Shown here: in pieces, positions 1-64,000 of the stretch
Position numbering within the stretch: the stretch's first letter is position 1
Layout of the letters: each line of letters begins with the position of its first letter
Sequence record: MZ475893.1
DNA length: 64,000 bases
Reading direction: 5' to 3' (one strand)
Translations under genes and position numbers: made by a program
Notes under the pieces: model-generated
Database searches by the model: none
What the model saw: the letters and a program-made list of their open reading frames with translations, nothing else
Told to the model about the DNA's origin: nothing

Positions 1-1
1 G

Positions 2-151
2 TCTAAAAAGTCTAAGAAGTCAGATGATGACGACGAAGACGACGAAGATGATAAGCCGAAGAAGAAAAAGAAATCCTCTTCGGTGAAGTCGTCGTCTAAG
101 AAAAAGTCTTCGAAGGACGATGAGCCTAAGAAGAAAAAGAAAAAGAAGTAA
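2..151 (+). CDS. 3' end of upstream gene; Lys/Ser/Asp low-complexity tail (partial)
   Basis: Frame 2 reads SKKSKKSDDDDEDDEDDKPKKKKKSSSVK...PKKKKKKK to TAA 149-151; followed by terminator. Confidence 0.8.
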   Translation, partial: SKKSKKSDDDDEDDEDDKPKKKKKSSSVKSSSKKKSSKDDEPKKKKKKK

Positions 152-159
152 AATGAATC

Positions 160-188
160 GGGGTGGCTAGCGCCGCCCCTTTCTTTTC
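160..188 (+). terminator. intrinsic terminator
   Basis: GGGGTGGC-TAGC-GCCGCCCC then TTTCTTTTC. Confidence 0.75.
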
Positions 189-210
189 TCCACTCAGGAA
201 TTATCTCTCA

Positions 211-2712
211 ATGGCAAAAGAGAAGAAGGCCAAAGCAAGCAAGAAGGCGAAAGCTGTTGCTTCTGATGACATTGGCGGGACCGTAGTAGAACTGTTTAGT
301 CTGGGTAGCTACATGGACGACGTCCTCGATGCTATCGAAAAGAAGACGAAAGTTAGTTCCGCTGATGCTGCCCGACATGCTCCTCGTATCTCGACCGGTG
401 TGCTTGCTCTCGACATGTATCTGGATGGTGGTATCGTGCCTGGCGGCTGGTACACGTTCAGCGGCGGTGAGCAATCATGTAAGTCAACCATGACCATGAG
501 TATCATGGCCTCTCTTATTCGTCTCAAGTACAGCGGCATTAGCGTTGTGTTTGACTACGAAGGTTCTACCGATGCCGACTACGTTGCTGGTCAGCTCAAA
601 ACATTCGGCGTTAAAGTCGATCCGAAAACTATCTTCGGTGTGCGTGATGAAGAAGGCGGCTGGATCATCAAGCCTACCATTCGCTACTACGCGCCTGACA
701 ACGGTGAGCGCTTCTTCGATTATATGTCGATGCTGCGTCGTCGCCTGCCTGACAAGATCGTTGAGAAAGACGGTTCAGCTTACTACCTCTTCGAGAACAC
801 CAAAGAGAACTCGAAGAAGCTGGCAGGCAAGTACGATAAGAAGTGGTTCAGTCGTAACAACCAGTTCAAAGTTCCTGCGCCAGATGGCCACATGCAGGCT
901 GCTGTTATCGTTGACTCATATCCGGCAATGCTGCCTGATCAGGTCGATGACGACGACGGTTCAAAAGCAATGGCTCTGCAAGCGCGTATGTTCTCCGATG
1001 GCATCAAACGTTTCCGTGGCGGTATGCGCCGTAAGATGATGACTATCGTGGGCGTTAACCAGTTGCGCCAGAAGCCTGCTGTAATGTTCGGCAGCCCTGA
1101 ATATGAGCCGGGCGGGGACGCTCTCAAGTTCTATTGCTTCGCTGATGACACGCGCATTCGTACCGACCACGGTGTGTTGACTGCGCCTAAGATTAAAGCG
1201 TTGCTGGACGAAGGCAAAGAAGTTTGCGTTGAATCGTTCGAAGGCTTCCAGAAGATTAACGGCGCGTGGAAAGTTGAAGACGCTCCTTATCCGATCGAAG
1301 TCAATGCTGGTGGCCATGTGTATGTCGGCAGTGCTGAGCATCGCCAGTTCACCTTCATGCATGACACAACCGCAGAAGGTATGCGTGTACTTCGTCCTGA
1401 GTGGAACACGCTTAGCCAGCTGGCGCAGTACCCTTCTGCGGAAGGTCAGTATGCTGCGATTCGTCTTGCGTCCGTCGAAGAACTCAAGCAGAACACGCCT
1501 GATCAATTCGATACATCAAGCAAGAACATCGAGCTGGTGCTGTCTAACTGTGGTCCTGAGAAGCGTGATATTAATATCCTCTCTCATGACGGCACAACGT
1601 ACACAATGCCTGCTGTGCTGATCGACGCCGTTGGTCCTTACGATCACGTTGAAGACTTCGCGCATTACATTCAGGACTTCCTGAACATCGGTATCTATGC
1701 GTATGCAGACAACTCCGGTATCTGGATTCCTGGTCTGGTTGAAGCTGACCTGCACAATGCTGTTGCACGCGATGCAGACTCTGGTTATCAGGGCGTTGAC
1801 TTCTACGCTACCTCACGTCAGATCAGCTACCAGATGATGGCAGTTATCTCTGATGTGTTCCCAGAGCTGACCCGCTTTGTTCTGGACTTCAACGCGAATC
1901 ACGCGGAAGAGCAGGAAGAGCAAGTTTATCTGGCGCCTGGCTTTGATATTGCCGAAGCTATGGATGGCATTCTGCACAAAGAGATCAGTGGCTACGATGA
2001 CCAGTACGATCTGCTGATGCAGCAACTGGCCTACGTTGAAGACTGGTTCAGTGTTGATGACCGTCTGCTGCCTGTACCGTTCACGCTGCGTGCGCTTGAC
2101 AAGCAAGTTGAGTTCTGGGATGTTAACGTCGATGAGACTTCCGTCGTTATTACCAACAACTTCGTTAGTCATAACAGTGACGTTCGCGTTCGTCTGGCTT
2201 CTCGTGCTGTGCCTGAAGGCTGGCCGAAACTTAAAGACGCGCCTGGCGTTGTCGGTGAGAAGTCTGTTTCTGTTGAAGGCGGTACTGACCGCTATCGCTT
2301 CATTGCAGCCAAGACCATCAAGAACAAGATGGGTGGTATTCCTAACCAGCAGACGTGGTTACGCCTGTGGGAAGCTGACGGTAATGGTGAAGCACGCGGC
2401 TTTGACCCGGTGTTCGATACATGGCACTATGTCAAAACTCTCGGCCTCGTCAACGGTACGCGCAAGTCATTCAAACTGAAAGCGCCGTGCCCTGTAGCAT
2501 CCGAAGTTAAGATGGATTGGGATGACTTCCGTACGCTGATCAACGGTAACAAAGAACAGATTGTTAGCGTGTGCAAAAAGCTGAAAGTCAAACCTGTATC
2601 TCTGCGTCTGTGGGCGTTCAAGTTCGTGCAGTCCCAGAAAGGCAAAGATATGTTGAAAGCGTCGATCAGTAAGTCCGTCAAGAACGTTAACGACGACGAA
2701 GACGACGATTAA
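211..2712 (+). CDS. uvsX: RecA/UvsX-family recombinase, intein-containing
   Basis: RISTGVLALD, Walker A-like GGEQSCKST, Walker B VIVDS, VNQLRQK, VMFGSPE, GGDALKFY/SDVR; ATG 211 after AGGA. Confidence 0.92.
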   Translation: MAKEKKAKASKKAKAVASDDIGGTVVELFSLGSYMDDVLDAIEKKTKVSSADAARHAPRISTGVLALDMYLDGGIVPGGWYTFSGGEQSCKSTMTMSIMASLIRLKYSGISVVFDYEGSTDADYVAGQLKTFGVKVDPKTIFGVRDEEGGWIIKPTIRYYAPDNGERFFDYMSMLRRRLPDKIVEKDGSAYYLFENTKENSKKLAGKYDKKWFSRNNQFKVPAPDGHMQAAVIVDSYPAMLPDQVDDDDGSKAMALQARMFSDGIKRFRGGMRRKMMTIVGVNQLRQKPAVMFGSPEYEPGGDALKFYCFADDTRIRTDHGVLTAPKIKALLDEGKEVCVESFEGFQKINGAWKVEDAPYPIEVNAGGHVYVGSAEHRQFTFMHDTTAEGMRVLRPEWNTLSQLAQYPSAEGQYAAIRLASVEELKQNTPDQFDTSSKNIELVLSNCGPEKRDINILSHDGTTYTMPAVLIDAVGPYDHVEDFAHYIQDFLNIGIYAYADNSGIWIPGLVEADLHNAVARDADSGYQGVDFYATSRQISYQMMAVISDVFPELTRFVLDFNANHAEEQEEQVYLAPGFDIAEAMDGILHKEISGYDDQYDLLMQQLAYVEDWFSVDDRLLPVPFTLRALDKQVEFWDVNVDETSVVITNNFVSHNSDVRVRLASRAVPEGWPKLKDAPGVVGEKSVSVEGGTDRYRFIAAKTIKNKMGGIPNQQTWLRLWEADGNGEARGFDPVFDTWHYVKTLGLVNGTRKSFKLKAPCPVASEVKMDWDDFRTLINGNKEQIVSVCKKLKVKPVSLRLWAFKFVQSQKGKDMLKASISKSVKNVNDDEDDD
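1135..2175 (+). mobile_element. intein (347 aa) with degenerate LAGLIDADG endonuclease
   Basis: Starts Cys (CFADDTRI), block-B-like His (SAEH), ends SHN followed by Ser; removal restores ALKFY-SDVRV; remnants PAVLIDAVG and IPGLVEADL. Confidence 0.92.
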
Positions 2713-2719
2713 TTAACTC

Positions 2720-2737
2720 GCGGTCCTTCGGGGCCGC
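2720..2737 (+). terminator. UUCG hairpin without U-tract (terminator or stabilising stem)
   Basis: GCGGTCC-TTCG-GGGCCGC; identical copy at 50334-50351. Confidence 0.5.
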
Positions 2738-2756
2738 CCACTATCTGGAGAAAGAG

Positions 2757-3140
2757 ATGCGTACTCTGATTCATACCGCAGACGTAACCAATCTGTCTGT
2801 GCTGGAACTGGAAGAAGGCTCTGTAGCAAAGCCTGTTACTCCAAATCTGATTTCTGATCTCAAAGAGCTGCTGTCACGCGAAGACCTGAGTCAGAACATT
2901 CGCCACGTTGTGTTCATCTCTGCTGATCAGGTCGGCGTATTCACCGAAGCTGAGATGATCAACTACTTCGACCCAATCGAGCAGGTGTCTGAAATCAACG
3001 CAGGCAATATCGGTACTGTGCTGGCTATGCAGGTTATTCGTGTCGATGACAAGACTAATCTGATCGCAGTGGCTGGTGTCACTGATGTGGAAGAAGGCGT
3101 TACTATCAACGAGTTCAACGCATCGCCTGTAAATCTGTAA
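2757..3140 (+). CDS. hypothetical protein (127 aa)
   Basis: RBS GGAG, phage-like codon usage. Confidence 0.8.
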   Translation: MRTLIHTADVTNLSVLELEEGSVAKPVTPNLISDLKELLSREDLSQNIRHVVFISADQVGVFTEAEMINYFDPIEQVSEINAGNIGTVLAMQVIRVDDKTNLIAVAGVTDVEEGVTINEFNASPVNL

Positions 3141-3210
3141 ATAAAACAAGTGAGGGCAATCGTGTCCTCACTTAACTCACTCTGATAGGGCATTGACCCA
3201 GGAGATAAAC

Positions 3211-3933
3211 ATGACAATCAAATTTGTCGAAGTACCGAACATTAGTATGTTCGAGGGTCTGGTGCATGGCGCCAACCGACACGCACAAAACGCCAACATC
3301 GGCGGCAAGGCTCGTTACGCATTCTACGTGGATGTGACAGAAGCTGCGGCAGAAGCTGCACTGTATTCAATGTTGCGCAAGAAGGCACACGCAGATGTTA
3401 GAGCTGTGGGCTACTCTGTTTCTCATACTGTGAGAGGTATGACTCAACCCAAAGAGATTCCTGTTTTCTTGTCGGACAATTTGTCTCACATAGCATTGGA
3501 TTCTTTGAAACAAAATTTATGTGAGTTGCTTCGTGCGCTGTGTCGTTCAGCCGCCAGCTCGGATAGCAATATCATTCTGTACTACCAAAAGGACATGGCT
3601 TTCATCAAAAGCAAAATGTTCGATTGGGTTCTTGAAGGCAAACTGAGCAGACCTTCAAAAGTAAACAGCGAACTATATGTTCGTTCCTCAAACATTGATC
3701 TTAACGTCCTTCTTAATATCGTTAGAGATCACGATTATATCGGACACTTTGCATCTAACATACCACAAGAGATTACAATAGGCTCTGATGCGAGTGCCAT
3801 AGATGCGGTCAAGTTATGTGACACCGCCGACGTACTGGCTGCTCAAGGCCGCAAAGTGCATCTGTGCAATGACATTTACCGCAAAGCGTTGTCTATCTCC
3901 TTTGCAGACGGTATTCCGCGTAATCAACTGTAA
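3211..3933 (+). CDS. hypothetical protein
   Basis: AGGAG upstream of ATG 3211; long ORF. Confidence 0.75.
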   Translation: MTIKFVEVPNISMFEGLVHGANRHAQNANIGGKARYAFYVDVTEAAAEAALYSMLRKKAHADVRAVGYSVSHTVRGMTQPKEIPVFLSDNLSHIALDSLKQNLCELLRALCRSAASSDSNIILYYQKDMAFIKSKMFDWVLEGKLSRPSKVNSELYVRSSNIDLNVLLNIVRDHDYIGHFASNIPQEITIGSDASAIDAVKLCDTADVLAAQGRKVHLCNDIYRKALSISFADGIPRNQL

Positions 3934-3977
3934 ACCAAACACATTGCTGTGTGTAGTCTTTGGCCAAACTTAGGCTC

Positions 3978-4008
3978 GGGAGTCCAGGACGGGCTCCCAT
4001 TTTTATTT
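3978..4008 (+). terminator. intrinsic terminator
   Basis: GGGAGTCC-AGGAC-GGGCTCCC then ATTTTTATTT. Confidence 0.7.
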
Positions 4009-4021
4009 CGGAGACAGAACA

Positions 4022-5086
4022 GTGACTGACATTAGAAGCAAAACAGCCTACGAATATCTGCACGACACCTATCTTGAAAACAATTTCTTTGTTGGCGTTC
4101 CTCGATCTAAACTCACAGCAAAGTTTCAAGAGTATTTGAAAACAACTAACGGTAGGCTGCATCGTCACGGTCTTCCTCTTGCTGACTTTATGACGTGGGC
4201 CAACATGCGTCCTGAGATCAAAAAGGGCGAACAGCAATTTGATGCCGTCATGAGACTGCACAAACTTTCTTTTGATGCAGCTGCGGTGTATACACAATTT
4301 GTATGGTCGTTTACCAAAGGTGTGTTCAAGATCGATCAAGAAATATGGAAGCATCTTGCAGAAGGTGAGCCACCCAAGATACTACCCTCTGATACGCTCA
4401 AGAGATTGCCTAACTGGTCCCAGTGGTTAGATACATCGCTGAGAATGGTGCGCCACGATAGCGCCAGTGACACGCTGTTTGCTTTGACCACTGAAGGCTT
4501 CTGGTCAACTTATCTGTGCTATGATCATCAAAACAGAACGCACATGTTCCTCGTAGCGCCTACCGTTATGCAAATAGGCAAAGAGAGTTTCATCGCAACC
4601 ACTCTGGTTATGTTTGATATAACAAAAGACCATGAGATGGAAGACAACATGGATTGGCAAATCACCGCCACATCAACTGACGGTCAAACTTCCGTACGCT
4701 TTACGAAAGAGCATGAAACGTACGGCAAGATACTTGACGGTTTGGTTAGTGCTTGGATTGATTCTGCTGTCAATGCGTTGTTGTTCGTCGCTTCATCCGT
4801 TGATAACGTTTATAAAGGAGGTGTAAAGGGAATCGTCCCACGCAAACAAGGTAAGACGTTCAAAGTTCTACCGATACGTGACGTGCGTGTATGGCATGTA
4901 GGTTCCGAATTGCTTAACGAGATACGCCAGTATGAATCTGATGTAGCCTCAGAGAGTTCTCAGAATCGCCGTGCTCACATTCGTCGTGGTCATTATCATA
5001 ACTACTGGTATGGCCCACGTGATGGTGAACGTGTACTAAAGGCCAAATGGCTTCCACCGTGTGTCGTTCGAGGCACCGCAGAGTAA
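4022..5086 (+). CDS. AcrVA2/FinQ-family protein
   Basis: WSFTKGVFKIDQEI, LPNW, EGFW, GSELLNEIRQYES and HIRRGHYHNYWYG..KWLP match AcrVA2 motifs as recalled; GTG start after GGAG. Confidence 0.75.
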   Translation: MTDIRSKTAYEYLHDTYLENNFFVGVPRSKLTAKFQEYLKTTNGRLHRHGLPLADFMTWANMRPEIKKGEQQFDAVMRLHKLSFDAAAVYTQFVWSFTKGVFKIDQEIWKHLAEGEPPKILPSDTLKRLPNWSQWLDTSLRMVRHDSASDTLFALTTEGFWSTYLCYDHQNRTHMFLVAPTVMQIGKESFIATTLVMFDITKDHEMEDNMDWQITATSTDGQTSVRFTKEHETYGKILDGLVSAWIDSAVNALLFVASSVDNVYKGGVKGIVPRKQGKTFKVLPIRDVRVWHVGSELLNEIRQYESDVASESSQNRRAHIRRGHYHNYWYGPRDGERVLKAKWLPPCVVRGTAE

Positions 5087-5135
5087 TCACAATCAACCGT
5101 ATCTTCCACAAAGGCGTTTAGCCTAGGAGAATCTT

Positions 5136-5894
5136 ATGTCACGAGTACAAACGTTGTTCATCCCTGAAGTTGAACGTTTTGAAGCGTATGTTAAGTCGTT
5201 GCTGCACATGGCACGCACGCTAGATAACAGCGGTCGTCAATATGATCGCACGAAACATGTTGTCGTCGTTGGCTCAACAACTCGCACAGTCGAAGCCTAC
5301 GTCAAAACAACAATCGGCTCTAACACAGTTCCAGATGGCGTTTTCTGCCTCGGACTGAATCAGGCGCCTGACCTTTATAAGAAGTATGACTTCGGCTCTG
5401 CTCATGTTGTACTGATGTTCGATCTGATGTATACGTCGGAGAGCGCAATCCAATCACTGGCCCACAGACTGTTTGATATTATCCTGACGCTCAAGCAGCG
5501 ACCAGAAGACAGAGAACTGAAAAACCTTCCGATACATATCGTCGGCCAGAACTGGAAGGTGTGGGATGCTATGATGGAGTCAGGTGCAGCAAACGTAGCA
5601 AACTACGAATGCTATTCTACGGGATTGCAGTTTGCCCCCAATCAAACTTTCGAAACAGCCTCATGCATTACGTTTGATCAGCTACTCACGCAGGACCCTA
5701 ACACTTACGCCAAGCACGACATTTCGATTGGCCGAGAGTTCACCGTGATTGATCATGCTACGCTGATTCAAAAACTCCATAACATCAAATGGGTGTTGCA
5801 GTCAGGTCAGACACAACACAAACTCATCCTCGACCACGCGTTTCAGCGCATTTTGTTCGAGCAATATCTCTGCTATGAGTTTCAGGGTCTTTAA
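5136..5894 (+). CDS. hypothetical protein
   Basis: AGGAG RBS; 252 aa ORF. Confidence 0.8.
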   Translation: MSRVQTLFIPEVERFEAYVKSLLHMARTLDNSGRQYDRTKHVVVVGSTTRTVEAYVKTTIGSNTVPDGVFCLGLNQAPDLYKKYDFGSAHVVLMFDLMYTSESAIQSLAHRLFDIILTLKQRPEDRELKNLPIHIVGQNWKVWDAMMESGAANVANYECYSTGLQFAPNQTFETASCITFDQLLTQDPNTYAKHDISIGREFTVIDHATLIQKLHNIKWVLQSGQTQHKLILDHAFQRILFEQYLCYEFQGL

Positions 5895-5968
5895 GAATAA
5901 TCTTAGTCCGCTAACTAATTTAAAAACGTTGGCAAGTAGTGCTGACGTCTAGTTATCGGAGACATAAC

Positions 5969-6232
5969 GTGTACGAACGTAGCCTCGTGCGATTGAAGTA
6001 CCACGCCAGAGCACACCTCTGGTATAATAATACAGAACACGCTTGCAGTGAGCGGAAGGCTACTAATGTGCAATGTGAACAATTCTTGGAAGCAACCAAG
6101 AACTGTCGCTCTGTGCAGGAGTCGCCTAGTGTTGTTTCTTTCTACTCAGGAGCCGAGCTTGTTGGTCAAGCAATATGGCAGCATGATGCAGACAGTGACA
6201 GCACACTTCAATTCCGGCTTCTACTTGCGTAA
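5969..6232 (+). CDS. hypothetical protein
   Basis: GGAG 7 nt before GTG 5969; fills intergenic gap. Confidence 0.5.
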   Translation: MYERSLVRLKYHARAHLWYNNTEHACSERKATNVQCEQFLEATKNCRSVQESPSVVSFYSGAELVGQAIWQHDADSDSTLQFRLLLA

Positions 6233-6296
6233 CATCCTAAAGGGCTTTCAGATACCTCTGGCGGCCCTTTATCATTTCAATACACGGAGAAAGCCA

Positions 6297-6563
6297 ATGT
6301 CTGTTCAGATTCAACTGTCCGAGAAAAACCTCGACGATATTATGCAGCACTCCACCAGCCGCATCAGCCTGTCAGAGTTGAATGCTCGTCTGGCGCAAGA
6401 TGAAATCATCATGCAGAACGTGCTGGTGGAACGCCCTGTAGGCGCTGGTGTGCCTATCACTGTCGTGCGTGATATTGTTGATCGCTATCTGGAGCTGATT
6501 CGCAATCCAGGTCCGATTGACGGTCAATGGCAGCCGCAAGAATACGCTATCGTGCAATACTGA
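6297..6563 (+). CDS. hypothetical protein (88 aa)
   Basis: GGAG RBS before ATG 6297. Confidence 0.75.
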   Translation: MSVQIQLSEKNLDDIMQHSTSRISLSELNARLAQDEIIMQNVLVERPVGAGVPITVVRDIVDRYLELIRNPGPIDGQWQPQEYAIVQY

Positions 6564-6567
6564 TCTC

Positions 6568-6598
6568 ATGGGTGCCTTAGGGCGCCCATATTCGTTTA
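6568..6598 (+). terminator. hairpin/weak terminator
   Basis: ATGGGTGCC-TTAG-GGCGCCCAT. Confidence 0.55.
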
Positions 6599-6637
6599 TA
6601 TGCTAATTTCTACCTACATTCAACTAGGAGAGACAGC

Positions 6638-7297
6638 ATGAAAATATTCGTTTCGCTGTCGGCCCCACAAAAACAAAAAGAACCGCCGATTGTAACTGAA
6701 TCTGATCAAAAGAATCCTCGCGTAAACGATAACAGCAAACTCGGTCAAGTGTTTGATGTGTTCGTGCTCCAGCAAATGTCCTATCTCGATATGAAAGAGA
6801 TTCGTGGCTCTGCTGGTCCAAAGTACGCGCAGGTTATTGCCGACTGGCTTAACAGCCAACGCAGTATCGACAATAAGTTCCGTGTGTCTAAGCGCAGTAA
6901 GATCTCTATTGCTGTCAAGAACACTCAACAGCTTGCCGCTCGCTATACGGACATTTACCTGTTGAGTCCTGAGAGCAATAAAGAGCGTTCGTGGTTGCTT
7001 AAAGGCGAAGGCCCACAAGGCAACAACAAGACGATTGAGATTGGTCGTAATCTCTTATTAGACGTCCTATATGCTTCTGCTCTGACGTTGCTTGGTGCAC
7101 ACCTCGTAACAGAAGAATGGCCAGGCAACAGCACGTATGATCAAGTGTTGTTTGAAATGGACAAGCGAAGCAAACGTGGTAAAAGGATTGGTAAGCGCTA
7201 CCCACGCATTGCCAAAGAAAATGAAAACACACTAATCACGATGATGCAGGACGGGTTGTCTATTGCAGAAATCACCGATTGGGTTCTGAAACAGTAA
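6638..7297 (+). CDS. hypothetical protein, possible C-terminal HTH
   Basis: AGGAGG RBS; ends MMQDGLSIAEITDWV. Confidence 0.75.
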   Translation: MKIFVSLSAPQKQKEPPIVTESDQKNPRVNDNSKLGQVFDVFVLQQMSYLDMKEIRGSAGPKYAQVIADWLNSQRSIDNKFRVSKRSKISIAVKNTQQLAARYTDIYLLSPESNKERSWLLKGEGPQGNNKTIEIGRNLLLDVLYASALTLLGAHLVTEEWPGNSTYDQVLFEMDKRSKRGKRIGKRYPRIAKENENTLITMMQDGLSIAEITDWVLKQ

Positions 7298-7306
7298 GAG
7301 GAATCT

Positions 7307-8119
7307 ATGTCACTCGTAAAACTTCAAGGCGTCCCGTCCTTGTCCGCGCCTACCAAGGCCCAGAAAGATGCAGCTATCTATATGTTTGGCTCTAAAGGCC
7401 ATTCTATCGTTGCTGTGTTGGATAAATTCAGTCGTGCCAAAGAAGTGCGTGCACCGCATCTCGATGGTCTATTGAAGCTGATGAAGGAAGGCGAAGATGA
7501 TGAGATCATCAAATTCGTTTCATCTGCTGCTGGTAAGAAAGCTCTGGCTAACGCGAAAGCATTCGCCGTTGCAAAGACACTGACCGCAAGCATCAAAGCG
7601 CTTAAACTGATTCGCGTTCCGATGAAGTGGATCGACGGTCACTCGGATGTTGCTGCTGCACGCAACGAAGAAACCAAAGAGATTCGCGCACGCAAGACTG
7701 CTGGCAATCGTCCTGAGAAGCCTATCAAGCTCGATAACCCGCAAGCGCCTGCACCTGTTACTCCTAAGGCCAAGCCTGTTCACATCCCGTCTGGCAAGTC
7801 TGCTGATACGCTGGTGGATGAGATGGGTGATATTCCTGCGCGTAAGATCTCAGGCAAGAGTATGCAACAGCGTGAGGAATATTTGAATGCTCTGGGCTTC
7901 GTTATCCAGCGCAATATTCCGCGTGCAAAAGTCAACGTCTCGGCTGACAGCGTTATGGTAACTAAAGGCTCCAAGATTTATACCATTGCACTGACGCCAC
8001 AAGCGTGGACGCTGCAAGAAGGTGTGACTAAGAAGCCTAAGCGCATCGGCACAACGTTCGACGTTGTTGCTATACTGTCTGCGATTGATCCTTCGTTCGC
8101 TCCGGTCCTGATGAAGTAA
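7307..8119 (+). CDS. basic Lys/Ala-rich hypothetical protein
   Basis: GAGG RBS; 270 aa. Confidence 0.8.
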   Translation: MSLVKLQGVPSLSAPTKAQKDAAIYMFGSKGHSIVAVLDKFSRAKEVRAPHLDGLLKLMKEGEDDEIIKFVSSAAGKKALANAKAFAVAKTLTASIKALKLIRVPMKWIDGHSDVAAARNEETKEIRARKTAGNRPEKPIKLDNPQAPAPVTPKAKPVHIPSGKSADTLVDEMGDIPARKISGKSMQQREEYLNALGFVIQRNIPRAKVNVSADSVMVTKGSKIYTIALTPQAWTLQEGVTKKPKRIGTTFDVVAILSAIDPSFAPVLMK

Positions 8120-8123
8120 CAAC

Positions 8124-8152
8124 AAAAGGGTGGCCTAAGGGTCGCCCTTTTT
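8124..8152 (+). terminator. intrinsic terminator
   Basis: AAAAGGGTGGCC-TAAG-GGTCGCCCTTTTT. Confidence 0.8.
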
Positions 8153-8374
8153 CGATCTATTTGCGTGCCAATCGTAAATAACCTTTCCTCTGCGTTGCCT
8201 CTTCTACTCCTGCCTCGACGCCCACACGCTGCATACTCATTCCATTTGTCTCTACTAACTCTGGCTCTAACTCAAAACTTGCCTCAGTTTCCTGCTAACC
8301 TGATCGCTAATTCCTATCTGCAAGCCAAGTTCTTGCATACGCAAATTTGCTATTAGGTTAAGAGGAATATTCCC

Positions 8375-10213
8375 ATGATTGAAGTAAACTGTTTCGCAGA
8401 TTTACGCACTACCGCTCCAGCAAAGGCTGGCGACATGGCGTTACTGAAACGTTACTATGACAAAGACAGTTCGTTTCGTGGGGGCGGCTACTTCATCGGC
8501 TTTCCGCAGACAAAAGATCTGCCCGCAGATGATGGTGGCATCACGGCAGTAGATGCAAACAAAAGTTTCTTCTGGAAGCGTGTTGTGAATGACCCAGAAG
8601 AGATTAACCTGTTCCACTTTGGTGGTCGCTGCGACGGTAAGACAGATGACAGTGACGCGTTCCTGCGTAACTTCATGTGGACGTGCAAGTCTTCTGATGG
8701 CAACGACACTATCGGTGTGCGCTTCCCAACAGGCACAACGTTGATCAACCCTATCGATCTTACTCACTTGGGTGAGATACCTGTGTTCGCTATCTATGGT
8801 GACACACGTTCTGATAAGGGCTGGCGTCCTCGTGTCAAGCTGATCAGTAACCAAGGCGAAGCTACTGTATTCAAGTTCAATGCACGCCGCACTATTGTTC
8901 GTGGCCTGAACTGGAACGGTCAGTGCTATCCTGTGAAGGACGGCAAGAAGGTAGACGTGTCCACGATCGTGGGTGCTGTCATGCCTGAGCAGCGTTCGAA
9001 CAATCAGATCTTCCTTGAGAACATCTGTACGATGGGTCAGTACATTGGCATACAGTGCTTCCGTGCTGAGAGCAACGGCGGATCTGCATTGAAGTTCCAA
9101 GACACCATCGATACTTCTATCACAGAGATCTACGGCAGCAAGAGCTATGGTGCTGTGATTGAAGCCAAGTGGTCGAACACAGTGCAGGCCGGTTGGAACC
9201 ACTCGACTGCTGTGCGCTTAGAGAACGGTAACTTCCAGTACGGCTACGGCCCTGCTGTGTTAGACATGCCGCGTATGACTCAGGCGTTCATGAAGAACGT
9301 CTGGATTGAGCACACGCGATTCCCAGGTAATATGAACGATGGTCAATGGGTGCTTGAAGGTAACTCGATTGAGAGTTCTGACAACCCACTCAATCTGGCT
9401 AACACTCGTTGTGTGATCAACGGCTACTACTTCCAAGGCGTTGGTACAATGAACTTGGAACGTGCGTCAAGCCCTGACAACTGGCTGAGTGGCTACGAGC
9501 GCGGCAACATTCGTACTGAGACGTACGGTATCATCATGACCGATTCCTGCTTCCGCGCAGGATACTACACGGGCTATAAGATTACCAACAATACAGATCA
9601 GGACAAATGGTTCTATCTGGGCAGCTACTCATTCCCGAAAGTGAATCAAGTGTGGCGGATTGAACTGCTGGGTACTGCACCAAACGTTGTGCCTAACACG
9701 AAGCTGCAACAGCCTACGCAGATGGACGGCATGGGTCGTCGTGTTATCACAATGCAACGCTGCATCTCACCGCAGAAGAAAGTGTATGCCGATATGCACA
9801 TGGAAGGAACGGACGCAATCGCCGATGTTGTGTACCAGCGCCTGTGGGAAGACTACGGCAAGGTGTGGGTTAAGCTGAAAGCCAACAGTGGCGATACTAT
9901 CTTCAACCTGACCACCACTGGTCCAACTCGTTTCGAAGCAGGTGTTTGTACATTGTTCAGCGACGGTCCAATTGAATGCGTGGATCCCGTTCTGACCGAG
10001 ATGACAACCAGTGTCGAAAAGAATCAGAAGGACTATGCGCGACCTCAGGCTCGTTTCAGTTTGCACAATGGCCTTGCAGGTGTAGGCGCAAACGAGCAGG
10101 GTCTCATCACTATTCAAACCAAAGACGCTACAGCACCGAAAGATACCACTAAGCCTGCTGGCTATGTGAGTGTCAATATCAACGGTGTTGATCGTCTCTT
10201 GCCTTACTACTAA
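8375..10213 (+). CDS. amsF: AmsF/WceF-like tailspike-fold exopolysaccharide-modifying enzyme
   Basis: EVNCFADLRT..GGGYFIG, FGGRCDGKTDDSDAF beta-helix entry motif, C-terminus GYVSVNINGVDRLLPYY; family call from recalled AmsF/WceF features. Confidence 0.65.
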   Translation: MIEVNCFADLRTTAPAKAGDMALLKRYYDKDSSFRGGGYFIGFPQTKDLPADDGGITAVDANKSFFWKRVVNDPEEINLFHFGGRCDGKTDDSDAFLRNFMWTCKSSDGNDTIGVRFPTGTTLINPIDLTHLGEIPVFAIYGDTRSDKGWRPRVKLISNQGEATVFKFNARRTIVRGLNWNGQCYPVKDGKKVDVSTIVGAVMPEQRSNNQIFLENICTMGQYIGIQCFRAESNGGSALKFQDTIDTSITEIYGSKSYGAVIEAKWSNTVQAGWNHSTAVRLENGNFQYGYGPAVLDMPRMTQAFMKNVWIEHTRFPGNMNDGQWVLEGNSIESSDNPLNLANTRCVINGYYFQGVGTMNLERASSPDNWLSGYERGNIRTETYGIIMTDSCFRAGYYTGYKITNNTDQDKWFYLGSYSFPKVNQVWRIELLGTAPNVVPNTKLQQPTQMDGMGRRVITMQRCISPQKKVYADMHMEGTDAIADVVYQRLWEDYGKVWVKLKANSGDTIFNLTTTGPTRFEAGVCTLFSDGPIECVDPVLTEMTTSVEKNQKDYARPQARFSLHNGLAGVGANEQGLITIQTKDATAPKDTTKPAGYVSVNINGVDRLLPYY

Positions 10214-10218
10214 CAGAC

Positions 10219-10237
10219 GAGGGGCGCAATGCCCCTC
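10219..10237 (+). terminator. hairpin without U-tract
   Basis: GAGGGGC-GCAAT-GCCCCTC just after stop. Confidence 0.45.
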
Positions 10238-10298
10238 AACTAAGTCAAATCTCTGTACTCTCCCTAACTCAAATAAGATACGCCGCACAGCGTACTAA

Positions 10299-10352
10299 GC
10301 ACTAATAAGGTCAAAATGACCATTCTCTGCTATATGCTGCCTATGCTATAAT
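10299..10352 (+). promoter_or_regulatory. box promoter P1
   Basis: GCACTAATAAGGTCAAAAT-29 nt-TATAAT with TG extension. Confidence 0.75.
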
Positions 10353-10398
10353 AGTTGCGAGCGCATTGCTCAATACAATCATGCTGAGGAGCATAACA

Positions 10399-10740
10399 AT
10401 GAACGCATCTACTTTCGATTTCTCTATCATCTGCACCGAGAGCTTCAACATTAACGAGCTGAACAAAATCGCCGTTGAGCTGAACAAGCTGATCACCAAC
10501 TCGCAGATCAAAATTGAAGCCGTAGAGATTGATGATGAAGGCGCCGAGTGTATTCTTCTGGCTGTCGGTCTTGATGAAGACGGCGAAGAGACTGGCGAGA
10601 ACGGCTACTCCCTGCATCTGGACAACGGCGACTATCAGATCGTGTATCTCGGCGTGCCACATCCTGACTTCGATAAGCACGAACTTGCGACCAGCGACTT
10701 TGAGTTGTTCATCAAATCAGTGAACGGCCTTGAGTTCTAA
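10399..10740 (+). CDS. acidic hypothetical protein
   Basis: SD in hairpin ATGCT-GAGG-AGCAT; ATG 10399. Confidence 0.8.
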   Translation: MNASTFDFSIICTESFNINELNKIAVELNKLITNSQIKIEAVEIDDEGAECILLAVGLDEDGEETGENGYSLHLDNGDYQIVYLGVPHPDFDKHELATSDFELFIKSVNGLEF

Positions 10741-10793
10741 GCATTAATCTGGCAGAAATCGCCGTTGTGTTTAGACGCTCAACGGCATACTAT
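10741..10793 (+). promoter_or_regulatory. box promoter P2
   Basis: GCATTAATCTGGCAGAAAT-28 nt-TACTAT; TTGTGT 17 nt upstream of -10. Confidence 0.7.
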
Positions 10794-10842
10794 TATGTCT
10801 CTAGCGCAATGACGCGCTACAACAACGAAAGAGAGAAACAAC

Positions 10843-11097
10843 ATGAGCGAAGACGTTAAAGTAACAATCGACTTAGTAGCTGACTTTGTATCACGCACCG
10901 AAGTTGTGTTTGAAGACGGTCAATCATCTAATGACTGGCTCGCGCCGTATGATCTGCGCCTGAACGTAACTGAGCCTCAAGGGCCGAACGGCTACCCCGA
11001 AGTTGAAATCGTCGGCCAGCGCGATAACGTCTTGCGCTTCTTTGATGAGCAGATGCCTGACAGCGACATTACAGAAGACTCGCTTGAATCTGCATAA
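10843..11097 (+). CDS. hypothetical protein (84 aa)
   Basis: First ORF after P2. Confidence 0.8.
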   Translation: MSEDVKVTIDLVADFVSRTEVVFEDGQSSNDWLAPYDLRLNVTEPQGPNGYPEVEIVGQRDNVLRFFDEQMPDSDITEDSLESA

Positions 11098-11112
11098 GCA
11101 ACAAACAACACT

Positions 11113-11140
11113 GTGGCGTTACGGCGCCACTTTTCTATTT
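11113..11140 (+). terminator. intrinsic terminator
   Basis: GTGGCGT-TACG-GCGCCAC-TTTTCTATTT. Confidence 0.75.
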
Positions 11141-11156
11141 CTGATCTGAGGTCAAT

Positions 11157-11696
11157 ATGAAACAAAAATTCTTATTCTTGCGCATGAGCCGACACGAGCT
11201 GAATCAGCATTTGTTTTTACTTCGTGGCATGAGCCGTGAGCGTCTTGAATCATTTACTGGCATTATCGCCGTTGTCAAAGACGATACGACGATGGCGAAC
11301 ATCGATGATACTGACCTGTATTATTTCAGCGAAGTAACAGCCGAAGAGACAACATCAGAGACGCAACAAACCTGGTGGAACCTGATTCATTACTACGACA
11401 ATCAGATTGCTATCGGCTCACTCCCACGCATAGAGCCGCTGCTGCCTGACGATTTAGTTGAGCGCATCAAAACAACTCGCAGCAATCGCTTCTACTACGA
11501 GTTCGATACGCAAATGCCAGAAGTGTTGGCCACTGTTGATCTTGACCTACACTTCTTGCCGTCTGCCGCTCAGCCTCGTGTGAAGAAGCCTAAAGAAGAA
11601 CAGCCAGAAGTTAATCCCCTGGCCGCATACACAGTCGAACAACTGTGTGCCGAACTGCGTACTCGCCTGAGTGCAAAAATCACTATCGAATTTTAA
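11157..11696 (+). CDS. hypothetical protein
   Basis: GAGG RBS; 179 aa. Confidence 0.75.
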   Translation: MKQKFLFLRMSRHELNQHLFLLRGMSRERLESFTGIIAVVKDDTTMANIDDTDLYYFSEVTAEETTSETQQTWWNLIHYYDNQIAIGSLPRIEPLLPDDLVERIKTTRSNRFYYEFDTQMPEVLATVDLDLHFLPSAAQPRVKKPKEEQPEVNPLAAYTVEQLCAELRTRLSAKITIEF

Positions 11697-11713
11697 TCAA
11701 CTAGCACAGGGAC

Positions 11714-12343
11714 GTGCCTCTAACTGAGATCAAAACTATGTTCACCAAAGCATTCTTCTTCAAAACTAACTACTCTGTATTGGCCGAAGGTGAGTTCGCG
11801 CTGCCTGTTGACTCACTGACCTCTCTCGTCAACTCGCGTATTTTCATCTGCATCACAGAAGACAACCTGCGCTTCGCACTGACCAACATCACTGTGCAGC
11901 CGATTCGCAATGGCTTCTTGCGCGTTGGCTTCGAGCCGAAGACTGACGTGAATGCAATCACTACTCCAATCATCACGCCTAAAACGATGTGGAGCGAATA
12001 TGATTTTGATGCGTGCAGTGTTGAAAACATCCCGTCATTTAATATCAGTACGCATGAAGACAAGAACAACGAACAACTGATTGCACTGTCATATGACCTT
12101 CGTATGGCTCTCATGCATTATCGTGAAGGCATGTACTGCGTGACCGACATCGTTTTGCGCCTGCATGAGCATGGCATCTTTGTCGTAGATATTGATCAGA
12201 ATCTCAAGGTTGCTCTCTCGCCTATCGCCGTGCTTAGCGAACGACCTACACATGCGGTCAGTCTGAGTAAAGACAACGGTGTGCTGTCTCGCATTGATGA
12301 CTTCGAACTGCCTGATCTCGCCAAACTGATCGTCCTACTGTAA
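11714..12343 (+). CDS. hypothetical protein
   Basis: GTG start (alternative ATG 11738). Confidence 0.75.
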   Translation: MPLTEIKTMFTKAFFFKTNYSVLAEGEFALPVDSLTSLVNSRIFICITEDNLRFALTNITVQPIRNGFLRVGFEPKTDVNAITTPIITPKTMWSEYDFDACSVENIPSFNISTHEDKNNEQLIALSYDLRMALMHYREGMYCVTDIVLRLHEHGIFVVDIDQNLKVALSPIAVLSERPTHAVSLSKDNGVLSRIDDFELPDLAKLIVLL

Positions 12344-12355
12344 ACAAACAACTCT

Positions 12356-12380
12356 AGCCTCGCATCGTGCGGGGCTTTCT
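12356..12380 (+). terminator. terminator-like hairpin
   Basis: AGCCTCGCA-TCG-TGCGGGGCT-TTCT. Confidence 0.6.
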
Positions 12381-12395
12381 GCTTTGGAGAATACC

Positions 12396-12656
12396 ATGTA
12401 TCAATATGACCGCGATGAATTGAATGATCTGCCGCTTGACGTGCTGCATAGCGAAGCTGAAAAGCGTGGCTTGCTCGCTGACCTGGACGACGATGATGAT
12501 TGTCCTGACCGTGCAGTGCTGGTGGGCATGATCATTGATGATCAGAACGAGCGCAATGCCGAAGACGAAGAGGAAGAGCAGCGCCGTCAGATGCAAGATG
12601 ACGCTGACGATCACCGTCGCATGTTAGACGAACGCGACGGCTCAGACGACTGCTAA
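12396..12656 (+). CDS. small acidic protein with HeH/Rho-N-like motif
   Basis: GGAG RBS; LNDLPLDVLHSEAEKRGL...DRAVLVGMI. Confidence 0.75.
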   Translation: MYQYDRDELNDLPLDVLHSEAEKRGLLADLDDDDDCPDRAVLVGMIIDDQNERNAEDEEEEQRRQMQDDADDHRRMLDERDGSDDC

Positions 12657-12657
12657 C

Positions 12658-12996
12658 ATGCTATACTCTGGGCAGCAATACGATACACTCAGTCCTGACC
12701 AGTTGAATGAGTGTTTCAATCTGATTGAAAGTTGCATGGTGGCCTCTGGCTGCCGTGGCTTTCAGATAGTGTTATCACCATCTGGTCATGGCGATTGTCG
12801 TAGCGTCGTCCACATTCAGCACCCACAGTATGCAGGTCACATTGAGTTCCCCTCAGTTGACCGTGATACTTTTCGTGTAACACTCGTCGCAACACGCGGT
12901 TGCTATGACAGCCGCACAGTGTTCGTACCAAATTCAGATACAGCCTATTCAGTGATAGGTCTGTATCTCTCAAACTTTATAGGGGCTACAAAATGA
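12658..12996 (+). CDS. hypothetical protein
   Basis: Tightly packed ORF. Confidence 0.7.
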   Translation: MLYSGQQYDTLSPDQLNECFNLIESCMVASGCRGFQIVLSPSGHGDCRSVVHIQHPQYAGHIEFPSVDRDTFRVTLVATRGCYDSRTVFVPNSDTAYSVIGLYLSNFIGATK

Positions 12997-13337
12997 AACG
13001 CCGCGTTATTCGTATCGATCAGTCAGAGTTCAACGGTGAAGCGCTTGTCTTCCCACCATCATTCAACATCACCGGCATTGACGTTGTGGTGCTTGTGACC
13101 GTGAAGCACGAAGATTTCGGTGGCTTGAAGTTTCAAGATACCTATCGTGTGAACGAACTACGTGTAAGCGAACATACAAATCCCCTGCGTCAGGAGATTG
13201 AGATCGTAGAGTACAGCAAACTGCCGAACGATGAAGCAATCTTCACACGACTACTCGACGTTGATTATTTCGACGACGACATTGCAGAGCGTGACCTGCG
13301 TCTGTACGATGCACCGACCACAATCGTCACTGCGTAA
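12993..13337 (+). CDS. hypothetical protein
   Basis: ATG overlaps upstream stop (ATGA). Confidence 0.75.
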   Translation: MKRRVIRIDQSEFNGEALVFPPSFNITGIDVVVLVTVKHEDFGGLKFQDTYRVNELRVSEHTNPLRQEIEIVEYSKLPNDEAIFTRLLDVDYFDDDIAERDLRLYDAPTTIVTA

Positions 13338-13345
13338 TAATCTTT

Positions 13346-13377
13346 AGGGCTGCCATCTTGGTGGCCCTTTTTGTTTT
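13346..13377 (+). terminator. intrinsic terminator
   Basis: AGGGCTGCCA-TCT-TGGTGGCCCT-TTTTGTTTT. Confidence 0.8.
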
Positions 13378-13420
13378 CTGTAAACTACACGCACAATCCC
13401 AACAATGCGAGAACGCACAG

Positions 13421-13795
13421 ATGCCAAAGCGCCGCTTTTATTTGATGTTCTTTATCAGTCAGGCAGAACTCGACGCCAAGACTTTCTATCAACACAACAT
13501 GCGCATCCTGACAACGATACGCCGCACACGCTGCATCTTCCTTGTGGTAAGAGAGACTGGTGAAGTCTATGTGCCAGGCAGCGCCGTGTATCAGTCTGCA
13601 ATCGAAGAAGATCTAACGCAGATGGTCTTTGACGATCTGCACAAGGCCACCGAGTCTGTGAATGCGGTTGAGTCCTTTGCTCAAGCCATCGCAGTAAACA
13701 AAAACGATAAGACAGTTCGCTACTGCGGCCGCAATCCAGAGGTGAGTGTCGTCTTCTTTGATCGCATGTTCACGAAAGTGGAGGTTCATATATGA
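13421..13795 (+). CDS. hypothetical protein (start uncertain)
   Basis: ORF coupled to next gene. Confidence 0.65.
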   Translation: MPKRRFYLMFFISQAELDAKTFYQHNMRILTTIRRTRCIFLVVRETGEVYVPGSAVYQSAIEEDLTQMVFDDLHKATESVNAVESFAQAIAVNKNDKTVRYCGRNPEVSVVFFDRMFTKVEVHI

Positions 13796-14067
13796 GTTAC
13801 GATCCGCCTAAGCCAACTACGTCTCTTGGCGCTTCTCTTGCTTCGCGTTGTGCTCACTCCACCAGAGAGAAAGCGAATAAGACGCGCAAGAAATACCCCG
13901 CGACAAAGACTGTGGTTGCTACACTGACCGCACCTATGCACGCTGCTGTGCAACGTCTCGCTAACAGTCGTGGCCTGTCTATTCAGAAGTGTCTGGTGCG
14001 TATGCTTGAAGCCGAGTTGGCGAAAGAGGGTATCACTTACGCTAAAGAACAGGACGAAGACGAATGA
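13792..14067 (+). CDS. putative ribbon-helix-helix DNA-binding protein
   Basis: TVVATLTAPMHAAVQRLANSRGLSIQKCLVRML fits strand-helix-G-S-helix pattern. Confidence 0.6.
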   Translation: MSYDPPKPTTSLGASLASRCAHSTREKANKTRKKYPATKTVVATLTAPMHAAVQRLANSRGLSIQKCLVRMLEAELAKEGITYAKEQDEDE

Positions 14068-14699
14068 AACGTTTAGGTACAGTCATGGCGTTAGGTCTAA
14101 AAGACAAAGCGCCAAAGAACACTGACCTCGACATTATGCCCGTTTCGAAAGATGCAGAATGGGGCTCTTTGAGTCCCTTTCACTTGGGGCCGTGTCGAAG
14201 CGCAGATGGTATTATGTTCCACAACTTCGAAAACCTCTGGCAGTATAGCAAGGTCTACGAAGAACATTTGGAGAACACAAACCTCATCCTCGCTGGAGAG
14301 ATAAACTCTGATTGGTATCAGTGGCATCTTAAAGGTGCAAGATCAAAACAGGCGCATCGCTATCCTATGGGAAAAGGCCAGAAGGCTTTATTCTCCAAAT
14401 GGGGCGACTTGCGCCTTTCGTACATTCCCGCACGTAAACAGATCTATGTTCCAGGCTATGCCGAGCTACTTCTGCCTCAAAAGAAATTCAAACAACTCCT
14501 CAAGCAATACAAGGCCGGTGCCAACATAATCGTCAGGGACTACGACACCTACGATCTGCTGAAAGCATATCCCAATTCTAATCGCATGTGGCTTGATGCT
14601 CTCAACAACCCAAACGCCAAGTTCGGTCACAGTTTCGTGATCGCCCTTGCTCTCATACTGCACGACAGACCTCTATGGTACAATCAATGGGTGATATAA
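14064..14699 (+). CDS. DUF6939-like / possible NADAR-related protein
   Basis: LSPFHLGP..NFENLWQYSKVY, ARKQIYVP, FGHSFVIA motifs; family recalled, not searched. Confidence 0.4.
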   Translation: MKRLGTVMALGLKDKAPKNTDLDIMPVSKDAEWGSLSPFHLGPCRSADGIMFHNFENLWQYSKVYEEHLENTNLILAGEINSDWYQWHLKGARSKQAHRYPMGKGQKALFSKWGDLRLSYIPARKQIYVPGYAELLLPQKKFKQLLKQYKAGANIIVRDYDTYDLLKAYPNSNRMWLDALNNPNAKFGHSFVIALALILHDRPLWYNQWVI

Positions 14700-14998
14700 T
14701 CTACGAATGGGTCCACGACCTTGAAGGTAACGAAAGTCAGAATCTGCCTATCTTGCCTCCAGACATTTATGCGTATGTGCGCGATGCCGTCACTGGCGCA
14801 CGTACTCCAATCAACTTTGAAGGCCGCACCGAGTTACAGCGTCAAGACAAGAAAGTCATAGGCGTTGTCTATTGGTCTAATCGAGCTAATCTGATTTCAT
14901 GGACGGGCGTCGAGCGCTTTCGTTTTACGCTGTATGTAGTACGCGCCTCACGTAAGTCAAATGAGCAACAGGAGGAAGCTCAAGTCTGCACTAATTAG
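14687..14998 (+). CDS. hypothetical protein
   Basis: Overlaps upstream stop. Confidence 0.65.
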   Translation: MGDIIYEWVHDLEGNESQNLPILPPDIYAYVRDAVTGARTPINFEGRTELQRQDKKVIGVVYWSNRANLISWTGVERFRFTLYVVRASRKSNEQQEEAQVCTN

Positions 14999-15040
14999 GC
15001 TGAAATAGCTATCGCGCATAATACGCTCCTGTGCTATACT
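14988..15040 (+). promoter_or_regulatory. box promoter P3
   Basis: GCACTAATTAGGCTGAAAT-28 nt-TATACT with TG extension. Confidence 0.7.
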
Positions 15041-15085
15041 CATAGACGAAGCAACACATAATCTATTCACGCTAAGGAGCGTATT

Positions 15086-15517
15086 ATGACTATCAACAAG
15101 TTTGACTTTCAAACACTGACTACCCCAGAACAATGGTCTTCCGCTGCTTGGGGTTTCTATCGTGACTTCGCAGATCGTTTGCGTGATACTATCGGCCGCG
15201 ATGATCTTTACTTCGACATTGAAGTTGATGGTGGCAGCGATAGCGACCAAGTTGCCGAAGAGATGGTCGATGATGGTGTGATTCATTTACTCATCTCGTA
15301 CAAAAACGAAGATGAAGATTTCATTAACGCCAAAGGCGTCTGGCTGTTCCAAGTCACTTACCCAACAGAAAGTGATATTGACGGTGAGTGGTCTAACCGC
15401 TTCGTGGTAGATGTGCAGACCGTTGATATGGAAATCTTAGAGCTGGTGGACTTTGATAACGGCCACCCACGTTTGCTTGAAGATATTGCAGCGCGTGTTA
15501 ATCACTGGTTAGTGTAA
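15086..15517 (+). CDS. acidic hypothetical protein
   Basis: SD hairpin ACGCT-AAGG-AGCGT. Confidence 0.8.
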   Translation: MTINKFDFQTLTTPEQWSSAAWGFYRDFADRLRDTIGRDDLYFDIEVDGGSDSDQVAEEMVDDGVIHLLISYKNEDEDFINAKGVWLFQVTYPTESDIDGEWSNRFVVDVQTVDMEILELVDFDNGHPRLLEDIAARVNHWLV

Positions 15518-15524
15518 TTGCTTG

Positions 15525-15546
15525 CGGGTCTTTTACGAAGGGCCCG
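15525..15546 (+). terminator. TACG-loop hairpin without U-tract
   Basis: CGGGTCTTT-TACG-AAGGGCCCG. Confidence 0.45.
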
Positions 15547-15582
15547 TCGTCAACAACACAAACCTGTTCTGAGGAGAACAAC

Positions 15583-15900
15583 ATGTCATCATCTACTGAA
15601 TTTCATTTCATCTTTCCAGAGTCAACCACTCTTATCGTTACTGTGGGTAACGGCATCGTCCCTGAGTATATGGGCATCCCTGCTAATCAAGAAACCCACC
15701 TGACGGGTGAGACTGCATTCAACTTTATGCAGAACTCTAACATCGTGGGCGTTATGAATCGTTTTGATCAGTCGCTTCTCAATCTGCTTATTGATCGCCA
15801 TGAGCAGAACGAAGAAGAGGAGAGTGCGCTGCGCCAAGCACACATGCAGAAGCACACGAAGAACTTCGGCGTGTATCTGCTGATTAAACATCACCGCTAA
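15583..15900 (+). CDS. hypothetical protein
   Basis: SD hairpin TGTTCT-GAGG-AGAACA. Confidence 0.8.
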   Translation: MSSSTEFHFIFPESTTLIVTVGNGIVPEYMGIPANQETHLTGETAFNFMQNSNIVGVMNRFDQSLLNLLIDRHEQNEEEESALRQAHMQKHTKNFGVYLLIKHHR

Positions 15901-15965
15901 GATTTGTGAAGGGCATTCGTTGCTGAGTGCTCTTTGAAAATCAACCCTGTTCTGAGGAGAACAAT

Positions 15966-16376
15966 ATGAAACATCCACAACCTGGCTCTGTATACACCCT
16001 GCGTGAAATGCTGACTGAACTGAGTCTGCGCGACACGCCGAATCTCGGCTTCACTCCTGTTTCTGTGCGCTATCCAGAAACGAAGGAGATTCGCCAGCAG
16101 ACGATTCAGGATTCGCATCTGACAGAAGAAGAAATGCTCGCTCTTCCGGGCTGGGCAGAAACGAAGTGGCGCTACATTCGTGAAACCCACGAGTGGATCC
16201 CTGTGTTCGTCGCTGTTGACAATGCAGAGATTGAAGCGCTGTGTGTTATCGAACCCTACACGGACCGCTACTTCCGTAATGAGGGTATCATGCACGTTTA
16301 CCCACGCGGCGTTGAGCGCGCACAGCATAAAGCGTATGACCCAGAAACGCACGGCACACTGGTTAAAGTGGCCTAA
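15966..16376 (+). CDS. hypothetical protein
   Basis: Same 19-nt RBS CCTGTTCTGAGGAGAACAA as 15583 gene. Confidence 0.8.
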   Translation: MKHPQPGSVYTLREMLTELSLRDTPNLGFTPVSVRYPETKEIRQQTIQDSHLTEEEMLALPGWAETKWRYIRETHEWIPVFVAVDNAEIEALCVIEPYTDRYFRNEGIMHVYPRGVERAQHKAYDPETHGTLVKVA

Positions 16377-16390
16377 GCACAAACTACCTC

Positions 16391-16415
16391 AAGCGGCTTA
16401 CGGGCCGCTTTTCTT
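16391..16415 (+). terminator. intrinsic terminator
   Basis: AAGCGGCT-TACG-GGCCGCTT-TTCTT. Confidence 0.75.
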
Positions 16416-16433
16416 AAACATCAGGAGTCTATC

Positions 16434-16955
16434 ATGAAAACCACCGACGTAGTTCATATCGCTCATCACCTCATGACCCATCTCGCATCGGCTCGTCTCA
16501 TCAGTGCATTGACTTTCATCGGTCAGGACGCTGTGCGTTTCAAAGTTGGTTCGCAGACGTTTGACGTTCGTGGGCGTCACCCAAGCTTCATCGTCCATCA
16601 AGTTGAGGGTGGCTGCTTGTGTGCAGACGCAGACTCTGCCGAGATCGAAGCGCAGTTGAACGGTGACCCAATATCGAGTATGCGTGATCAACTGCCGCAT
16701 CCTGAGAACGTGCAATCTGCTATCATCGATCACGTCAACTCCATGCCGGACAAAGACGTGCAGAACTTTAGCGAGCATCAGGGTGGCCCAGACATGGACA
16801 CGATGTTTGAGCAGCGTCTGTGGTTGAAGAACTGGTTGATTAGTCGTTCAATCGTACTCGCCGACATGCTCGACATTGTTGCGTTTCTTGAAGGCACTGA
16901 GCGCCGTAACTCACTGGCTATGGCAATTGAACTCAACAAAGGGAAACGCGCATGA
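16434..16955 (+). CDS. hypothetical protein
   Basis: AGGAG RBS. Confidence 0.8.
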   Translation: MKTTDVVHIAHHLMTHLASARLISALTFIGQDAVRFKVGSQTFDVRGRHPSFIVHQVEGGCLCADADSAEIEAQLNGDPISSMRDQLPHPENVQSAIIDHVNSMPDKDVQNFSEHQGGPDMDTMFEQRLWLKNWLISRSIVLADMLDIVAFLEGTERRNSLAMAIELNKGKRA

Positions 16956-17452
16956 ACTTTGTACGCAGACTTAAAGCAATCGACCAGTTGCCGTTAATCA
17001 CTGGTCAGTATTACAATGCGCAAGCTATGGCAGAACAATCAGCATTCGGCTCGTGTGCGTTTCACATAACTGATCGTGTGGAGCTTGACGGCATCTCGAT
17101 GTATATCCGCTTCCGCACTAATCAGCAACGTCTGTGGATGCATCCTGTTTTGATACTCGCATCAATCGACATTGAACATCAGGGCTGCGGTATCTTCACT
17201 GAGCTTCTCGCAGAAGCCCAACGCGTATGTCGTGAGAACAAGTGGGTGCTGCAAATTGAGAACGTGCTTGAGCAACGCTTCCGCCGTTTCTTGTTTGACC
17301 GTTCATTCGAAACTATCGGCGTTGATAAAGATTGTGCGCACGGTAGCATGTTCTGGTTCTTTGATGAGAAGATCAAAGAGAACGCAACGCAGTTCCAAGC
17401 GATGGAAGAAAACATCCGAGAACGCGCCGCTGCACAGAAGGCAACATCATGA
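16952..17452 (+). CDS. GNAT-like acetyltransferase
   Basis: LILASIDIEHQGCGIFTELL (motif A QGxG) and LQIENV..F..FL...F. Confidence 0.6.
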   Translation: MNFVRRLKAIDQLPLITGQYYNAQAMAEQSAFGSCAFHITDRVELDGISMYIRFRTNQQRLWMHPVLILASIDIEHQGCGIFTELLAEAQRVCRENKWVLQIENVLEQRFRRFLFDRSFETIGVDKDCAHGSMFWFFDEKIKENATQFQAMEENIRERAAAQKATS

Positions 17453-17916
17453 ACATTCCATGGTACATGATGTTTGCCATTGGCTGTGTGCCTCTTTTCT
17501 TCTGCTATGTAACTATGCCGTGGTTTCGCGCTGCTGTCAAAAGACGGTTGCTGTTTAAACCTCGTGACTACGATTCGGTGCAGGAGATCTTAGACACAGG
17601 CATCCCGCCTGAGATCTCTATCGAATGCTTGCAGGCTAGCTATCGCAGCAACATGCCTGCCAAGTACGCGCAGCACATCGACTTCTATCCGCACAAGGAA
17701 GGCATCGTGTGTTGTCGCATGAAGTACGACGAGCAATTCCCAATCGCTCGTATATTTAATGGTGTACTAGTCGCAAACATCGGACTGCTTGCTCTTCCTA
17801 GCAAAAAGATGCCGCGCATCACCATTAACTATTCCACTTATCAAGTCACGGACTTTGATAGTGATAATGAGTACCTGCACATTTATCTTCAACATAAGGA
17901 AGGCAAGCATGAATAA
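17449..17916 (+). CDS. hypothetical protein with N-terminal TM segment
   Basis: Hydrophobic residues 4-26; coupled ATGA. Confidence 0.7.
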   Translation: MNIPWYMMFAIGCVPLFFCYVTMPWFRAAVKRRLLFKPRDYDSVQEILDTGIPPEISIECLQASYRSNMPAKYAQHIDFYPHKEGIVCCRMKYDEQFPIARIFNGVLVANIGLLALPSKKMPRITINYSTYQVTDFDSDNEYLHIYLQHKEGKHE

Positions 17917-18961
17917 CGAATCTGCAATGATCGACGAAGACGTTCTCGAATGGCTCGAAGACCTGACCCGTCATAAGTTGCTGGACGTGATTGGCTTAAT
18001 CAACAATCTGATTTTCGTCCATCGTCCTGTTCTCGATCTGCCGACACTCGGTACGGACGAAGATGTAGCAGCACTGTCGCACGCTGACCTGACAACGTTG
18101 TTCCGTCTGGTTGCACCAGAATGCTCTGTTGATACAAACACGCTGAGCAATCTACAACTGCTTGGGCTTATGCTCAATCAGAAAGGCGTTGTTGTGTTCT
18201 CGCTGCCAAACAACAACAGCCCTATTCTAACTGCCCGTACGTTCAACGTACCTAATAAGCCGCAACGTTTGAACCCAGCTTCATCTAAGGGTGAGATTGC
18301 TACTGCTGTTAGCGCGTGGCTATTCGGACTGTTCCCGCTTGAGCTACGTTCTGATCAAAACGACATGCCGCGTGAGAACGGCCTGTACCTTGCCAAAGAC
18401 GAGCACGAACAAATTCGTTTCGGGCGTTTGTTCCGTAACGGCGCAGAAGGTGATGGCTGGACTTTCTGCGAAAGCTATTCTGATGCTACAGCCACTTACT
18501 GGCATCACAGCGATTCTCCTGTGGACGACGAACTGCCTATGAGTTTGCTGCATAGCTGGCTGCAAGTCTCTGCAACCACTTCACCAAACGAAGTGCATAA
18601 CGAAAACGTCAGTGTTCTGGTAACTGACTCGCAGCGCATCTTTGCTTTCCTGCGCAGTCTGAGCCAACACGTTAAAGCTGAGCTGGTGGCCAACTTTGAT
18701 GGCGTGCTTAACTCGACACATAGCAGTGTCGAATCTATCGGGCGTCTGACGCGTGCTGACTGGACAGCCGCTGCCGTAGCAGTAGCAGATGATAAAGACA
18801 TGAAGGACGGACTTGGCTCATGGGAAGAACACAGCGCGTGGGATTGTTTCGTGGCTACGTTGCAAAGTCTACGCTTCAATTTTGATACACGGGAATTCGA
18901 CCCGATGTATGACTATGGGAAACACGACAATGAGACCGATATTGATCGAGGAGACGAATAA
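17909..18961 (+). CDS. hypothetical protein
   Basis: AAGGAAGG RBS; 350 aa. Confidence 0.8.
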   Translation: MNNESAMIDEDVLEWLEDLTRHKLLDVIGLINNLIFVHRPVLDLPTLGTDEDVAALSHADLTTLFRLVAPECSVDTNTLSNLQLLGLMLNQKGVVVFSLPNNNSPILTARTFNVPNKPQRLNPASSKGEIATAVSAWLFGLFPLELRSDQNDMPRENGLYLAKDEHEQIRFGRLFRNGAEGDGWTFCESYSDATATYWHHSDSPVDDELPMSLLHSWLQVSATTSPNEVHNENVSVLVTDSQRIFAFLRSLSQHVKAELVANFDGVLNSTHSSVESIGRLTRADWTAAAVAVADDKDMKDGLGSWEEHSAWDCFVATLQSLRFNFDTREFDPMYDYGKHDNETDIDRGDE

Positions 18962-18968
18962 ACTAAGG

Positions 18969-19148
18969 ATGGCCTACGCACTGACTGCGATATTTCTATC
19001 TTGGCTTGAGCTGAGCATTGCAGTTCGGTATCTCGACTATACACAGATTTTTGATGCGCTGATCATTCTGGTTAGCGGTGTGAATCTGGTGATTGCTTTT
19101 ATCTCGTCACTTGATGAGGTAGACCATATCTTTTCGTGGGAAGATTAA
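18969..19148 (+). CDS. small membrane protein
   Basis: AAGGA RBS; two hydrophobic stretches. Confidence 0.6.
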   Translation: MAYALTAIFLSWLELSIAVRYLDYTQIFDALIILVSGVNLVIAFISSLDEVDHIFSWED

Positions 19149-19149
19149 A

Positions 19150-19356
19150 ATGAAAGACATTGTGCTACACACAGCCCTTTTATTGACCATGATCGTTGTT
19201 AGCTTTTTGACTCTTCACTACATTCGCTTCCTGAGTCTGGGCTACTATATGCTGATCACTATGACAGCATTCGTACTGGCCGTGTATGCGTGCAAGCGTC
19301 TCGCATCTGCTGTCACTAAAAATCGTTTTAACAAAGTGAGAATCAATCGTGGCTAA
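19150..19356 (+). CDS. small membrane protein
   Basis: Two TM helices, basic C-terminus. Confidence 0.65.
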   Translation: MKDIVLHTALLLTMIVVSFLTLHYIRFLSLGYYMLITMTAFVLAVYACKRLASAVTKNRFNKVRINRG

Positions 19357-19894
19357 ATCTTTCGGTGTGTACCTGACGTTCATTCTGCGCCATCGCCCGC
19401 AAGACATTGGCATTGCAATGGACACCCAAGGCTGGGTATCAGTTCCAGACTTGCTCGAACGTGCTCAATACAAGAAGCAGCCAATCACGTTAGAGATGTT
19501 GCGTGAAGAAGTTGCTACTGATGGTAAAGGCCGCTTCCAGTTCAACGCTGCCCACTCGCGCATTCGTTGTGTGCAGGGACATTCAGTTGAGCATGTGATT
19601 CTTAACCTCAAGCCATACACGAATCACAATGACCCGCTGTATCACGGAACAGCCAGCAAGAACGTTGCGTCTATTCTTGCGCAGGGAATTCTTCGCGGTA
19701 AACGTAAACACGTTCACATCGCAACCAACACCGCTACTGCTAAGCAAGTTGGTCAGCGTCACGGTGAACCTGTTGTGTTTGAGATCGACACGTATGCCAT
19801 GATCGTTGCTGGCTATAAGTTCGAACAAGCCGAGAACGGTGTGATTCTTACCGAGCACGTTCCATCCCGATATCTAAGGTTGGTAGAGTTATGA
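19349..19894 (+). CDS. kptA: RNA 2'-phosphotransferase Tpt1/KptA
   Basis: LRHRP..MDTQGWV, IRCVQGHS, LYHGT, RKHVH, NGVILT motifs. Confidence 0.92.
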   Translation: MAKSFGVYLTFILRHRPQDIGIAMDTQGWVSVPDLLERAQYKKQPITLEMLREEVATDGKGRFQFNAAHSRIRCVQGHSVEHVILNLKPYTNHNDPLYHGTASKNVASILAQGILRGKRKHVHIATNTATAKQVGQRHGEPVVFEIDTYAMIVAGYKFEQAENGVILTEHVPSRYLRLVEL

Positions 19895-20298
19895 CTGAAC
19901 AACGAATGAGTTATTGCGGTTCACGTTACATCCGTACATCTTCTGGCAGGTGGTATTTGCTTTTCGAACGAGCTGCCTGCTTGTGCATCAATCGTCATGG
20001 TACCCAGTACTGGCGAGCAGGTACGCAAGTGTGGAAGGATGTGTCTCTCTCAACTCGCGCCACTTTGGAGAACGAGTTTATCAGTCGTACCCGCAAAGAT
20101 TTCAAGGAGTCGAAGTCTGCGTACAACAGATGGGGCAAGGTGATTCGTACACTCATTCTAGGTGCAGGCACTAACGAGCATCTCCACGATTTAGCGTCGA
20201 TTCTTGAGTCGCTGAGACAGACGCATATAGGGCGCAAGCAACAGCAACTGCGCACTACATTGGATGAAATAGCTATTCAGTCGAGAACTACCCTGTGA
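19891..20298 (+). CDS. hypothetical protein
   Basis: Coupled ATGA start. Confidence 0.7.
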   Translation: MTEQRMSYCGSRYIRTSSGRWYLLFERAACLCINRHGTQYWRAGTQVWKDVSLSTRATLENEFISRTRKDFKESKSAYNRWGKVIRTLILGAGTNEHLHDLASILESLRQTHIGRKQQQLRTTLDEIAIQSRTTL

Positions 20299-20304
20299 TA
20301 TAAT
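20252..20304 (+). promoter_or_regulatory. box promoter P4
   Basis: GCACTACATTGGATGAAAT-28 nt-TATAAT with TG extension. Confidence 0.75.
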
Positions 20305-20355
20305 AGTAGCGAACGCTAAACAGTCTCGTTTAGCTACTTACATGAGGATATGTAT

Positions 20356-20457
20356 ATGATTAACAACTACTGCCCGTTTCGCGCTGTGATGTACCACGCT
20401 TCAATCATCCTTCTCGCCATTTGCTCTGGCGTTGTTTTAGCCCACGCACATTTCTGA
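20356..20457 (+). CDS. 33-aa hydrophobic peptide (below ORF-track cutoff)
   Basis: GAGGA 7 nt before ATG; MINNYCPFRAVMYHASIILLAICSGVVLAHAHF. Confidence 0.55.
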   Translation: MINNYCPFRAVMYHASIILLAICSGVVLAHAHF

Positions 20458-20470
20458 GGAGAATATTAAG

Positions 20471-21610
20471 ATGATGCGCAACTTCACGGCAATCCTGCCA
20501 GTAACCTGTAATGCCGACTGTTCATTCTGCCCTGAGAAAGAAATGGAGCAGAAAGCTACGAACCGCCAGTGGTTGACTAACCTCATCTCGCAGATTAATG
20601 ATCATGCTGGTGAGTTCGACCACGTTTCAATTTCTGGCGGTGAGCCTACGCTCAAGCCAAAGTTCCTGTTTGAAGTGATCGATGCGATTCGCACTCAAAC
20701 GGATATCGATAAAGTTGGACTCACGTCTAACGGTCGCTTCCTGAATAAGCAAGACAGCATTTTTCAGTTTCTTGATCTGAACACAGACGACATGCTGGAA
20801 AGCAAGCTGTCCCATCTGAATATCAGCCGTCATTCATTCGATGATGCCAAGAACAACGAGATCATGAAAGTGCGTTACACGTACACGCTCGATGATCTTG
20901 TGAAGTTTAGACGTCAACTCGGCACGAAGCTGAGCTTCCACATTAACTTCGTTATCAACGAGCACAACATCGATAACATTGAGTGGGAGTTTGCACAGGC
21001 TAATCGATTCATGATGGAGAATCCGTGGATCGATGTAGTGTTCCGCGTTGACTATGCAGACGAAAAGCTGAATCGTCGTCTGCGTCGTTACGGCCTGTCT
21101 GTGCAAGCGTGGCGTGATGCAACTCGCGGCTCTATTCGTGATGAACGCATAGCGCGTGAGAAGCTGAAAAAGAAACCCAAACTCGTTCAGTTGTTTGATG
21201 GAGTGTTTAGCGGTACAACACAGGACAATGACGGTACATTTACCGATGCGTGTCCAAGCTGTTTCGTACATCGCAGCCAGAAGATTCATAACAACCACGC
21301 GTGGCTAAAAGCGTCCTCGTACGAACCGAACGTAGACGAAGAGGAATACACTGAGTATGTGTTCCACATGGACGGCGAACTTTACTACGACTGGTCGCGT
21401 GCTGAGCCTGTGCCTGCCGTAGAGAAGAAGCCGCGCAAACACAAAGCCATTCGCATTATCCAGAGAGAAGTGGAAGAAGATGATATGGATGAAGACATGC
21501 CTGCATCTTCTCGTATGGGTTGTCAGTATAGAACTGTCGGATGTTCTTACGGTGAATCAGAATCTGCTGGTGGCTGTTCATTTAGATCTCCTGGCAGCTG
21601 TAGCTTTTAA
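20471..21610 (+). CDS. radical SAM protein with Gly-Cys repeat tail
   Basis: CNADCSFC (CxxxCxxC), ISGGEPTL, LTSNG. Confidence 0.9.
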   Translation: MMRNFTAILPVTCNADCSFCPEKEMEQKATNRQWLTNLISQINDHAGEFDHVSISGGEPTLKPKFLFEVIDAIRTQTDIDKVGLTSNGRFLNKQDSIFQFLDLNTDDMLESKLSHLNISRHSFDDAKNNEIMKVRYTYTLDDLVKFRRQLGTKLSFHINFVINEHNIDNIEWEFAQANRFMMENPWIDVVFRVDYADEKLNRRLRRYGLSVQAWRDATRGSIRDERIAREKLKKKPKLVQLFDGVFSGTTQDNDGTFTDACPSCFVHRSQKIHNNHAWLKASSYEPNVDEEEYTEYVFHMDGELYYDWSRAEPVPAVEKKPRKHKAIRIIQREVEEDDMDEDMPASSRMGCQYRTVGCSYGESESAGGCSFRSPGSCSF

Positions 21611-21623
21611 TTAAGGAAAGATT

Positions 21624-21860
21624 ATGTCAGACCCAAAACCAAAACCAGAAGTAACAAAAGCTGATCTCCAACATCTGCTGCACGTAGCAGGTGCGTATGA
21701 AGGCAACGACCGCCATCGCTGGTACGCAATGTTCATCGTGCTCAAACTGAAACGTCAGATGGACGGTCAGAACCTGCCGCGCTCTTGTGCCAACATTACG
21801 CATGAGAGCCAAGACTACGAGATCGAAGAGGCTTGCTACAAGCTGGGGTATTTATCATGA
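21624..21860 (+). CDS. hypothetical protein
   Basis: AAGGA RBS. Confidence 0.7.
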   Translation: MSDPKPKPEVTKADLQHLLHVAGAYEGNDRHRWYAMFIVLKLKRQMDGQNLPRSCANITHESQDYEIEEACYKLGYLS

Positions 21861-22222
21861 AAGAGCGCCGTAACTATTACTGGGATAGCCCGTTCTATTA
21901 CGGGCTGATACTCTGGCGTAAGCGTATGCGCAATGTCGTGCTGTTTCTGATTGCTATCTTAATCTATCATGGCACGCACGCACCCGTAGTTGAGAACATG
22001 TGGATGTGGACAGGCACTATCTTCGGCATTCTCTTTCTCGTCTGCTATATCAAGATGTGGGAATACGAGCGCATGATTCTCGAAGCTATGGGGCCGCTGA
22101 ATAATAACTGCGTTATCGGTGCTCTTAACTTTGAGAGTCTTGAGCGCCGCCATGCTGTTTGGTATCGGAAGAAATTTAAATCCGAACCACCTAAGACTAA
22201 CACGTATTCGAGGGAAAACTAA
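21857..22222 (+). CDS. membrane protein
   Basis: Two hydrophobic segments; coupled ATGA. Confidence 0.7.
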   Translation: MKERRNYYWDSPFYYGLILWRKRMRNVVLFLIAILIYHGTHAPVVENMWMWTGTIFGILFLVCYIKMWEYERMILEAMGPLNNNCVIGALNFESLERRHAVWYRKKFKSEPPKTNTYSREN

Positions 22223-22584
22223 TGCCACGTATGTTCACACAGACTCATCGCAACAAATATAAACTGACCGAAGCTGATGCAGACTATCACGGTGATGCCT
22301 GCGAAGCTGTCTACCTTGAGGGTATGGAGTTGCTCAAAGAGCTTCACTATCTGAAAGGGCTTCTGCATGATCGTCACATTGCAGAAAAGCCGATGCCCAT
22401 TCCTCCTGAGTCCAAGCGTTGGTCAAAGTGGATGGCTTGCACGAAAATGTCACAGCTTGATGTGCGCTCCACTGACCGTCTGCGCAAGCGCTATCGTCGT
22501 GTCATGGAAGAACTCAAGATTGCCCGCGTATCTTATACGTTGCTTCACACAGCGCGACATGCACCGGCGGTTGAGGTTAAGTAA
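22222..22584 (+). CDS. hypothetical protein
   Basis: TAATG coupling. Confidence 0.7.
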   Translation: MPRMFTQTHRNKYKLTEADADYHGDACEAVYLEGMELLKELHYLKGLLHDRHIAEKPMPIPPESKRWSKWMACTKMSQLDVRSTDRLRKRYRRVMEELKIARVSYTLLHTARHAPAVEVK

Positions 22585-22865
22585 TGCAGTTTACTTCAAA
22601 AGAAGAAATAGACGAAACGTATGCAATGGTTGTTCATGCCATGCTGGCCGCCCTTGTGCCTGACGATACTCGCACAAAAGACCAACGCGTTCTCGACTAC
22701 GTGGCGAAGCACTTAGCGCCCAATAACATTTTTGACAGGGATCTGTTTAGCATTACATTTGAACATCGGTTCAAGTTTCAAACAACACACAGGATGATGC
22801 GCAATGCTAAAGTAAGCGGCGCACCTTTTCTATATCTAAAGCAGGCTCATAGCCTAAAGAATTGA
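22584..22865 (+). CDS. hypothetical protein
   Basis: TAATG coupling. Confidence 0.7.
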   Translation: MQFTSKEEIDETYAMVVHAMLAALVPDDTRTKDQRVLDYVAKHLAPNNIFDRDLFSITFEHRFKFQTTHRMMRNAKVSGAPFLYLKQAHSLKN

Positions 22866-22875
22866 GGTTAGTATC

Positions 22876-23139
22876 ATGGCAGTAGGTTTCGCCAAAGATG
22901 ATGACGTGTCCAACACCGTCGAAACAAACGTGCTGAATGAAATCGACCGCGCTCGTTCTGAGTTGCGTGGCGCTGGTAGTTCGCACTGTATCAACCCTGA
23001 CTGTGGTGCAGAGATTCCACTCATGCGCCGCGTAGCAATGCCGAACGCTCGCTACTGCGTTAGCTGTCAAGCACACCATGACGGTACGCCTGCTGTTGGC
23101 TACAATCGTCGTGGTTCCAAAGATTCTCAACTGAGGTAG
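22876..23139 (+). CDS. ybiI: YbiI-like DksA/TraR C4 zinc-finger protein
   Basis: CINPDC..IPLMRR..P.ARYCVSCQ; C-terminus GYNRRGSKDSQLR matches YbiI as recalled. Confidence 0.88.
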   Translation: MAVGFAKDDDVSNTVETNVLNEIDRARSELRGAGSSHCINPDCGAEIPLMRRVAMPNARYCVSCQAHHDGTPAVGYNRRGSKDSQLR

Positions 23140-23141
23140 TT

Positions 23142-23273
23142 ATGTGCGACAACAATGAAGTACCTTGTGTGAGATGCACTAAGCCCACACCTGTTGTTGA
23201 TTTGGGTGGGCCGTACGGTGATTTGTGTGATGACTGTGTAACGCTGATGCGTGAAGAACAGGAGGAAGAATGA
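23142..23273 (+). CDS. 43-aa CxxC/CxxC zinc-finger peptide (below ORF-track cutoff)
   Basis: MCDNNEVPCVRCTKPTPVVDLGGPYGDLCDDCVTLMREEQEEE; GAGG RBS; stop overlaps next ATG. Confidence 0.65.
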   Translation: MCDNNEVPCVRCTKPTPVVDLGGPYGDLCDDCVTLMREEQEEE

Positions 23274-23452
23274 AACTGTCCGAATCTGAGTTAGAGTCTT
23301 TGCGCTTTCGTATGCGTCTGCGTGAGCAACCCAAGCCAATGCCTGACACGCACAAAATGCCAGACAAGAAGTTTGACAGTCATAAGCTGGATAAGTCCAC
23401 TGATATGACGCTCGGCGATGTTCGCCACCACTTCCCTCCAAAAGGAAATTGA
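23270..23452 (+). CDS. hypothetical protein (60 aa)
   Basis: GGAGG RBS. Confidence 0.65.
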   Translation: MKLSESELESLRFRMRLREQPKPMPDTHKMPDKKFDSHKLDKSTDMTLGDVRHHFPPKGN

Positions 23453-23453
23453 A

Positions 23454-23786
23454 ATGGAAGAGATTCTTGATGTTGACAGCAAGATGTATGCTGTCTATGA
23501 CGGTCACGTTGTTACCAACTATCATCATGAAGGCAGCGGCGTGATGTACATCGAAGACAGCTTCTGGCTCAGCTTGAATCTGCGCGATGATCTTTTCCCT
23601 GCGCCAGCAACTCGTTTGGCGCATTACAAAAACGTACACACGCGTTCTATTGATCGCGTTCGTGTTAGCACCATTCAAGATATACGCGAATCCTTGTATA
23701 AGGTTCGTCACTATATTCGTTGGTTCGAGTATATTTCCGAAGATAAGCTGCAAGGCTTGCAGCACCTGTTCCGCGAACCTGATTAA
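23454..23786 (+). CDS. hypothetical protein
   Basis: AAGGA RBS. Confidence 0.7.
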   Translation: MEEILDVDSKMYAVYDGHVVTNYHHEGSGVMYIEDSFWLSLNLRDDLFPAPATRLAHYKNVHTRSIDRVRVSTIQDIRESLYKVRHYIRWFEYISEDKLQGLQHLFREPD

Positions 23787-23884
23787 AGGTAACGCTCATG
23801 TGTTCTGCTAGTCAATTTCCTCAAGGACGAGGTTAAGATGCGTATCTGTAAACGTATACAACAACCCAACTAAAGGTAGCGATC

Positions 23885-24250
23885 ATGATTTCTCGAATCA
23901 GTAATCTCCTCTTTGCCGAATCAATGTCCGTTGAGCAGTTAGCGCAGGCGTTGCGTATTCAAAACTTCAACGCGACTGTTCGTGGTGAGTTCAAGTTGGT
24001 TGCTGGTACTAACTCCAGTGGCTACATTACTTCTGCACTGTCAGGCCCTGTCGAAGTGCTGCGCGACCTGAAAGGCGTTCAGACTTTGAAAGATGCAGGC
24101 TTCTCTGACCCTGACATTGCACTCGCTCTCGGCATCGACCGTTTGCGCCTCAAGAAAGTTTATAACGAGGCACGCAAGAGCAACAAGAAGCCTGTTGAGC
24201 CGGCTCCAGTGCAGCGTACCTCTAAAGCAATTTCACTCGACGATCTGTAA
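23885..24250 (+). CDS. putative HTH protein
   Basis: LKDAGFSDPDIALALGIDRLRLKKVY. Confidence 0.6.
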   Translation: MISRISNLLFAESMSVEQLAQALRIQNFNATVRGEFKLVAGTNSSGYITSALSGPVEVLRDLKGVQTLKDAGFSDPDIALALGIDRLRLKKVYNEARKSNKKPVEPAPVQRTSKAISLDDL

Positions 24251-24260
24251 GGAAACAATC

Positions 24261-24965
24261 ATGACAAGTAAATTTGAAAAGTCGGATGCATCTACTCGCC
24301 GCGCCGAACTGCTGGTACTGATGTGTGAGATCTACACGTCACTGCGTGACCAGTCGTTGTCTGAGTCAGAGACAAAAGCCTTTGCGTTGTTCAAAGACAT
24401 TATGGATTTGGCTGACGTGCGTACCGTCGATGCCGTGTTCTCTGAAATCGAACACGAACTGGACCCTAAAGTTGAAGGTCTGCTGAATTATGTCCACAGA
24501 ACGTTTATGCTGCATGACACTCTGTGCAAAGCTGAGGCAGAAGCCGCAGCAAAGCTCAAAGCCGAGGAGGCGCGTGAGCATGTACGCAAACACACGTACA
24601 AACCGCCTGTGGAAAAGCTCATTAGTAAAGAGCAGATCACCGAACTGTGTGCAGGCTTGACTGCCTACGTTGAGCGCGAAGATGTTCGACCTAAAGTCAA
24701 CGTCGATCTTATCGATGATATCCTCGAATCATTGGATAAGAACTACACGTTCATCGACACGCTCGATCTGTCCAATCACCTTGAAGGTGAAGATCTGAAA
24801 ATTGCCGTCAAGCTGATTGAAGACGCAGTGACCGAGAGCCACCAACCACTGAAAGAAGTCATGGACACTATCTGGTGCCACATGGCTAAACGCGATTTAC
24901 CTGCCGTTGACTTCTTTGACCAATACGGCAATGCCGAAGATGAGAACTATGCACTTGCACCTTAA
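24261..24965 (+). CDS. hypothetical protein
   Basis: AAGGA RBS. Confidence 0.8.
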   Translation: MTSKFEKSDASTRRAELLVLMCEIYTSLRDQSLSESETKAFALFKDIMDLADVRTVDAVFSEIEHELDPKVEGLLNYVHRTFMLHDTLCKAEAEAAAKLKAEEAREHVRKHTYKPPVEKLISKEQITELCAGLTAYVEREDVRPKVNVDLIDDILESLDKNYTFIDTLDLSNHLEGEDLKIAVKLIEDAVTESHQPLKEVMDTIWCHMAKRDLPAVDFFDQYGNAEDENYALAP

Positions 24966-25146
24966 ACGTTATTGGCGGGCACTCATTGTATTGCTCGTCG
25001 TTTTCATCATTAGTTGTTTGCTGCCCATTCTTGAAGTGCGCAACCCAACACTGACTCTTATCGTAGTCGTGATTGTTGCCTGCTACTTCATTGCAGTCTG
25101 GGCATACAAACCTGTTAAAGCAATTAAGGAAGAGTTGGATGACTAG
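24931..25146 (+). CDS. small membrane protein (start uncertain)
   Basis: Two clear TM helices. Confidence 0.6.
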   Translation: MPKMRTMHLHLKRYWRALIVLLVVFIISCLLPILEVRNPTLTLIVVVIVACYFIAVWAYKPVKAIKEELDD

Positions 25147-25696
25147 TCGTAAGAACGAGGTCAAGTTGACTGACGCTGAGATAGCCGCAGGCGCACGGCA
25201 GATACTTGAGATGCTGGTTAGTATGCGTCTCAGTGCGCATCATCAGGATGTCGGCTATGAAACGCTGTACACCGATTCTTTGGGTGAGACGCAGGGCGGT
25301 TGGTACGTAGCATTCGACAGCATGAGCCGTACTCGACTCAAAGAATCCAAAGCTGTGTCGTGGCGCAACGTCGGCATGGTCTCTGGTGATTCGCTCGAAG
25401 ATGTTCTCACAACGCTGCGAACGCTCCGCCGCGATATGTCCAATCGCGTACATGCGCCCACACCAGAAGAACGTGAGCGCGTACTCAACTTGCGTGATAG
25501 CAACATACGCAACGCACTGACTAAGTTCCACAAGGGTGAGTCGCTGTCTGATGGTGAACTCAACCTGAGCATTAAGCATTTTCAGTCGTTAGAGAATGCG
25601 CTTCGCGTAGATGAGTTGTTGCAACTTGCAGCACCCTACATTACTCAGAATCTCAACGTGCTCTTAGGATATAAAGAAGCACGCCGTCGCAAATAA
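25139..25696 (+). CDS. hypothetical protein
   Basis: AAGGA upstream; overlaps upstream stop. Confidence 0.75.
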   Translation: MTSRKNEVKLTDAEIAAGARQILEMLVSMRLSAHHQDVGYETLYTDSLGETQGGWYVAFDSMSRTRLKESKAVSWRNVGMVSGDSLEDVLTTLRTLRRDMSNRVHAPTPEERERVLNLRDSNIRNALTKFHKGESLSDGELNLSIKHFQSLENALRVDELLQLAAPYITQNLNVLLGYKEARRRK

Positions 25697-25701
25697 CAAT
25701 C

Positions 25702-25732
25702 GGGAGATCCCTAACAAGGGGTTTCCCTTTTT
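25702..25732 (+). terminator. intrinsic terminator
   Basis: GGGAGATCCCT-AACA-AGGGGTTTCCC-TTTTT. Confidence 0.8.
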
Positions 25733-25752
25733 GCATTTCTGGAGCAAATTTT

Positions 25753-26733
25753 ATGCGTTTTGGTTTCGCCTGCAAACTGCTTGATGACAACGGTAAACAA
25801 CCGTACACGAACAAGAGCCTGAGCTATGCTCACTTCTCCAAGCTGTCTCAGACAGAGCAGCAAGAAAAGCTGGTGCTCGTCGTCACACACAATCTGACCT
25901 CGTTGCTTGAGATGATCAGACACGTTGGCCGTCTGCGCACCGACTTGCGCATGTTTCGAATCACAAGCGAATTACTTCCGCTATTCACGCACCCGATGGT
26001 AACGCGCATGTATCTCCAAACACACATGACCAAACTGACAGACACGATGTTGGCAACATGTGGTGCAGCGGCTAGACGTCTTGGTGTTCGACTGTCATTC
26101 CACCCTGGTCAGTTTACCGTGCTTGCGTCTGACCGACCCGACGTTATGCTCAACTCGATTAACGAAATGGAGTATCACGCCTACTGTGCGCAGGCTATGG
26201 GCTACGGTCGTAAGTTCCAAGATTTCAAAATCAACATTCATTTGAGTGGTCGTCGTGGTGCCACAGGTTTCAGAGACGCCTACTCTCGTCTAAGCGATCA
26301 TTGTCGCAAGATGATCACGGTAGAGAATGACGAGTACACTTCCTCGATCGAGGATTGTCTTGAGCTTGCCGACATTTGTCCTGTTGTTCTCGACATTCAC
26401 CATCACTGGGTAATGACTAACGAATACATTCAGCCGACCGATGATCGTGTTCAACGTGTCATTGACTCGTGGCGCGGCGTTCGTCCTGTTGCGCATTACT
26501 CTGTGTCACGCCCAGAGTTCATACCGTCTACGGGTCTGCCTGATCAGAACAAGCTAGAAGCAAAGTCTGCCTCGCTGCGTGCTCATTCTGACTACTACCA
26601 CAACGACAGCGTAAACGAGTGGGCCCTCAGCTTCGAGCAATTCGACCTGATGTGCGAGTCTAAAGCGAAGAATCTAGCACGCACGAAACTAGCCCTTTTT
26701 AAGGGCAACTCTGCACAAATATGGTCAAAATAA
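25753..26733 (+). CDS. uvsE: UV-damage endonuclease UvsE/UvdE
   Basis: RFGFAC, MFRITSELLP, RLSFHPGQFTVLAS, ENDE, LDIHHH, HYS motifs. Confidence 0.92.
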   Translation: MRFGFACKLLDDNGKQPYTNKSLSYAHFSKLSQTEQQEKLVLVVTHNLTSLLEMIRHVGRLRTDLRMFRITSELLPLFTHPMVTRMYLQTHMTKLTDTMLATCGAAARRLGVRLSFHPGQFTVLASDRPDVMLNSINEMEYHAYCAQAMGYGRKFQDFKINIHLSGRRGATGFRDAYSRLSDHCRKMITVENDEYTSSIEDCLELADICPVVLDIHHHWVMTNEYIQPTDDRVQRVIDSWRGVRPVAHYSVSRPEFIPSTGLPDQNKLEAKSASLRAHSDYYHNDSVNEWALSFEQFDLMCESKAKNLARTKLALFKGNSAQIWSK

Positions 26734-26766
26734 GGCTTGTTTTAGAAGGTGCCCCTATGATACACT
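26713..26766 (+). promoter_or_regulatory. box promoter P5
   Basis: GCACAAATATGGTCAAAAT-29 nt-TACACT with TG extension. Confidence 0.75.
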
Positions 26767-26817
26767 GATTACGAGCACTGTATGCTCGTTTCTACTGATT
26801 CAAGAGGATAAGACAAT

Positions 26818-27114
26818 ATGTTCATTACAACTCTAAACGCAAACACTGCGAAACCTGCACCGAAAGCAATCAACCACATGAACCTCGACCTTGCACCTTC
26901 TGGTCGCATTTCTTGTGTCTGGCCTGGCGCACTCGATGTTCCTGCGAACATCAAACGTTTCTGCCGTGCTTGTGAAATCATTACCGACCTTGACCCATGT
27001 ATGCGTCTTCGTTTCAAAGGTCGTCGCTCTGATGTTCTGGCGCTCATTACCAAGATCGCTCCTGACAACCCTGACCTCGCAGCGCGAATTGCGGGCACTA
27101 TCACTGAGGCTTAA
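26818..27114 (+). CDS. hypothetical protein
   Basis: GAGGA RBS; first ORF after P5. Confidence 0.75.
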   Translation: MFITTLNANTAKPAPKAINHMNLDLAPSGRISCVWPGALDVPANIKRFCRACEIITDLDPCMRLRFKGRRSDVLALITKIAPDNPDLAARIAGTITEA

Positions 27115-27115
27115 A

Positions 27116-27379
27116 ATGAAAATCCCCTGTCTGAATGCTGTGTATGGTATTACGAACACCAATACTCCACTCGTGGATAAACGCGGCTTTCGTTGTGTTG
27201 AATCGAAATATGTTGACGGAACGGAGGTTAGATTACAGCGACAAGCCCATGACATTCATGAACGTGTGGTAGTGGCCTATGACCAGTATGGTCGTGCAGT
27301 GTATGGAACACTGACTCCGCCCGCATCGTTCGAAGTGCGTGACAGCAAGGAAAGCGACCAATATAACAAGGCGCCCTAG
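27116..27379 (+). CDS. hypothetical protein
   Basis: GAGG RBS before ATG 27116. Confidence 0.65.
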   Translation: MKIPCLNAVYGITNTNTPLVDKRGFRCVESKYVDGTEVRLQRQAHDIHERVVVAYDQYGRAVYGTLTPPASFEVRDSKESDQYNKAP

Positions 27380-27457
27380 CAAGCTCACAACGAAGCCATA
27401 GAATGAATACTAAGAAGTCTAACAATTCATGCGCTGACCTACTCGTGGGGTGTCAAA

Positions 27458-27835
27458 ATGATCGTAGTATGTAACTCTTCAAAGGAATTTTCTGTTGAAC
27501 GTTTGAAACACGGGGACGCATTTGTATTCGGCAAGACGCGAATGCTTCTGCGAGCGGACTATCTGATACTAACAGATAAGCACAATGCTTTTTACGTGGT
27601 TCGCAAATCTGATGTTGTTTGGGCTCCCGAATTAACTGGCGCTACGCACATGATTAAGATCAGGGCGTATGCCCAGATTAAGCCGTTCGAACTCCATGCA
27701 GCATGTCCACAGTTCAATGGTCGTGTTTACGGAACAATCGCTTTCCGTAACCCACACTTTGAACATAGAATGAATACACTTCGTTATAGTGAGACAATCT
27801 TTGGAGGTCAACATGGCACGGTATCATGTGTTTAG
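27458..27835 (+). CDS. hypothetical protein
   Basis: 125-aa ORF. Confidence 0.6.
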   Translation: MIVVCNSSKEFSVERLKHGDAFVFGKTRMLLRADYLILTDKHNAFYVVRKSDVVWAPELTGATHMIKIRAYAQIKPFELHAACPQFNGRVYGTIAFRNPHFEHRMNTLRYSETIFGGQHGTVSCV

Positions 27836-28061
27836 TGCAGAAAGCAAATACTACGGCGAAGCATACGAGGGAACGCACTTAAAAGCGATTGACCTCGGGT
27901 ACCCAGTTACCCACGCCGAGTTTAAAAATTTCGAGAGCGCTAAGGAATGCGCAGATAAGTTACATGAGGTTTGCGATATGGGCTGGATTGTATACAACGC
28001 TTTTTCAGAAGTATCTGTATACGACAGCCGCACTATTGAAGGTGAGTCTGTAAATAACTAA
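27813..28061 (+). CDS. hypothetical protein
   Basis: GGAGG RBS. Confidence 0.7.
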   Translation: MARYHVFSAESKYYGEAYEGTHLKAIDLGYPVTHAEFKNFESAKECADKLHEVCDMGWIVYNAFSEVSVYDSRTIEGESVNN

Positions 28062-28132
28062 CAGACGACCTTGCATCTTCCGTGTGATGCTTACGGGCGT
28101 CACGCACATTCACTGTGATAATGAGGTTCAAA

Positions 28133-28648
28133 ATGAAATACGCTTCAATCGTTCTTGCTACTCTGCTTGCCACTTCTTTCGCTGCGTCTGCCGCTAACTA
28201 CAAAGCACCAGCGCCTGTTAAGGGTATGCAGTCTAGCGGTATGCACATCGATGATCAACTGGACGATAGCTGCCAGACCAAACTGTCTCAAGCCATCGAC
28301 TTGCGCGACTCTGTTGTTGACTTCACTGTTAGTCGCAATCAGATTGATACTGTGGCCGCTTGGCCGCTTGTGTGTTCCCCAACAGTCGAAGCAAAGACTG
28401 TTAGTGTTGAGCGTATGGGTTCTGACCTGACGATCACTTACGTTAACAACGACGACACCCTGCACCCGCTGACTCTGACATTGCAGCGTGTTGAATCTGA
28501 ATCCGAAGATGACGCACCCGCGTATCAGATTGTCCAAGTAGGCGACATGAACGCAATGGGTTATCAAGAACAGGCTGACGTTAAAGATTGGCTGCTGGAC
28601 TGTTACGCTGCTACGTTGCAGACTGGCATTCCACTGAGCATGAACTAA
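28133..28648 (+). CDS. exported (Sec signal peptide) protein
   Basis: MKYASIVLATLLATSFAASA cleavage pattern; three Cys in mature part. Confidence 0.7.
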   Translation: MKYASIVLATLLATSFAASAANYKAPAPVKGMQSSGMHIDDQLDDSCQTKLSQAIDLRDSVVDFTVSRNQIDTVAAWPLVCSPTVEAKTVSVERMGSDLTITYVNNDDTLHPLTLTLQRVESESEDDAPAYQIVQVGDMNAMGYQEQADVKDWLLDCYAATLQTGIPLSMN

Positions 28649-28926
28649 TGCAGCACCGTCGTAAAGTAAAGGCCGAGTCAAAGCAACGTTCAATACCCGA
28701 AGACTGGCCTGTATTCAAAGACATGTTGCTGACGTTGCGCATCGCTGTACTCACGGACGAGAAACCTCACGCTAAACTGCGTGCGCTTGCTCTCCAATGG
28801 TATACAGATGGGAAGTATCGTAACCCTGTCTGTGATTCTGTTCTGCTTAGGTTGACCGCTGAGAAACGACCTAAGCAAACTCTTGATCAATTGATCACTC
28901 TCTATAACTTTCTTGAGGAAGAATAA
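28648..28926 (+). CDS. hypothetical protein
   Basis: TAATG coupling. Confidence 0.7.
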   Translation: MQHRRKVKAESKQRSIPEDWPVFKDMLLTLRIAVLTDEKPHAKLRALALQWYTDGKYRNPVCDSVLLRLTAEKRPKQTLDQLITLYNFLEEE

Positions 28927-28928
28927 AA

Positions 28929-30149
28929 ATGGCTATCATTTCCGCAGAAGAACAAGCGCGTCTGGATTCACTTGCTGCTATCGTAGCTAAGATGTGGGCA
29001 CAAGGCGGCCCTGCTGTGCGTGATGCTCTGCGCTACGTTGCTAACCAAATGCTGAGCGACGAGCATTCATTCCCGTACGAAGAAGTGCCTGGTGTAACTC
29101 CTGACATTGAATCTGTCTACCACCATCTGAGCGATTTGCCACTGACGGGTATGACCCGCATCGTGCGCAATCCTGACTTGATCAGCTCGCTTGAAGATCT
29201 GATGAACAAAAATGAGCGTGAGATCTTCGGCTCTGCCGTGCGTAACAGCGCATACACTATGTTCAAACTTTTACCGCAGAATGAAACCTCGGTGTTCTGC
29301 CATCCAGGTAAAGGTGCTACCTCTCGCACCCAGCCTCGTCAAGTCGCTGAAAGACTGCATCGTGGTTTAAGCTACATGTTGTCCGTGCACGGTCTGGACG
29401 CGTATATCAAAAAGGCTGACAATCAAATTCGCTCTTACGGGCATACTCGCCTAGCCTCTCTGGTAATCGCAGTCGCAGTCAAAGGCGAACGCAGTGTTGC
29501 TACTCGCATCGTACCTCTGTGGTGTATGGACAATCACACCACAGAGGTGGGCACGATTGAACTTGATCAGGATATCCCGAACGATAAGCCTTCAACCTCA
29601 GTTGAGGTAGAAACTGATATCCAAGTTTGGCCGAAGTTTGAAGCAAAACAACTTAGAGATATCCTGCTCAAGCATGGGAATTATATCGAGTCTAAGCTGC
29701 GCGGCATGGACCGCGAAGAATTAGATGATACCTATGAAGCCTTCGTTGATGCATACCTTAACAATACTCACGACGAGGGTGATGAAGACGAAGATGATGA
29801 GTGGGACGAAGAAGAGGATGAAGACGAAGAAGATGCCTTCTGTACTGAAATCCCTTCGCGCCTAGCTCTACCTGTCGAACTGCCTATTGTTAATCTCGAA
29901 CGTCCGAAGTTAGACATTCGCCCAGGCATGCGTTTGAAGACCAAAAAGCCTAGACAGTCTCATATTCAGAATATTCTGATTGATCCAGTTTGGCACGCAG
30001 TTGACCCACAAGACGAGAACAATATTCATTATTTCAGTGTGTCTATTGTTGCCCGTGATACTGTCGGTCATAAGGCTATTTCAGCTTCGCCGCTTGAAGC
30101 ACTGACTATCTCCAACGTGCTGATGCAGATCGCTGAAACTAACACTTAA
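28929..30149 (+). CDS. hypothetical protein with acidic tract
   Basis: SD hairpin TTCTT-GAGG-AAGAA; 406 aa. Confidence 0.85.
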   Translation: MAIISAEEQARLDSLAAIVAKMWAQGGPAVRDALRYVANQMLSDEHSFPYEEVPGVTPDIESVYHHLSDLPLTGMTRIVRNPDLISSLEDLMNKNEREIFGSAVRNSAYTMFKLLPQNETSVFCHPGKGATSRTQPRQVAERLHRGLSYMLSVHGLDAYIKKADNQIRSYGHTRLASLVIAVAVKGERSVATRIVPLWCMDNHTTEVGTIELDQDIPNDKPSTSVEVETDIQVWPKFEAKQLRDILLKHGNYIESKLRGMDREELDDTYEAFVDAYLNNTHDEGDEDEDDEWDEEEDEDEEDAFCTEIPSRLALPVELPIVNLERPKLDIRPGMRLKTKKPRQSHIQNILIDPVWHAVDPQDENNIHYFSVSIVARDTVGHKAISASPLEALTISNVLMQIAETNT

Positions 30150-30194
30150 CTGGACAAAACAGCGCTTCTTAACGAGGCGCTTTTCTGCTATAAT
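30142..30194 (+). promoter_or_regulatory. box promoter P6 with terminator hairpin in spacer
   Basis: ACACTTAACTGGACAAAAC-28 nt-TATAAT; spacer AGCGCTTC-TTAAC-GAGGCGCT-TTT. Confidence 0.75.
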
Positions 30195-30260
30195 AGCAGC
30201 TAGAGCACAAGCTCTCACGTTTGCATTTACTATACGTTAAATACGGGAACCTCACATATT

Positions 30261-30563
30261 ATGGCACGTAACATTTCACGCAAGAAAGCGCTCGACCTGA
30301 TGGCAAAAACTTACAACGAAAAACATCCAGAGTATTTGCCGCGCCTCATGAAAGAGGACATGAATGCGAAAGACCTGTTCGAATTCCGTGAAGATGTTGT
30401 AGCTCAAATTCAGGCAGGTTTGAATCCTGCGAAAGTTGTTGATGATATGATCGACAACGCAATACGCGTCACCACGATGCGCCGCCGTATGAGCAATGAT
30501 TATAATCCGAAAATCTCCGACGTTCTTACCGATGAACTGCGTGAGGAACTTCGTAAACTCTAA
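30261..30563 (+). CDS. hypothetical protein
   Basis: First ORF after P6. Confidence 0.8.
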   Translation: MARNISRKKALDLMAKTYNEKHPEYLPRLMKEDMNAKDLFEFREDVVAQIQAGLNPAKVVDDMIDNAIRVTTMRRRMSNDYNPKISDVLTDELREELRKL

Positions 30564-30572
30564 GGAATAAAA

Positions 30573-31133
30573 ATGAAAAACTACGGTTACTTCTTTATCC
30601 TGAATCACATCGCACTCGCCGTAGATAGCGCCAGCAAGGAAGCTGGCTTTAAAGATTTGGTTGAGCTGGACATGTTCAACCGCGCTTCTGTTTTAGTTGT
30701 AGCTGACGCCGAGCCAAGGGGACGTCAGATTGCAAACGATTTGACCGCTGCACTTTATCCACGAGCGGCTGATTGTGTGCCAACAGTTGAGCAACGCATG
30801 ATGTTAGTGCAAGCTCTGCATGATGCCGAAATCGAAAAGATTCTTGGCAACATCCGCTTCTTCGTACCGCACGCTCACACGCGAGAAGATTTGATTTCGC
30901 GTTTCGGCTTTTACGTGGAGAACGATCAGCCTGCGCTGTTTATGCCGTACTACATGCGAAAGCATATTCTTAGTGACACCGCTGTGTTCTGCGAGGGGCG
31001 TCTGACTTCATTCAGAGACGCTTGCTCTAACGGAACTGTTACTGAGAACATCCGCGACTACGGCCTATTGACTGCGCAAGCGTACGGAAAAGACAACGTG
31101 CCTGAAATGTATCAGGACCTGCCTTTGTTTTAA
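30573..31133 (+). CDS. hypothetical protein
   Basis: AAGGA RBS. Confidence 0.8.
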   Translation: MKNYGYFFILNHIALAVDSASKEAGFKDLVELDMFNRASVLVVADAEPRGRQIANDLTAALYPRAADCVPTVEQRMMLVQALHDAEIEKILGNIRFFVPHAHTREDLISRFGFYVENDQPALFMPYYMRKHILSDTAVFCEGRLTSFRDACSNGTVTENIRDYGLLTAQAYGKDNVPEMYQDLPLF

Positions 31134-31144
31134 GGAGACACCTA

Positions 31145-31612
31145 ATGGGTGTAGTTAACGGTATCAGTTCAACTAAGTTCCCGCGTCGAGGGCGGGACGA
31201 GGGTCTGACAGTCATTCTTCGTCGTCGCTGGGGATTGTTCCCAGCTACTATCATTCGCCAAGATCACGGCGAACCCAATAACACGATCTACCGCATTGAA
31301 GCTAAGGCCTTGCCTAAACGTTTCTTCGACGGTAGTCATGAACTCTACGTTGCTGAGTATTATCAAACGAACTTTCCTAAAGACACTCCTATGTGTGCTG
31401 CTGGTGCAGTTGAAGGTCTGTTCGTTGAGATTGTATTCGACCATGATGTTCACAACAAATGCGAAGGCATCTGTGTGACTGATCGCGGTATGCAGAAAAT
31501 CTTTTTGATCACGACAGGTCAACATGAAGGTCGTTACGTCACTGAGGCCGAGTGTGATTACAAAGTCAAACCTAAACTTGTAAAGGATAATAGAGATGAC
31601 AGTAACATCTGA
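31145..31612 (+). CDS. hypothetical protein
   Basis: AAGGAG RBS. Confidence 0.75.
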   Translation: MGVVNGISSTKFPRRGRDEGLTVILRRRWGLFPATIIRQDHGEPNNTIYRIEAKALPKRFFDGSHELYVAEYYQTNFPKDTPMCAAGAVEGLFVEIVFDHDVHNKCEGICVTDRGMQKIFLITTGQHEGRYVTEAECDYKVKPKLVKDNRDDSNI

Positions 31613-31901
31613 ACACTCAACAACATCTACCTGCAAGCGTGCGACTACCGGCCTGGGTCGTTTGACTAGCGGCGATCAGTTCTACCTGTCGCTGGCAATC
31701 ACTGGCTCTAAGACAGGCGAAGATGCGGGCTTCATTGATTCCGTTCGTGATCTGCATAAGCACATTGCTGCGTTTGCAGCAAAGCATGAGGTTACGCAAG
31801 TGACCGCGTTTCTTGGACATAACGTTATGTCCGACGCCGAGTACACGTTAGAGTTCAACGTGTCTCAAGTATTCACACTCAAAAAAGAAAGGACGTATTA
31901 A
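31596..31901 (+). CDS. hypothetical protein
   Basis: Overlapping start, coupled to dut. Confidence 0.7.
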   Translation: MTVTSEHSTTSTCKRATTGLGRLTSGDQFYLSLAITGSKTGEDAGFIDSVRDLHKHIAAFAAKHEVTQVTAFLGHNVMSDAEYTLEFNVSQVFTLKKERTY

Positions 31902-32446
31902 TGGAATTTCAAATTAAGCCAGACTTGCAGACCTACCCAAATTTCATTCTGCCTAAGCGTGGCTCTGCTCAGGCGGCGGGCCTCGATCTGTTCGCGCAGG
32001 AAGATATGATCTTCACTGAAACTACTGAGCTGTTTAATCTTGGCTTCCGCGCTGCTGTACCTGAAGGCTACGTTGCCTTAATCGTACCGCGCTCTGGCTT
32101 GGGTGCTAAGTTCAACATGCAACTGTCAAACACGATGGGCGTTATTGATAGTGACTATCGTGGTGATTGGATGGCAGCGTTCCATCTGGGCGGTAAAGGC
32201 ACGCAAGCTGATACACTGCCGCCATATGGTCAGTATCAGAAAGAGTTCTATCATCACGGCAGTGAGCTGTGGGAAAAAGCGAATCAAAACGAAGCGCCTA
32301 TGCTCCTAGTTCCTAAAGGTGATGCGTTTGCGCAGGTGCTGTTCTTTGAAGTACCGTTGATGCAAGTGACTCTGGTCGACGAGCTGCCTGAAACAGAGCG
32401 TGGTGAAGGTGGCTTCGGTTCTACCACGAAGTCGCAAAGTGCCTGA
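31901..32446 (+). CDS. dut: trimeric dUTPase with ~30-aa insertion
   Basis: Motifs AGLDL, PRSG, GVIDSDYRG, AQ, RGEGGFGST. Confidence 0.95.
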   Translation: MEFQIKPDLQTYPNFILPKRGSAQAAGLDLFAQEDMIFTETTELFNLGFRAAVPEGYVALIVPRSGLGAKFNMQLSNTMGVIDSDYRGDWMAAFHLGGKGTQADTLPPYGQYQKEFYHHGSELWEKANQNEAPMLLVPKGDAFAQVLFFEVPLMQVTLVDELPETERGEGGFGSTTKSQSA

Positions 32447-32654
32447 TTACCTTATCTTCATCTTGATCGCCTACTACATTGTAGGCTTCATGCAGTTTAT
32501 GCGTGAAGTGTTCAGTTCTAAACTGAGTGAGAGCGAACGCTTGGCTGTCATTAAAGAAGATGAGGACACTCCAACGTCCGTAGTTTGGGCGCAGGCATTT
32601 AAGCTGATGTTATACGTTCTGTTCATTCACATACCGATGTGGATATTCAGATAA
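32439..32654 (+). CDS. small 2-TM membrane protein
   Basis: GTG start; hydrophobic N- and C-termini. Confidence 0.55.
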   Translation: MPDYLIFILIAYYIVGFMQFMREVFSSKLSESERLAVIKEDEDTPTSVVWAQAFKLMLYVLFIHIPMWIFR

Positions 32655-32664
32655 CGTCAATCGT

Positions 32665-32690
32665 TAGGTCCTTGCGGGGACCTATTTTAT
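32665..32690 (+). terminator. intrinsic terminator
   Basis: TAGGTCCT-TGCG-GGGACCTA-TTTT. Confidence 0.7.
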
Positions 32691-32705
32691 CGTAATATAA
32701 ACACT

Positions 32706-33026
32706 ATGAGCAAAAAGAAACCGCAGTACATTCTGCCTCGTGAGCGTCCTACGCGCTTGCCAAATCTGCGTGCTTATCTGATGCATCTGGCACGCAACCC
32801 AAACAAACATCGTGCCGTCCTTGAGATGCATTGCAATGCAGCGCTGGCCCAGCTGCGTAAAGATCGTTTATTTCTTGGCAGACTGTTTGCTCATAAGGTG
32901 TATACGAAGTCGAGCAAGGTCGCATACACAATAGTATGGATTGACCCGTACAACTACGATTGCCTTGTTCTAAATCATATAAAAAGGAGAGTAGAGTTTA
33001 AAAACCTTTACGGCCTGATTCTTTGA
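32706..33026 (+). CDS. basic hypothetical protein
   Basis: 106-aa ORF. Confidence 0.7.
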   Translation: MSKKKPQYILPRERPTRLPNLRAYLMHLARNPNKHRAVLEMHCNAALAQLRKDRLFLGRLFAHKVYTKSSKVAYTIVWIDPYNYDCLVLNHIKRRVEFKNLYGLIL

Positions 33027-33059
33027 TTAGGTCCTAGCGCCTTCACACTAGGAGACAGA

Positions 33060-33740
33060 ATGACTATTCTTATTTCTAACCGCACCGACGAGGTGATTCG
33101 CCAACTCAACGTAGCTATCTGGTCAAGCGTTCTATTCGGACTCATTGTACTTGCATCAATTCTGGTGCAGCCGAATGCAACAGCCAGCGTCTCTACGGGC
33201 CCTGATAACGTTATCGATATGTCTTCAACAACTTCACTCGATCCCTCCAATCGTGTGGCAAGAGAATACAAGGAGATTGCAAAGACGCTAGTTGTGCAAG
33301 ACGAGCGAAGGCCCTCGCGTTCTGTTACGAGAGAGCGCCTCCGACAATTGTACTCGCATCTACCGCACCCCAATGATTTAGGCAGGCAGATTGATTTGGC
33401 CGCTGCAAAGTATGCAGTGGACGCAAAGCTGATTCTTTCCATTTGCGTTTCCGAGTCGCATCTTCGTGCTAAAGTCAGAAACAAGTCTGGTGCGACAGGC
33501 ATCTGCCAAGTAATGGCTAAGATGCATGGGCATTCAGCAAAAGACCTCCTCGATTATCGTATCAACATTGATGCGGCAACGAAGATAATTGCAGATCTTA
33601 ATAAACAGTGTCGTGGTCGTACTGCTTGTGTTATTCAAGCGTACAACACAGGCTGGGGAGCATATTCGAAGGGTGCCCGTGCACCGCAATACTTGGCTAA
33701 AGTTAGATCAGAGATGCGCAAGCACCCATCATCATCCTAA
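33060..33740 (+). CDS. lytic transglycosylase (SLT domain) with N-terminal TM anchor
   Basis: ILSICVSES (catalytic Glu), SGATGICQVM, AYNTG. Confidence 0.85.
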   Translation: MTILISNRTDEVIRQLNVAIWSSVLFGLIVLASILVQPNATASVSTGPDNVIDMSSTTSLDPSNRVAREYKEIAKTLVVQDERRPSRSVTRERLRQLYSHLPHPNDLGRQIDLAAAKYAVDAKLILSICVSESHLRAKVRNKSGATGICQVMAKMHGHSAKDLLDYRINIDAATKIIADLNKQCRGRTACVIQAYNTGWGAYSKGARAPQYLAKVRSEMRKHPSSS

Positions 33741-33753
33741 AGAGGACATAATA

Positions 33754-34407
33754 ATGAGCACCGCCAACATCGCAGACTTGTACAAAATGCAGTTCCAGAT
33801 TCTCAAACCACTTTCGCCACGCCAAGAGTACGCACTGATTGTGCTACATGCTTCCGCGACCGAAGATGACGTTCGTGGTCTGGCCGAAGTTGTTGTTCGT
33901 GATTACCCGCACGTTGCGCGTCTGTATGATGCGTTTGCTGCTGCGACTGAGTACGGTGATAACTCTGTACCGTTCATCATTCCAGTATCAAATAGTGAGC
34001 ACGTCACCGAAGAGATTTACGCTATCGTTGATCACTCACTCGTCGTTGCGCCAAGTCTGCGCCAACTTTTGGAGCAAGCCCTTGAGCGTGTTCAATACAT
34101 GCCAGAGACTGCTGACGAAAGACGTTTCGTAATTGAACGCGAACCCCTGACTATGGGCTGGTTCATTGATTGTGTCCTTGACGCGTACAACTGTGGTCAA
34201 CTGCCTATGGCTGTTCGTCCATCGAAAGCGCAACAACAAATGCGTAACGAAAACCTGCTGTCGTTCAATCAGCTCCGTGATGCTGATATGTTCAGCGGCG
34301 AGATCGACTACACGCAAGCCTTACAGCCAAGTATGCAAGCGCGTCACATTGCAGCTAAGCTGATCGCACGTCTGCAAAACAGCAAGCGTGCTGTAACTGT
34401 TAACTAA
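33754..34407 (+). CDS. hypothetical protein
   Basis: GAGGA RBS. Confidence 0.75.
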   Translation: MSTANIADLYKMQFQILKPLSPRQEYALIVLHASATEDDVRGLAEVVVRDYPHVARLYDAFAAATEYGDNSVPFIIPVSNSEHVTEEIYAIVDHSLVVAPSLRQLLEQALERVQYMPETADERRFVIEREPLTMGWFIDCVLDAYNCGQLPMAVRPSKAQQQMRNENLLSFNQLRDADMFSGEIDYTQALQPSMQARHIAAKLIARLQNSKRAVTVN

Positions 34408-34412
34408 CAACT

Positions 34413-34445
34413 CGGGAGACCTTAACTGGTTTCCCGTTTTACTTT
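34413..34445 (+). terminator. intrinsic terminator
   Basis: CGGGAGACC-TTAACT-GGTTTCCCG-TTTT. Confidence 0.75.
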
Positions 34446-34471
34446 CTCGCTGAATTTTTAAGGAAATTCCA

Positions 34472-35617
34472 ATGACTAATTCATCTCTGCCTTTCGTTTC
34501 TTGGTTCGAACGTGACAACTACTTTGATGACATGCTTGAGCGCCTCGATCTCAAACGTCTCTGGGGCTATGTTGAAAAGAACAACGTGGTCAACAAGACT
34601 AAATACAATCTGCCTAACCTCACTGCTTACCACACTACCGAGCACATGAAAGAAGTTGCGTGCATCGCGTCCTCTCTACTGCACCGCGAGTCGAACCACG
34701 ACTGGCAGATTCGTCTGATGGAATATCCGTTAGTCGTCGCGTGCCTTTTCCACGATATGAATCACAGTCTGGGTAAATATACTGATGACGTGAACATCAA
34801 CCATGCGCTCGTTGCGTTTAATGACTATCTTAATAGCAAAGATGAGAATCAGGGTAACGACAAGCTGCTGTTTGAATATCGCGATCAGATCTGTGCGCTG
34901 ATTCGTTGCACCCAATTCCCGTTCCATGACTCACGCAAGCCAACTAACCTGATGGAGCGCTGCATTCGTGATGCGGATATTCTATACGGCCTGCAGGATG
35001 ACGCAATGCCTGCTGTTGTGATTGGTCTACTGGATGAAGTGAACGTTCGTTTGGCTCCAGAAAGCAAATACTCCACAGATCAGTGGGTGGCAGGTCGCAT
35101 TGAGTTCCTGTTGTCGTGTGAGATGTTCACCGAAACTGCTAACAAAATCTTCTGCGATGCTCTCAGCACCAACAGTCCAAACTATCACGGAAATGTGCTG
35201 CAATCTTTCCTTGAGATGAAAGTGCGGCTGATCGATGTTCGTGCAGGTAAGCTACGTGGTGGTGATGTTATCTGGACAGACACAGAGAACGACTCAACCT
35301 ATCGTCCACGCCAGATCAGAAACATCGGCAACGAAGCGCTGCCAGACGTTAACGTGTATTTCACTGACGGTCAGGCTTGTGGTTATCGTAGCGGTGAGAC
35401 CGTTCAGTTGCTGCCTAATACAGAGATGGTGAAGCTCGAAGACATTGTAGTAGGCGACATTATTCTTGAGCCTGCACAGGGTGAAGTGAAGCGCGATCTG
35501 CATCGCATCGTAAACATTGCTAAAGGTGGCCTGCACGAAAGCGTGCTCTATCTTGAAAATGGCGGTGTGTTTACGTCAGCGCCCAAAGGCCGTGTCTGTC
35601 GCGTAGTCAGCAAATAA
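34472..35617 (+). CDS. HD-domain metal-dependent phosphohydrolase with two small C-terminal repeats
   Basis: AYHTTEH, LFHDMNH, IRDADI. Confidence 0.8.
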   Translation: MTNSSLPFVSWFERDNYFDDMLERLDLKRLWGYVEKNNVVNKTKYNLPNLTAYHTTEHMKEVACIASSLLHRESNHDWQIRLMEYPLVVACLFHDMNHSLGKYTDDVNINHALVAFNDYLNSKDENQGNDKLLFEYRDQICALIRCTQFPFHDSRKPTNLMERCIRDADILYGLQDDAMPAVVIGLLDEVNVRLAPESKYSTDQWVAGRIEFLLSCEMFTETANKIFCDALSTNSPNYHGNVLQSFLEMKVRLIDVRAGKLRGGDVIWTDTENDSTYRPRQIRNIGNEALPDVNVYFTDGQACGYRSGETVQLLPNTEMVKLEDIVVGDIILEPAQGEVKRDLHRIVNIAKGGLHESVLYLENGGVFTSAPKGRVCRVVSK

Positions 35618-35662
35618 CTGGACGAAATAAGGCTACTCTGCTTAGGCTGCTTATGCTATAAT
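35610..35662 (+). promoter_or_regulatory. box promoter P7
   Basis: GCAAATAACTGGACGAAAT-28 nt-TATAAT with TG extension. Confidence 0.75.
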
Positions 35663-35704
35663 ATGCGTGAGCAGTCTTTTAACTTATTCTCAAGGGAGAA
35701 ACGT

Positions 35705-36379
35705 ATGTTTAGAACATTCAATCCAGATATGACAGGCAAGTTTTTCGTAATCGAACACAGCTTTAAAATTCAAAACATCTTTTGGATGGGCTTCAAAACG
35801 ATTGATGGCAGAGAAATCATTTTGCCTATTCCTGCACGTGACGCACAGAGTGGTTATCGTGTTGGCCGAGAAGCGGCCTTCCCTGTAATTCGCTCCAACA
35901 TTAATACGAACGCTGACCCAGATTCAGACGTCTTGTTCGAACATACGGTAGGCATCTTGCATATGCGAGCACGCCGTTTCGAAACTCAGATCATGACGCG
36001 CACTGCCGTCTCTTATACTGGCTTGCTGCCTGACGTCCGTATGGCAAAAGAGGGCGAGCGCTATGTTACGCCTCTTAATTCGTTTGAAGGTCCTCTTATT
36101 CCTGCACTGAGTCGTCGTCTTACTCATTTCTGCGAAGAAACGCCGATGCTGCACAGTTCTTTCCTTGAGACGTTCTCTGACGAAGAGTGGTCGAAACTGA
36201 AAGCCGCACCTGTATCAATCAATGATTGGCATAGTGTTTCTAACTCTATTCGTGAGGGTAAGCTAAAGCCTACAGTTAATATCCCAGACTTCTATCTGTC
36301 TACCCGTAAAGAAGATACGACAGTACCGTCAGACGTTATCGAATATTACGCCGAAGCTAACGCACGAGGTGATAGTTAA
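35705..36379 (+). CDS. hypothetical protein
   Basis: SD hairpin TTCTC-AAGG-GAGAA. Confidence 0.75.
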   Translation: MFRTFNPDMTGKFFVIEHSFKIQNIFWMGFKTIDGREIILPIPARDAQSGYRVGREAAFPVIRSNINTNADPDSDVLFEHTVGILHMRARRFETQIMTRTAVSYTGLLPDVRMAKEGERYVTPLNSFEGPLIPALSRRLTHFCEETPMLHSSFLETFSDEEWSKLKAAPVSINDWHSVSNSIREGKLKPTVNIPDFYLSTRKEDTTVPSDVIEYYAEANARGDS

Positions 36380-36612
36380 TGAGCAACCCTCTGCATCAAA
36401 CGTCTGAGACGATCTTTTATATTCTCGGTGCTGTAACCCTTCTGGCTCACCTTGTGGGCTTCGTTAAGAACTGGCTCAAGATTCATGAGATGCGCCAGAA
36501 GCGCCGCGACAAACTCGCAAAAGCTAAAACTCCGCACGAAAAGATGCAACGCCGTCTGGGTAAAGCTCGGCGCGATGCTCTGCTTTATAAACCTCGCAAA
36601 GTAAGGAATTGA
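36379..36612 (+). CDS. small membrane-anchored basic protein
   Basis: One TM helix then Lys/Arg tail; TAATG coupling. Confidence 0.65.
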   Translation: MSNPLHQTSETIFYILGAVTLLAHLVGFVKNWLKIHEMRQKRRDKLAKAKTPHEKMQRRLGKARRDALLYKPRKVRN

Positions 36613-36614
36613 TT

Positions 36615-36917
36615 ATGTCTTCTGATTTACGCCGCAAGCTCATGGCTGTGCTCGACAAGATGTTTGAGCACAAGTCTGAAAACAATCTCGCAGACGACAC
36701 GGCCTACTCCGTACCTCGTTCTGAGTTCTCTATGATTGCACCTGAGAGTGCTGCTGAGAAATGCGCGGCCATTACCGAGATTCTGCGTGACGGCCACATC
36801 ATCAATCTGTACGGTCCGTATGCCGTTACTGTCAGTCGTGACAGTGAAGGCCAACAGGTGTTTGTGTTCGTTCGCGTTCCAGACTATCAAGACATTGTTG
36901 CTGTGGAGAAACTGTGA
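36615..36917 (+). CDS. hypothetical protein
   Basis: AAGGA RBS. Confidence 0.7.
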   Translation: MSSDLRRKLMAVLDKMFEHKSENNLADDTAYSVPRSEFSMIAPESAAEKCAAITEILRDGHIINLYGPYAVTVSRDSEGQQVFVFVRVPDYQDIVAVEKL

Positions 36918-37465
36918 TGGAACAGATCGACATGTTCTACCAAGATCAGCCTCAGCAAACAACAACGCGTGCTGAATACTACAACCCGCACATCTCCGAA
37001 GAAGATCGTCTTCGTCAGTGGCGTTATGTGCAAGCTGCATTCGGTGGTGGTCCTGCTGGTAGTCCTATTCGTGTTGAGAAGATGCCGAAAGACATTACCA
37101 ACATTCATGAGTTCATCATTGTGCCTAACGAGAAACAGCGTAAGGAAATGAATGAACTCATGGGCGATCCCGAAGACCCGTCCGACCAGAAGTATCTGAC
37201 GATGCTGTACACGTACACGACAAAAGTCGGTATGATGGTACGCTCGTTCCAAGAGCTGGCTGAACGTGGTGGCCCTATGGGTTGTCTCAACGTGTTCACT
37301 ACAACGAACATCTATGAGTCTCGTCTGCTTGTGTTCTGGAATAAGAACCCTCTCGAAGATCAAGAGGAGTACACACAGTGGCTTGACCACATTCGCGGTA
37401 ACTTCAACAAGAAGTCCCGACGCTTCTATGAGATTTCATCAGAGCGTGAACTTTACTCAGCATAA
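36917..37465 (+). CDS. hypothetical protein
   Basis: GGAG RBS. Confidence 0.75.
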   Translation: MEQIDMFYQDQPQQTTTRAEYYNPHISEEDRLRQWRYVQAAFGGGPAGSPIRVEKMPKDITNIHEFIIVPNEKQRKEMNELMGDPEDPSDQKYLTMLYTYTTKVGMMVRSFQELAERGGPMGCLNVFTTTNIYESRLLVFWNKNPLEDQEEYTQWLDHIRGNFNKKSRRFYEISSERELYSA

Positions 37466-37471
37466 TTCATT

Positions 37472-37489
37472 TTGGCCTTGCGGGGCCAA
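37472..37489 (+). terminator. TGCG-loop hairpin without U-tract
   Basis: TTGGCCT-TGCG-GGGCCAA. Confidence 0.45.
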
Positions 37490-37502
37490 TTAGGAGAACA
37501 TC

Positions 37503-38891
37503 ATGATTTTCGATCTGCGCAAAAGTTTGGCCATGGTTCGTACCGTAATCGATGACCAAGTAATCTATAACTTCTACAACATGATTGGCCGCGATATGCA
37601 ACTGCCCGGTACTACTCTCAAAGAGATTATCGACGTGCAGCGTAAGGGCGAACTGTGCACCAACATCATGTGGGGTACTCAGAAGATGGAGTATCGTACA
37701 CTCAGATTCGATGAGCGTGGTGATCTTCTCTTAGACGTGACCGTTGGTCCGCATTGCTACGCACGGCTCTCTTACGATCAGATTGAACACTATGGGCGCA
37801 AAGAGTTTAAGGCTATTAACTGCATCGAGATCGATAGCTACCTCGCCCGTGACATTAGAGCGCATCTTCGCGCAGTGGGCCAAACTGAGCCTAAGCTCGA
37901 ATGGTATGACAACGTGTCGGATGATGAACTGAAGGACGCTCTACTTTCAGTTGGTCACATGGGACCTCTGGCTTATGAAGGTAAATCTCGTAACCAGTTA
38001 GAGGACATGTTTGAGAAATTCCAGCGTAAGCACGATGCAGAATACAAGTACACGCACGCGTATATTGGCCTAGACCCAGACGAAAAGCTGCCTGCTGATT
38101 TGTATGAAGATGAGGCACGCTCAATCACTCGTCGTTCTTTTGCTCCTCAGAAGACTGTCGATATGATGATCACTGAGATCTCAAACGTGATGCGCATGTT
38201 CGATATCTGGGACTCAGCGCCAACCTCTGAGACGCATGAGTGGTCAATGCAGGAAGCATACATGGCCTTCTATAACAGCTTAGTGATTGATAGCGATGGC
38301 AGCCGTCTGCGTGAACTGAAAGATAATCCACAGTTCGCTATCAACTTCATCTACGGCATGGCGGCTGACCTGAACTGGATTCACATCAACGAAATGACCG
38401 AAGACTATCGTGGCTCGGTTGTGAATCGCATCCTGCAGGAGATTGCTGTTGAGATCAGCACCTCTGATGATTACTGCACGACGGAGCACGGCATCGCTCT
38501 TATTAAGAAAGAAGAAGAGACAGAAGAAGAGGAGGATGCTTCTGAGCCAGTCTCCATCGAAAAGAAAAAGAAGAAAGGCTTCCCGGATATTCGTTCAGTA
38601 GAAGAGGTGAACTATGACGCACTGCATATCATCGAGATTACATACAAACTGCCCAAGCAGCCTAAGCTGCGCACTAAGCTAGACGTACTGCAATCTCGTG
38701 AGTGCTATCTTGAGCACTTCTTCGGTTGTTTGAAAGAAAATGATTGGCATAGATTAGGCAATATCACTAATCTTGATCTGCGCCGTATTGTTGGTGCTGT
38801 TACTAAATCTAATGGTGGTAGATTCAGCCACAACGCCCTGTTAAACATAATTAAACGTGCAGCTAAGAAACTGGCTGCCACTGAGTTCTAA
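37503..38891 (+). CDS. hypothetical protein (462 aa) with HeH-like segment
   Basis: AGGAG RBS; YDNVSDDELKDALLSVG...KSRNQLEDMF. Confidence 0.85.
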   Translation: MIFDLRKSLAMVRTVIDDQVIYNFYNMIGRDMQLPGTTLKEIIDVQRKGELCTNIMWGTQKMEYRTLRFDERGDLLLDVTVGPHCYARLSYDQIEHYGRKEFKAINCIEIDSYLARDIRAHLRAVGQTEPKLEWYDNVSDDELKDALLSVGHMGPLAYEGKSRNQLEDMFEKFQRKHDAEYKYTHAYIGLDPDEKLPADLYEDEARSITRRSFAPQKTVDMMITEISNVMRMFDIWDSAPTSETHEWSMQEAYMAFYNSLVIDSDGSRLRELKDNPQFAINFIYGMAADLNWIHINEMTEDYRGSVVNRILQEIAVEISTSDDYCTTEHGIALIKKEEETEEEEDASEPVSIEKKKKKGFPDIRSVEEVNYDALHIIEITYKLPKQPKLRTKLDVLQSRECYLEHFFGCLKENDWHRLGNITNLDLRRIVGAVTKSNGGRFSHNALLNIIKRAAKKLAATEF

Positions 38892-38924
38892 CCGCTATTA
38901 TACCTAACATTGTAGGGAACCAAA

Positions 38925-39347
38925 ATGAATTTCAATCCAAACATCATTGTTGTTGATCGTGTTGTCGTCATTGCCACAAAAGAGACCACAGACAAGTGGG
39001 CTGTTGCTGCAAAGCAAGATCGTGACAACGCACAGTTCGGTATGGCTTTATTGCACGCGGAGCTTCAACGTAAAATCAGTAGCACGCTGCGCAACGCCAA
39101 CCCTGAATCGATGTTCCGTCCTGAGATATTCTGGGCAGACTACGGCCCGCTCACCGTTAGCGGCTTCATGTATATTGAGAGCAGCGCGGACGAAGAAGTT
39201 TTGAATCAGGCAGATGACCGTGATTACCTGTGTCATCTCGAAGCGATCAAAAACATCGCCGCATCTATGGGGCACACTGTTGTTATCCAGCGTGTGAAAG
39301 CCCAGTTCCCTATTGTTGATACTCGCGTACCTGTTGCTTATGCCTAA
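38925..39347 (+). CDS. hypothetical protein
   Basis: AGGGA RBS. Confidence 0.75.
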   Translation: MNFNPNIIVVDRVVVIATKETTDKWAVAAKQDRDNAQFGMALLHAELQRKISSTLRNANPESMFRPEIFWADYGPLTVSGFMYIESSADEEVLNQADDRDYLCHLEAIKNIAASMGHTVVIQRVKAQFPIVDTRVPVAYA

Positions 39348-39357
39348 GAGGTGACCT

Positions 39358-39654
39358 ATGTCTGAACAAACTCAATTGCCTGGCCAAGTCGTTATCGTTT
39401 GTGTTATGCAGGAATCTGATTCTTTCATGGGCCAAAAGTTTGATGGCTATGTGTACTTGCTCAATCCAGAACACAAAGAGATGTTTGAGCGTCACCTGCA
39501 GGCGCACAAAAGCCGTGAGAACTACTCACGCATTATCAGCCACGCTAATCACTATATAACTAGCACGGGCTTCGATGCGCTTCATGCTGCTATACGCAAA
39601 GACGCAAACAGACCCTGGCTGTGGTCAGATACTGATTACACGATAACTGCATAA
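39358..39654 (+). CDS. hypothetical protein
   Basis: GAGGTG RBS. Confidence 0.75.
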   Translation: MSEQTQLPGQVVIVCVMQESDSFMGQKFDGYVYLLNPEHKEMFERHLQAHKSRENYSRIISHANHYITSTGFDALHAAIRKDANRPWLWSDTDYTITA

Positions 39655-39701
39655 ATCTGGACAAAATAGAGGTAGCTAGAAAAAGCTGCCCCTGATATAC
39701 T
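39649..39701 (+). promoter_or_regulatory. box promoter P8
   Basis: GCATAAATCTGGACAAAAT-28 nt-TATACT with TG extension. Confidence 0.8.
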
Positions 39702-39729
39702 AAAAGCGTAGCTTGTGCTGCGCTTTTTT
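39702..39729 (+). terminator. intrinsic terminator overlapping P8 start site
   Basis: AAAAGCGTAGC-TTGT-GCTGCGCTTTTTT. Confidence 0.7.
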
Positions 39730-39754
39730 ACTTTCTGTCTGAGGAGACAACTAA

Positions 39755-40210
39755 ATGAAACCAATCAAAGCAACTGAGGCTGATAAAGCGCTTCAAAACG
39801 AATGTATGGACGCTGTTGCTCAGTGTATCATCCTGAACACACCCGACTGGCGAGATGTAGCGATTGCAGGTTTGCGCCTGTATCTGGTTGCATCTAGTAT
39901 GAGCGGCGCGGAACTTCCGTGTATGCAATTCGAACATAACGGCAAGCCGTGCCGTTTATCGTTTAAGATGAACCTTGTTGATGAAGGCGAAGAGTTCACT
40001 CCGAATGAAGTGAACCAAGCTCACCAACAAGAAATGGTCGAATGCATTCTTGCTAAGACCGAAGCGCTTGGTGGTTACAGTTACTTTGATTTGTTCGTTT
40101 GCTCAGGCCGCCTGTTTATGATTGGCTTCGACGGTATGGCCGACACCGTTCCTGCTCTGATGTTCCGCTCAGACAAAAAGAACTACCGTGTTAACTTGAT
40201 CAACGGATAA
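39755..40210 (+). CDS. hypothetical protein
   Basis: SD hairpin TGTCT-GAGG-AGACA. Confidence 0.8.
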   Translation: MKPIKATEADKALQNECMDAVAQCIILNTPDWRDVAIAGLRLYLVASSMSGAELPCMQFEHNGKPCRLSFKMNLVDEGEEFTPNEVNQAHQQEMVECILAKTEALGGYSYFDLFVCSGRLFMIGFDGMADTVPALMFRSDKKNYRVNLING

Positions 40211-40213
40211 GCT

Positions 40214-40396
40214 GTGAAGACCACCAACGACCTGATTAAAGAATTAAAGCAACATCGTGTTATCATCATTGAAGAACACGACAAGCATATTCTGCCTGAC
40301 CTGACATTCGCCCTGAGTTGCTTGTGCATCGATCATACTAAACGTGTGGTCGAAACAAAGCGTAGTGCTCAGGCAACCAAAATCAAACTCGCATGA
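40214..40396 (+). CDS. hypothetical protein (60 aa)
   Basis: GTG start 3 nt after upstream stop. Confidence 0.6.
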   Translation: MKTTNDLIKELKQHRVIIIEEHDKHILPDLTFALSCLCIDHTKRVVETKRSAQATKIKLA

Positions 40397-40406
40397 GGAA
40401 ATGATT

Positions 40407-40853
40407 ATGACCTTCAATGAAGTCCCAACGAAAGCTCAACTCAGTCTTCTGGCTATGGCTGTTATGGCGTGCGCCGAGATTATGTGTCGCGGCCAAGAGA
40501 CTGCCGCACAAAAACAAGCTGTCGACCTGCTGTGTGCTCGATTCGGTTTGACTCTGGAAGATCTCACCCAGTTGACTAAGCTGCCTCCTGAAATCGATCA
40601 GTATGTGCAGAAAGTTATGGACGAAGGCGCTAAGCGACCTATATCTGACTTTGAGGCCAAAGCAGAGCCTGCGCCTGAATATAGTCAAGACGACCTCGAT
40701 TTGATTCGCGTAGAATATGAGCCAATCGATACGTCTGTCCTGCGTCAAGGGGCTGTGAATGATGGTGTTATCACAGTGCAGCAAGCAGCCACTTTCGAGC
40801 GTGATCAGATACTGACTGCTATTCTTGAGTACCGTCTGCGCTCAGAAGCATAA
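40407..40853 (+). CDS. hypothetical protein
   Basis: GAGGA RBS. Confidence 0.75.
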   Translation: MTFNEVPTKAQLSLLAMAVMACAEIMCRGQETAAQKQAVDLLCARFGLTLEDLTQLTKLPPEIDQYVQKVMDEGAKRPISDFEAKAEPAPEYSQDDLDLIRVEYEPIDTSVLRQGAVNDGVITVQQAATFERDQILTAILEYRLRSEA

Positions 40854-40900
40854 ATCTGGACAAAATCGTGGTTGTAGCAAAAACCGTCCTATGTTATAAT
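40848..40900 (+). promoter_or_regulatory. box promoter P9
   Basis: GCATAAATCTGGACAAAAT-28 nt-TATAAT, TG extension, TTGTAG at -35. Confidence 0.8.
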
Positions 40901-40906
40901 AGAGAT

Positions 40907-40991
40907 GTAGCGTAGACGTGAGGTATGCGCTATAAATTGAATGACGCGTTTTTGCTTGACTGTAAGGTAGCGGTATCTTACAGTCCTTTTT
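40907..40991 (+). ncRNA. candidate small RNA or attenuator leader (~85 nt)
   Basis: Between P9 and hairpin GACTGTAAG-10-CTTACAGTC-CTTTTT; start inferred from -10 position. Confidence 0.35.
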
Positions 40992-41109
40992 CAAGTGGCT
41001 TCGAAGTTTGAGGCTTCTTGCGAAAGGTCAAATGTACCTTTGAGCGTTTTCGGATTTACGCGGTTTTCACCGACTGCGCTCTCACTTTAAACCGCAAAGG
41101 AAATACATC

Positions 41110-41931
41110 ATGCCAGAAGCACGCAAACCTCGCCCAGCTGATCGTTTCGCTAAAGCCCGTGCAGAGAAAAACTCACCGGAGCGTCAAGATGCGGCGGCCC
41201 AGCGCACGTATAAAGACACTCCGCCTAAATCTGTTCAGGTGAAACTGGATGCTGTGGCAGCTTCTAAGAAGAAAGTTTCTCGCGGTCCCAAGGCATCTCG
41301 TCCGCGTCAGTCGCCTGCTGTTGACGCATCGCCAAAGCCTCGCATTCGTGATGAGGAACGTGTGTACAATCTCGTACACATGATTCTCTCTGCGTGGAAA
41401 GCCGATGCAGAAAACGCGGCAGCAAGTGTGGGAATCGTTAAAGTGTCTCGGCGTAAGATTGAGGGTGCGTTACGCGATCTCAAGAATACGCGCTTTACTA
41501 AAATCCCAGGCTTAATCAATGACGTGCTTGTCTACAATGAACTGGTAGCTGAGTTCGGGCAGTGGGTGTACGTCGAGCACGACAGTCCTGATTGGATTTT
41601 TGTGCGCCTGCCTGAAAACAGCACGCCTGTGATTCGCGCTGACATTAGCTATGCCAAGACGGGTGAAACTTCCACGTCTGTTTCGACTTCTAGTGAAGTT
41701 CTGCTGAAAGATCTTAGCGAAGACGAAGAAGATGAGATCCCCGAGAATGTCGAGTACGACGATGCGGACGAGACTGACGAAGACGAAGAGGAGCCGTATG
41801 ACTACAGCGCTTGGTCTCTGCGTGACCTGCAGGATTATGCAAAGCGCTATGACTTCCTGCAGCCCGACACTGAGGGGTTCGATGATCGCGAGAAGTTGAT
41901 AGCAGCCATCGAGCTGGGGGAACAGCACTAA
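41110..41931 (+). CDS. basic N-terminus, acidic tract, C-terminal HeH-like motif
   Basis: AAGGA RBS; YSAWSLRDLQDYAKRYDFL...DREKLIAAI. Confidence 0.85.
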   Translation: MPEARKPRPADRFAKARAEKNSPERQDAAAQRTYKDTPPKSVQVKLDAVAASKKKVSRGPKASRPRQSPAVDASPKPRIRDEERVYNLVHMILSAWKADAENAAASVGIVKVSRRKIEGALRDLKNTRFTKIPGLINDVLVYNELVAEFGQWVYVEHDSPDWIFVRLPENSTPVIRADISYAKTGETSTSVSTSSEVLLKDLSEDEEDEIPENVEYDDADETDEDEEEPYDYSAWSLRDLQDYAKRYDFLQPDTEGFDDREKLIAAIELGEQH

Positions 41932-41985
41932 GCACAAATATGGACAAAATAGTGGTAGCATCTAAAGCATGACCTGTGCTACACT
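41932..41985 (+). promoter_or_regulatory. box promoter P10
   Basis: GCACAAATATGGACAAAAT-29 nt-TACACT with TG extension. Confidence 0.75.
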
Positions 41986-41991
41986 ATAGAT

Positions 41992-42046
41992 CGAATGCCT
42001 TGTAGTTTTTTGACTGTGAGTTACTTTCCGGCTCACAGTCCTTTTT
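41992..42046 (+). ncRNA. candidate small RNA (~55 nt)
   Basis: Between P10 and hairpin GACTGTGAG-11-CTCACAGTC-CTTTTT; no ORF before P11. Confidence 0.35.
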
Positions 42047-42104
42047 AAAGTGCTCTCCCAAGAACGCTTTAAAAAGCACAGACTGCCTGCGCTTTTGATA
42101 GACA

Positions 42105-42157
42105 GCATAAATCTGGACAAAATCATGGTTGTATCAGAATGCTGCCTGTCATACACT
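42105..42157 (+). promoter_or_regulatory. box promoter P11
   Basis: GCATAAATCTGGACAAAAT-28 nt-TACACT. Confidence 0.75.
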
Positions 42158-42218
42158 TTAATGAGTCGAGCAATAGTGCTCGCAACAAACTAAATCCCAA
42201 TACTGAGGAGTATTACAC

Positions 42219-43829
42219 ATGGCACGTTTCGAAACTAACACTAATCTGGTTGGCAAAACTATCGTCCTGCTGAACGGCACCAAAGCGAAGATTGAAGACG
42301 CTATCGTTTCTGGCTACAAAGTGAAAGGCCAGACCAAGCGCATCGCAACCCGTGACGTCATCAAAGAGGGTGCGCACTTTAAAGAAATCGAGCGCACGCC
42401 GCTGAGCCAGCTGGAAGATACTGGCGAAGGTTATGTGAAGTTGAAAGAAGCCAAAGCCGCTTCTAAGAAAGCGCCTGCGAAAGACGCGAAAGCTACTGGC
42501 AAAAAAGCTGCGGCAAAAGACAAGCCTGCTAAGACCAGCAAAAAAGCTGCCGCTAAAGATAAGCCAGCGAAAGAGCAAGAGCCGAAAGTTCGTCGTAAGT
42601 CTGCGAAAGAGCAGGGCAACGATTATCAGGAACTCGCGCAGGCTATCATCAAAGGCGGTCGCCGTGCAGCGCCAGTTGAAATTGACAGCGTGGACGAAGC
42701 GCTGACCGATGCAATCGCTAAGCGTCTGACCGCTGTTGTCGAATCGTCTGAGATTGCGAAACTCGCCGCTGATAACAAAACGCCGATCGCTAACGCACTG
42801 ACCGTAACTTACGGTGCTGAGTTTGCGACTGATGCAAACGTTGTGCAGATTACGCTGAACCTGCAATACGCTAAGCCGACTGCCGTTGAGTCTGCCGCTC
42901 CTACTCTGGAGAATGCCGAAGCAATCGCAATGCGTGCTGCTAAAATGGCCGCACCTAAAGTGAGCGCTAAACTCAAGAAGGCGGTGCGTGAAGCGTTCGA
43001 CATTGAAACAGACCTTGAGCTGGGTACTGTGATTATGTCAGGCGATGATCAATTCGCTTACTACGGCGAAAGCGCGAAGCACGCTGGCAAAGCGCTGCTG
43101 TACGTTGTCGAAACTGACAAGTTCAAATCTGTCCTGGCCTCTACTCTGACCGACTACGAACTGCCTGCTGATGAAGAAGCTGAGGCAGAAGAAGCTGAGG
43201 CAGAAGAAGAAGAGGAAGAAGAAGAAGAGGAAGAAGAAGAAGAAGCCGCTGATGACTTCGACGACGAAGAGGAAGAAGATGCGGACGATGCAGATGATGC
43301 CGACGATGCTGATGGCGACGACGACGAATTCCAGTACGTTGCTGTAGGCGATGAACACTTTGCTCTGGTCAACAAAAAGATCACAGCCAAGTATCACGAT
43401 GCACTGGCTGAGCAATTCGGCGTTAGCACCGAAGCGCTGGTCCCAGGCTTAGTGTTGACCAACGGCGAGATCACTTTCGCTTATCTGGGCAACGATAGCA
43501 AAGGCGGCCTGCTCGTTATCGACCTCGACGACGATGCGGACGAAGACGACAACGTTCTGGTCTACCCGAAAGCAGACGTCAAATCACTGACCGACTTCTC
43601 TCCTGTGCTGGGTGATGCAGATGAAGAAGACGCAGACGATGCAGAAGAGACCGACGAAGAAGACGAAGATCAGGACGACGACTTCGAATTTGACGATGCG
43701 CCAACTGCTGACCTCGAAGACCTGTCTGACGATGAACTGCGTGACCGCGCTGTTGAGATGGGCCTGACCACTGTACGCAAAGCTGACAAAATGAACGCCA
43801 AGCAACTGCGTGCGCTGCTGTCTGAATAA
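42219..43829 (+). CDS. Lys/Ala linker plus highly acidic protein with C-terminal HeH-like motif
   Basis: SD hairpin AATACT-GAGG-AGTATT; poly-Glu/Asp tracts; biased codon usage. Confidence 0.9.
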   Translation: MARFETNTNLVGKTIVLLNGTKAKIEDAIVSGYKVKGQTKRIATRDVIKEGAHFKEIERTPLSQLEDTGEGYVKLKEAKAASKKAPAKDAKATGKKAAAKDKPAKTSKKAAAKDKPAKEQEPKVRRKSAKEQGNDYQELAQAIIKGGRRAAPVEIDSVDEALTDAIAKRLTAVVESSEIAKLAADNKTPIANALTVTYGAEFATDANVVQITLNLQYAKPTAVESAAPTLENAEAIAMRAAKMAAPKVSAKLKKAVREAFDIETDLELGTVIMSGDDQFAYYGESAKHAGKALLYVVETDKFKSVLASTLTDYELPADEEAEAEEAEAEEEEEEEEEEEEEEAADDFDDEEEEDADDADDADDADGDDDEFQYVAVGDEHFALVNKKITAKYHDALAEQFGVSTEALVPGLVLTNGEITFAYLGNDSKGGLLVIDLDDDADEDDNVLVYPKADVKSLTDFSPVLGDADEEDADDAEETDEEDEDQDDDFEFDDAPTADLEDLSDDELRDRAVEMGLTTVRKADKMNAKQLRALLSE

Positions 43830-43850
43830 GTAACCTGTAGTTCTGAATAC

Positions 43851-43872
43851 ATGCGGCTCGAAAGGGCCGCAT
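43851..43872 (+). terminator. GAAA-loop hairpin without U-tract
   Basis: ATGCGGCTC-GAAA-GGGCCGCAT. Confidence 0.5.
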
Positions 43873-43904
43873 ACTGACAACAAAGTTGATTGAGGAATCA
43901 CATT

Positions 43905-45167
43905 ATGTCAAACGCAAATAAAATTCTGCTTAACGCTCGTGTACGTCTGTCCACTGGCACAACTACTTTCATCAACAAGATTAACGCGAACGGCTACGGC
44001 ATCGATGCTAAGGGCCCGCAGATTTCTGTGAAGCGTCTTGTTATCGCAGGCAAAATGCTCAAAGAGCTGGCTGAGCCGCTGCCGCAAGGTGAATACGTTG
44101 TGCTGAACGGCGTCACTGTGAAACTGAACAAGCGCCAGCAACGTGAGCTTGCAGAGAAAACGCTCGACACTAAAGCGCTGCTGCCTGATTTAAGCAAGCT
44201 GACCTACGTTGACCCGCAGACAGGCAAAGTCACTGACGCAAAAGTGAAGCAGCCGAAAGCTGGCGCGAAAGCAAGTCTGAAAGCAACGCGTGAGCACAAC
44301 AAAGAGCCGCAGCGTAGTCGCAAACAGCACAAAGCTGAAACGAACGATCTCAAAGACAGTCTGGACATTATCGACGAACGCAAATCACCGAAAGCGTCTC
44401 TGATTGAACGTCTGGATGCAGCAATCGCCGAAGCGAAAACGAAAGCACGCCGTAAGCTGTTAGCCGAAACGTTCGACATGGACTGGGCTGATATTAAAAA
44501 GCATGGCGGTGCGGGTATCGTTAAGCAGCACGGCCGCAAGAACGCCCAGAAGTTTATTGATCGTCAGACAGTGCAGGTCGATAGCACAACGTTCATCAAA
44601 CAAATGCCAGCGCCGCTCAAGCGTCTTATTCAGGACACTGAGTTGCGTCTCAATCAAAAGCAGATTGAGCAAGTGCTCGGTGCGCTGGGGCTTGATACGC
44701 AATTCTACGCAGTCGCCGTACAAGAGCTGCTGGGCAAACTCAAACTGTCCATAGGCGGTCGCGTGATCGAAGGCGAAGTTGTTCGAAAGGAGAACACGCC
44801 GAAGCCAAAAAGGTTCGTACACGCTGAGGCGATATATGCAGACAAGAAAGAAGCCAAGCGCCGCGTAAGCAAAATGAAATATGCGCTGCTGATTCCGCCT
44901 AAGAAAGGTCTGCCTGCGTTGCGTATGCATCAAATCGATGCAAAGCAGTCACTCGCCGTTCTGCTGCACCTGAAGCCTGGGAACATCAAGCGTGGTCTGC
45001 TCGCGTATGACAACAAAGGCCGTGAGTATATGTATGTCGCTTGCGATATGACGGGCCCTGTGTTCATCGATAAAGATAGCAACGAGCTGGCGTTCACGTA
45101 TGCCAATCTGATCGATAACTTCAAACTCAAAGCGCAGCCTGTGTCTGAACTGGACGTGGCCGTATGA
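43905..45167 (+). CDS. basic protein, apparent paralogue of 42219 gene
   Basis: SD hairpin TGATT-GAGG-AATCA; shared N- and C-terminal patterns. Confidence 0.85.
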   Translation: MSNANKILLNARVRLSTGTTTFINKINANGYGIDAKGPQISVKRLVIAGKMLKELAEPLPQGEYVVLNGVTVKLNKRQQRELAEKTLDTKALLPDLSKLTYVDPQTGKVTDAKVKQPKAGAKASLKATREHNKEPQRSRKQHKAETNDLKDSLDIIDERKSPKASLIERLDAAIAEAKTKARRKLLAETFDMDWADIKKHGGAGIVKQHGRKNAQKFIDRQTVQVDSTTFIKQMPAPLKRLIQDTELRLNQKQIEQVLGALGLDTQFYAVAVQELLGKLKLSIGGRVIEGEVVRKENTPKPKRFVHAEAIYADKKEAKRRVSKMKYALLIPPKKGLPALRMHQIDAKQSLAVLLHLKPGNIKRGLLAYDNKGREYMYVACDMTGPVFIDKDSNELAFTYANLIDNFKLKAQPVSELDVAV

Positions 45168-45550
45168 GAACTGAAATCATCGTAGCGGGAGTTCTCTCTC
45201 AACTTTACACGCGGCTGATTACGGCCGCTATAATGAAAGCGCATGTGTATTACTCAGACCTTGCGCCGGTGGTGTTCGGTGTGCAGCTTACCAAAGTCGG
45301 TAAGTCGCAGTATCAAGCGCTGTGGGATTTAGTAGCGCTGACGATGCAGATGGATCACGCACACGGCCGACCGCCTGTTGCTGCTCTGTATGTGTCTCGC
45401 GCTAATGCATCAAAACGACCGCCGCAAGCATTCTTCGCTGAATACGAGCGGCTAACTGGTAAGCGACTCAATGACGACGACTGGGAAGAGTTAGTCGATG
45501 AAGTATGGGCAGCTTACTCTCCACCAGAACTGTGTCAGGAGCCGACATGA
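45164..45550 (+). CDS. hypothetical protein, possible winged-helix fold
   Basis: YSDLA....GRPPVAALYVS...PQAFF pattern. Confidence 0.65.
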   Translation: MRTEIIVAGVLSQLYTRLITAAIMKAHVYYSDLAPVVFGVQLTKVGKSQYQALWDLVALTMQMDHAHGRPPVAALYVSRANASKRPPQAFFAEYERLTGKRLNDDDWEELVDEVWAAYSPPELCQEPT

Positions 45551-46005
45551 AGAAGTTGAAAGCCGTAAAGGTTAAAATTAGCCGCGGTGGTTATAAGCCT
45601 TCTTCTAAGGAAGAGGCAAAGAAGCTGGTGGCAGAGTTTCTGCTCGGTACCATCGGCATTAGCCCAACGCAAGTCAGTCAACAACTGCTGTTGAATATCA
45701 CGAACTACAACTATTTGACCTCTGTTGCGTATTCTGGACGTTCTACAGATTACAGCCAAGCGGCAGCGCACAAAACTGTAAAAGAACTAAATGAATTTTG
45801 TCGAAAGCATAAAATTCAACTGGGCTTGCTAATTATGCCCCACACGTCGGCGTCTGAATATGATGGTGACGTAATTGTTGCAATCCCGTGGGAGCATGTT
45901 AAGAACAATCCGCAAATCCAGTCTGCCGTTAATTCTCTGTTTGAATCGGTTGAAGCAGACGGCTACCCACAGTATGTGACTGATGCTAAAACAGTAGAGG
46001 GATAA
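45547..46005 (+). CDS. hypothetical protein
   Basis: AGGAG RBS. Confidence 0.75.
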   Translation: MKKLKAVKVKISRGGYKPSSKEEAKKLVAEFLLGTIGISPTQVSQQLLLNITNYNYLTSVAYSGRSTDYSQAAAHKTVKELNEFCRKHKIQLGLLIMPHTSASEYDGDVIVAIPWEHVKNNPQIQSAVNSLFESVEADGYPQYVTDAKTVEG

Positions 46006-46006
46006 G

Positions 46007-47287
46007 ATGTTCTACGACTATGTATTCAACTTCGACGAGCGCCAGACGCTACTGTCGTTAGCGGAATCCAAGTATCTTCTTAAACGGGACATTCCCGAGT
46101 ATCTTAAAAAGTCCAAACACGCAATTGAGATTCGTCACACTGTGACCAATCGTGGACGCGAGCGCCGCTCAGGAACAATAACAACTCCTATCGTGCCGCG
46201 TATTCACACCCGTGATGTTATGCGCTTGCTTGATGATATTCGTGACAACGCGACTTACAGCTCCTGCCAAAGTCTCGCTGAACTGTTTGAATTGGGCTTG
46301 GGCGTTCCGCGCCAGAAAGATATTGCTACTTACCTTCATGCTTATTCGCGTGAGCACGATAAGAAAGGTATCGGTATCAAGTATATCCGCAAGCTGGTGG
46401 TTGATTATCATCGTAAGCACCGTCGTAGTATGGCGGGCAGTCGCTGGTTAATGCCTGCTGCTTACACGGCCAATCTGCTGAACATGCAGAACTTCATTCA
46501 TCTGAAAGAAGACGGCTACAAGGGTAAAGTCAAAACGCCAGACGGCATCCCTGTAGTCTTGATTTACCAGAGCACTGAATACGCGACTGGCGAGTTTACT
46601 CTGTGTGACGCATTCATGATTAGTCCGATGGGATATCCAATGCCGTTCGCTCAGATTGCGCTGCGTCCCGAGTTCAAGGCTGTGCCTAAAACGTTTTGCT
46701 CCCAAGCTCTGCGCGGCAAAGGCATGTACTCAATGGTTCTCGGTATGATTTACTGGGAGAAAGGTGATTCAGTCGAATTGACACGCGAAGTCATGGAGAT
46801 TGATGACAACCAGTATCTCACGTTGCTCGATGATGAACGTTATGCTGACCGCCGCTCTGATGAATATTCAGCGATGCTGGTCAAGCGTGAAGAGTTCCGT
46901 CGCAATCGTGACAAGTGGCAGTCAGTGATTGATAAGTACGGCCAGACAGTTCGAACTCTCAAGCCTGAGATTAGCGCTCGTCTTGATCGTGCTCGTCAGT
47001 TCTTCTACGACCGCTCCGAGTTCCTGAAAGAGTTCGAGTCTCAGGAGAAGCGTGAGAACACCCGCGCATCAAAACGTTTTGCTGTAGCGTCTGCGATGTT
47101 TGCTGCGATTGACTGTGGGACAATTGCTGATCGTCAGACCTACCTTGCAGTGAGCACAAAGATTGATAAAGTGCATGACATTCTCGGTAAGTGGGGATTC
47201 AACACTGTAAAATCTGTTAATGCTAGTTTGAAGAAGTCTCTTTTAACCTATGACGAATCAGGCGTATCTCGCGTCTGGTCACTATAA
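46007..47287 (+). CDS. hypothetical protein with one Sel1-like repeat
   Basis: LAELFELGLGVPRQKDIATYLH. Confidence 0.75.
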   Translation: MFYDYVFNFDERQTLLSLAESKYLLKRDIPEYLKKSKHAIEIRHTVTNRGRERRSGTITTPIVPRIHTRDVMRLLDDIRDNATYSSCQSLAELFELGLGVPRQKDIATYLHAYSREHDKKGIGIKYIRKLVVDYHRKHRRSMAGSRWLMPAAYTANLLNMQNFIHLKEDGYKGKVKTPDGIPVVLIYQSTEYATGEFTLCDAFMISPMGYPMPFAQIALRPEFKAVPKTFCSQALRGKGMYSMVLGMIYWEKGDSVELTREVMEIDDNQYLTLLDDERYADRRSDEYSAMLVKREEFRRNRDKWQSVIDKYGQTVRTLKPEISARLDRARQFFYDRSEFLKEFESQEKRENTRASKRFAVASAMFAAIDCGTIADRQTYLAVSTKIDKVHDILGKWGFNTVKSVNASLKKSLLTYDESGVSRVWSL

Positions 47288-47308
47288 CCCTTATCTGAGG
47301 AGATAAAC

Positions 47309-50300
47309 ATGTCCGAGAACAATCAAAGCGGAGCTACTCGCTTCGGCACAGAAGTGCAGGCCGGCATCGCAGAAGCGCAACGCCGTGCTAACTCTGCTGA
47401 GAGTGGCAAGCTGAACAAATGCACGATCATCGTGCTGACTTCGATTGACGCCAACCAGCGTTACTCTTATCTGTCCGCAGACGAACAACTGCGCGAAGAA
47501 CTGGTGCGCGGTAAAGTAATCAACCGTCTGCCTGACCTGTTAGAGCGTGCTGGTGGTAATACCGCTGCTGACAATAACAGCGCGTTCCACATCCTGCACC
47601 CAAACAACGGCGTGCCTACCTCGATCGATGCTCGCATCAAAGTGGGCGAAGGCAATGCGGTCATTCTGTCGTATACTGTAAACAAAGCAGTGACAGAGAT
47701 GCACGGTAGCTTATCGCTTGCTCTGTTTGCATCTGGCGCCGAAGACTTAAATGATCTCGCCGCTGATTTCGGTATTCACGCAATTGCGATTGTTGAAGAA
47801 TCGAAAGCCGCTGAGTTCATCAAAGGACTTGAAGCTCAGGTGGAAGCGTTGAATATTGTAAATCTCACTAGCATTGATGATTCTAACGATTCGTTAGACC
47901 TGCCAGTGATTGACTTCGCTGCATTAGCGGGCAATCCTACAACAGTGCTTACGGGTGCTGTGCGTACCTTCATCATGCAATCAATCAGCGGCGAAGTCTT
48001 CGCTGCAATCCCTAATAACGGAGAACTGAACGTGAAAAACGATAACGTGGCTCAGCCTGCTGACCTGGAAGAAGACTTCGACAACAATGATGAGATTGTT
48101 GATCAGAACGGCGGCGAAGGCGAAGTTACTGGCGAAGAGCTGCTGGGCTACAAAGCAGAAAATCTTTCGCTCGACCAAATGCGTAGTGCGCTTGAAGCGA
48201 TCAACTACGACCTGTCTGAAATGACGGAAGAAGCCATCCGTGAAGCGTTCGAAACTGAACAGAACCTTTACCTGGGTGGCGGCGATGATGAATCTTCCGA
48301 AGAAGAGGAAGATGAAGACGCCGCTGATGTTGACAGCGACGAAGAAGAAGAGGAAGAAGACGAGGAGTTCGATGCTCCTGCGTATCTGGCTCAAGCGCTC
48401 GCTGCTGAAAACTTCAGCCGTAGCGATCTGAAACTGCTGGTCAAGTCGCAAGACCTGAAAGTTATGAAGAACGACACTCCTGAAACTCTGGTGCAGAAGC
48501 TGCTGGACCTGGTGCAGGACGCATCGTCTGATGAAGTGTTCGAACTGATCACTGTGTTCGTTGAACTGCTGGACGAGCACGGCGTTGAGTGTGACGCGCT
48601 GCGTGCTACCATCGCTGAGGATGAAAGCGATGAAGACGAAGAAGAGGACGGCGAAGACGAAGACGAAGACGCCGATGAAGATGGCGACGACGAAGAAGAG
48701 GAAGATGAAGAGGAGTCTGATGAAGACGAATCTGAAACCGAATCTGACGACGAACCCGCAACGCTGTTTTCTGCCTCTGACGTTACTGATCCTCTCGACT
48801 ACTTCCAGTTCGAAGGTGGTGACCTGACTCACGAACAACGCGCCGCTGCCGTACAGGCGATGGGTTCAAGCACTGTTGGTCTGAACATCGTTCAGGTCAT
48901 GAAAGCGTTCAATCAAATCCGTTCACAGTCTAACGCGATTGACATTGCCGCTGATGAAGCCGACTCTGCGCTGTACGACATGCTGACTGCGCTGCCGTAT
49001 GCAACGCTGCTGAGCTTCGCTCAAGAGATTGAGCTGGACGTTGATGGCGAAGAGTCTGCCGAAGATCTCGTCACTCTGCTGATGGACGAATCTACTGCCG
49101 ACAGCGATACGCTGAAAGCGCTGGCGTATGTGTTCGAAACCTACGGCGGCCTGGGTGTTGAAGCAGATGATATCCTGCTGATGGACTGGCATGAAGCGCT
49201 GGCGCTGGTTATTCCTGTGTATGCATCGTCAGACGAAGTTGAGTCTGATGCAGAAGAAGACGAAGACGAAGACGTTATCGCCGATGAAGATTCGTCTAAC
49301 GCTAACCTGAAGTTCCTGAAATCTGTTGACGTCAACAATCCTGTCGGCCCGATGCTTGAAGTTGATATGGACCGCACTCTGGTTATCAACTACACCTTCA
49401 CTGACGGTAACACTTACCGCGATGTGCAAGATGAGCTGGCTGATATCGGTGGCGTTAACTACCGCTTCCCGTTCAATCTGGGCAAAGCTGGTAAAGCAAA
49501 CAAGAGCAGTGCGCCTGGTAGCCTGATTGCTCCTGCTGAACATCTGATCGCAATGTTAGACCGCGCCGGTACTACCCGCTTCTTAGCTGACCCGAACACC
49601 TTCGATGTTGGTGTGTGGGCAGAATCTCTGGAGCGTATGCTGAACGCAGAAATCTCTAACAACCTGTACGCTGGTCGCATTGAAGATGGCGCTGACCCGC
49701 AGCAAGCTGGCATCGTAGTCGGTGACTTCATCGATGAAGACGAGCAAGCAGAAGTTGCTGACCTCGGCCTGCTGGATGAAGATGAGCTGGAAGCGTACAC
49801 TGGTGATCATCTGCCGATTGCAAGCCTGTACAATGCGCAAGCCCGCGTACGTCCAGTCAACGTCGATAGCTCTTACGTTGCACTGAGCACCGTAGTGCTG
49901 AACGTTGCAGTCCCTGGCTTCTGGTGTGACTCTGATGTTGGCCGTCTGGTGCAAGCGTGTGTTAATCGCGTAATCAGCCTGGCGGAAAGCGTTGAAGGCA
50001 TCAAAGTGTATGCAGGCTTCACTCTGGAATCTGCTGCGCTGCTGAACAACGGTCGCCTGTACGAAGTTGTTGGTGCGCTGCGTGAGATGGACGGTGTGCA
50101 GTCTTACTCTGCCGCAGACGCTGCTAACTTCTCAGAAGCGGAAGACATTATCGAAGTAGCGTCTTCTATCGATGATCGTGACCTGCCGTTCACTGTACTG
50201 GCAAGCGGCCTGTCTGGCGCAACGTTTGAAAACGGCGGTGACCTGACCGTGCTGGTTCCGTGCTCTGTCTTCGACGAAGAAGAAGATGAGTCCGAAGAGG

Positions 50301-50326
50301 ACGAGTCAGAAGAAGACGAAGAGTAA
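47309..50326 (+). CDS. 1005-aa extremely acidic protein with about three HeH-like repeats
   Basis: SD hairpin TTATCT-GAGG-AGATAA; several Asp/Glu tracts; strong codon bias. Confidence 0.9.
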   Translation: MSENNQSGATRFGTEVQAGIAEAQRRANSAESGKLNKCTIIVLTSIDANQRYSYLSADEQLREELVRGKVINRLPDLLERAGGNTAADNNSAFHILHPNNGVPTSIDARIKVGEGNAVILSYTVNKAVTEMHGSLSLALFASGAEDLNDLAADFGIHAIAIVEESKAAEFIKGLEAQVEALNIVNLTSIDDSNDSLDLPVIDFAALAGNPTTVLTGAVRTFIMQSISGEVFAAIPNNGELNVKNDNVAQPADLEEDFDNNDEIVDQNGGEGEVTGEELLGYKAENLSLDQMRSALEAINYDLSEMTEEAIREAFETEQNLYLGGGDDESSEEEEDEDAADVDSDEEEEEEDEEFDAPAYLAQALAAENFSRSDLKLLVKSQDLKVMKNDTPETLVQKLLDLVQDASSDEVFELITVFVELLDEHGVECDALRATIAEDESDEDEEEDGEDEDEDADEDGDDEEEEDEEESDEDESETESDDEPATLFSASDVTDPLDYFQFEGGDLTHEQRAAAVQAMGSSTVGLNIVQVMKAFNQIRSQSNAIDIAADEADSALYDMLTALPYATLLSFAQEIELDVDGEESAEDLVTLLMDESTADSDTLKALAYVFETYGGLGVEADDILLMDWHEALALVIPVYASSDEVESDAEEDEDEDVIADEDSSNANLKFLKSVDVNNPVGPMLEVDMDRTLVINYTFTDGNTYRDVQDELADIGGVNYRFPFNLGKAGKANKSSAPGSLIAPAEHLIAMLDRAGTTRFLADPNTFDVGVWAESLERMLNAEISNNLYAGRIEDGADPQQAGIVVGDFIDEDEQAEVADLGLLDEDELEAYTGDHLPIASLYNAQARVRPVNVDSSYVALSTVVLNVAVPGFWCDSDVGRLVQACVNRVISLAESVEGIKVYAGFTLESAALLNNGRLYEVVGALREMDGVQSYSAADAANFSEAEDIIEVASSIDDRDLPFTVLASGLSGATFENGGDLTVLVPCSVFDEEEDESEEDESEEDEE

Positions 50327-50332
50327 TTGACA

Positions 50333-50352
50333 TGCGGTCCTTCGGGGCCGCA
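50333..50352 (+). terminator. UUCG hairpin, identical core to 2720-2737
   Basis: TGCGGTCC-TTCG-GGGCCGCA. Confidence 0.5.
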
Positions 50353-50377
50353 ATCTTTCTCAACAGGAACTGTCTAA

Positions 50378-51199
50378 ATGTCAGAACAAGTTGACCACGC
50401 AACTAACATCATTAAGATGGTTAGTGACCGTGATGCTAAGATTAGCGAGCTGTCTGTTACGGCAAACGAGCTGCAAGGTCAGGTGAATGACTATGCTGCC
50501 GAACTCGCCGCATCTGCTGTGCGTGAAACTGCATTGCGTTTGAAGCTACGTTCTCAAGAGCGCCAGACGAATACCGATTTAGTTCGTCTGGAAACTCGCA
50601 CGAAAGAGTTGGTGGATATTTCAAACACTCAGATGGCCGAAAGTAACGAGCTTAAAGCACGCGTTGAAGAAATGAACGCTAAGCTGGCGCAAGTTGACCC
50701 GATGCCGTTCGTGCTGCATCTGGTTGCTGTGCAAGCCGCATCTGTGTTCTCGTACATGGTGCAGTCGTTTGCTCATGCTCATGTTAACCAGCGCACAAAC
50801 GATACCACACGCACACTCAGTGCTCTGATGGTAGGCGAGACAGCGCGGCGTTATCAGTCTTTCGAAAAGACCATCGCTCGCTACTGCAACTCGATTGGCG
50901 CTGAACGTCCGAAAGCAAATGATGTGCGTAACGCTTTCCCTGACTTCATGCGTAATGAAGCTGATTTATTCTGTAAAGACCCGAAGTACAGTCACGATTG
51001 CATGGCGTTAGCTGCTATGCTTAATCTGCCTCGTACATCGTGGATGTATCGAAAGTCTCTGGACGCCGTAAACCACTTCGCGTGGATTGCAGCTTTCGAA
51101 GGCAGTCCTCAAGAGTTTGAGTCAGATTCAGATTACAACGAATTATACGTTAACTCGCTTATCGATATTGCAAGCGCGTTAATCGGGCAAAACTTTTAA
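50378..51199 (+). CDS. coiled-coil hypothetical protein
   Basis: Heptad-rich N-terminal half. Confidence 0.8.
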   Translation: MSEQVDHATNIIKMVSDRDAKISELSVTANELQGQVNDYAAELAASAVRETALRLKLRSQERQTNTDLVRLETRTKELVDISNTQMAESNELKARVEEMNAKLAQVDPMPFVLHLVAVQAASVFSYMVQSFAHAHVNQRTNDTTRTLSALMVGETARRYQSFEKTIARYCNSIGAERPKANDVRNAFPDFMRNEADLFCKDPKYSHDCMALAAMLNLPRTSWMYRKSLDAVNHFAWIAAFEGSPQEFESDSDYNELYVNSLIDIASALIGQNF

Positions 51200-51224
51200 T
51201 CTGTAAAACTTCCCTGTGATTTAT

Positions 51225-51244
51225 TCTGTAAACACTAATTGAAG
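51225..51244 (+). promoter_or_regulatory. TCTGTAAACA(C/T)TAATTGAAG element, copy 1
   Basis: 19/20 identical to 51939-51958; both precede codon-biased genes. Confidence 0.5.
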
Positions 51245-51294
51245 TTCGCAACGGGCAAAAGCCCAAATCGAAAAATTAACGGAGTTCCACTACA

Positions 51295-51864
51295 ATGGCA
51301 AAAGCTACTAAGTCAACTAACCTGGTTCCTACCCTGGTTTCTCGCATCGCTAAAAAGTCTGGCTCTATCGGTACTTCGAAAGCAAAAGCAACTGACCTGC
51401 CGCATGACATTCTGATCGAATCTCAGCACGTTGTCGAAATCATCGGTTATATCACTGACCGTTCTGCGAACCACGTTACTCTGCGTCACAAAAAAGGCCA
51501 CGGTTCTTCTTCTCAGATCGTTTCAACCTTCGGCCCGGGTCAACTGCTGACCGTTCTGGGTGAAGCCGGTTCACACGGTTCTGTGCGTGCGCTGATTACT
51601 GCTCCGGTCTGCGAACTGAAAGGCTTCACCATTAAGTATGACGGCGATACCATCATCGCTACTTCTATCGAAACTGGCGAAGTGATTCACGTTAACACCC
51701 AGCTGGCCGGTCACACCGTTCGCGCTACTGTGAACGAAACTGCCGCCGCTAAGAAATACGGCACGCCTGCTCCAGGCAAAGGCAAGAAAGATGCTAAGCC
51801 TGCTAAAGCAGACAAAGCAGCGAAAGGCGGTAAGAAAAAGAAAGGTAGCGACGAAGACTTTTAA
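51295..51864 (+). CDS. abundant basic protein with Lys/Ala tail ending SDEDF
   Basis: GGAG RBS; strong codon bias. Confidence 0.9.
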   Translation: MAKATKSTNLVPTLVSRIAKKSGSIGTSKAKATDLPHDILIESQHVVEIIGYITDRSANHVTLRHKKGHGSSSQIVSTFGPGQLLTVLGEAGSHGSVRALITAPVCELKGFTIKYDGDTIIATSIETGEVIHVNTQLAGHTVRATVNETAAAKKYGTPAPGKGKKDAKPAKADKAAKGGKKKKGSDEDF

Positions 51865-51897
51865 TCGCTGATCTGAAAATCTGTAAAAACTGATTAT

Positions 51898-51927
51898 GCA
51901 GAGCAACAAAAAATAAAGTTGCTCTGC
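51898..51927 (+). repeat. perfect 10-bp inverted repeat with A-rich loop
   Basis: GCAGAGCAAC-AAAAAATAAA-GTTGCTCTGC. Confidence 0.8.
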
Positions 51928-51938
51928 CGTTAAACGAA

Positions 51939-51958
51939 TCTGTAAACATTAATTGAAG
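51939..51958 (+). promoter_or_regulatory. TCTGTAAACA(C/T)TAATTGAAG element, copy 2
   Basis: See copy 1. Confidence 0.5.
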
Positions 51959-51994
51959 CAAGTCGCTTCTCATCCCATACAGGAAATAAAAACC

Positions 51995-52786
51995 ATGGCT
52001 AAATCTGCTAAAGTAACCGTAACCGTCGCACAGAAAGTTCTGGCTCAGATGCTGGGTGTTGTTGTAGCGAACGCAAGCGAGAAAGAACTCGTTGCGATTC
52101 TGTCTGACCTGGGCCTGACTGTTGCTGCGAAAGGTAAAGGTGCTAAAGCTGAGAAAGCTGCGAAAGGCGGCAAGAAAGCTAAAGCCGCTACCGTTGCTCA
52201 GATCGTTAAGGCCGTTGAAGAAGAGGAAGCTATCTCCCTCGACGGCGTAAGTGAAGATGACCTGCGTGCTGCGGTCATCAAAGCTAAGCTGGCTAAGGCC
52301 AACAAAGCTAAAGCGCTGGACGAAGAGGAGTTGACTGAACTCCTGACCGACGCAATGGGTGCCGAGTCTGATGAAGACGAGGAAGAGGAAGAGGACGAAG
52401 AAGAAGAAGAGGACGAAGACGACTCGGACGACGAAGACGAAGATGAAGACGACGAGGACTCAGATGATGAAGATGAGGACGAAGACGACGAAGATTCGGA
52501 CGACGAAGACGAGGACGAAGATGATGAGGACGAAGACGAAGACGAGGATGAAGATGAGGACGAAGATGAAGATCTCGACCTCGACGGCCTCGACGAAGAC
52601 GAACTCCGCGCCCTCGTGATCGACAACAAGCTGGCCACTAAGGCCAAAGCTAAAAAGATGGACGAAGACGAACTTCGTGAACTGTGTGAATCCCACTTCG
52701 GCGGCGACGATGAAGACGAAGACGAAGATGAGGACGAAGACGATGAAGACTTCGACGACGAAGACGAAGACGAAGACGACGAATAA
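51995..52786 (+). CDS. Lys/Ala N-terminus, two HeH-like repeats and very long Asp/Glu tracts
   Basis: AGGA RBS; LDGVSEDDLR.. and LDGLDEDELR.. repeats. Confidence 0.9.
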   Translation: MAKSAKVTVTVAQKVLAQMLGVVVANASEKELVAILSDLGLTVAAKGKGAKAEKAAKGGKKAKAATVAQIVKAVEEEEAISLDGVSEDDLRAAVIKAKLAKANKAKALDEEELTELLTDAMGAESDEDEEEEEDEEEEEDEDDSDDEDEDEDDEDSDDEDEDEDDEDSDDEDEDEDDEDEDEDEDEDEDEDEDLDLDGLDEDELRALVIDNKLATKAKAKKMDEDELRELCESHFGGDDEDEDEDEDEDDEDFDDEDEDEDDE

Positions 52787-52801
52787 GTCCTGATCTGCCG
52801 C

Positions 52802-52836
52802 TGCCCTGCAAGACTAATGAGTGTCTGCGCAGGGCA
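52802..52836 (+). terminator. hairpin after stop
   Basis: TGCCCTGC/GCAGGGCA outer and AGAC/GTCT inner stems. Confidence 0.45.
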
Positions 52837-52999
52837 AGAAATATTCGAAAAATAGTTCGAATTATTTCGCAAAAAGTTTGAAAAATTCCTGTCGTTGTTT
52901 ATTGCACATAGTAATATTCGACTACAGGAATTAAACCTGAAAAATTTTACTTTTATCCAACGCGACGAGTCGCACACAATAAATTCACGGAGTATTACG

Positions 53000-53512
53000 A
53001 TGACTAAGAAAATCATTTCTGGCCTGAACAAAAACCTGAAAGCTATCGCTAAATCAGAAGCTGCCCTGGCCAAAACTGTTGTTGCTACCAACAAAGAGAT
53101 CGAAAACCTGGGTTCACAGCGTGCTGGTATCGAAGCGCAGATCGCTGAACTGTCTGGTGTTGCTGCTCCTGCCAAAGCTGATAAAAAAGCTAAAGGCGCC
53201 AAAGCTGAAAAAGCGGCCAAGCCTGCTAAAGCTGAAAAAGCAGCTAAAGCAGGTAAGAAAGAAAAAGCTGCTAAAGCTGAAAAGCCTGCCAAAGCTGATA
53301 AAAAAGCGAAAGGCGCCAAAGCTGAAAAAGCTGCTAAGCCTGCTAAAGCAGACAAAGCTGGCAAGAAAGAAAAAGCTGCTACCAAGCCTGCTAAAGCTGA
53401 TAAAAAAGCGAAAGGCGCCAAGGCCGACAAAGCTGCTAAAGGCGGTAAAGCTGACAAAGCCGGTAAGAAAAAGAAAGCGCAGTCTGATGACTTCGAATTC
53501 GAAATGGAATAA
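53000..53512 (+). CDS. histone H1/AlgP-like Lys-Ala-Pro repeat protein with N-terminal coiled coil
   Basis: GGAG RBS; three imperfect copies of PAKADKKAKGAKA(E/D)KAAK; ends SDDFEFEME. Confidence 0.88.
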   Translation: MTKKIISGLNKNLKAIAKSEAALAKTVVATNKEIENLGSQRAGIEAQIAELSGVAAPAKADKKAKGAKAEKAAKPAKAEKAAKAGKKEKAAKAEKPAKADKKAKGAKAEKAAKPAKADKAGKKEKAATKPAKADKKAKGAKADKAAKGGKADKAGKKKKAQSDDFEFEME

Positions 53513-53544
53513 GCAAGCGGTCGCATAGCGCGATAACTTGATCG

Positions 53545-53577
53545 AGAGGGCAGCGCTGACGGGCGTTTGCCCTCTTG
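53545..53577 (+). terminator. hairpin/terminator
   Basis: AGAGGGCAGCGCT-GACG-GGCGTTTGCCCTCT. Confidence 0.55.
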
Positions 53578-53609
53578 TCGTATCTATCTCATTTTCGAGG
53601 CTCTTTAAA

Positions 53610-54095
53610 ATGTCCAAACAAGAAGTATTCAACAGGCTTGATGATCTTCACTCCAAAGAACGTGAACGTATCAAACAAGCCAAGCAAGGTCCCTCCTATT
53701 TCGAACTGACGAACCTGCGTATTGAAGCAGCCGCTCGTCTCGCTCGTGCTCTCCAAACTCTCAAAGCCGCAAACGTTGTTGGTAACGTTGAAGGTGTCTC
53801 TCTGCAGGAAGATGCGCTTGAAGTCGCTCAAGCCTACTGGACTGCTATCTTAGATGGCTTAACCCCTGTAGTAGTTGATGGCTCGCCTATGCGCAAGCTG
53901 CTTGATGGTATGCCTGCATGTATCGAAGCGTTCCGTGTTGTCGTAATGGAAAGCGCTATGCGGGAACATCTGGTCGTTCAATGCAATGCGATTGCAGATG
54001 ACATTAAGGGTTTCCCTCAACTGACTGGGCATGTTCTGCCTACTGTTCAACACACCTGCGAAGAGGGGTGCAACTGTGGCTCAATCACTGAGTGA
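53610..54095 (+). CDS. hypothetical protein
   Basis: GAGG RBS. Confidence 0.75.
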   Translation: MSKQEVFNRLDDLHSKERERIKQAKQGPSYFELTNLRIEAAARLARALQTLKAANVVGNVEGVSLQEDALEVAQAYWTAILDGLTPVVVDGSPMRKLLDGMPACIEAFRVVVMESAMREHLVVQCNAIADDIKGFPQLTGHVLPTVQHTCEEGCNCGSITE

Positions 54096-54846
54096 GAAGA
54101 TTAACCGTTACTTCAATCTGATGGAGGACATCCGCGCTGAGATGTTCCGTGTAATTGACGTATCTGACCGTTACTTCGGTATCGTTAGTTTCAACACTAA
54201 CATGCAGGCACTGCAAACCACACTGGTGAGCAGGTCCACCCTGATGGAAGTTAAGCTGCTTGAGGGTATCAAAGGAGCGGAGCTGATTGCGTTTGGCAAT
54301 ATGGTTCACACCGTAGAGCAATGGGTTGCTGGTGGCATGAAGGGCGCTTTCCCTATCGAGCAGACCAAAGACGTGTATGCCAAATATCGCGCTGCTACCT
54401 CAGATGAACCACAGGCACAAAGTGAACCTGAGCCTGCTAATGCACCGCAGACTGATGCAGATGTGTTAGACCCCCAAGAGCTGGACAATATCAAGGTTCA
54501 ACTTCTATCCTTCGATGACTCTGAACTGATCGACCATGCCGCTCAGTTTAAACTCGGCACTCGTACACGCCTGCGTTGCATGGGCCGTGACGACCTGCTG
54601 GACATGCTGTTTGACCATCATGGTATCTATGCAGAAAACGACCAGCGCCGCAATGAAAGTGTTGCAGACTGGTTAGAGCGTATACCTCTTGATGATGCTC
54701 TCCGCGAAGTCGACCGCATAGATGATAGCAGTGTACTTGATCACGTTGCGGACGCTATGAGCGTTATGTCGGGTGTCAATGACGCTGTGACGCGAGCGCG
54801 TATAAAGCAGTCGCTGAAAGAGCTACACACTAAGCCTGCTCAGTAA
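54076..54846 (+). CDS. hypothetical protein with HeH-like motif
   Basis: GAGGGG RBS before GTG; LLSFDDSELIDHAAQFKLGTRTRLRCMGRDDLLDML. Confidence 0.75.
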   Translation: MAQSLSEKINRYFNLMEDIRAEMFRVIDVSDRYFGIVSFNTNMQALQTTLVSRSTLMEVKLLEGIKGAELIAFGNMVHTVEQWVAGGMKGAFPIEQTKDVYAKYRAATSDEPQAQSEPEPANAPQTDADVLDPQELDNIKVQLLSFDDSELIDHAAQFKLGTRTRLRCMGRDDLLDMLFDHHGIYAENDQRRNESVADWLERIPLDDALREVDRIDDSSVLDHVADAMSVMSGVNDAVTRARIKQSLKELHTKPAQ

Positions 54847-54861
54847 GTCAAATTTGTCTCG

Positions 54862-54915
54862 ACACTAAGCTGGACAGATCGTGGGTAGCGTCTGACGCTC
54901 TGCCTATGTTATAAT
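54862..54915 (+). promoter_or_regulatory. box promoter P12 (topoisomerase operon)
   Basis: ACACTAAGCTGGACAGATC-29 nt-TATAAT with TG extension. Confidence 0.75.
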
Positions 54916-54986
54916 ACATATAGGACAAGTAGTGTCTGAATATGCTAATATCGAGTGGTCAACGCTACTCATTAGGAGAAACGAAA

Positions 54987-57014
54987 ATGGCGAAAACGCC
55001 TAAAGCCGCAAAAGTCAAAAAGGGTGACGGCTCCCAAGATGGCTTCACTATCGCAGAAGGCCTCGACGGGATTCGACTAAACCCTGGCATGTACATGGGT
55101 CAACAGGGTGCGGACATGGCGTATCGCGCTGTGAAAGAACCTGTGGACAATGACTACGATGAATACATCGCAGGTCGTAACAAGTTGATCGAAGTGGTCA
55201 TTGATTACGATAGCGACCTGAACATCGTAGCTGACCAAGCAGGCGGCATTCCTACCGACTTCAAGAAACTGAAAGACGGTACGAAAGAAACGATCATGAC
55301 CGCAGCGTTTAGCCGTGTTCATGCGGGTGGTAAATTCAACGATCAGGCATATAAGACCTCTGCTGGTACACACGGTGTAGGTGTAGCTGCACTGAACGCA
55401 ATCTCCAGTCAGTTGCGTGTGTGGTCAATGTACAAAGGCAGTTGCGCTTATCAGATGTGGCAGTGCGGCGAAGTCAAGTCTGGCAAAGACCCTAAGAAAG
55501 TCAAGACCATCGACAAAGACGTTATGAGCCTGCTGCGCGATAAGAAGCACAGCAAGTACGGTACTGTGGTAGCGTGGACGCTTGACCAGACTGTTGTGTC
55601 TGCTGATGCACAGCGTGGTAAGAAGCTGCCTAAGAACTATCGCCACGCTGCTCCTAATCCAGCTCAGCTTGGTGAGTGGCTGCGTAACATGTCAATGCTC
55701 AACCCAGGCCTTGAGATTCGCCTGACGTTGATCAAGAAGGGCAAGCGCAAAGAGTTCACGTTCATCAACAAGAAAGACCTGAACTATGTTGTGAAGACTA
55801 TGTGTGAAGAACGCGAGCTGGGAACTGTCGGCAAGCCGTTCATCTTCAAGTCTGACAATATCACGGCTGCGCTTGCTTGGACAGATCATGCAGACACTGA
55901 CAACTTCCTCAGTTTCGTTAACACCAGCCCAACAGTTGACGGCGGGTGGCACGTTGTAGGTTTCCGTGATGCGCTGTTTGATGCCATCAAGCCTTTCATG
56001 AAAGAGCCGAAAGGTAAGGGCAAGAAGAAGAAGCAGGGCTTCAAGCAAGAAGACTTGTTAATTGGCCTGACAGGTATGTTCGACTGGCGTATGCACGGTG
56101 CTCAGTACACCTCGCAGGTAAAAGACAAGCTGGCCAGCCGCGTCGAGAAAGACGTGTACGAAATGCTGAAAGATGCTTTCGTGAAATACTTCAAGGACAA
56201 TAAGAAGGTCGCTACGACAATCATCAAGCGTGCCGAAGCGATGAACAAGGGACGTGAAGAACTCAGCGCCGTCGTTAAGTCTATGGCTGATACGAAGAAG
56301 AAGCTGAAAGGCAACGCACTGCCTGCTGACCTCGTTGTCGCAAACAAGTGTAAGCCGCATGAGCGCGAGCTTGTCGTGGTGGAAGGGGATTCTGCTGGTG
56401 GTACTGCGAAAGATGCGCGTAACCCTGACTATCAGGAAGTTATGAAAGCTGGTGGTAAGCCTCTGAACGGTCTGAAAGCAAGTCTGGCTGACGTACTCAA
56501 GCACAAAGAAGTGCAGGGCATGCTGGTGAGTATCGGTGCTGACCTGAAGTCGCTTGACCCGAAAGCAGAAGCACCTAAGTTGAGCACAAAGAATCTGCGT
56601 ATCGGCAACATCCTGTTCCTTGCTGATGCTGACCCAGATGGCTTCCATATCAACGTGCTGTTCCTAGGCGTTATCTATCGCTTGCTGCCTGACTTGATGA
56701 AAGAAGGTCGTGTGTGGATTGTTGACGCACCGCTGTATAACGTTATTCATCAGGGCAAACACTACGGTGGTATGACGTTTGAAGAATGCCGTGCTAAAGC
56801 GCCGTCTGCTGTAAAAGACAAAGACATTGTACGCGCTAAAGGTTGGGGTGAAGTTGAACCTGACGTGCTTGAAGCAATCGCGTTCAATCCGAAAACTCGT
56901 CGTCTCATTCGTGTTAACCCGTTTGAGAACGTTGAGCAGGAGCGGTTCTTTAGAGGTGTAGTTGCAGAAGATGCAGTTCACCGTCGTCGCTTGCTTGGTC
57001 TGGAGGCAGCATAA
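54987..57014 (+). CDS. gyrB: type IIA topoisomerase subunit B (GyrB/ParE-like)
   Basis: IRLNPGMYMG, EPVDNDYDE, DQAGGIP, HAGGKF, GTHGVG, VEGDSAGG, DADPDG. Confidence 0.95.
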   Translation: MAKTPKAAKVKKGDGSQDGFTIAEGLDGIRLNPGMYMGQQGADMAYRAVKEPVDNDYDEYIAGRNKLIEVVIDYDSDLNIVADQAGGIPTDFKKLKDGTKETIMTAAFSRVHAGGKFNDQAYKTSAGTHGVGVAALNAISSQLRVWSMYKGSCAYQMWQCGEVKSGKDPKKVKTIDKDVMSLLRDKKHSKYGTVVAWTLDQTVVSADAQRGKKLPKNYRHAAPNPAQLGEWLRNMSMLNPGLEIRLTLIKKGKRKEFTFINKKDLNYVVKTMCEERELGTVGKPFIFKSDNITAALAWTDHADTDNFLSFVNTSPTVDGGWHVVGFRDALFDAIKPFMKEPKGKGKKKKQGFKQEDLLIGLTGMFDWRMHGAQYTSQVKDKLASRVEKDVYEMLKDAFVKYFKDNKKVATTIIKRAEAMNKGREELSAVVKSMADTKKKLKGNALPADLVVANKCKPHERELVVVEGDSAGGTAKDARNPDYQEVMKAGGKPLNGLKASLADVLKHKEVQGMLVSIGADLKSLDPKAEAPKLSTKNLRIGNILFLADADPDGFHINVLFLGVIYRLLPDLMKEGRVWIVDAPLYNVIHQGKHYGGMTFEECRAKAPSAVKDKDIVRAKGWGEVEPDVLEAIAFNPKTRRLIRVNPFENVEQERFFRGVVAEDAVHRRRLLGLEAA

Positions 57015-57268
57015 TGGTTAAAAGTGAAAACCTATCCATCGGAACGCAAGTTCGTTTTCTCGATATGCCTGTCTTTCAGCACCCGCCAATGACCGAAGAG
57101 CAACGCAAGCAGTATGAAGCGTTAATGGCAAAAGGTCGTGAGTTGTCGAAAAACGTTACCGTATCTGCATTCAGTGTAGTTGACGGTAAGCCTGCTGAGC
57201 GTGTGCAGGTGCAGATGAGTCGCACAACTCTCGATAAGATTAATGCGATGCACTCAGGAGATCAGTAA
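57014..57268 (+). CDS. small hypothetical protein
   Basis: GGAGG RBS, TAATG coupling. Confidence 0.7.
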   Translation: MVKSENLSIGTQVRFLDMPVFQHPPMTEEQRKQYEALMAKGRELSKNVTVSAFSVVDGKPAERVQVQMSRTTLDKINAMHSGDQ

Positions 57269-57507
57269 TGCTCAAGGGTAAGAAAGTAAATAAAGCACCG
57301 TCGCGTGCTTCACGAATCTTTCCTGTGGTCGCAGGTACAGAACACTGGCCAATCCCGCTGTTCGATATGCCTGACTTTCATATCAACATGAGCGAGGAGC
57401 AGAAAGCTCGTCTTGATTCTGCTATGGCTAACGTCACGCAACACATTAAAGATAGTCCTTACAACGGGAAGCGATTCTTTACTGTTCCTGGAGATGCGCA
57501 TGAATAA
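57268..57507 (+). CDS. small hypothetical protein, paralogue of previous
   Basis: AGGAG RBS; shared DMP.F...M.EEQ motif. Confidence 0.7.
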   Translation: MLKGKKVNKAPSRASRIFPVVAGTEHWPIPLFDMPDFHINMSEEQKARLDSAMANVTQHIKDSPYNGKRFFTVPGDAHE

Positions 57508-57739
57508 GTTCCAGCGTCACATTAAATCTCTGCCTGAATCTGGTGCCAGCTTTCAGCAAGCAGCACCGCTCGGCCGTACTGTCATAACACATTCAGCGGG
57601 TATAACACGCGGTGTAACTCGCATGGCTTATCCTCAGTTGCAGCAAATCCCGCGCAACTTATCGGGCCTGAATGATGTGAACGTTCGTCGCATCGATATT
57701 AACTTGGGTGAAAACGTTTTCATCCAGACGCATTCGTAA
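57500..57739 (+). CDS. small hypothetical protein
   Basis: GGAG RBS before ATG 57500. Confidence 0.65.
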   Translation: MNKFQRHIKSLPESGASFQQAAPLGRTVITHSAGITRGVTRMAYPQLQQIPRNLSGLNDVNVRRIDINLGENVFIQTHS

Positions 57740-57748
57740 GAGGCTGGC

Positions 57749-59410
57749 ATGCCAATCAAACCTAAGAAAGTCAAAGCGGCCAAAGCAGTTAAGCCTGCTA
57801 AAGCGACCGCTGTAGCGAAGCCGCTTAAAGTCAAAGTGAAATCGAAAGCCGTTTCTGTCGATGACATTAAGACAAAGAAAAAGTCGAAAGAAGTTGCCAC
57901 AATGCAGACAGGCGCATCGCTCTATCCGATGATTGGTCAAGATGAATCGAACATTCGAGATCAGGGCCTCGCAGATTACACGCGCCACGCGCTGGGTGTA
58001 TACGGTTCTTACGTTGTTGAGGACCGTGCTATAGCTGACTATCGTGATGGCCTCAAGCCTGTGCACCGTGCGCTGCTGTGGTCGTTGTCTGATCTTAACT
58101 TGCGTCCTGGTGGTGCGTTCAAGAAGTCTGCGCGTACTGTTGGTGACACGATTGGTAAGTATCACCCGCACGGCGATGCTGCCTGTTACGGTGCGATGGT
58201 AACGATTGCAAACACAGTGCCACCAGCTGTTGCTGGTTCTGGTAACTGGGGTAGCCCTGTTGACCCTGCTGCTGCGATGCGTTATACCGAAGCGAAGATG
58301 AGTAAGTTCACGGGCACGTTCTTGCTCGACTCTGATTACTTAGAAGTTGTGCCGCGTGTGCCTAACTTCTCAAACGATCTTGAGCTGCCACTTTATCTGC
58401 CTGCACTGTTGCCGTACATGTTGTTCAATGGCTCTGTGCCTGCACCAGCGTACGGCGTCAAGTGTGGTAACCCGTCATTCAGCTTCACGTCCGTATCTAA
58501 AGTCGTGTGTGAGATGCTGAGCGGCAAAGAGTACACAGCGAAGACGCTTGCGAAGACGCTTGAGATTCGCCATGAGTTCGGCTGTATCGACGTTAGCTCT
58601 GACGAAGATATGTACCAGCTTATCTCAACAGGCCGCGGTAAAGTCACATACGAACCGCTGATTAAGATCGATGAGAAGTCGAAGACCATCACGATTCAAA
58701 CGTATGTGCCTGCTGGTATGTCCAACACTGCGGGTATCACGAAGAAGCTGGAGAAGATTTCTGAGTGGCCTGGCATTAGCTCCGCAGCAAACGCCAGCGG
58801 TAAGAAGAACAAGAACGCAGGTCCTTACGGTGCAGCGTTTGAGTTCCGCGTACGTGGCAGCGAAGACCAGTTGTACGAACTCGCCTCACGCATTCAGAAG
58901 GAGGTGACTGCGGGCGTCAACTACAATCTGGGCGTTACGATTCGTCGTGCTGATAAGCCGAACACCTTCAAGTATCTGAACTATCTGGATTACTTCAAGG
59001 CGTGGGTAGCGTATCGTATCAAACTCGAAACAGCCATGCTGAACAACAAGCTGGCTAAAGCAGAGAAAGCCCTGCACTTGCAGCAAGTATATCTGTGGGC
59101 GGTTGACAACATGAAGCAACTGCTGGCTGCTTTGCCTAAAGTGTTAGTCGCAGAAGACCCAGACAAAGCGCTGGCCAAAGCGTGCAAGATTCCAGTTGAA
59201 GATGCGAAGATCATCCTCGACCGTCAAGTGCGTAAGCTCGCCAAGCTGGAACGTGGTGGTCTGATTGCCAAAATCAAAGACATTAAGGAAGAGATTGCTG
59301 GTTATAAGGCAGGCTTGAAAGCGCCAGGCAAACATGCAGCACAGAGCACGGCTGCTAAAGTCAAAGCGTACATCAAATCACCTGATGACAAGCTGCCCGT
59401 AAGTCTTTGA
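57749..59410 (+). CDS. gyrA: type IIA topoisomerase subunit A (GyrA/ParC-like, no C-terminal pinwheel)
   Basis: DGLKPVHR, GKYHPHGD, AAMRYTE catalytic Tyr. Confidence 0.95.
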   Translation: MPIKPKKVKAAKAVKPAKATAVAKPLKVKVKSKAVSVDDIKTKKKSKEVATMQTGASLYPMIGQDESNIRDQGLADYTRHALGVYGSYVVEDRAIADYRDGLKPVHRALLWSLSDLNLRPGGAFKKSARTVGDTIGKYHPHGDAACYGAMVTIANTVPPAVAGSGNWGSPVDPAAAMRYTEAKMSKFTGTFLLDSDYLEVVPRVPNFSNDLELPLYLPALLPYMLFNGSVPAPAYGVKCGNPSFSFTSVSKVVCEMLSGKEYTAKTLAKTLEIRHEFGCIDVSSDEDMYQLISTGRGKVTYEPLIKIDEKSKTITIQTYVPAGMSNTAGITKKLEKISEWPGISSAANASGKKNKNAGPYGAAFEFRVRGSEDQLYELASRIQKEVTAGVNYNLGVTIRRADKPNTFKYLNYLDYFKAWVAYRIKLETAMLNNKLAKAEKALHLQQVYLWAVDNMKQLLAALPKVLVAEDPDKALAKACKIPVEDAKIILDRQVRKLAKLERGGLIAKIKDIKEEIAGYKAGLKAPGKHAAQSTAAKVKAYIKSPDDKLPVSL

Positions 59411-59439
59411 AAATCTGTAAATAGACTATGATAAACTCT

Positions 59440-59491
59440 GCACTAAGTTGGACAGAAGCCGCTTGAGATTATTCTTAGTCTATGATATACT
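59440..59491 (+). promoter_or_regulatory. box promoter P13
   Basis: GCACTAAGTTGGACAGAAG-27 nt-TATACT, TG extension, TTGAGA at -35. Confidence 0.75.
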
Positions 59492-59764
59492 GGTACTGTT
59501 GATTGCAGACATTCTGACGAGGGTTTTCTGCAATCATGCCAGAAAAAGGAGGGTAGCGTATATAAGCAAAAGACGTAGCATAAGTTGGGATGAAAATTCG
59601 AGCCGAAAAGGCCGGACGCTGTTTCAAGATTGACCTCTGAAACGGCAAATATTATAATCGACCTACAGAATACTAATATGTAGTTGCAGCACATTAGTTT
59701 CGACGTGTCGCTAGGGCCAAGAGTACGGTCCTCAACTCTTTTATGAGAAGTTTGGAATCCGCAA

Positions 59765-61039
59765 ATGAAAAATCAGGTACACAACCTCAAAGCTGGTTTG
59801 AACGTAGTTGTCACCTCACTGACGGAACTGCGTTCTGGAAAAAACATGAAGCGCCAGCATGTTGTTGAAGTATTAGGTCAGCCGTCTTCCGTTTTGACTG
59901 ACCTCACAAAGGCATTGAAAAGTAATACCTTCAAGTCATATCCTGATGTACTCCAGTTGCGCGACTCAGTTCGTGCGACAAGCACTACCTGTCTTAACCT
60001 GTTAGAGCAAGTGGTATCTCGCCGTATCAAGCCACGCGATCTGATGGAAAAACTTGGTGAAGTTGTGAAGTCGTTTGAAGCCGACGTTAAGCTGGCTGAT
60101 TCGACCCTCGGGTATCTGCCTGAATCTCGTAAGACTCTCTCGCTCGATGACGTTGAGCGCGATGCTGATGGTAAGCTGAATCTCAAATCCTTGAATGCGG
60201 TCAGTGAAAAGATCTATGAGCAAGAGACGAACGATAAGGCGATACGTAGAGAGCAACGCGAAGACGCAGCGACAGTAAAGACCAGTCGTGTGCTCCAGCG
60301 TCTCAAAGAGTCGTATGCTCACAAAGTCCCAAGAACGTTCAATAAAGCCATTCAAATAATCCAATTGCCTGTGATGGCACGATTCGGTACGCTCGCTATG
60401 AGTCCTGAATCGCTGTCTAAAATGGGATTCAAAATTCAAACTGCTGGTCTGCACTCCACCCCGAGTTCTGACTTAGGTATTGTCTTTGAAAACCAGTTGC
60501 TGCTTTTCTTCCGTATGTCTGACGCTAAAGGCGTTGCAGAAGAAGCTGCAAAGAAACACAAGGACCTCGATGGAACTCTCGTAGAACGCAAACGCCTCCA
60601 GAAAGAAAGAAACGCAGAACGCCGCGACATTAAAAAGCTCAATCAGCTTTTGGCGGAAAACAAGTCACTCGTAGCCAAGCGCAAAATCCGTGAGCAAATT
60701 GCGGAAGCACAGGGCAACGTTGACGACATTACTGCGACTCTTGATGACATGGACCAAAAGGTGCGCTCATCGAACTCCAAAGAGCGTGTGTATCGTCAGA
60801 TGAAAACATCAAGCGATCACGCGATGCTGGATTACCTTAACCCTATCGTCGATATGCTCAACGAAAAAAGCAGTTCAACTCTCGGTCTGTTTACTACCAT
60901 GCCGTTACGCGGTGTCATGAAAGACGCTGATGTGCATTGCGCATGGCTCATGGAACAATCAGCTATTCGACTTCTGTTACGCCATTGCGGCGGTGACGTG
61001 AAGTTGCAGAACTGGTTCTTGCCGTGGACTAATGGCTAA
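59765..61039 (+). CDS. hypothetical protein with coiled coil (424 aa)
   Basis: Long ORF; start follows ~265-nt leader. Confidence 0.85.
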   Translation: MKNQVHNLKAGLNVVVTSLTELRSGKNMKRQHVVEVLGQPSSVLTDLTKALKSNTFKSYPDVLQLRDSVRATSTTCLNLLEQVVSRRIKPRDLMEKLGEVVKSFEADVKLADSTLGYLPESRKTLSLDDVERDADGKLNLKSLNAVSEKIYEQETNDKAIRREQREDAATVKTSRVLQRLKESYAHKVPRTFNKAIQIIQLPVMARFGTLAMSPESLSKMGFKIQTAGLHSTPSSDLGIVFENQLLLFFRMSDAKGVAEEAAKKHKDLDGTLVERKRLQKERNAERRDIKKLNQLLAENKSLVAKRKIREQIAEAQGNVDDITATLDDMDQKVRSSNSKERVYRQMKTSSDHAMLDYLNPIVDMLNEKSSSTLGLFTTMPLRGVMKDADVHCAWLMEQSAIRLLLRHCGGDVKLQNWFLPWTNG

Positions 61040-61571
61040 CGAAAATCGTTTACCAGCGGAAACAAAAGGTGCGTTAACACGGTGTATCATCTGCGGTCAG
61101 TTTAGCCGCGCGATTCACTACCACCATACTGTTCCCCGCTCACTGGGAGGCGAGCACTCGCTCCAAATCCCAATAGACGGTAACTGCCACACAACGCTCC
61201 ATGCGAAAGCAGAAGCTGTGGTAGCGCGTTTGGCCGGTAACCGTAAACAACCAATTGGTCAGTTCTGGGACGACCCAGATGCTGAGCAACGAGCTGAAAT
61301 GTGGCTAACGATTCTGGTAGATGCAATGCTTAATCCTCCAGTGCAGCCCGGACAGAAAGAAGTCCTGTTGCCGATGATTAAGGTTGATTTAGAAACCAGA
61401 CATGCGTTAGAATTGTTGAAGCGTGACACACCAGGCATAACAAACATGGGCCAAGTGTTGCGCTACTGTATTGAGACAACGTTAAAGGTTAAGGGGTTAA
61501 AAAATGGCAAATCAGAAAATCCGCACTCTGGACATCAAAGCACTCGTAAAAAGCGAGATGACCTGTGGTGA
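61032..61571 (+). CDS. HNH endonuclease-like protein
   Basis: CIICG..HYHHTVPRSLGG....IPIDGNCHTTLH. Confidence 0.75.
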   Translation: MANENRLPAETKGALTRCIICGQFSRAIHYHHTVPRSLGGEHSLQIPIDGNCHTTLHAKAEAVVARLAGNRKQPIGQFWDDPDAEQRAEMWLTILVDAMLNPPVQPGQKEVLLPMIKVDLETRHALELLKRDTPGITNMGQVLRYCIETTLKVKGLKNGKSENPHSGHQSTRKKRDDLW

Positions 61572-62367
61572 TTGCAGAGGGTTGACGCGGGATGCGTTAT
61601 TACCTACAGCGGAAAAACCATGTGCTACTCAAGGGCAGTTGCCAGATGCTAAGATCTGCAAACACTATCGCCCTGACAGCGCATCACTGACTACCTTAAT
61701 GTCTGAGAATGGCGATTCACTGATCGCTATGTTCAACACAGTCAAAGACTTTAGCACCAAAGACTTGCACGTTGTTGCTGGTCTGTTGTTACGTGAAGCG
61801 AAGACACGTAGCTACGGTGTGCGCATAGGTCAAGCTGTGTTCGTGCGCTATCAAGGCCGCGAGACGCGTAACTATCTCAACAACTTTATGGCAGCGCGTG
61901 TGCTTGACGTTGACGACGAAACGATTCGCCTTATTTCCGAGAAGGGTGACATTGTTCTGACTTACGCCAACACAGGGTTCTCTGGACCGTCTGTCTATTC
62001 TAAACAGCAATTCACCAAACTGCGCAAGGAGATGAAAGCCAGTGGTAAGTTGATCGATCCTGAACGTCAGATCAAGACTACGAAACGCATGTTACCTATG
62101 GAAGACAATGTTAGCTTCTCCGCACCAAGCTCGCTCGATGGCTTCTCAATCCCGATGATGGATGAAGTTGTCAAAGGCCGTGGTGCTAAGCGTAAGGGCA
62201 AGAAGACCAACACGCTGGTGGACATTGTGAGCATGATCGATAACGGTTATGACATGGGTGCAGAGCAAGACGAGTCTGGTGTTATGTCGCTGGGCAGTAA
62301 CAGCTACAAGAACAAAGGCAAGCGCATTCAGAAGGGCGCTGTCGAACTGTCTGACCTCGAAGGTTAA
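61504..62367 (+). CDS. hypothetical protein with 4-Cys N-terminal motif
   Basis: CGDC...C...C; AAGGGG upstream. Confidence 0.8.
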   Translation: MANQKIRTLDIKALVKSEMTCGDCRGLTRDALLPTAEKPCATQGQLPDAKICKHYRPDSASLTTLMSENGDSLIAMFNTVKDFSTKDLHVVAGLLLREAKTRSYGVRIGQAVFVRYQGRETRNYLNNFMAARVLDVDDETIRLISEKGDIVLTYANTGFSGPSVYSKQQFTKLRKEMKASGKLIDPERQIKTTKRMLPMEDNVSFSAPSSLDGFSIPMMDEVVKGRGAKRKGKKTNTLVDIVSMIDNGYDMGAEQDESGVMSLGSNSYKNKGKRIQKGAVELSDLEG

Positions 62368-62409
62368 TCTGAACAACTCTTACCATAATATACGATTAGG
62401 ATCTCGGAA

Positions 62410-63549
62410 ATGATCACAGAAGAAATCACTCTTAATGCTTACCTCTCACAGCGTCTGAACCTCGAAGAAGATTCAGAGCAATTCCGCCGAGTATACGCAG
62501 CCACGATCAAATATATTGGCAGCGGTTATAAGTCTATCGCAGGTTATCATCGTGACCTGCAATCCGAAGTAGATTTTAAGCAATTTGAGTTCACAGCGCC
62601 AGACTTGCGTATTGATATTTCTTCCGTATGTCGTTTTACTCTCAAGCTGCGTTTTTTCGTGCTGGCTGTATGCTTGCACAAGGACCCAAAAGAGATTGTT
62701 CAGAAGTATGCAGCGTATGGTCTCTCCAAGCGTGAGGCCGTGCTTGCATGGAATACATTGTTGAAAGAAGTCGCAGCCCGCACACAGATTCGTCGTATGG
62801 CCAAACAGAAGTCCAAGACTAAGGGCGGCCTTGATGTTACGATGGTTAGTAGTCGTGAGCTTCGTCTTCGCCTTGACCAGACAGCCAGCCTGTTTGCTGA
62901 ATTGCATCGCAGTGCGAAGCGTCTGGTCAGAAAGAATCTCATGTGGGTGAGCAAGAGCGAGAACATCCCTCTGCCAGATCTGACCTGTGACATTATGTGC
63001 AAGGTGCTGTTGTCGTATTATCAGTCTCTGCCTAATCGTTTCTCAGAAGCCCACCAGCTCAACTACCTGCGTGCGTCTCTGAACAACCGCATCAACAACA
63101 TGAACAACTACTACAGTGCAGACTGCCGCAAGCGTATGCACAAAGTGGGCGAAGACAAGTATGAGATTCTTGTTATGTCTGACAATCAGATGTGGCATAA
63201 TCCAGAAGATGATTCGTCTGCCTCGTATGAGGACCTGTTGGCTTCTGATGCGCGTGTTCATACCGAAGAGATGGAAAACAATCTGACTATTAATCGCCTT
63301 CTTGAGGAAGCTGAAGGCACTAAGCGCCACAAGCTGTACAGTACGGTGTTGGGCCGAGACTGTGCCGAGTTCACTGAGTACCTCCGTGACAACGGTATGC
63401 TCAAACAGACAATGACGTGTGCGACTCAATGGTTCATGGCTAAGCCCTACAAGTTCATTCGTAAGCATCTTGCGCAATGGCTTGAAGTGGCAGTTGAGAC
63501 GGTTAACGCCGGTCTGGTAACATTACGTGGTTCTTTGCAGGCAGCATGA
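62410..63549 (+). CDS. putative divergent RNA polymerase sigma-like factor
   Basis: LPDLTCDIMCKVLLSYY...LNYLRASLNNRINN resembles sigma region 2; weak. Confidence 0.4.
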   Translation: MITEEITLNAYLSQRLNLEEDSEQFRRVYAATIKYIGSGYKSIAGYHRDLQSEVDFKQFEFTAPDLRIDISSVCRFTLKLRFFVLAVCLHKDPKEIVQKYAAYGLSKREAVLAWNTLLKEVAARTQIRRMAKQKSKTKGGLDVTMVSSRELRLRLDQTASLFAELHRSAKRLVRKNLMWVSKSENIPLPDLTCDIMCKVLLSYYQSLPNRFSEAHQLNYLRASLNNRINNMNNYYSADCRKRMHKVGEDKYEILVMSDNQMWHNPEDDSSASYEDLLASDARVHTEEMENNLTINRLLEEAEGTKRHKLYSTVLGRDCAEFTEYLRDNGMLKQTMTCATQWFMAKPYKFIRKHLAQWLEVAVETVNAGLVTLRGSLQAA

Positions 63550-63938
63550 GAGGTCACCAATTAGATATGCAGCAGTCAATCATCAACACTGATTTAGAGC
63601 GCTCGGCTTTCGCTCTGTTCAGCCGTTCTCAGTTAGCTGAGGACTATAAGCGTACCGTATTGTATCTCGTGTATAAGACTGTAAATCGTAATGGCATGAT
63701 GCAGGTTAATCGCCTCATCTATGAACTCGGTCAGAAGTATGAACTCAACCGCGAAGATGTTAAGTCAGCTATCGGTGCACTCAAAGCTCCGTTCGCGTTT
63801 AACGCGCTGTCTGTGTTCGTGCCTCGTGCCGACGTTAAAACAAATCGAGTGTGTCGTACTAGCTCTAACCCTGCGATTGATAATTGGTTAGCAGAAGTAG
63901 AGCACAATTTCCCACACATCAGTCGTATGTTGCAGTAG
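63546..63938 (+). CDS. hypothetical protein, possible winged helix
   Basis: Coupled ATGA start. Confidence 0.7.
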   Translation: MRGHQLDMQQSIINTDLERSAFALFSRSQLAEDYKRTVLYLVYKTVNRNGMMQVNRLIYELGQKYELNREDVKSAIGALKAPFAFNALSVFVPRADVKTNRVCRTSSNPAIDNWLAEVEHNFPHISRMLQ

Positions 63939-63946
63939 GGGCGCAG

Positions 63947-64000
63947 ATGGAAATGTTTTCGCTTGGCCTTGAGATCAGGGCCATCCGAACTATAACTAAT
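63947..64000 (+). CDS. 5' end of next gene (partial)
   Basis: AGGGG RBS then MEMFSLGLEIRAIRTITN open to window end. Confidence 0.6.
   Translation, partial: MEMFSLGLEIRAIRTITN

Follow-up and report, generated by a model that had tools for sequence, protein, structure and literature searches.

The final 64 kb of the 264-kb genome of the Erwinia jumbo phage pEa_SNUABM_45, the stretch analysed here and hereafter called the window, carries 13 copies of a 19-bp box, each of which is followed at a nearly fixed distance by a -10 hexamer (Table 1). All 13 boxes that an earlier, sequence-only reading had proposed exist at the positions that it gave, and all lie on the plus strand, which is the coding strand; the copies at 39649, 40848 and 42105 are indeed identical. 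The spacings of that reading were also reproduced (28 nt at eight sites, 29 at four and 27 at one, with site 10741 read as TACTAT at 28), as was the TG extension, which is present at 11 of the 13 sites and missing at 10741 and 42105. At site 10741 there is an alternative -10, TATTAT, at a spacing of 31. With a TAnnnT hexamer at every site in addition to the 11 TG extensions, the sites resemble, as had been proposed, promoters of the sigma70 extended -10 type that precede genes. A gene follows on the same strand in all 13 cases, and the predicted leaders measure 36–65 nt in ten cases and about 200–270 nt in the other three.

Table 1. Predicted promoters, predicted short transcripts and copies of the second promoter-like motif in the window
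Feature	Position (strand)	Elements	Downstream gene or context
Promoter 1	10299..10352 (+)	box 10299-10317, T 10323 (box+6), TGc, TATAAT 10347-10352	next gene 10399
Promoter 2	10741..10793 (+)	box 10741-10759, TACTAT 10788-10793 or TATTAT 10791-10796, no TG	next gene 10843
Promoter 3	14988..15040 (+)	box 14988-15006, TGc TATACT 15035-15040	next gene 15086
Promoter 4	20252..20304 (+)	TGa TATAAT 20299-20304	radical-SAM gene
Promoter 5	26713..26766 (+)	box 26713-26731, TGa TACACT 26761-26766	next gene 26818
Promoter 6	30142..30194 (+)	box 30142-30160, TGc TATAAT 30189-30194	next gene 30261
Promoter 7	35610..35662 (+)	box 35610-35628, TGc TATAAT 35657-35662	next gene 35705
Promoter 8	39649..39701 (+)	perfect box, TGa TATACT 39696-39701	next gene 39755
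Promoter 9	40848..40900 (+)	perfect box, partial -35 TTGTAG, TGt TATAAT 40895-40900	
Promoter 10	41932..41985 (+)	TGc TACACT 41980-41985	
Promoter 11	42105..42157 (+)	perfect box, partial -35 TTGTAT, TACACT 42152-42157, no TG	next gene 42219
Promoter 12	54862..54915 (+)	TGt TATAAT 54910-54915	topoisomerase II large-subunit gene
Promoter 13	59440..59491 (+)	TGa TATACT 59486-59491, spacing 27	late-type motif 59414 upstream; 267-nt leader
Predicted short transcript, promoter 9	40907..40992 (+)	5' hairpin and intrinsic terminator 40958-40985, then T run	
Predicted short transcript, promoter 10	41992..42046 (+), ~55 nt	ends at terminator 42012-42040	
Second promoter-like class, example TCTGTAAATA	59414..59423 (+)		
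Further intergenic copies of the TCTGTAAATA class	starts near 3135, 13378, 23846, 28048, 51226, 51940		

The boxes stand well clear of chance. Exact matches to the consensus number five, against none expected, and with up to three mismatches there are 11 against an expected 1.0, a count attained in none of 100 shuffles; the boxes at 14988 and 54862 are more degenerate copies, the latter the most degenerate of all. When a position weight matrix (PWM) is built from the 13 sites, its scores are bimodal: the members score 18.4–29.3 and stand cleanly apart from the background, the next-best position on either strand of the window reaching 12.3. A motif scan of the genome and of relatives, which the earlier reading had suggested, confines the box to the window (the maximum in the other 200 kb is 10.8) and recovers it in related phages. 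The extended hexamer TGNTAYAMT occurs 34 times in the genome, 11 of these being box promoters and the remainder mostly boxless and apparently within coding sequence; canonical -35/-10 promoters are rare in the genome.

The box is kept even over the last codons of the preceding gene, as had been noted, and overlaps an annotated 3' end at seven sites; at two it abuts the preceding stop codon, and at two others the nearest gene end is 86 and 174 nt away. For example, the box of promoter 3 runs over the stop codon of the gene before it, and the box and spacer of promoter 4 fall within the final 46 nt of the gene at 19891-20298. The spacer of promoter 2 contains a 7-bp inverted repeat and that of promoter 6 a terminator-like hairpin (30161-30181). 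Only a few promoters have such a structure, and a spacer hairpin or terminator was rejected as a general feature.

The same architecture recurs at about 52 promoters in five genomes, representing five phage genera with hosts in Erwinia, Dickeya and Yersinia, and a loose composite pattern gives 56 matches on the coding strand of these genomes versus 2 on the opposite strand. Over the 52 sites the spacing is 28 in 40, 29 in 7 and 27 in 5; C2, A3, G11 and A17 of the box each carry 2.0 bits of information, as do the T, A and T of the -10, with 1.6–2.0 bits at A16–A18, 1.2 at G12, 0.7–1.4 at A5–A7 and about 1.0 bit per base in the TG. Between the window and phage Alexandra, orthologous promoters share 74% identity in the box versus 30% in the 30 nt upstream. 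Box, TG and -10 are kept across genera and the flanks are randomised. In the sampled regions of the Pseudomonas relatives Lu11 and PaBG the box class was not found. We consider this a real, lineage-specific class of promoters for host RNA polymerase, in which the use of sigma70 is suggested by the form of the core elements. The class is apparently previously undescribed: the literature that we covered, on the motif itself, on the promoters of Y3, PaBG and Lu11 and on fHe-Yen9-02, with the original Y3 paper outside this coverage, does not describe the box.

In one respect the earlier reading needs revision, in that it took the -35 position not to be consistently conserved. A T lies six bases past the box, at the first base of the -35, in all 13 window sites, and this T carries 1.8 bits over the 52 sites of the five genomes; TTG is found at about half of the sites. 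This would place the -35 at 16, 17 or 18 bp from the -10, the 17-bp distance applying to 40 of the 52. Since the box is rigidly tied to the invariant T, the spacings of 27, 28 and 29 nt are simply the normal 16-, 17- and 18-bp spacers of sigma70 promoters. The box itself lies at about -59 to -41, close to the -60 to -42 first estimated, and is extended on its 5' side by a conserved AAnTCT flank, so that the conserved module, about 30 bp from roughly -65 to -35, is longer than the 19 bp first recognised.

Transcripts probably start at the predicted positions; indirect support comes from conserved 5' hairpins that begin a few nucleotides past the predicted starts and show compensatory changes. 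Promoter 8 is followed by a 5' hairpin at 39702-39727, and that of promoter 11 shows compensatory changes among relatives. The predicted output of promoter 9 is a short terminated transcript, followed by a 200-nt leader to the gene at 41110. The terminator stem of the short transcript covaries in Alexandra and Y3, and the short transcript of promoter 10 is its paralogue. Searches with Rfam (the whole window at the gathering threshold, and 40800-42250 in E-value mode) returned no known RNA, and ARAGORN found no tRNA.

A second promoter-like class is present alongside the boxes. The motif CTGTAAATA is separate from the box, 56 of its 58 genome-wide copies lie on the coding strand, and it also occurs in Lu11 and PaBG; in the annotation of Lu11 a motif of this type is called a 'putative middle/late promoter'. 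The family has a sigma gene of its own, which is conserved in Lu11 and PaBG (PMC7412058). Region 2 of the phage sigma matches primary sigma factors only, and its homologues carry PF04542. Given that CTGTAAATA is found in Lu11 and PaBG, in whose sampled regions the box class was not seen, and that these phages have a sigma factor of their own, the box class is the best candidate for the promoters that host sigma would read. The phage sigma gene, at 197704-198741 of the record, follows none of the box promoters and has a CTGTAAATA motif itself, which leaves the early-to-late logic incomplete.

What might read the box? Among about 50 window proteins, Pfam gave no significant DNA-binding domain, and Pfam and PHROGs gave no DNA-binding candidate among the 10 genes directly behind box promoters and 20 small basic window proteins, where the matches were to radical SAM, a DksA/TraR zinc finger, SLT and DUF6939. 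The 'putative transcriptional regulator' of Lu11 was rejected, as it has no relative in this genome. No RNA polymerase was found among the nine largest proteins. When T4 MotA, AsiA, Alt, gp33, DsbA and Alc were used as tblastn queries on the complete genome, the lowest E-value was 0.11, at BLAST-level sensitivity.

We propose, giving it an even chance of being correct, that the sites are host sigma70 promoters of early genes with an upstream module whose A-tracts serve the C-terminal domain of the alpha subunit (alpha-CTD) and which is also recognised by a phage-encoded reader. Host RNA polymerase with sigma70 would read all 13 sites through a core made up of the TG-extended -10, a residual -35 with its invariant first T and a spacer of 16–18 bp, and the promoters would drive the genes of a 49-kb block, which are mostly small and of unknown function; judged from sequence, these are most likely early genes. 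Two A-tracts, at about -55 to -52 and -45 to -42, are spaced one helical turn apart, a position at which two alpha-CTDs bind UP elements and might do so here. Interleaved with them are the invariant bases C-58, A-57 and G-49, which alpha-CTD alone leaves unexplained, making an additional, sequence-specific reader likely. Such a reader would probably be phage-encoded, delivered alongside the DNA or made early, and it may contact RNA polymerase, setting the strength or the timing of the whole class. We infer both its existence and its role, be that activation or shut-off. If every host-type promoter needed a phage activator, the activator would have to enter with the DNA. Box positions 12–14 vary even inside a single genome, and the argument for co-evolution of box and reader is correspondingly soft.

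Could the host polymerase be enough? The span from -59 to -41 is that of the UP element region in Escherichia coli, A16–A18 fall on the proximal subsite and A5–A7 on the distal one, the box accompanies all of the host-type phage promoters, which would suit an early class that needs no factor, and the only phages in which the class has been seen infect Enterobacterales. A pure UP element, with two host alpha-CTDs as sole readers, nonetheless seems rather unlikely to us: C2, A3 and G11 are invariant throughout the 52 sites of the five genera, G12 is itself constrained, the box retains GG or GT at -49/-48 against a T in the UP consensus, and only ~10 of the 15 specified UP positions match. The phage sigma could be another reader; if this RpoD-like protein, rather than host sigma70, recognised the promoters, they would form a middle class and the box would be an upstream element of its holoenzyme. 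The resemblance of its region 2 to primary sigma factors and the PF04542 domain of its homologues are in keeping with this, as is a sigma70-like -10, which would suit an RpoD-like protein. However, Lu11 and PaBG keep the sigma gene and CTGTAAATA without the box class in their sampled regions, and almost no host-readable promoters would remain in the genome, making this reading improbable.

In its 5' half the box is a single base off the family's middle/late motif TCTGTAAATA, and this half could be a disabled late-promoter core at which a docked phage sigma holoenzyme or late factor occludes and silences the early promoter. A PWM of the late motif peaks at one fixed register of the box despite the invariant C in place of T (mean score -9.9 versus a background of -36.5, with sd 11 and a 99th percentile of -9.5), the boxes of JA29, fHe-Yen9-02 and Alexandra have TCTGCAAATA to set beside TCTGTAAATA, and a polymerase docked at the box would lie over the -35 and -10 of the early promoter. 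The comparison is, however, post hoc and its shared part A/T-rich; the match needs a gap of 1–2 nt in the window phage and in Y3, the idea accounts for neither the -35 T nor the 3' half of the box, and a reading of CTGTAAATA by the phage sigma would be an assumption. We rate it a long shot, and give equally little credence to its extension, a built-in timing switch in which docking of the sigma holoenzyme, or of a late co-factor, without initiation would occlude all early promoters together at late onset. As an ordinary motif of the Lu11 type (CTGTAAA(T/C)A, ~30–50 nt before a start codon) the box was rejected; it has the invariant C for T, and where the leader is short it lies ~90–110 nt upstream of the start codon. 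That the box is bound by a transcription factor which the hosts Erwinia, Dickeya and Yersinia share is very improbable. The class is found only in phages of Enterobacterales and the core of the box is constant across hosts, but the 40 matches to the composite pattern (exact pattern, one spacing) in 185,579 species genomes include no Enterobacterales, and by inspection the box fits no consensus of CRP, Fis, IHF or sigma54, while the marbox fails on spacing. The only genome with more than one match is a metagenome-assembled genome with a mis-binned phage of the same family. Sites for sigma54 (-24/-12) on the opposite strand, Fis, IHF, CRP and the marbox, compared by inspection, were rejected on invariant positions or on spacing. 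The overlap of boxes with gene ends and the hairpins in some spacers might suggest instead that the box is no promoter element at all and acts as an RNA processing or termination signal of the upstream genes or as a replication or partition site in the DNA; we find this scarcely credible, for the register from box to -35 T and -10 is fixed, the box is also present where gene ends are 86 and 174 nt away, and in every case it precedes the start of a gene and lacks symmetry.

The findings bear on the gene-expression programme of the widespread, non-nucleus-forming jumbo phages to which Alexandra, Y3, AD1/JA29 and fHe-Yen9-02 belong, several of which are under trial against fire blight and soft rot. 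The box class delimits a likely early regulon of 13 transcription units in 49 kb, and the box itself provides a precise DNA bait for a new polymerase-directed regulator. Together, the box class, the CTGTAAATA class and the phage sigma make a testable two-stage model, and the promoters, being compact and strong-looking, are possible portable parts.

Comparison with known systems places the box near several of them. One is the CTGTAAATA motif of Lu11, from which the 5' half of the box with its flank (AAnTCTGCAAATA) differs by essentially one base; the base after CTG, however, is an invariant T there and an invariant C in the box, and the box continues into a conserved 3' half and is followed by the -35 T and a -10 of sigma70 type. 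With the E. coli UP element, of the rrnB P1 type that alpha-CTD reads and with a consensus that is reportedly that of Estrem and colleagues in 1998, the box shares the region (~-59 to -38) adjoining the -35 and a pair of A-rich subsites spaced by one helical turn, its A/T tracts falling at ~-42 (proximal) and ~-52 (distal). Unlike the A/T-only UP consensus, it has G11, C2, G1 and G12 where that consensus has T or is unspecified, and it is far more tightly conserved, within one phage lineage only. T4 early promoters are likewise phage-specific, with an unusually long sigma70 consensus, a TG-extended -10 and conserved upstream A-rich positions, and these T4 promoters serve to outcompete those of the host; in T4, however, the -35 is strong (GTTTAC) and the upstream positions are A/T only, and T4 injects Alt to modify alpha, of which tblastn finds no relative here. 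T4 middle promoters, read with MotA and AsiA, also combine a good sigma70 -10 with a phage-specific box in place of a full -35. The earlier reading rightly set the box apart from that of MotA, for both position and sequence are wrong: the MotA box (TGCTTtA type) is centred near -30, whereas the box here lies near -50 with the -35 T kept, and tblastn finds no relative of MotA or AsiA. The promoters of P2 Ogr/P4 Delta (box at about -55) and of Mu C/Mor (about -43), phage-encoded factors that act through contacts with RNA polymerase, have an upstream box at a fixed distance and a weak -35 as well, but their boxes are dyads in front of late or middle genes, whereas ours is asymmetric and marks a probable early class. 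The marbox of MarA/SoxS/Rob, asymmetric, ~20 bp long and bounded by GCAC and YAAA, lies near -50 to -60 in class I promoters and, as an element of similar make-up, is a lead at most; the halves of our box are ~2 bp further apart, and an AraC-type protein was not found in the window.

The observation that 13 promoters in the window share a 19-bp upstream box is real, and it is more extensive than the sequence-only reading reported. All 13 boxes lie where that reading placed them, and they stand clear of background: the box consensus, taken exactly, matches five times in the window with none expected and, with up to three mismatches, 11 times with 1.0 expected, and a position weight matrix built from the 13 sites scores them at 18–29, with the next best window position on either strand at 12.3 and the top score outside the window, in 200 kb where the matrix finds no box, at 10.8. 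A looser composite pattern (box, 27–29 nt, TAnnnT), run on the whole genome, returns 12 sites on the plus strand of the window, one spurious site on the minus strand and nothing else; it misses site 54862, whose box is too degenerate. The description also holds for the 27–29 nt between box and -10 hexamer, for the TG extensions and for the three identical copies, and boxes do overlap the 3' ends of preceding genes. The -35 position, however, had been considered not consistently conserved, and here the reading needs correction, as a T stands six bases past the box in 13/13 window sites and about half of the sites read TTG. Where box and -10 are 28 nt apart, this T would open a -35 hexamer that leaves a 17-bp spacer to the -10; the 27-, 28- and 29-nt distances thus translate into spacers of 16, 17 and 18 bp, the range that sigma70 accepts. 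Two further features had been overlooked, namely a conserved AAnTCT flank that extends the box on its 5' side and a C/T-rich stretch immediately upstream of the TG.

How widely is this architecture found? A motif scan of relatives recovers it in phage Alexandra (12 sites at largely syntenic positions, in a genome with patchy, ~75% nucleotide identity to the window), Erwinia phage Y3 (Sasquatchvirus; 11 sites), Dickeya phage JA29 (Salmondvirus; eight sites, with weaker -10s) and Yersinia phage fHe-Yen9-02 (eight sites). Across the 52 promoters pooled from these genomes and the window, the spacing is 28 nt in 40, 29 in seven and 27 in five, and information content reaches 2.0 bits at box positions C2, A3, G11 and A17, 1.8 at A18 and the -35 T, 1.6 at A16 and 1.0–1.4 at G1, A5 and G12. 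The upstream module is long, rigid and highly conserved. Orthologous promoters of the window and Alexandra are 74% identical in the box, 49% in the spacer and 30% in the 30 nt upstream, and box positions 12–14 carry a genus bias (GAC in pEa_SNUABM_45, GCT in Y3 and fHe-Yen9-02, TCC in JA29). Individual quirks are also retained between genera, for example the odd final box bases of the topoisomerase promoter, which argues that the elements evolved in place under selection rather than having spread recently. In exact searches of IMG/VR, a box followed by a -10 occurs only in 260–268 kb contigs of this phage family, and ~60 further single box matches lack a -10; no member of the class turned up in the 26 kb of Pseudomonas phage Lu11 and the 50 kb of PaBG that were scanned. 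Box promoters of this family also occur on five contigs of a metagenome-assembled genome (MAG) under the label Raoultibacter sp. (CGS1Y3-bin67); these contigs are almost certainly mis-binned jumbo-phage DNA.

The window is identical in sequence to positions 199,892–263,891 of pEa_SNUABM_45, a jumbo phage (263,891 bp) that infects Erwinia amylovora. Nearly all of its genes have only a hypothetical annotation, with thymidylate synthase among the exceptions. Plus-strand genes run from ~185 kb through the record end and on to 46 kb, and minus-strand genes occupy 46–185 kb. Read off the annotated relative Alexandra, the window holds the end of the SSB gene and a UvsX-like recombinase, topoisomerase II genes and a long run of small hypothetical genes, amid which lie an RNA 2'-phosphotransferase, a radical-SAM protein, a DksA/TraR zinc-finger protein, an endonuclease and a transglycosylase. 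The DksA/TraR-type protein is conserved in Y3, JA29 and fHe-Yen9-02 and likely binds the secondary channel of RNA polymerase. Additionally, the genes of the acidic proteins and of their basic neighbor, which has histone-H1-like AKA repeats, give rise to large families of low-complexity DNA repeats.

Features of the window and, where marked, of the rest of the record
Position	Feature	Remarks
3135, 13378, 23846, 28048, 51226, 51940, ~59415	aaTCTGTAAATA promoter-like motif	30-50 nt ahead of start codons
5895-6296	400 nt without annotated gene	Extended -10 TGGTATAAT near 6020, no box; perhaps a small gene or RNA missed by annotation
8375-10213	612-aa protein matching PHROGs EPS-depolymerase/tail-fibre family	Directly upstream of first box promoter, among otherwise non-structural genes
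22876-23139	87-aa DksA/TraR-type C4 zinc-finger protein	Pfam E = 2e-10; within box-promoter region
39702-39727, 42164-42181, 54926-54938	Short 5' stem-loops (examples)	~4-40 nt after -10s in most predicted transcripts
40907-40992, 41992-42046	Short predicted transcripts from two box promoters	End at near-identical intrinsic terminators
41000-41110	Leader of gene 41110 (~100 nt)	Conserved in Alexandra and JA29; stem GCGGTTT / AAACCGC beside ribosome-binding site
42219-43829, 47309-50326, 51995-52786, 53000-53512	Extremely acidic proteins (<=46% D+E)	Adjoin lysine/alanine-rich basic protein
59630-59658	Near-consensus sigma70 promoter (TTGACC, 17 bp, TATAAT)	No box
Record 86607-87925	1.3 kb without annotated gene	Inside structural-gene block; TCTGTAAATA motif at edge
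Record 197,704-198,741	Sigma70-family protein gene	Just upstream of window

The predicted leaders carry information of their own. A hairpin forms within the first few nucleotides in nine of 13, and folding is stronger than in random windows (mean z-score -1.6; p = 0.03). At the 42105 promoter the stem varies among relatives by paired compensatory changes (GACGC/GCGTC, GGTGC/GCACC, CGAGCA/TGCTCG) with the loop retained. Such hairpins point to transcription starting at the predicted places. In Alexandra and Y3 the terminator stem of the two short transcripts shows covariation, and the tail CTTTTTAAAG is conserved; these transcripts match nothing in Rfam and may be small RNAs or attenuators. The stem in the leader of gene 41110 may be a translational control element.

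A second, late-type motif is built on the 7-mer CTGTAAA, of which 56 of the 58 genomic copies are on the coding strand; its usual form, aaTCTGTAAATA, lies 30–50 nt upstream of start codons in both gene blocks, often directly after a terminator. In the Lu11 record this motif bears the annotation 'putative middle/late promoter', and PaBG has it as well. The phage sigma70-family protein belongs to phrog_17569, homologues carry PF04542, and a profile matches PDB entries only over region 2 of primary sigma factors; the related PaBG factor (gene 118) is reported to have HHpred support (PMC7412058). The nine largest phage proteins yielded no RNA polymerase. Host-type promoters other than the box class are few: of the 34 TGNTAYAMT sites in the genome, 11 are box promoters, and -35/-10 matches number only a handful genome-wide. 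One of these matches, in the window, lies in the 267-nt leader between box promoter 13 (at 59440) and gene 59765, so that three promoter-like elements stand in a row ahead of this gene. The simplest programme would have host sigma70 polymerase initiate from the box promoters before the phage sigma takes over at CTGTAAATA. The sigma gene, however, is preceded by a CTGTAAATA / TCTGTAAATA motif and not by a box promoter, so this programme leaves the first step of the cascade unexplained.

What, then, reads the box? If transcription starts 7 nt after the -10, the box covers -59 to -41, just as the UP element does in E. coli, and places its two A-rich runs over the distal and proximal alpha-CTD subsites, directly beside the -35 T. 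This placement supports contact by alpha-CTD, which together with a phage activator had been proposed as the alternative readers. Among the strongest box positions, though, are C, A and G bases, invariant in five genera, that an A/T-tract reader does not explain, and the favored reading is a composite element in which alpha-CTD subsites would be interspersed with the target of a sequence-specific protein. Could the host supply that protein, with the box serving as the site of a host regulon? This is unlikely, as the composite pattern, searched exactly and at a single spacing, matched no Enterobacterales genome among 185,579 species genomes, and the sole multi-match genome is a MAG into which DNA of a phage of this family has evidently found its way. 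The putative protein is most likely phage-encoded; no DNA-binding domain was found in ~50 window proteins, nor, by tblastn, any relative of T4 MotA, AsiA, Alt, gp33, DsbA or Alc.

The box also resembles the late-type core, its 5' half and flank reading AAnTCTGCAAATA in Alexandra, JA29 and fHe-Yen9-02, one base off TCTGTAAATA, and it may be a non-initiating dock for the late machinery, which would there occlude the early promoter. Scored with a matrix of 44 late-type sites, the box gives its peak at a single fixed register (mean -9.9 over the 52 sites vs a background mean of -36.5, sd 11, and 99th percentile of -9.5), despite the constant C of the box where the late motif has a constant T. As this is a post hoc comparison and the sequence in common is A/T-rich, we give docking only a slim chance.

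On the favored reading, the composite element would serve probably early genes, read by alpha-CTD and a putative phage-encoded protein. The box promoters appear to be a lineage-specific class of host-type phage promoters, of which we found no description in the literature accessible to search. They are not members of the T4 MotA class, a distinction already drawn by the sequence-only reading and upheld here, with no MotA or AsiA relatives in evidence; closest in kind are the T4 early promoters and UP elements.

Follow-up and report, generated by a model that had tools for sequence, protein, structure and literature searches.

From its sequence, the Erwinia amylovora jumbo phage pEa_SNUABM_45 appears to present the ribosome-binding sequence of about ten genes, all in one arm of the genome, as the four-base loop of a small RNA hairpin. 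That this Shine-Dalgarno (SD) tetraloop hairpin is real and selected is strongly supported, and it is apparently a translation-start module that has so far not been described. The hairpins are non-random, oriented with the genes, confined to one region, conserved and covarying. The window analysed here is the last 64 kb of the phage sequence (MZ475893.1), and the genes with hairpins make up about 10 of the 341 genes of the phage, with no paralogy detected among them. The 11 hairpin sequences listed in the preliminary description were all found at their coordinates on the + strand, each with an annotated ATG 2-7 nt downstream on the same strand. The gene starts are those of the deposited MZ475893.1 annotation and are thus independent of the hairpin search. 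Nine of the 11 sites are solid and two, at 20452 and 28910, are weak. The sites, together with a variant that has a larger loop, are as follows.

10381..10394, + strand: SD hairpin ATGCT-GAGG-AGCAT; gene start 10399 (113 aa, function not known); covariance-model match of 24.1 bits; box promoter upstream.
15069..15082, + strand: SD hairpin ACGCT-AAGG-AGCGT; gene start 15086 (143 aa); folding probability about 0.9; box promoter upstream; retained as ACGCT-GAGG-AGCGT in the orthologues of Alexandra, SNU35 and Y3.
15565..15580, + strand: SD hairpin TGTTCT-GAGG-AGAACA; gene start 15583 (105 aa, phrog_33843); covariance-model match; TAAGCT, TAGCT or TTAGCT stems in orthologues; the site is a deletion joint compared with SNU7.
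15948..15963, + strand: SD hairpin TGTTCT-GAGG-AGAACA, an identical copy of that at 15565; gene start 15966 (136 aa); covariance-model match; TAAGCT, ATGCT or TGTGCT stems in orthologues.
20339..20354, + strand: variant with the SD in a hexaloop, TACAT-GAGGAT-ATGTA, before a 33-aa ORF at 20356; downstream of a box promoter at 20261 and a 5' stem-loop at 20315-20334.
20452..20463, + strand: weak 4-bp SD hairpin TTCT-GAGG-AGAA; start of a radical-SAM gene at 20471; -1.5 kcal/mol, not predicted to fold in context and missing from orthologues; model match of 15.7 bits despite its exclusion from the training set.
28910..28923, + strand: weak SD hairpin TTCTT-GAGG-AAGAA, located within the terminal part of the gene upstream; gene start 28929 (406 aa); -2.6 kcal/mol, not predicted to fold in context (probability about 0.1); not conserved in orthologues, with a 4-bp CCTT/AAGG version only in SNU30 and AD1.
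35687..35700, + strand: SD hairpin TTCTC-AAGG-GAGAA; gene start 35705 (224 aa); box promoter upstream; restricted to the Snuvirus lineage.
39736..39749, + strand: SD hairpin TGTCT-GAGG-AGACA; gene start 39755 (151 aa, phrog_38375); folding probability 0.96-0.98; AGTCT/AGACT in the Y3 orthologue, CGTCT/AGACG in that of SNU5 and in upstream paralogues of Yoloswag and SNU5, and CTGTCT/AGACGG with one G.U pair in the Yoloswag orthologue.
42199..42214, + strand: SD hairpin AATACT-GAGG-AGTATT, conserved more widely than any other instance; gene start 42219 (536 aa, acidic, phrog_33433); stem series AATACT, TAATACT, TAATTCT (Yersinia phage) and TATTTCT with a UAGG or UUGG loop (JA-like phages).
43887..43900, + strand: SD hairpin TGATT-GAGG-AATCA; gene start 43905 (420 aa); a lower stem, UGACA/UGUCA, possibly pairs across the AUG; kept in Alexandravirus and Y3, missing in Yoloswag and SNU5.
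47291..47306, + strand: SD hairpin TTATCT-GAGG-AGATAA; gene start 47309 (1005 aa); top covariance-model match, 25.7 bits; kept in 7 of 8 orthologues.

RAGG cores were counted at -20 to -8 from annotated starts and only perfect Watson-Crick stems were accepted. By this count 11 of 51 RAGG SD cores have stems of at least 4 bp, mostly 5-6 bp, and the distribution of stem lengths is bimodal (0-3 versus 5-6 bp). The preliminary description had proposed that the frequency be compared with shuffled ribosome-binding regions; when the 3' flanks were permuted among genes, the mean was 0.62 stems and the maximum was 5 in 20,000 trials against the 11 observed. Tetraloop hairpins with other loops occur upstream of genes at chance level (9 observed, about 11 expected). 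AG-richness or strength of the SD does not account for the stems, since in another 24 genes of the genome RAGGAG is accompanied by no stem of more than 3 bp. Genome-wide, 11 of 12 RAGG-loop hairpins fall within one 37-kb stretch, and a covariance model gave 10 matches (E<1) in 264 kb, all at 10-47 kb of the window and all on the + (coding) strand. In related phages 59 of 59 matches to this model are on the coding strand, and E. coli K-12 gave no match under strict filters. Among tetraloop hairpins followed by an ATG and an ORF in nine phages, 55 have the loop GAGG and 5 have AAGG, while any other loop occurs at most twice.

The preliminary description had also stated that the structure looks selected, and covariation in orthologues, one of the checks that it named, bears this out. 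The hairpin is kept with compensating stem changes in at least seven related phage lineages and in 41 of 48 orthologues of seven core groups at 30-70% protein identity, these being from Alexandravirus, Sasquatchvirus, Yoloswagvirus, Rivsvirus, Salmondvirus and a Yersinia phage. Both arms change in three stem series, namely, TGTTCT/TAAGCT/TAGCT/TTAGCT/ATGCT, TGTCT/AGTCT/CGTCT, and AATACT/TAATTCT/TATTTCT, and all four Watson-Crick pair types are found at each of stem positions 3-5. The best conserved instances are the isolated, non-repeated ones at 42199, 43887 and 47291. Orthologue covariation, regional and strand specificity, and the excess of 55 GAGG loops over at most two of any non-RAGG loop together argue that the structure is under selection.

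Another claim, that several of the genes are the first after box promoters, holds for 5 of the 11 sites, which are preceded by a promoter of a non-canonical 'box' type and by a 5' stem-loop that covaries. There are eight box promoters in total, all in the 37-kb arm that bears the hairpins, and five or six of them precede SD hairpins. They have no -35 element and lie 43-62 nt upstream. Their parts are as follows.

10308..10371, + strand: box promoter of gene 10399, box AGGTCAAAAT, -10 TATAAT at 10347-10352.
10359-10371, + strand: 5' stem-loop in the leader of gene 10399.
14997..15040, + strand: box promoter of gene 15086, box AGGCTGAAAT, -10 TATACT at 15035-15040.
35619..35662, + strand: box promoter of gene 35705, box TGGACGAAAT, -10 TATAAT at 35657-35662.
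39658..39724, + strand: leader of gene 39755, box at 39658-39667, -10 TATACT at 39696-39701.
39705-39724, + strand: 5' stem-loop followed by a U-run in the leader of gene 39755.
42114..42182, + strand: leader of gene 42219, box TGGACAAAAT at 42114-42123, -10 TACACT at 42152-42157; conserved in all lineages, with the 5' stem-loop covarying.
42167-42182, + strand: 5' stem-loop CGAGC-AATAGT-GCTCG in the leader of gene 42219.

What the hairpin does can be approached through its predicted energetics, and we tentatively propose, at a little less than even confidence, that it is a cis-acting, portable and self-insulating ribosome-binding module. The very strong SD, UGAGGAG, which is complementary to 16S rRNA 3'-AUUCCUC-5' with one G.U pair, would top an AU-rich hairpin of 5-6 bp and -3 to -6 kcal/mol. 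The 5' arm would pair with the two bases that end the SD and with the spacer, leaving GAGG, the four-base core, unpaired in the loop, and would keep the purine-rich ribosome-binding site from pairing elsewhere on the mRNA. The 30S subunit would then nucleate at this loop and open the U.A and C.G pairs at the top of the stem, whereupon what is left of the short stem would melt. The net result would be efficient, context-independent initiation, which would explain how the module functions before unrelated genes and is exchanged by recombination. Any effect on translation, like the nucleation at the loop, is inferred. The predicted SD:anti-SD energy is -8.7 kcal/mol for hairpin genes versus -6.3 kcal/mol for the others (P=3e-4), and the predicted unfolding cost is average but very uniform (8.7±0.9 versus 9.4±2.8). 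In silico, the native 5' arm holds the GAGG core unpaired, and when this arm is scrambled the probability that the core is unpaired falls from 0.77 to 0.35. Against the proposal, a closed 4-nt loop is unable to form the full SD helix, so that the hairpin must open and may either help or hinder initiation. At equilibrium the SD, the AUG and the ribosome-binding site as a whole are predicted to be just as accessible as in other genes, and for genes 10399 and 15086 the loop is predicted to be mostly paired in a longer context. Nor does purely cis insulation call for a near-exclusive GAGG loop, a stem length as narrow as 5-6 bp, or confinement to about 10 of the 341 genes, in an arm shared with one promoter class; such features resemble a regulon that has a common reader. 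RAGG, the SD core, is all that family members universally share, and therefore the ribosome is the sole certain reader.

A reading that we consider possible but less probable is that the hairpins are operators of a post-transcriptional regulon, in which a trans factor, acting together with the box promoter class, would switch translation off or on at a set time of infection. The factor could be a phage RNA-binding repressor, a RegB-like SD-specific endoribonuclease or host RsmA/CsrA. The hosts Erwinia, Dickeya and Yersinia possess RsmA/CsrA. A regulon would be expected to look as these hairpins do, with a uniform loop (GAGG in 55 of 60 RAGG tetraloops), a narrow range of stem length and a shared promoter class, the element and all eight box promoters being confined to the same 37-kb arm. 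In about 75% of members GGAG straddles the junction between loop and stem, and JA-like phages keep GG and AG fixed while the first two loop bases vary. The sole S1-independent RegB substrate similarly has GGA in the loop and the following bases paired (PMC1702504), and CsrA has a preference for GGA in the loop of a short hairpin (PMC7366521). Against this, secondary structure is reported to inhibit RegB (PMC1702504), the A of GGA takes part in the closing base pair instead of being unpaired, only the minority AAGG loops fit ANGGA, and each promoter-proximal leader has a single GGA. Moreover, TGCC-AAGG-GGCA, AACAG-GAGG-CTGTT and ATAATGC-GAGG-GCATTAT in relatives contain neither GGA nor GGAG, and the SD and its complement fully account for the conserved bases. 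No homologue of RegB (PF10715) or CsrA (PF02599) was found in the phage, nor was any RNA-binding or nuclease domain found in the hairpin-gene products tested. Of the interpretation in the preliminary description, selection is thus strongly supported, but a regulon read by CsrA/RsmA or a RegB-like nuclease is not supported; some other trans-acting reader is possible.

Comparison of the genomes shows that hairpin modules have evidently been swapped between genes by recombination and act as deletion and insertion joints. A 100%-identical gene has a TAAGCT stem in SNU7 and a TGTTCT stem in pEa_SNUABM_45, with the crossover mapping just past the hairpin. Adjacent genes share or swap stems, neighbours have identical 19-25-nt ribosome-binding modules, an inserted gene splits the hairpin in Alexandra, and hairpin-bounded genes are gained or lost between 98%-identical phages. 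These observations, with the deletion joint right at the module, would suit the view that the palindromes matter mainly as DNA joints for shuffling gene cassettes, much as PeSL elements do in T4-type phages, the RNA hairpin being a by-product, but we regard this as improbable. The crossover lies in the shared microhomology of ribosome-binding site, ATG and first codons, outside the palindrome, and recombination requires repeats, not inverted repeats with covarying arms. Strict gene orientation, a fixed distance to the ATG, the SD as the loop, and the best conservation at isolated, non-repeated instances also argue against it.

It is very improbable that the hairpins block translation of read-through transcripts and spare those starting inside the hairpin. 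Although this mechanism is established for T4 genes e, soc, 49 and I-TevI (PMC3014915), and read-through could extend into several hairpin genes that lie behind terminator-like hairpins, transcripts from the box promoters contain the entire hairpin because these promoters lie upstream of it. Furthermore, the SD core is in the loop and not in a helix, the hairpins are weak, and no conserved promoter-like motif overlapping the 5' arm was seen. Least credible is accidental pairing between the pyrimidine-rich upstream and purine-rich downstream flanks of AG-rich ribosome-binding sites: pyrimidines do prevail in most 5' arms and purines in most 3' arms, C-TAA-GGAG stop-codon overlaps also generate CT..AG flanks, and the sites at 20452 and 28910 may belong to this class, but for the nine core sites chance is already refuted by the permutation test, the bimodal stem lengths, the G-C, C-G and A-U pairs in both orientations at positions 3-5, the regional confinement, and conservation in orthologues with both arms changed.

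Coat-protein hairpins are translational operators in the RNA phages MS2, Qbeta and PP7. T4 gene 43 likewise has a translational operator hairpin (PMC3014915). The Erwinia-phage element resembles these operators in being a defined short hairpin at the ribosome-binding site with fixed loop size and covariation; unlike them, each of which serves a single gene, has a known protein partner and has a non-SD loop, about ten genes share one SD-loop element. The inhibitory hairpins of T4 e, soc, 49 and I-TevI, which hold the SD and/or AUG in a helix and are bypassed from a late promoter within the 5' strand (PMC3014915), are also small, local, placed at the initiation regions of selected phage genes and conserved among relatives, whereas the Erwinia phage has its SD core as the loop, leaves the AUG for the most part out of the hairpin and shows no internal promoter. 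RegB targets GGAG in the SDs of T4 early mRNAs, its natural sites being unstructured and requiring an A-rich 3' element (PMC1702504). The Erwinia-phage sites are likewise multi-gene and SD-centred, mostly with GGAG, and share the arrangement of the S1-independent substrate, but they are predicted to be structured, some have no GGAG and the phage has no RegB homologue. At CsrA/RsmA sites a short hairpin holds GGA or ANGGA unpaired in its loop (PMC7366521); the likeness lies in a short hairpin over the SD with GG in the apical loop, but the phage hairpins pair the A of GGA, mostly have GAGG and not ANGGA loops, occur once per leader and in several members have no GGA. Finally, in the PeSL cassettes of T4-type phages the stem-loop acts as a terminator, precedes a canonical sigma70 promoter (PMC2839356, PMC4122927) and does not enclose the SD, whereas in the Erwinia phage the promoter has no -35 and the hairpin loop carries the SD; both are composite modules of promoter, stem-loop, SD and ATG at gene boundaries of plastic regions, where they mediate indels and shuffling.

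All 11 hairpins in which a RAGG Shine-Dalgarno (SD) core had been described as the tetraloop of a small stem were confirmed (starts at 10381, 15069, 15565, 15948, 20452, 28910, 35687, 39736, 42199, 43887, and 47291), each lying 2-7 nt 5' of an annotated ATG. The gene starts are those of the deposited annotation, which is independent of the motif search. Perfect stems of at least 4 bp flank 11 of the 51 RAGG cores at -20 to -8 in the window. As the preliminary description had proposed, this number was compared with shuffled ribosome-binding sites (RBSs), and permuting the 3' flanks among genes gave a mean of 0.62 and a maximum of 5 in 20,000 trials. Stem lengths are bimodal, 0-3 or 5-6 bp, and tetraloop hairpins with other loops occur 5' of genes nine times, about the chance expectation. 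A strong or AG-rich SD was rejected as the cause, since 24 other genes in the whole genome with RAGGAG at the RBS pair by 3 bp or less; many of these 24, which lack a long stem, are C-TAA-GGAG stop-codon overlaps. Sites 20452 and 28910 are weak (4-5 AU-rich bp, -1.5 and -2.6 kcal/mol), have no hairpin predicted in context, and are not kept in orthologues. Setting them aside leaves a core set of nine sites.

Among all 341 genes, stems of at least 4 bp occur at only 12 of 173 RAGG cores; 11 lie at 10.4-47.3 kb of the window and the twelfth, outside this interval, is a T/A run. When a covariance model built from 46 distinct hairpin instances was run on both strands of the whole genome, it gave 10 matches at E<1, all on the + strand and within the same 10.4-47.3 kb, and it recovered a match at 20448 that was outside the training set. 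The syntenic regions of nine relatives gave 59 matches, every one on the coding strand. The model had no match in E. coli K-12 at E<=10, a result obtained with stricter filters and supportive only. In five genomes, the core 8-mer CTGAGGAG is concentrated in this same arm; elsewhere its frequency is that of the control. In nine phages, the syntenic 50 kb was searched for tetraloop hairpins with a perfect stem of 5 bp or more that precede an ATG and an ORF; the loop was GAGG in 55 and AAGG in 5, and any other loop, GGAG and AGGA included, was seen at most twice. The stems are essentially 5-6 bp, with position 6 paired in 37% and positions 7-8 paired at or below chance. Variable arms around a fixed, asymmetric centre, and the gene orientation of every match, speak against a DNA operator for a dimeric protein, and this reading was rejected. 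A few SD-in-loop hairpins with loops of 5-8 nt exist elsewhere in the genome, where the uniform tetraloop class is absent. Two hexaloop hairpins in the window may be variant members of the class:

34452-34469, GAATTT-TTAAGG-AAATTC, SD in a hexaloop, 5' of a phosphohydrolase gene
20339-20354, TACAT-GAGGAT-ATGTA, SD in a hexaloop, 5' of a 33-aa ORF

Syntenic regions were compared in Alexandra, SNUABM_35, SNUABM_30, and AD1 (all Alexandravirus), Y3 (Sasquatchvirus), Yoloswag, SNUABM_5 (Rivsvirus), JA29 (Salmondvirus), SNUABM_7, and a Yersinia phage, and IMG/VR loci were added for the gene starting at 42219. The claim that the stems differ while pairing is kept was borne out. Across the seven core groups with detectable orthologues, 41 of 48 orthologues, at 30-70% protein identity, retain a hairpin of at least 5 bp, and the non-coding sequence around conserved hairpins is largely unalignable. 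The covariation that was to be looked for in orthologues is present, and changes in both arms are frequent at the genes w15583, w15966, w39755, and w42219 (named by their start in the window; downstream of hairpins 15565, 15948, 39736, and 42199). Their stems, as 5' arm/3' arm, are:

w15583/w15966 module: TGTTCT/AGAACA, TAAGCT/AGCTTA, TAGCT/AGCTA, TTAGCT/AGCTAA, ATGCT/AGCAT
w39755: TGTCT/AGACA, AGTCT/AGACT, CGTCT/AGACG
w42219: AATACT/AGTATT, TAATTCT/AGAATTA (Yersinia phage), TATTTCT/AGAAATA (JA-like phages, with loops UAGG or UUGG)

One clear one-sided disruption was seen, a C.A mismatch at w15583 of SNUABM_30. In the pooled set, all four Watson-Crick pair types occur at each of pair positions 3-5 and the covariation score is 0.88 versus 0.18 in shuffles; since this set was chosen for pairing, it is the orthologue counts that are the unbiased evidence. 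Substitutions relative to the 98%-identical SNUABM_7 (1/156 versus 4/440) are too few for a test of selection on a short timescale. In the JA-like phages and in the Yersinia phage, w42219 is the only gene with the hairpin and, therefore, this instance looks ancestral; judged from this distribution, the hairpin set looks to have grown in the Erwinia-phage clades. The SD hairpins are real, and they are an RNA element under selection that is tied to translation initiation.

The window is identical, letter for letter, to positions 199,892-263,891 of MZ475893.1 (263,891 bp genome, host Erwinia amylovora), and an 8-kb segment of it matched Erwinia phage pEa_SNUABM_45 at 100%; the close relative SNUABM_7 belongs to the genus Snuvirus. 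The 341 genes are arranged as a large - strand block between two + strand arms of small genes, and the window contains the starts of 96 annotated genes, every one of them on the + strand and labelled hypothetical. Most hairpin-gene products have no assignable function, the gene at 20471 coding for a radical-SAM protein and that at 42219 for an acidic, low-complexity protein. Searches of these products with Pfam, PHROG, Atlas, and PDB profiles gave nothing RNA-related but only the radical-SAM match and the DksA/TraR zinc finger of a neighbouring gene (22876-23139, labelled hypothetical; Pfam, 2e-10). Paralogy was rejected as the origin of the shared hairpins, the hairpin genes not being paralogues of one another. 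The w39755 product is RegB-sized and its predicted structure is confident (pLDDT 88), and its family profile found no relative by sequence in the PDB. In the product of 42219-43829 there are long poly-Glu/Asp tracts, and its conserved C-terminal segment shows weak SAP/Rho_N-like features; the product of 41110-41931 has a weak Ish1 (HeH) match; these are possible nucleic-acid-binding motifs and serve as leads only. Genes 8375-10213, 19349-19894, 25753-26733, 33060-33740, and 34472-35617, labelled hypothetical, have equal-length counterparts at matching positions in relatives that are named EPS depolymerase, RNA 2'-phosphotransferase, UvsE-like endonuclease, transglycosylase, and phosphohydrolase.

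That several hairpins belong to first genes after box promoters also holds, because five core hairpins (10381, 15069, 35687, 39736, and 42199) lie 43-62 nt downstream of such a module. The box module consists of (T/A)GGNYNAAAT, 28-29 nt, and a TG-extended TAtAaT that is often preceded by GCTGCC, and it has no -35 element. The genome has eight, all at 10-42 kb of the window:

10308-10352, box promoter-like module
14997-15040, box promoter-like module
20261-20304, box promoter-like module
26722-26766, box promoter-like module
30151-30194, box promoter-like module
35619-35662, box promoter-like module
39658-39701, box promoter-like module
42114-42157, box promoter-like module

A sixth module precedes the 33-aa ORF that has its SD in the hexaloop hairpin, and no SD hairpin follows the remaining two, those of genes 26818 and 30261. 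Gene 30261 (30151-30263) has the box promoter and the 5' stem-loop and no recognisable SD before its annotated ATG; its start may be mis-annotated or its initiation may be SD-independent. Recognition of the box module may involve a phage sigma factor or an activator. Sigma70-like factors are encoded by this phage group according to the PaBG paper (PMC7412058). The leader runs from the -10 element directly into a 5' stem-loop with covarying arms, followed by an A/C-rich linker and the SD hairpin. The 5' stem-loops directly after the -10 are:

10359-10371, 5' stem-loop
20315-20334, 5' stem-loop
26773-26787, 5' stem-loop
30202-30215, 5' stem-loop
39705-39724, 5' stem-loop ahead of a U-run, called as a terminator as well
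42167-42182, 5' stem-loop

Their arms covary in orthologues (CGAGC/GCTCG, GACGC/GCGTC, GGTGC/GCACC, TTGAGC/GCTCAA, CTCGGC/GCCGAG), and at w42219 the entire leader module is kept in every lineage, JA29 and the Yersinia phage included. Hairpins 15565, 15948, and 43887 are preceded by GC-rich terminator-like hairpins and 47291 by a 22-nt intergenic spacer. At 9500-49300 of the window, canonical sigma70 -35/-10 promoter-like sites are depleted (13-14 versus 20-22 in shuffles) and terminator-like hairpins are enriched about two-fold (35-36 versus 17-20). Two near-identical terminator-like hairpins, GACTGT.AG...CT.ACAGTC followed by CTTTTT (40958-40985 and 42012-42040), lie about 1 kb apart and flank gene 41110.

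Searches for sequencing runs listed DNA or metagenome holders only, with no RNA run among them. The hairpins have predicted energies of -1.5 to -6.3 kcal/mol at 28°C, and 7 of the 11 are predicted to form with P >=0.85 in local context. Predicted SD:anti-SD pairing is stronger in hairpin genes than in others (-8.7 versus -6.3 kcal/mol, P=3e-4), and their predicted RBS unfolding cost is average and far less variable (8.7+-0.9 versus 9.4+-2.8). In predicted accessibility, the hairpin genes match other genes at the SD, at the AUG, and over the whole RBS and, for this reason, both "more accessible RBS" and "occluded RBS" were rejected as simple readings. When the 5' arm was scrambled in silico, the four core bases became less likely to be unpaired (P 0.77 with the native arm, 0.35 after scrambling), since the purine-rich RBS found other pairing partners. 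On these folding predictions, the hairpin neither hides the RBS nor opens it globally; it fixes a local fold with the core in the loop.

The best-supported reading, which we hold tentatively, is that of an RBS module that is portable and insulates itself. In it, a short, meltable stem would hold the core of a very strong SD in the tetraloop, and the outcome would be context-independent initiation and a module that survives transfer between genes. The main rival, possible though less probable, takes the hairpin as an operator for a putative protein or nuclease, and in its favor are the uniformity of the loop, the narrow range of stem lengths, and the presence of a single promoter class in the same region. 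CsrA/RsmA or a RegB-like nuclease had been put forward as its reader, and this part was not supported. No CsrA homologue was found in the phage genome, the RegB family PF10715 had no match at E<=1 in the 263,891 bp, and some members have no GGA or GGAG; these findings count against the named candidates. CsrA sites are short hairpins whose apical loop leaves GGA or ANGGA unpaired, and a target usually has two such motifs (PMC7366521). In the present hairpins the loop includes GG, but in 41 of 46 distinct instances the A belongs to the closing U.A pair; TGCC-AAGG-GGCA, AACAG-GAGG-CTGTT, and ATAATGC-GAGG-GCATTAT have no GGA at all; and the preferred ANGGA fits only the AAGG loops (5/60), most instances being GAGGA. 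Whereas one CsrA dimer can bridge the two motifs of a target, each of the five promoter-proximal leaders (-10 to ATG) has a single GGA. RegB cuts at GGAG, depends on an A-rich 3' element for activation by S1, and is inhibited by structure, its single S1-independent substrate having GGA in a loop with the following bases paired (PMC1702504). Of the 11 window sites, 8 contain GGAG, one more has it shifted by one base, and 43887 and 28910 lack it; about three quarters of members have it and several in relatives do not. Unlike the unstructured RegB sites, the hairpins are structured by definition and their 3' bases are within the stem. An anti-SD-loop small RNA of the RNAIII type was rejected, there being no clustered CCUC-loop hairpins able to pair with the loops. 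Two-layer control in PaBG/Alexandra-like jumbo phages, by box promoter and by SD-tetraloop hairpin with a putative phage RNA-binding protein or a non-RegB SD-specific endoribonuclease, would make a new post-transcriptional regulon, ancestral at w42219 and expanded in Erwinia-phage clades; we regard this as speculative and rather unlikely.

Exchange of the modules among genes bears on the reading as a DNA-level cassette joint. Identical RBS modules of 19-25 nt are often on neighbouring genes of one phage, and the assignment of stem to gene varies from phage to phage; thus the stem sequence is not gene-specific. At the place of the single w15583, SNUABM_7 (98% identical) has two genes, the extra one hairpin-bounded: the downstream gene is 100% identical to w15583 yet carries TAAGCT, and the upstream paralogue (30% identical) bears the TGTTCT module. 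In the present phage, the leader of w15583 with its TGTTCT hairpin is that of one paralogue, joined to the coding sequence of the following one. A three-way alignment maps the crossover to the shared AACATGTCATCAT directly after the hairpin. Relative to SNUABM_7 (window 15480-15640 against SNUABM_7 locus L035:7259-7800), recombination between a pair of RBS modules has cost this phage one gene. A hairpin in Alexandra lost its 5' half to an inserted gene. With pairing kept through changes in both arms, a role as a cassette joint only is improbable.

Gating as in T4 e, soc, 49, and I-TevI, which likewise have a hairpin at the RBS, is more improbable still. In those genes the SD and/or AUG is in a helix, and a later promoter within the 5' strand gives a hairpin-free transcript, whereas here the SD core is the loop (predicted P unpaired 0.9-0.99 at six of nine core sites) and the AUG is 2-7 nt past the stem; orthologue alignments revealed no conserved motif over the 5' arms, and the known promoters are 43-62 nt upstream. 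Chance, which in the permutations gave at most 5 such stems, is hardly credible.

If the cis-acting module is the true reading, these phages hold a natural, portable, context-insulated RBS, which bears on the expressibility of shuffled phage genes and on synthetic RBS design. A trans-acting reader would mean that a jumbo-phage group without a worked-out transcriptional programme has a new phage regulon at the post-transcriptional level. Either reading offers about ten precise, mutable targets and eight promoters for the study of gene expression in phages under development against fire blight.

Phages are well known to have translational operators, and structured RBSs are familiar as well. What seems to be new is a multi-gene family with the SD core as a uniform tetraloop, kept by covariation in at least seven phage lineages that infect three host genera; no earlier description was found in the literature searched or as an Rfam family, and Rfam 15 covariance models gave no relevant match at E<=1 at 9000-49000 of the window. 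The movement of the modules is like the gene shuffling mediated by PeSL in T4-type phages (PMC2839356, PMC4122927), also a composite regulatory module at gene boundaries that mediates indels between close relatives, seen here as the deletion joint, the extra gene of SNUABM_7, and the Alexandra insertion. In PeSL, however, a terminator stem-loop is 5' of a canonical sigma70 (-35/-10) early promoter, whereas the box promoters have no -35 and the hairpin that defines the present family is downstream of the promoter and encloses the SD.

What the first reader, a model, noticed from the sequence alone, without database searches (positions are those of the whole stretch)
12396..54846. A helix-extension-helix (Rho-N/SAP/LEM-like) module reused in at least seven proteins
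Seen: pattern L..(L/M)S..EL...A...(G/K)L.......M....L..L in 42219 (LEDLSDDELRDRAVEMGLTTVRKADKMNAKQLRALL), 51995 twice (LDGLDEDELRALVIDNKLATKAKAKKMDEDELRELC), 54076 (LLSFDDSELIDHAAQFKLGTRTRLRCMGRDDLLDML), 41110, 12396, 37503, about three times in 47309, and possibly in 17909. It usually sits beside acidic tracts. Inference: a shared docking tag that recruits unrelated proteins to one nucleic acid or hub protein.
Basis: partly seen in the sequence, partly recalled or inferred. Interest (0 to 1): 0.7.

Follow-up and report, generated by a model that had tools for sequence, protein, structure and literature searches.

The report
SAP-like module on acidic phage proteins
A roughly 40-residue SAP/LEM/Rho-N-like helix-loop-helix domain is reused in several otherwise unrelated, very acidic proteins of an Erwinia jumbo phage, and in other phages the same domain sits on the tails of single-strand-DNA-binding proteins, which points to a shared tether to replicating phage DNA, not yet tested.

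Summary
The window is the last 64 kb of Erwinia jumbo phage pEa_SNUABM_45 (an Alexandravirus-like phage that has no phage nucleus). The motif is real but graded.

- **Statistically homologous copies:** the C-terminus of 42219, and two full copies plus one partial copy in 51995.
- **Probable, by profile-profile comparison only:** 54031 and 37503.
- **HeH-like on independent evidence:** the 41110 C-terminus, whose orthologues carry the canonical module at the same place.
- **Fold or pattern only, no detectable homology:** three parts of 47309 look SAP-like in a model; 12396 has only a conserved SAP-like pattern.
- **Not supported:** 17909 and segment b of 47309.

An AlphaFold model of the module (pLDDT 85) best matches solved SAP, LEM and Rho-N domains.

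Among 1.84 billion protein representatives only 46 clusters carry the module. They usually hold 2-5 tandem copies inside acidic tails. Several are phage SSBs or lie beside UvsX/RecA-like or Sak4-like (AAA_24) recombinase genes. One phage fuses the modules to an SSB. Another encodes SSB, a two-module protein and a RecA-like protein as three adjacent genes.

Best reading: a mobile HeH tether that brings acidic proteins to the phage replication and recombination nucleoprotein, most likely through its Lys-rich loop. The ligand is untested. This is a new variant of a known fold.

The parts
43707..43826 (+). Canonical module at the C-terminus of the 42219 protein (aa 497-536). An acidic tract and a DFEF motif precede it. 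The CDS is 42219-43829.
   Evidence: The segment is present and highly conserved in orthologues. Leave-one-family-out HMM gives E 4e-8. Pfam hits are SAP 0.0018 and LEM 0.05, both sub-threshold.
52232..52372 (+). Module 'a' of the 51995 protein (CDS 51995-52786). It follows a Lys/Ala-rich basic tract and precedes a 68-residue acidic tract.
   Evidence: HMM cross-hits and leave-one-family-out E 9e-9. hhalign to the 42219 module gives 96.9%.
52574..52714 (+). Module 'b' of the 51995 protein, with the tail motif LCESHFGG. This is the sequence that was modelled.
   Evidence: Leave-one-family-out E 4e-16. AF2 pLDDT 85, with a helical turn, helix 8-17, a loop holding a short helix 23-28, and helix 31-42. 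Structural matches are SAP, LEM and Rho-N domains.
52070..52153 (+). Partial copy near the N-terminus of the 51995 protein (KELVAILSDLGLTV...), mainly the first helix plus the GL residues.
   Evidence: The five-family HMM gives E 0.016 in the whole-genome scan. It is conserved in orthologues.
54496..54636 (+). Probable module in the 54031/54076 protein (aa 156-202), with the tail LFDHHG.
   Evidence: hhalign gives 81.6% to the 42219 module and 77.8% to the 51995b module, in register. It is the top non-self hit of the ABC profile. Leave-one-family-out HMM gives only 0.74. Orthologues share the LCEHYG tail, and the module is lost in some of them.
37899..38039 (+). Possible LEM-like variant in the 37503 protein (aa 133-179; W..(L/M)S..E(L/M)R..L...G.GP(L/M)R...).
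   Evidence: It is conserved in orthologues. hhalign to the 42219 module gives 85.4%, in register, but comparisons with the 51995 modules fail. Leave-one-family-out gives no hit. Orthologues in other phages carry an additional canonical module near the C-terminus, at 1e-7 to 2e-5.
41803..41907 (+). Divergent HeH-like C-terminal segment of the 41110 protein (aa 232-266), just after an acidic tract.
   Evidence: Pfam Ish1 E 4e-4, below the cut-off. Protein-language-model neighbours are SAP, Rho_N and HeH clusters, a lead only. Orthologues carry a canonical module at the same C-terminal position, at 7.8e-6, 3.7e-4 and 0.0049.
48155..48277 (+). 47309 protein segment a (aa 283-323). It is SAP-like in the model but has no detectable homology to the module.
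   Evidence: AF2 gives pLDDT 60-77, with a turn, helix 288-297, a 9-residue loop and helix 307-323. VIA-align gives Z 5.0 to the Hcc-1 SAP domain over 52 of 55 residues. Profile score is at background.
48992..49231 (+). 47309 protein segments c and d (aa 562-641). This helical domain resembles the larger SAP domains of FAN1 and Siz1.
   Evidence: AF2 gives pLDDT 71-82. VIA-align gives FAN1 453-533 at Z 6.2 and the Siz1 SAP domain at Z 4.8. There is no profile similarity.
48413..48511 (+). 47309 protein segment b (aa 369-401). It has a helix-loop-helix shape but lies inside a five- to six-helix bundle, so it is ambiguous.
   Evidence: AF2 gives pLDDT 72-87. The best matches are death-fold bundles at Z 5-6, with one PIAS-type SAP domain at Z 4.9.
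12408..12551 (+). 12396 protein. It has a conserved SAP-like pattern (EEL..MPLDVL..LA..KGLL - acidic loop - DRE.LVGMI) but is not a detectable member of the module family.
   Evidence: The ortholog alignment shows the pattern. hhalign score is 9.8, which is background. Atlas neighbours include many SAP and Rho_N clusters, a weak lead.
18056..18175 (+). 17909 protein candidate (aa 50-89). It is not supported.
   Evidence: hhalign score is 12.2, which is background, and the family HMMs give no hit. The segment is conserved but lies inside a larger globular protein.
1..151 (+). 3' end of the phage SSB gene (record 198789-200042). Its tail alternates poly-D/E blocks with poly-K/S blocks. It is the homologue of the SSB core that carries 4-5 modules in metagenomic protein P0029.
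   Evidence: PHROG phrog_15004 'single strand DNA binding protein', E 1e-151. Sequence shown. phmmer to the P0029 N-terminus gives 2.5e-15.
163..2712 (+). UvsX-like recombinase gene directly after the SSB gene. This is context for the SSB / module protein / recombinase gene order seen in other phages.
   Evidence: PHROG phrog_97 'UvsX-like recombinase', E 3.6e-73.

Best explanation
**What it is.** The module is a divergent domain of about 40 residues of the helix-extension-helix (SAP/LEM/Rho-N) fold. It has a helical turn, an acidic helix 1 ending in G/K-L, a Lys-rich connector (T-K-K-K-A-K-K-M/L) that forms a short helix, and an acidic helix 2 (DEDELRELL). An LC..H(F/Y)G tail often follows.

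**How it behaves.** It acts as a mobile cassette. It is inserted singly or in tandem into long polyacidic, disordered stretches of otherwise unrelated phage proteins.

**Shown.** The homology of the core copies, the fold, the mobility between orthologues, and the association with SSB and recombinase genes in other phages.

**Inferred.**
- The module tethers these acidic proteins to the phage replication and recombination nucleoprotein, that is DNA coated with SSB and UvsX.
- The direct contact is most likely between the Lys-rich connector and the DNA backbone, as in SAP and LEM-like domains.
- The flanking acidic tracts either modulate that contact or engage basic DNA-binding proteins.
- In this phage the tagged set (42219, 51995, 54031, probably 37503 and 41110) forms a cluster next to the type II topoisomerase genes.
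For: **Core homology.**, with decoy controls.

**Fold.**
- AF2 pLDDT 85.
- Of the top 50 of 48,161 PDB chains, 11 are SAP, LEM or Rho-N entries by title: 1zrj Z 5.2, 1a62 residues 1-47 Z 5.2, 2do1, 7ndy, 6h9u, 1h1j, 2odc, 2kw9, 1h9e, 2do5 and 1h9f. About 6 more are known SAP-type domains: SLX4, PIAS1, FAN1, CDNF and the T4 endonuclease VII C-terminus.
- BFVD hits are named Rho_N. Swiss-Prot AFDB top hits are the SAP-like protein BP-73, Ku, Rho and hnRNP U.
- Pfam tallies over 34 copies: LEM 8, SAP 7, Ish1 1, Rho_N 1.

**Conserved basic connector.** Over 67 non-redundant copies, K is the commonest residue at positions 22-24, 26 and 27, with A67% at position 25. The connector's net charge is positive in 57 of 67 copies (range -4 to +5).

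**Neighbouring sequence features.** The 42219 and 51995 proteins carry H1-like Lys/Ala/Pro tracts.

**Context in other phages.**
- P0026 is DUF669 and PHROG SSB plus 3 modules.
- P0029 is a phrog_15004 SSB plus 4-5 modules, followed by a RecA_N gene.
- P0005 carries 4 modules and sits directly after an AAA_24 gene, in a block with polA, primase and a PDDEXK nuclease.
- In L042 the gene order is an SSB homologue (E 5e-33), then the two-module protein P0009, then RecA_N.

**Context in this phage.** SSB and the UvsX-like gene are adjacent at the start of the window. GyrB-like and ParC-like genes follow the module cluster.
Against: - No binding was tested. The one complex job with DNA was not folded.
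- The module as a whole is acidic, with net charge about -3 to -10 in most copies, and it sits in polyacidic tracts. That is unusual for a DNA binder.
- Several HeH domains bind proteins rather than DNA: LEM binds BAF, the SLX4 SAP domain binds MUS81, and MANF binds BiP (entries).
- On SSBs, acidic tails classically mediate protein contacts (T4 gp32, E. coli SSB; general knowledge).
- All Pfam hits are below gathering thresholds, and the structural Z-scores are modest (5.2 or less).
- In this phage the module genes are about 40-54 kb away from the SSB and UvsX genes.
Confidence: 0.45

Rival explanations
1. The module is a protein-protein docking domain. It binds one phage or host hub protein, for example the UvsX-like recombinase, the SSB core, a helicase or polymerase, or the topoisomerase. 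This would work like the partner-binding acidic tails of T4 gp32 or E. coli SSB, with DNA not contacted directly.
For: - Modules lie within SSB C-terminal tails and next to RecA-like or AAA_24 genes.
- The module's overall charge is acidic.
- Structural neighbours include the protein-binding HeH domains SLX4-SAP, LEM-BAF and MANF-BiP.
- Conserved aromatic tails (HFG, YY, DFEF, DFDD) resemble SSB-tip motifs.
Against: - No partner was identified.
- The best-conserved surface-type residues are the lysines of the connector.
- Most SAP, LEM-like and Rho-N domains bind nucleic acid (general knowledge).
- The co-occurring Lys/Ala/Pro tracts suggest DNA association.
Confidence: 0.3
2. The modules have no common ligand. 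They are small stable helical units that punctuate very long acidic, disordered tracts. They could act as folding or solubility spacers, or as 'stickers' in blocky polyampholyte tails. On this view they spread only by local duplication and recombination.
For: - Copies occur in tandem, separated by acidic linkers.
- The phage's own SSB tail has Lys/Ser blocks where the homologous P0029 tail has modules.
- The module is gained and lost between orthologues without loss of the gene.
Against: - Sequence conservation of the module is strong at 40-60% protein divergence, including surface residues.
- It recurs on three different SSB families.
- The gene neighbourhood is specific.
Confidence: 0.12
3. 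The unit is a helix-two-turn-helix or helix-hairpin-helix type DNA-binding motif, as in Nei/Fpg or ribosomal protein uS13, and not a SAP/LEM-type HeH.
For: - The best, though non-significant, PDB sequence-profile hits are the H2TH segments of endonuclease VIII 178-197 (E 1.5) and uS13 32-56 (E 0.5).
- The model has a short middle helix at residues 23-28.
Against: - Those E-values are not significant.
- Structural searches rank SAP, LEM and Rho-N domains first and do not list Fpg, Nei or uS13.
- Pfam sub-threshold hits are to LEM, SAP, Ish1 and Rho_N.
Confidence: 0.05
4. The resemblance is a chance pattern of amphipathic helices in D/E/L/K-rich proteins.
For: - This is true for part of the list. 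17909, 47309 and 12396 score at background in profile tests.
- 54031 and 37503 fail the leave-one-family-out HMMER test.
- A loose regular expression also picks up two unrelated segments.
Against: - Core copies have E-values of 1e-7 to 1e-16 with clean decoys.
- Only 46 clusters among 1.84 billion representatives match.
- The fold prediction is confident.
Confidence: 0.05

Closest known systems
SAP domain (Pfam PF02037; e.g. Tho1, SAF-A/hnRNP U, PIAS1, Ku70, Hcc-1)
   Same: - It has about 35-45 residues, with two amphipathic helices joined by an extended connector.
- The spacing from 'ELR' to the G/K-L that ends helix 1 is the same, and basic residues lie in the connector.
- Best structural matches are 1zrj Z 5.2, 2do1, 1h1j and 2kw9.
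- It is the second most frequent Pfam hit, in 7 of 34 copies, with the best E-value at 3.8e-4.
   Different: - All hits are below the Pfam gathering score.
- The connector is about 3-5 residues longer and forms a short helix.
- The helices are strongly acidic, so the domain is net negative.
- It occurs in tandem inside polyacidic tracts of phage proteins.
- DNA binding has not been shown.
LEM / LEM-like domain (PF03020; emerin, LAP2)
   Same: - Both have an N-terminal helical turn and two helices joined by a long connector.
- It is the most frequent sub-threshold Pfam hit, in 8 of 34 copies.
- The 37503 variant has a G-x-GP-h connector reminiscent of LEM.
   Different: - Bacteria and phages have no BAF partner.
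- The hits are sub-threshold.
- The LEM signature residues are not conserved in the canonical copies.
Rho_N (PF07498), the N-terminal helix bundle of transcription terminator Rho and the many phage 'Rho_N domain' proteins
   Same: - The model aligns with Rho residues 1-47 at Z 5.2.
- Named BFVD neighbours are phage Rho_N proteins.
- Mycobacterial Rho appears among the AFDB hits.
   Different: - No cold-shock-like OB domain follows the module.
- There is only one sub-threshold Pfam Rho_N hit among the 34 copies.
Acidic C-terminal tails of single-strand-DNA-binding proteins (T4 gp32 A-domain, T7 gp2.5, E. coli SSB-Ct)
   Same: - Modules lie in the acidic C-terminal tails of phage SSBs from three PHROG/Pfam SSB families.
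- They lie next to recombinase genes.
- Conserved aromatic residues occur in the acidic ends.
   Different: Classical SSB tails are short and unstructured. Here the tails hold folded HeH units in tandem. In the window's phage the modules are on other proteins, not on the SSB itself.
Chromatin proteins that combine a small DNA-binding domain with acidic and basic low-complexity tracts (DEK with SAP plus acidic regions; HMGB1 with an acidic tail; histone H1-like K/A/P tracts)
   Same: 42219 and 51995 combine a K/A/P-rich basic tract, long poly-D/E tracts and HeH modules. This comparison rests on general knowledge.
   Different: There is no sequence homology, the organisms are phages, and the function is untested.

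Membership tests
HeH fold superfamily (Pfam clan of SAP, LEM, HeH, Rho_N, Ish1) | Two helices of about 10-12 residues, joined by an extended connector of about 8-12 residues and packed through conserved hydrophobic residues. | tested here: met
   The AF2 model has pLDDT 85, with helix 8-17, connector 18-30 (containing a short helix 23-28) and helix 31-42. The invariant residues are the hydrophobic L10, L19, L33 and L36 of the broad alignment.
HeH fold superfamily | Structural superposition on solved SAP, LEM or Rho-N domains over the whole domain. | tested here: met
   VIA-align over 48,161 chains puts 11 SAP, LEM or Rho-N entries by title, and about 17 by knowledge, in the top 50. They cover 39-45 of 47 residues at Z 3.4-5.2. 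Foldseek E-values are not significant because of the small size.
SAP (PF02037), LEM (PF03020), Rho_N (PF07498), Ish1 (PF10281) as Pfam families | Score at or above the family's curated gathering threshold. | tested here: not met
   The best scores are SAP 18.3 bits against 23.9, LEM 13.6 against 24, and Ish1 21.1 against 26.6. Tallies over the 34 copies are all sub-threshold.
Rho_N | The helix bundle is followed by the cold-shock-like OB RNA-binding domain of Rho. | tested here: not met
   The modules are C-terminal or are followed by acidic tracts. No OB domain follows them.
LEM | Binds barrier-to-autointegration factor (BAF). | not testable with these tools
   No BAF is known in bacteria or phages (general knowledge), and no binding test was possible.
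SAP | Binds double-stranded (A/T-rich) DNA. | not testable with these tools
   The complex-prediction job with DNA was not folded and gives no evidence.
The phage module family itself (profile A4) | Significant match to a profile built without the candidate's own family. | tested here: met
   Met for 42219 (4e-8), 51995b (4e-16) and 51995a (9e-9). Not met for 54031 (0.74) or 37503 (no hit). Not met for 41110, 47309, 12396 or 17909.
H2TH (Fpg/Nei, uS13) | Significant sequence or structural match to H2TH domains. | tested here: not met
   PDB profile hits have E-values of 0.5-1.5. H2TH domains are absent from the structural top 50.

The most novel reading that the evidence does not exclude
The HeH modules, together with the block-wise alternating acidic and basic tails, form a localisation code for a membrane-less replication and recombination compartment in a jumbo phage that lacks a chimallin nucleus. 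On this reading an SSB-tail-derived module has been copied onto client proteins (42219, 51995, 54031, 37503, 41110), so that they co-assemble with SSB- and UvsX-coated phage DNA.
Probability: 0.12. Interest if true: 0.8.

Novelty: new variant of a known kind. Interest (0 to 1): 0.5.

Why it matters
Almost every gene of this phage group is annotated 'hypothetical'. A recognisable tag shared by several acidic proteins, and linked through gene fusion and neighbourhood to SSB and recombinase genes, gives a first handle on a block of about five unknown genes.

The prediction is simple to test: an isolated 40-residue module should be enough to target a reporter to phage DNA or to one partner.

It also adds a distinct subfamily to the SAP/LEM/Rho-N fold. 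This subfamily is acidic, has a Lys-rich loop and occurs in tandem. It shows that some phage SSB tails contain folded domains. Interest is moderate, because the fold is known, HeH domains are already common in phage proteins, and no function has been shown.

Tried and rejected
- **Four-sequence seed HMM:** it found only its own members. Ortholog enrichment was needed.
a strict form matched nothing because I mis-specified it. A loose form gave 5 hits against 0.3 expected, two of them unrelated. I used HMM and decoy statistics instead.
- **PDB sequence-profile searches:** there were no significant hits, and the best were H2TH segments.
- **Foldseek against the PDB:** nothing significant for a 47-residue model. 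VIA-align, BFVD and AFDB searches were informative.
- **First wide search:** I rebuilt it from related-loci loci.
- **Complex prediction of the module with 24 bp of window DNA:** it was not folded by the tool, so it gives no evidence either way.
- **Pfam and PHROG scans of the neighbouring genes 43905-54092:** nothing named.
- **Virion proteomics or expression data for this phage group:** none found in the literature.
- **Half-module family seen in relatives (Y.DWSDDDLR.ALLE.GLVF):** there is no clear counterpart in the window's 40344-40853 gene.
- **Nucleus-import signal idea:** I considered and rejected it. This phage group serves as a comparison phage outside the chimallin-encoding set (bioRxiv 10.1101/2023.02.24.529968).
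- **Capsid-targeting or internal-protein tag:** no evidence for or against, so I kept it only as a remote possibility.

Full report
**Identity and setting**

The window is 100% identical to the last 64 kb (record 199892-263891) of Erwinia phage pEa_SNUABM_45, a 263,891-bp jumbo phage. Its relatives are the Alexandravirus and Sasquatchvirus phages Alexandra, AD1 and Y3. These belong to the PaBG/Lu11 group (PMC7412058). Alexandra was included only for comparison, outside the chimallin-encoding set, in the nucleus-forming-phage study (bioRxiv 10.1101/2023.02.24.529968).

Nearly all genes are annotated 'hypothetical'. PHROG scans and annotations from relatives name a few:
- an SSB whose gene ends at window nt ~151;
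- a UvsX-like recombinase at 163-2712;
- GyrB-like, ParC-like and a third topoisomerase gene at 54942-57014, 57749-59410 and 61504-62367.

**Is the motif there, and is it more than chance?**

All quoted segments exist. I collected orthologues from six to thirteen related phages and built one module profile per gene family.

*Core copies.*
- The 42219-family profile finds 51995b at E 7e-7 and 51995a at E 0.0097 among 2,932 six-frame ORFs of the whole genome. The best reversed-sequence decoy is 0.12.
- hhalign gives 97-98% probability among 42219, 51995a and 51995b.
- Leave-one-family-out HMMs recover 42219 at 4e-8, 51995b at 4e-16 and 51995a at 9e-9.
- PHROGs links 51995 to the 42219 family profile over its C-terminal 80 positions, at 6.6e-7.
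- A third, partial copy lies near the N-terminus of 51995 (E 0.016).

*54031 and 37503.* They align in register with the 42219 module at 82% and 85% hhalign probability. They are the two best non-self hits of the core profile against 34 full-length family alignments (25.8 and 21.8, against 16.5 or less). Leave-one-family-out HMMER does not recover them. I call them probable and possible.

*The rest.* The whole-genome scan finds no further copy outside the window. The module HMMs do not find 41110, 47309, 12396 or 17909.

**Mobility**

In relatives the canonical module also occurs at these sites:
- at the C-terminus of 41110 orthologues (7.8e-6, 3.7e-4, 0.0049);
- as a first-half motif in a small ORF family.

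It is absent from several 54031 orthologues and apparently duplicated in phage Y3. Across 13 loci there are 60 hits at E<0.01 and none in reversed decoys. The window's own 41110 C-terminus is divergent. It hits Pfam Ish1 at 4e-4, and its language-model neighbours are SAP, Rho_N and HeH clusters (a lead only).

**Fold**

A 34-sequence non-redundant module alignment (A4) gave an AlphaFold2 model with mean pLDDT 85. It shows a helical turn, helix 8-17, a connector with a short helix 23-28, and helix 31-42.

- Foldseek against the PDB is not significant for so small a model. The only whole-domain match is the Tho1 SAP domain, with TM 0.63/0.66.
- An exhaustive VIA-align pass over 48,161 chains puts these domains in the top 50, each covering about 40-45 of the 47 residues: SAP (1zrj Z 5.2, 2do1, 6h9u, 1h1j, 2kw9, 2do5), Rho residues 1-47 (1a62 Z 5.2), LEM and LEM-like (7ndy, 2odc, 1h9e, 1h9f), and the SAP-type domains of SLX4, PIAS1, FAN1, CDNF and T4 endonuclease VII.
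- Named BFVD neighbours are phage Rho_N proteins.
- Swiss-Prot AFDB neighbours are the SAP-like protein BP-73, bacterial Ku, Rho and hnRNP U.
- Over the 34 copies, the most frequent Pfam hits are LEM (8), SAP (7), Ish1 and Rho_N, all below their thresholds.

Membership of any single Pfam family is not.

**The weaker candidates**

- aa 277-330 matches the Hcc-1 SAP domain (Z 5.0).
- aa 543-641 matches the FAN1 and Siz1 SAP domains (Z 6.2 and 4.8).
- aa 352-445 is a five- to six-helix bundle that matches death-fold domains as well as a PIAS-type SAP domain.

These Z-scores are in the range the tool calls 'middling'. So 47309 holds SAP-like units by shape but no detectable homology to the module.

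12396 has a conserved SAP-like pattern and weak language-model leads. 17909 has nothing beyond the pattern.

**Distribution and context**

A profile search of 1.84 billion cluster representatives found only 46 clusters at E<=1e-3. About 18 are homologues of the window's families, and 28 are other proteins. Most carry 2-5 tandem modules in acidic proteins.

The informative ones are:
- P0026 and P0044: a DUF669 (PHROG SSB) N-terminal domain followed by 2-3 modules. The family hits were obtained for P0026. The P0044 domain was assigned by eye.
- P0029: the same SSB family as this phage's own SSB (phrog_15004; phmmer 2.5e-15) with 4-5 modules in its tail, followed by a RecA-like gene.
- P0003: a weak SSB hit with 3 modules.
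- P0005: 4 modules, placed directly after an AAA_24 (Sak4-like) gene in a block with polA, primase and a PDDEXK nuclease.
- P0009: a small two-module protein of 51995-like architecture. It lies between an SSB homologue (E 5e-33) and a RecA-like gene on a 137-kb phage contig.

Fused in one phage and adjacent in another, SSB and module proteins show the classic fusion/fission signal of functional linkage. In the window's phage, SSB and the UvsX-like gene are adjacent. The SSB tail carries Lys/Ser blocks where P0029 has modules.

**Mechanism**

Over 67 non-redundant copies the consensus is D-(L/Y/I)-D-D-(M/L)-D-E-D-E-L-R-E-L-V-V-E-x-G-L-A-T-K-K-K-A-K-K-(L/M)-D-E-D-E-L-R-E-L-L-E-E. The domain is net negative in most copies, about -3 to -10. 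Its connector is net positive in 57 of 67 copies (range -4 to +5).

My best reading rests on four things: the usual nucleic-acid binding of this fold, the H1-like K/A/P tracts in 42219 and 51995, the SSB fusions, and the recombinase neighbourhoods. It is a mobile tether to the replication and recombination nucleoprotein, most likely through contacts between the connector and the DNA backbone. The acidic tracts would modulate binding or engage basic DNA-binding proteins.

The main rival is docking to one protein hub. The acidic surface, the position in SSB tails and the protein-binding HeH precedents favour that rival. Neither reading was tested. The one complex prediction with DNA was not folded.

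**Verdict**

- The fold assignment is supported.
- The 'docking tag' inference is plausible and sharpened by context, but it is unproven.
- This is a new, rare variant of a known fold, not a new kind of system.

Noticed in passing
window 40858-40878, 41942-41962, 42115-42135 (+): A 21-nt motif, GGACAAAATNNTGGTWGYATC, occurs only three times in the whole 264-kb genome. All three lie upstream of the module genes 41110 and 42219, against 0.03 expected by chance. Each is followed about 25-30 nt later by a -10-like element, so it may be a local promoter or operator.
   Followed up: partly
window 1-151 (gene starts upstream at record 198789) and 163-2712: The phage SSB (phrog_15004) has a tail of alternating poly-D/E and poly-K/S blocks. 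An unusually long UvsX-like recombinase follows it: 849 aa aligned to a 506-position profile, which suggests a large insertion.
   Followed up: partly
L027 2890-4533 (P0029); L042 7024-7941, 8001-8507 and 8766-10337: A fusion/fission pair. In one metagenomic phage an SSB is fused to 4-5 modules and followed by a RecA-like gene. In another, SSB, a two-module protein and a RecA-like protein are three adjacent genes.
   Followed up: yes
Its HMM E-value is only 0.12-0.33, so it is unproven.
   Followed up: partly
window 52198-53526 (-): A 442-aa antisense ORF overlaps the 51995 gene. It is most likely an artefact of the long GAN (D/E codon) repeats, not a gene.
   Followed up: no
window 54942-57014, 57749-59410, 61504-62367: The type II topoisomerase is encoded in three separate genes (GyrB-like, ParC-like and a second topoisomerase fragment). 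Small genes lie between them, immediately downstream of the module cluster.
   Followed up: partly
window 8375-10213, 20471-21610, 25753-26733: PHROG hits to an EPS depolymerase or tail-fibre-like protein, a radical-SAM protein and an endonuclease, all inside the same plus-strand block.
   Followed up: no
window ~42012-42045: A terminator-like hairpin (gactgtgag...ctcacagtc followed by a T run) lies between the two copies of the repeated motif upstream of 42219.
   Followed up: no
P0037, P0040, P0033, P0031 (metagenomic proteins): Related units occur in non-acidic settings. These include CGPxxGxxRWTKxELV... repeats separated by Ser/Pro-rich linkers, half-motif repeats (QQMSDDELRQHLVDRGLIP), and an RsgI-like anti-sigma factor from a cellular genome.
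   Followed up: no
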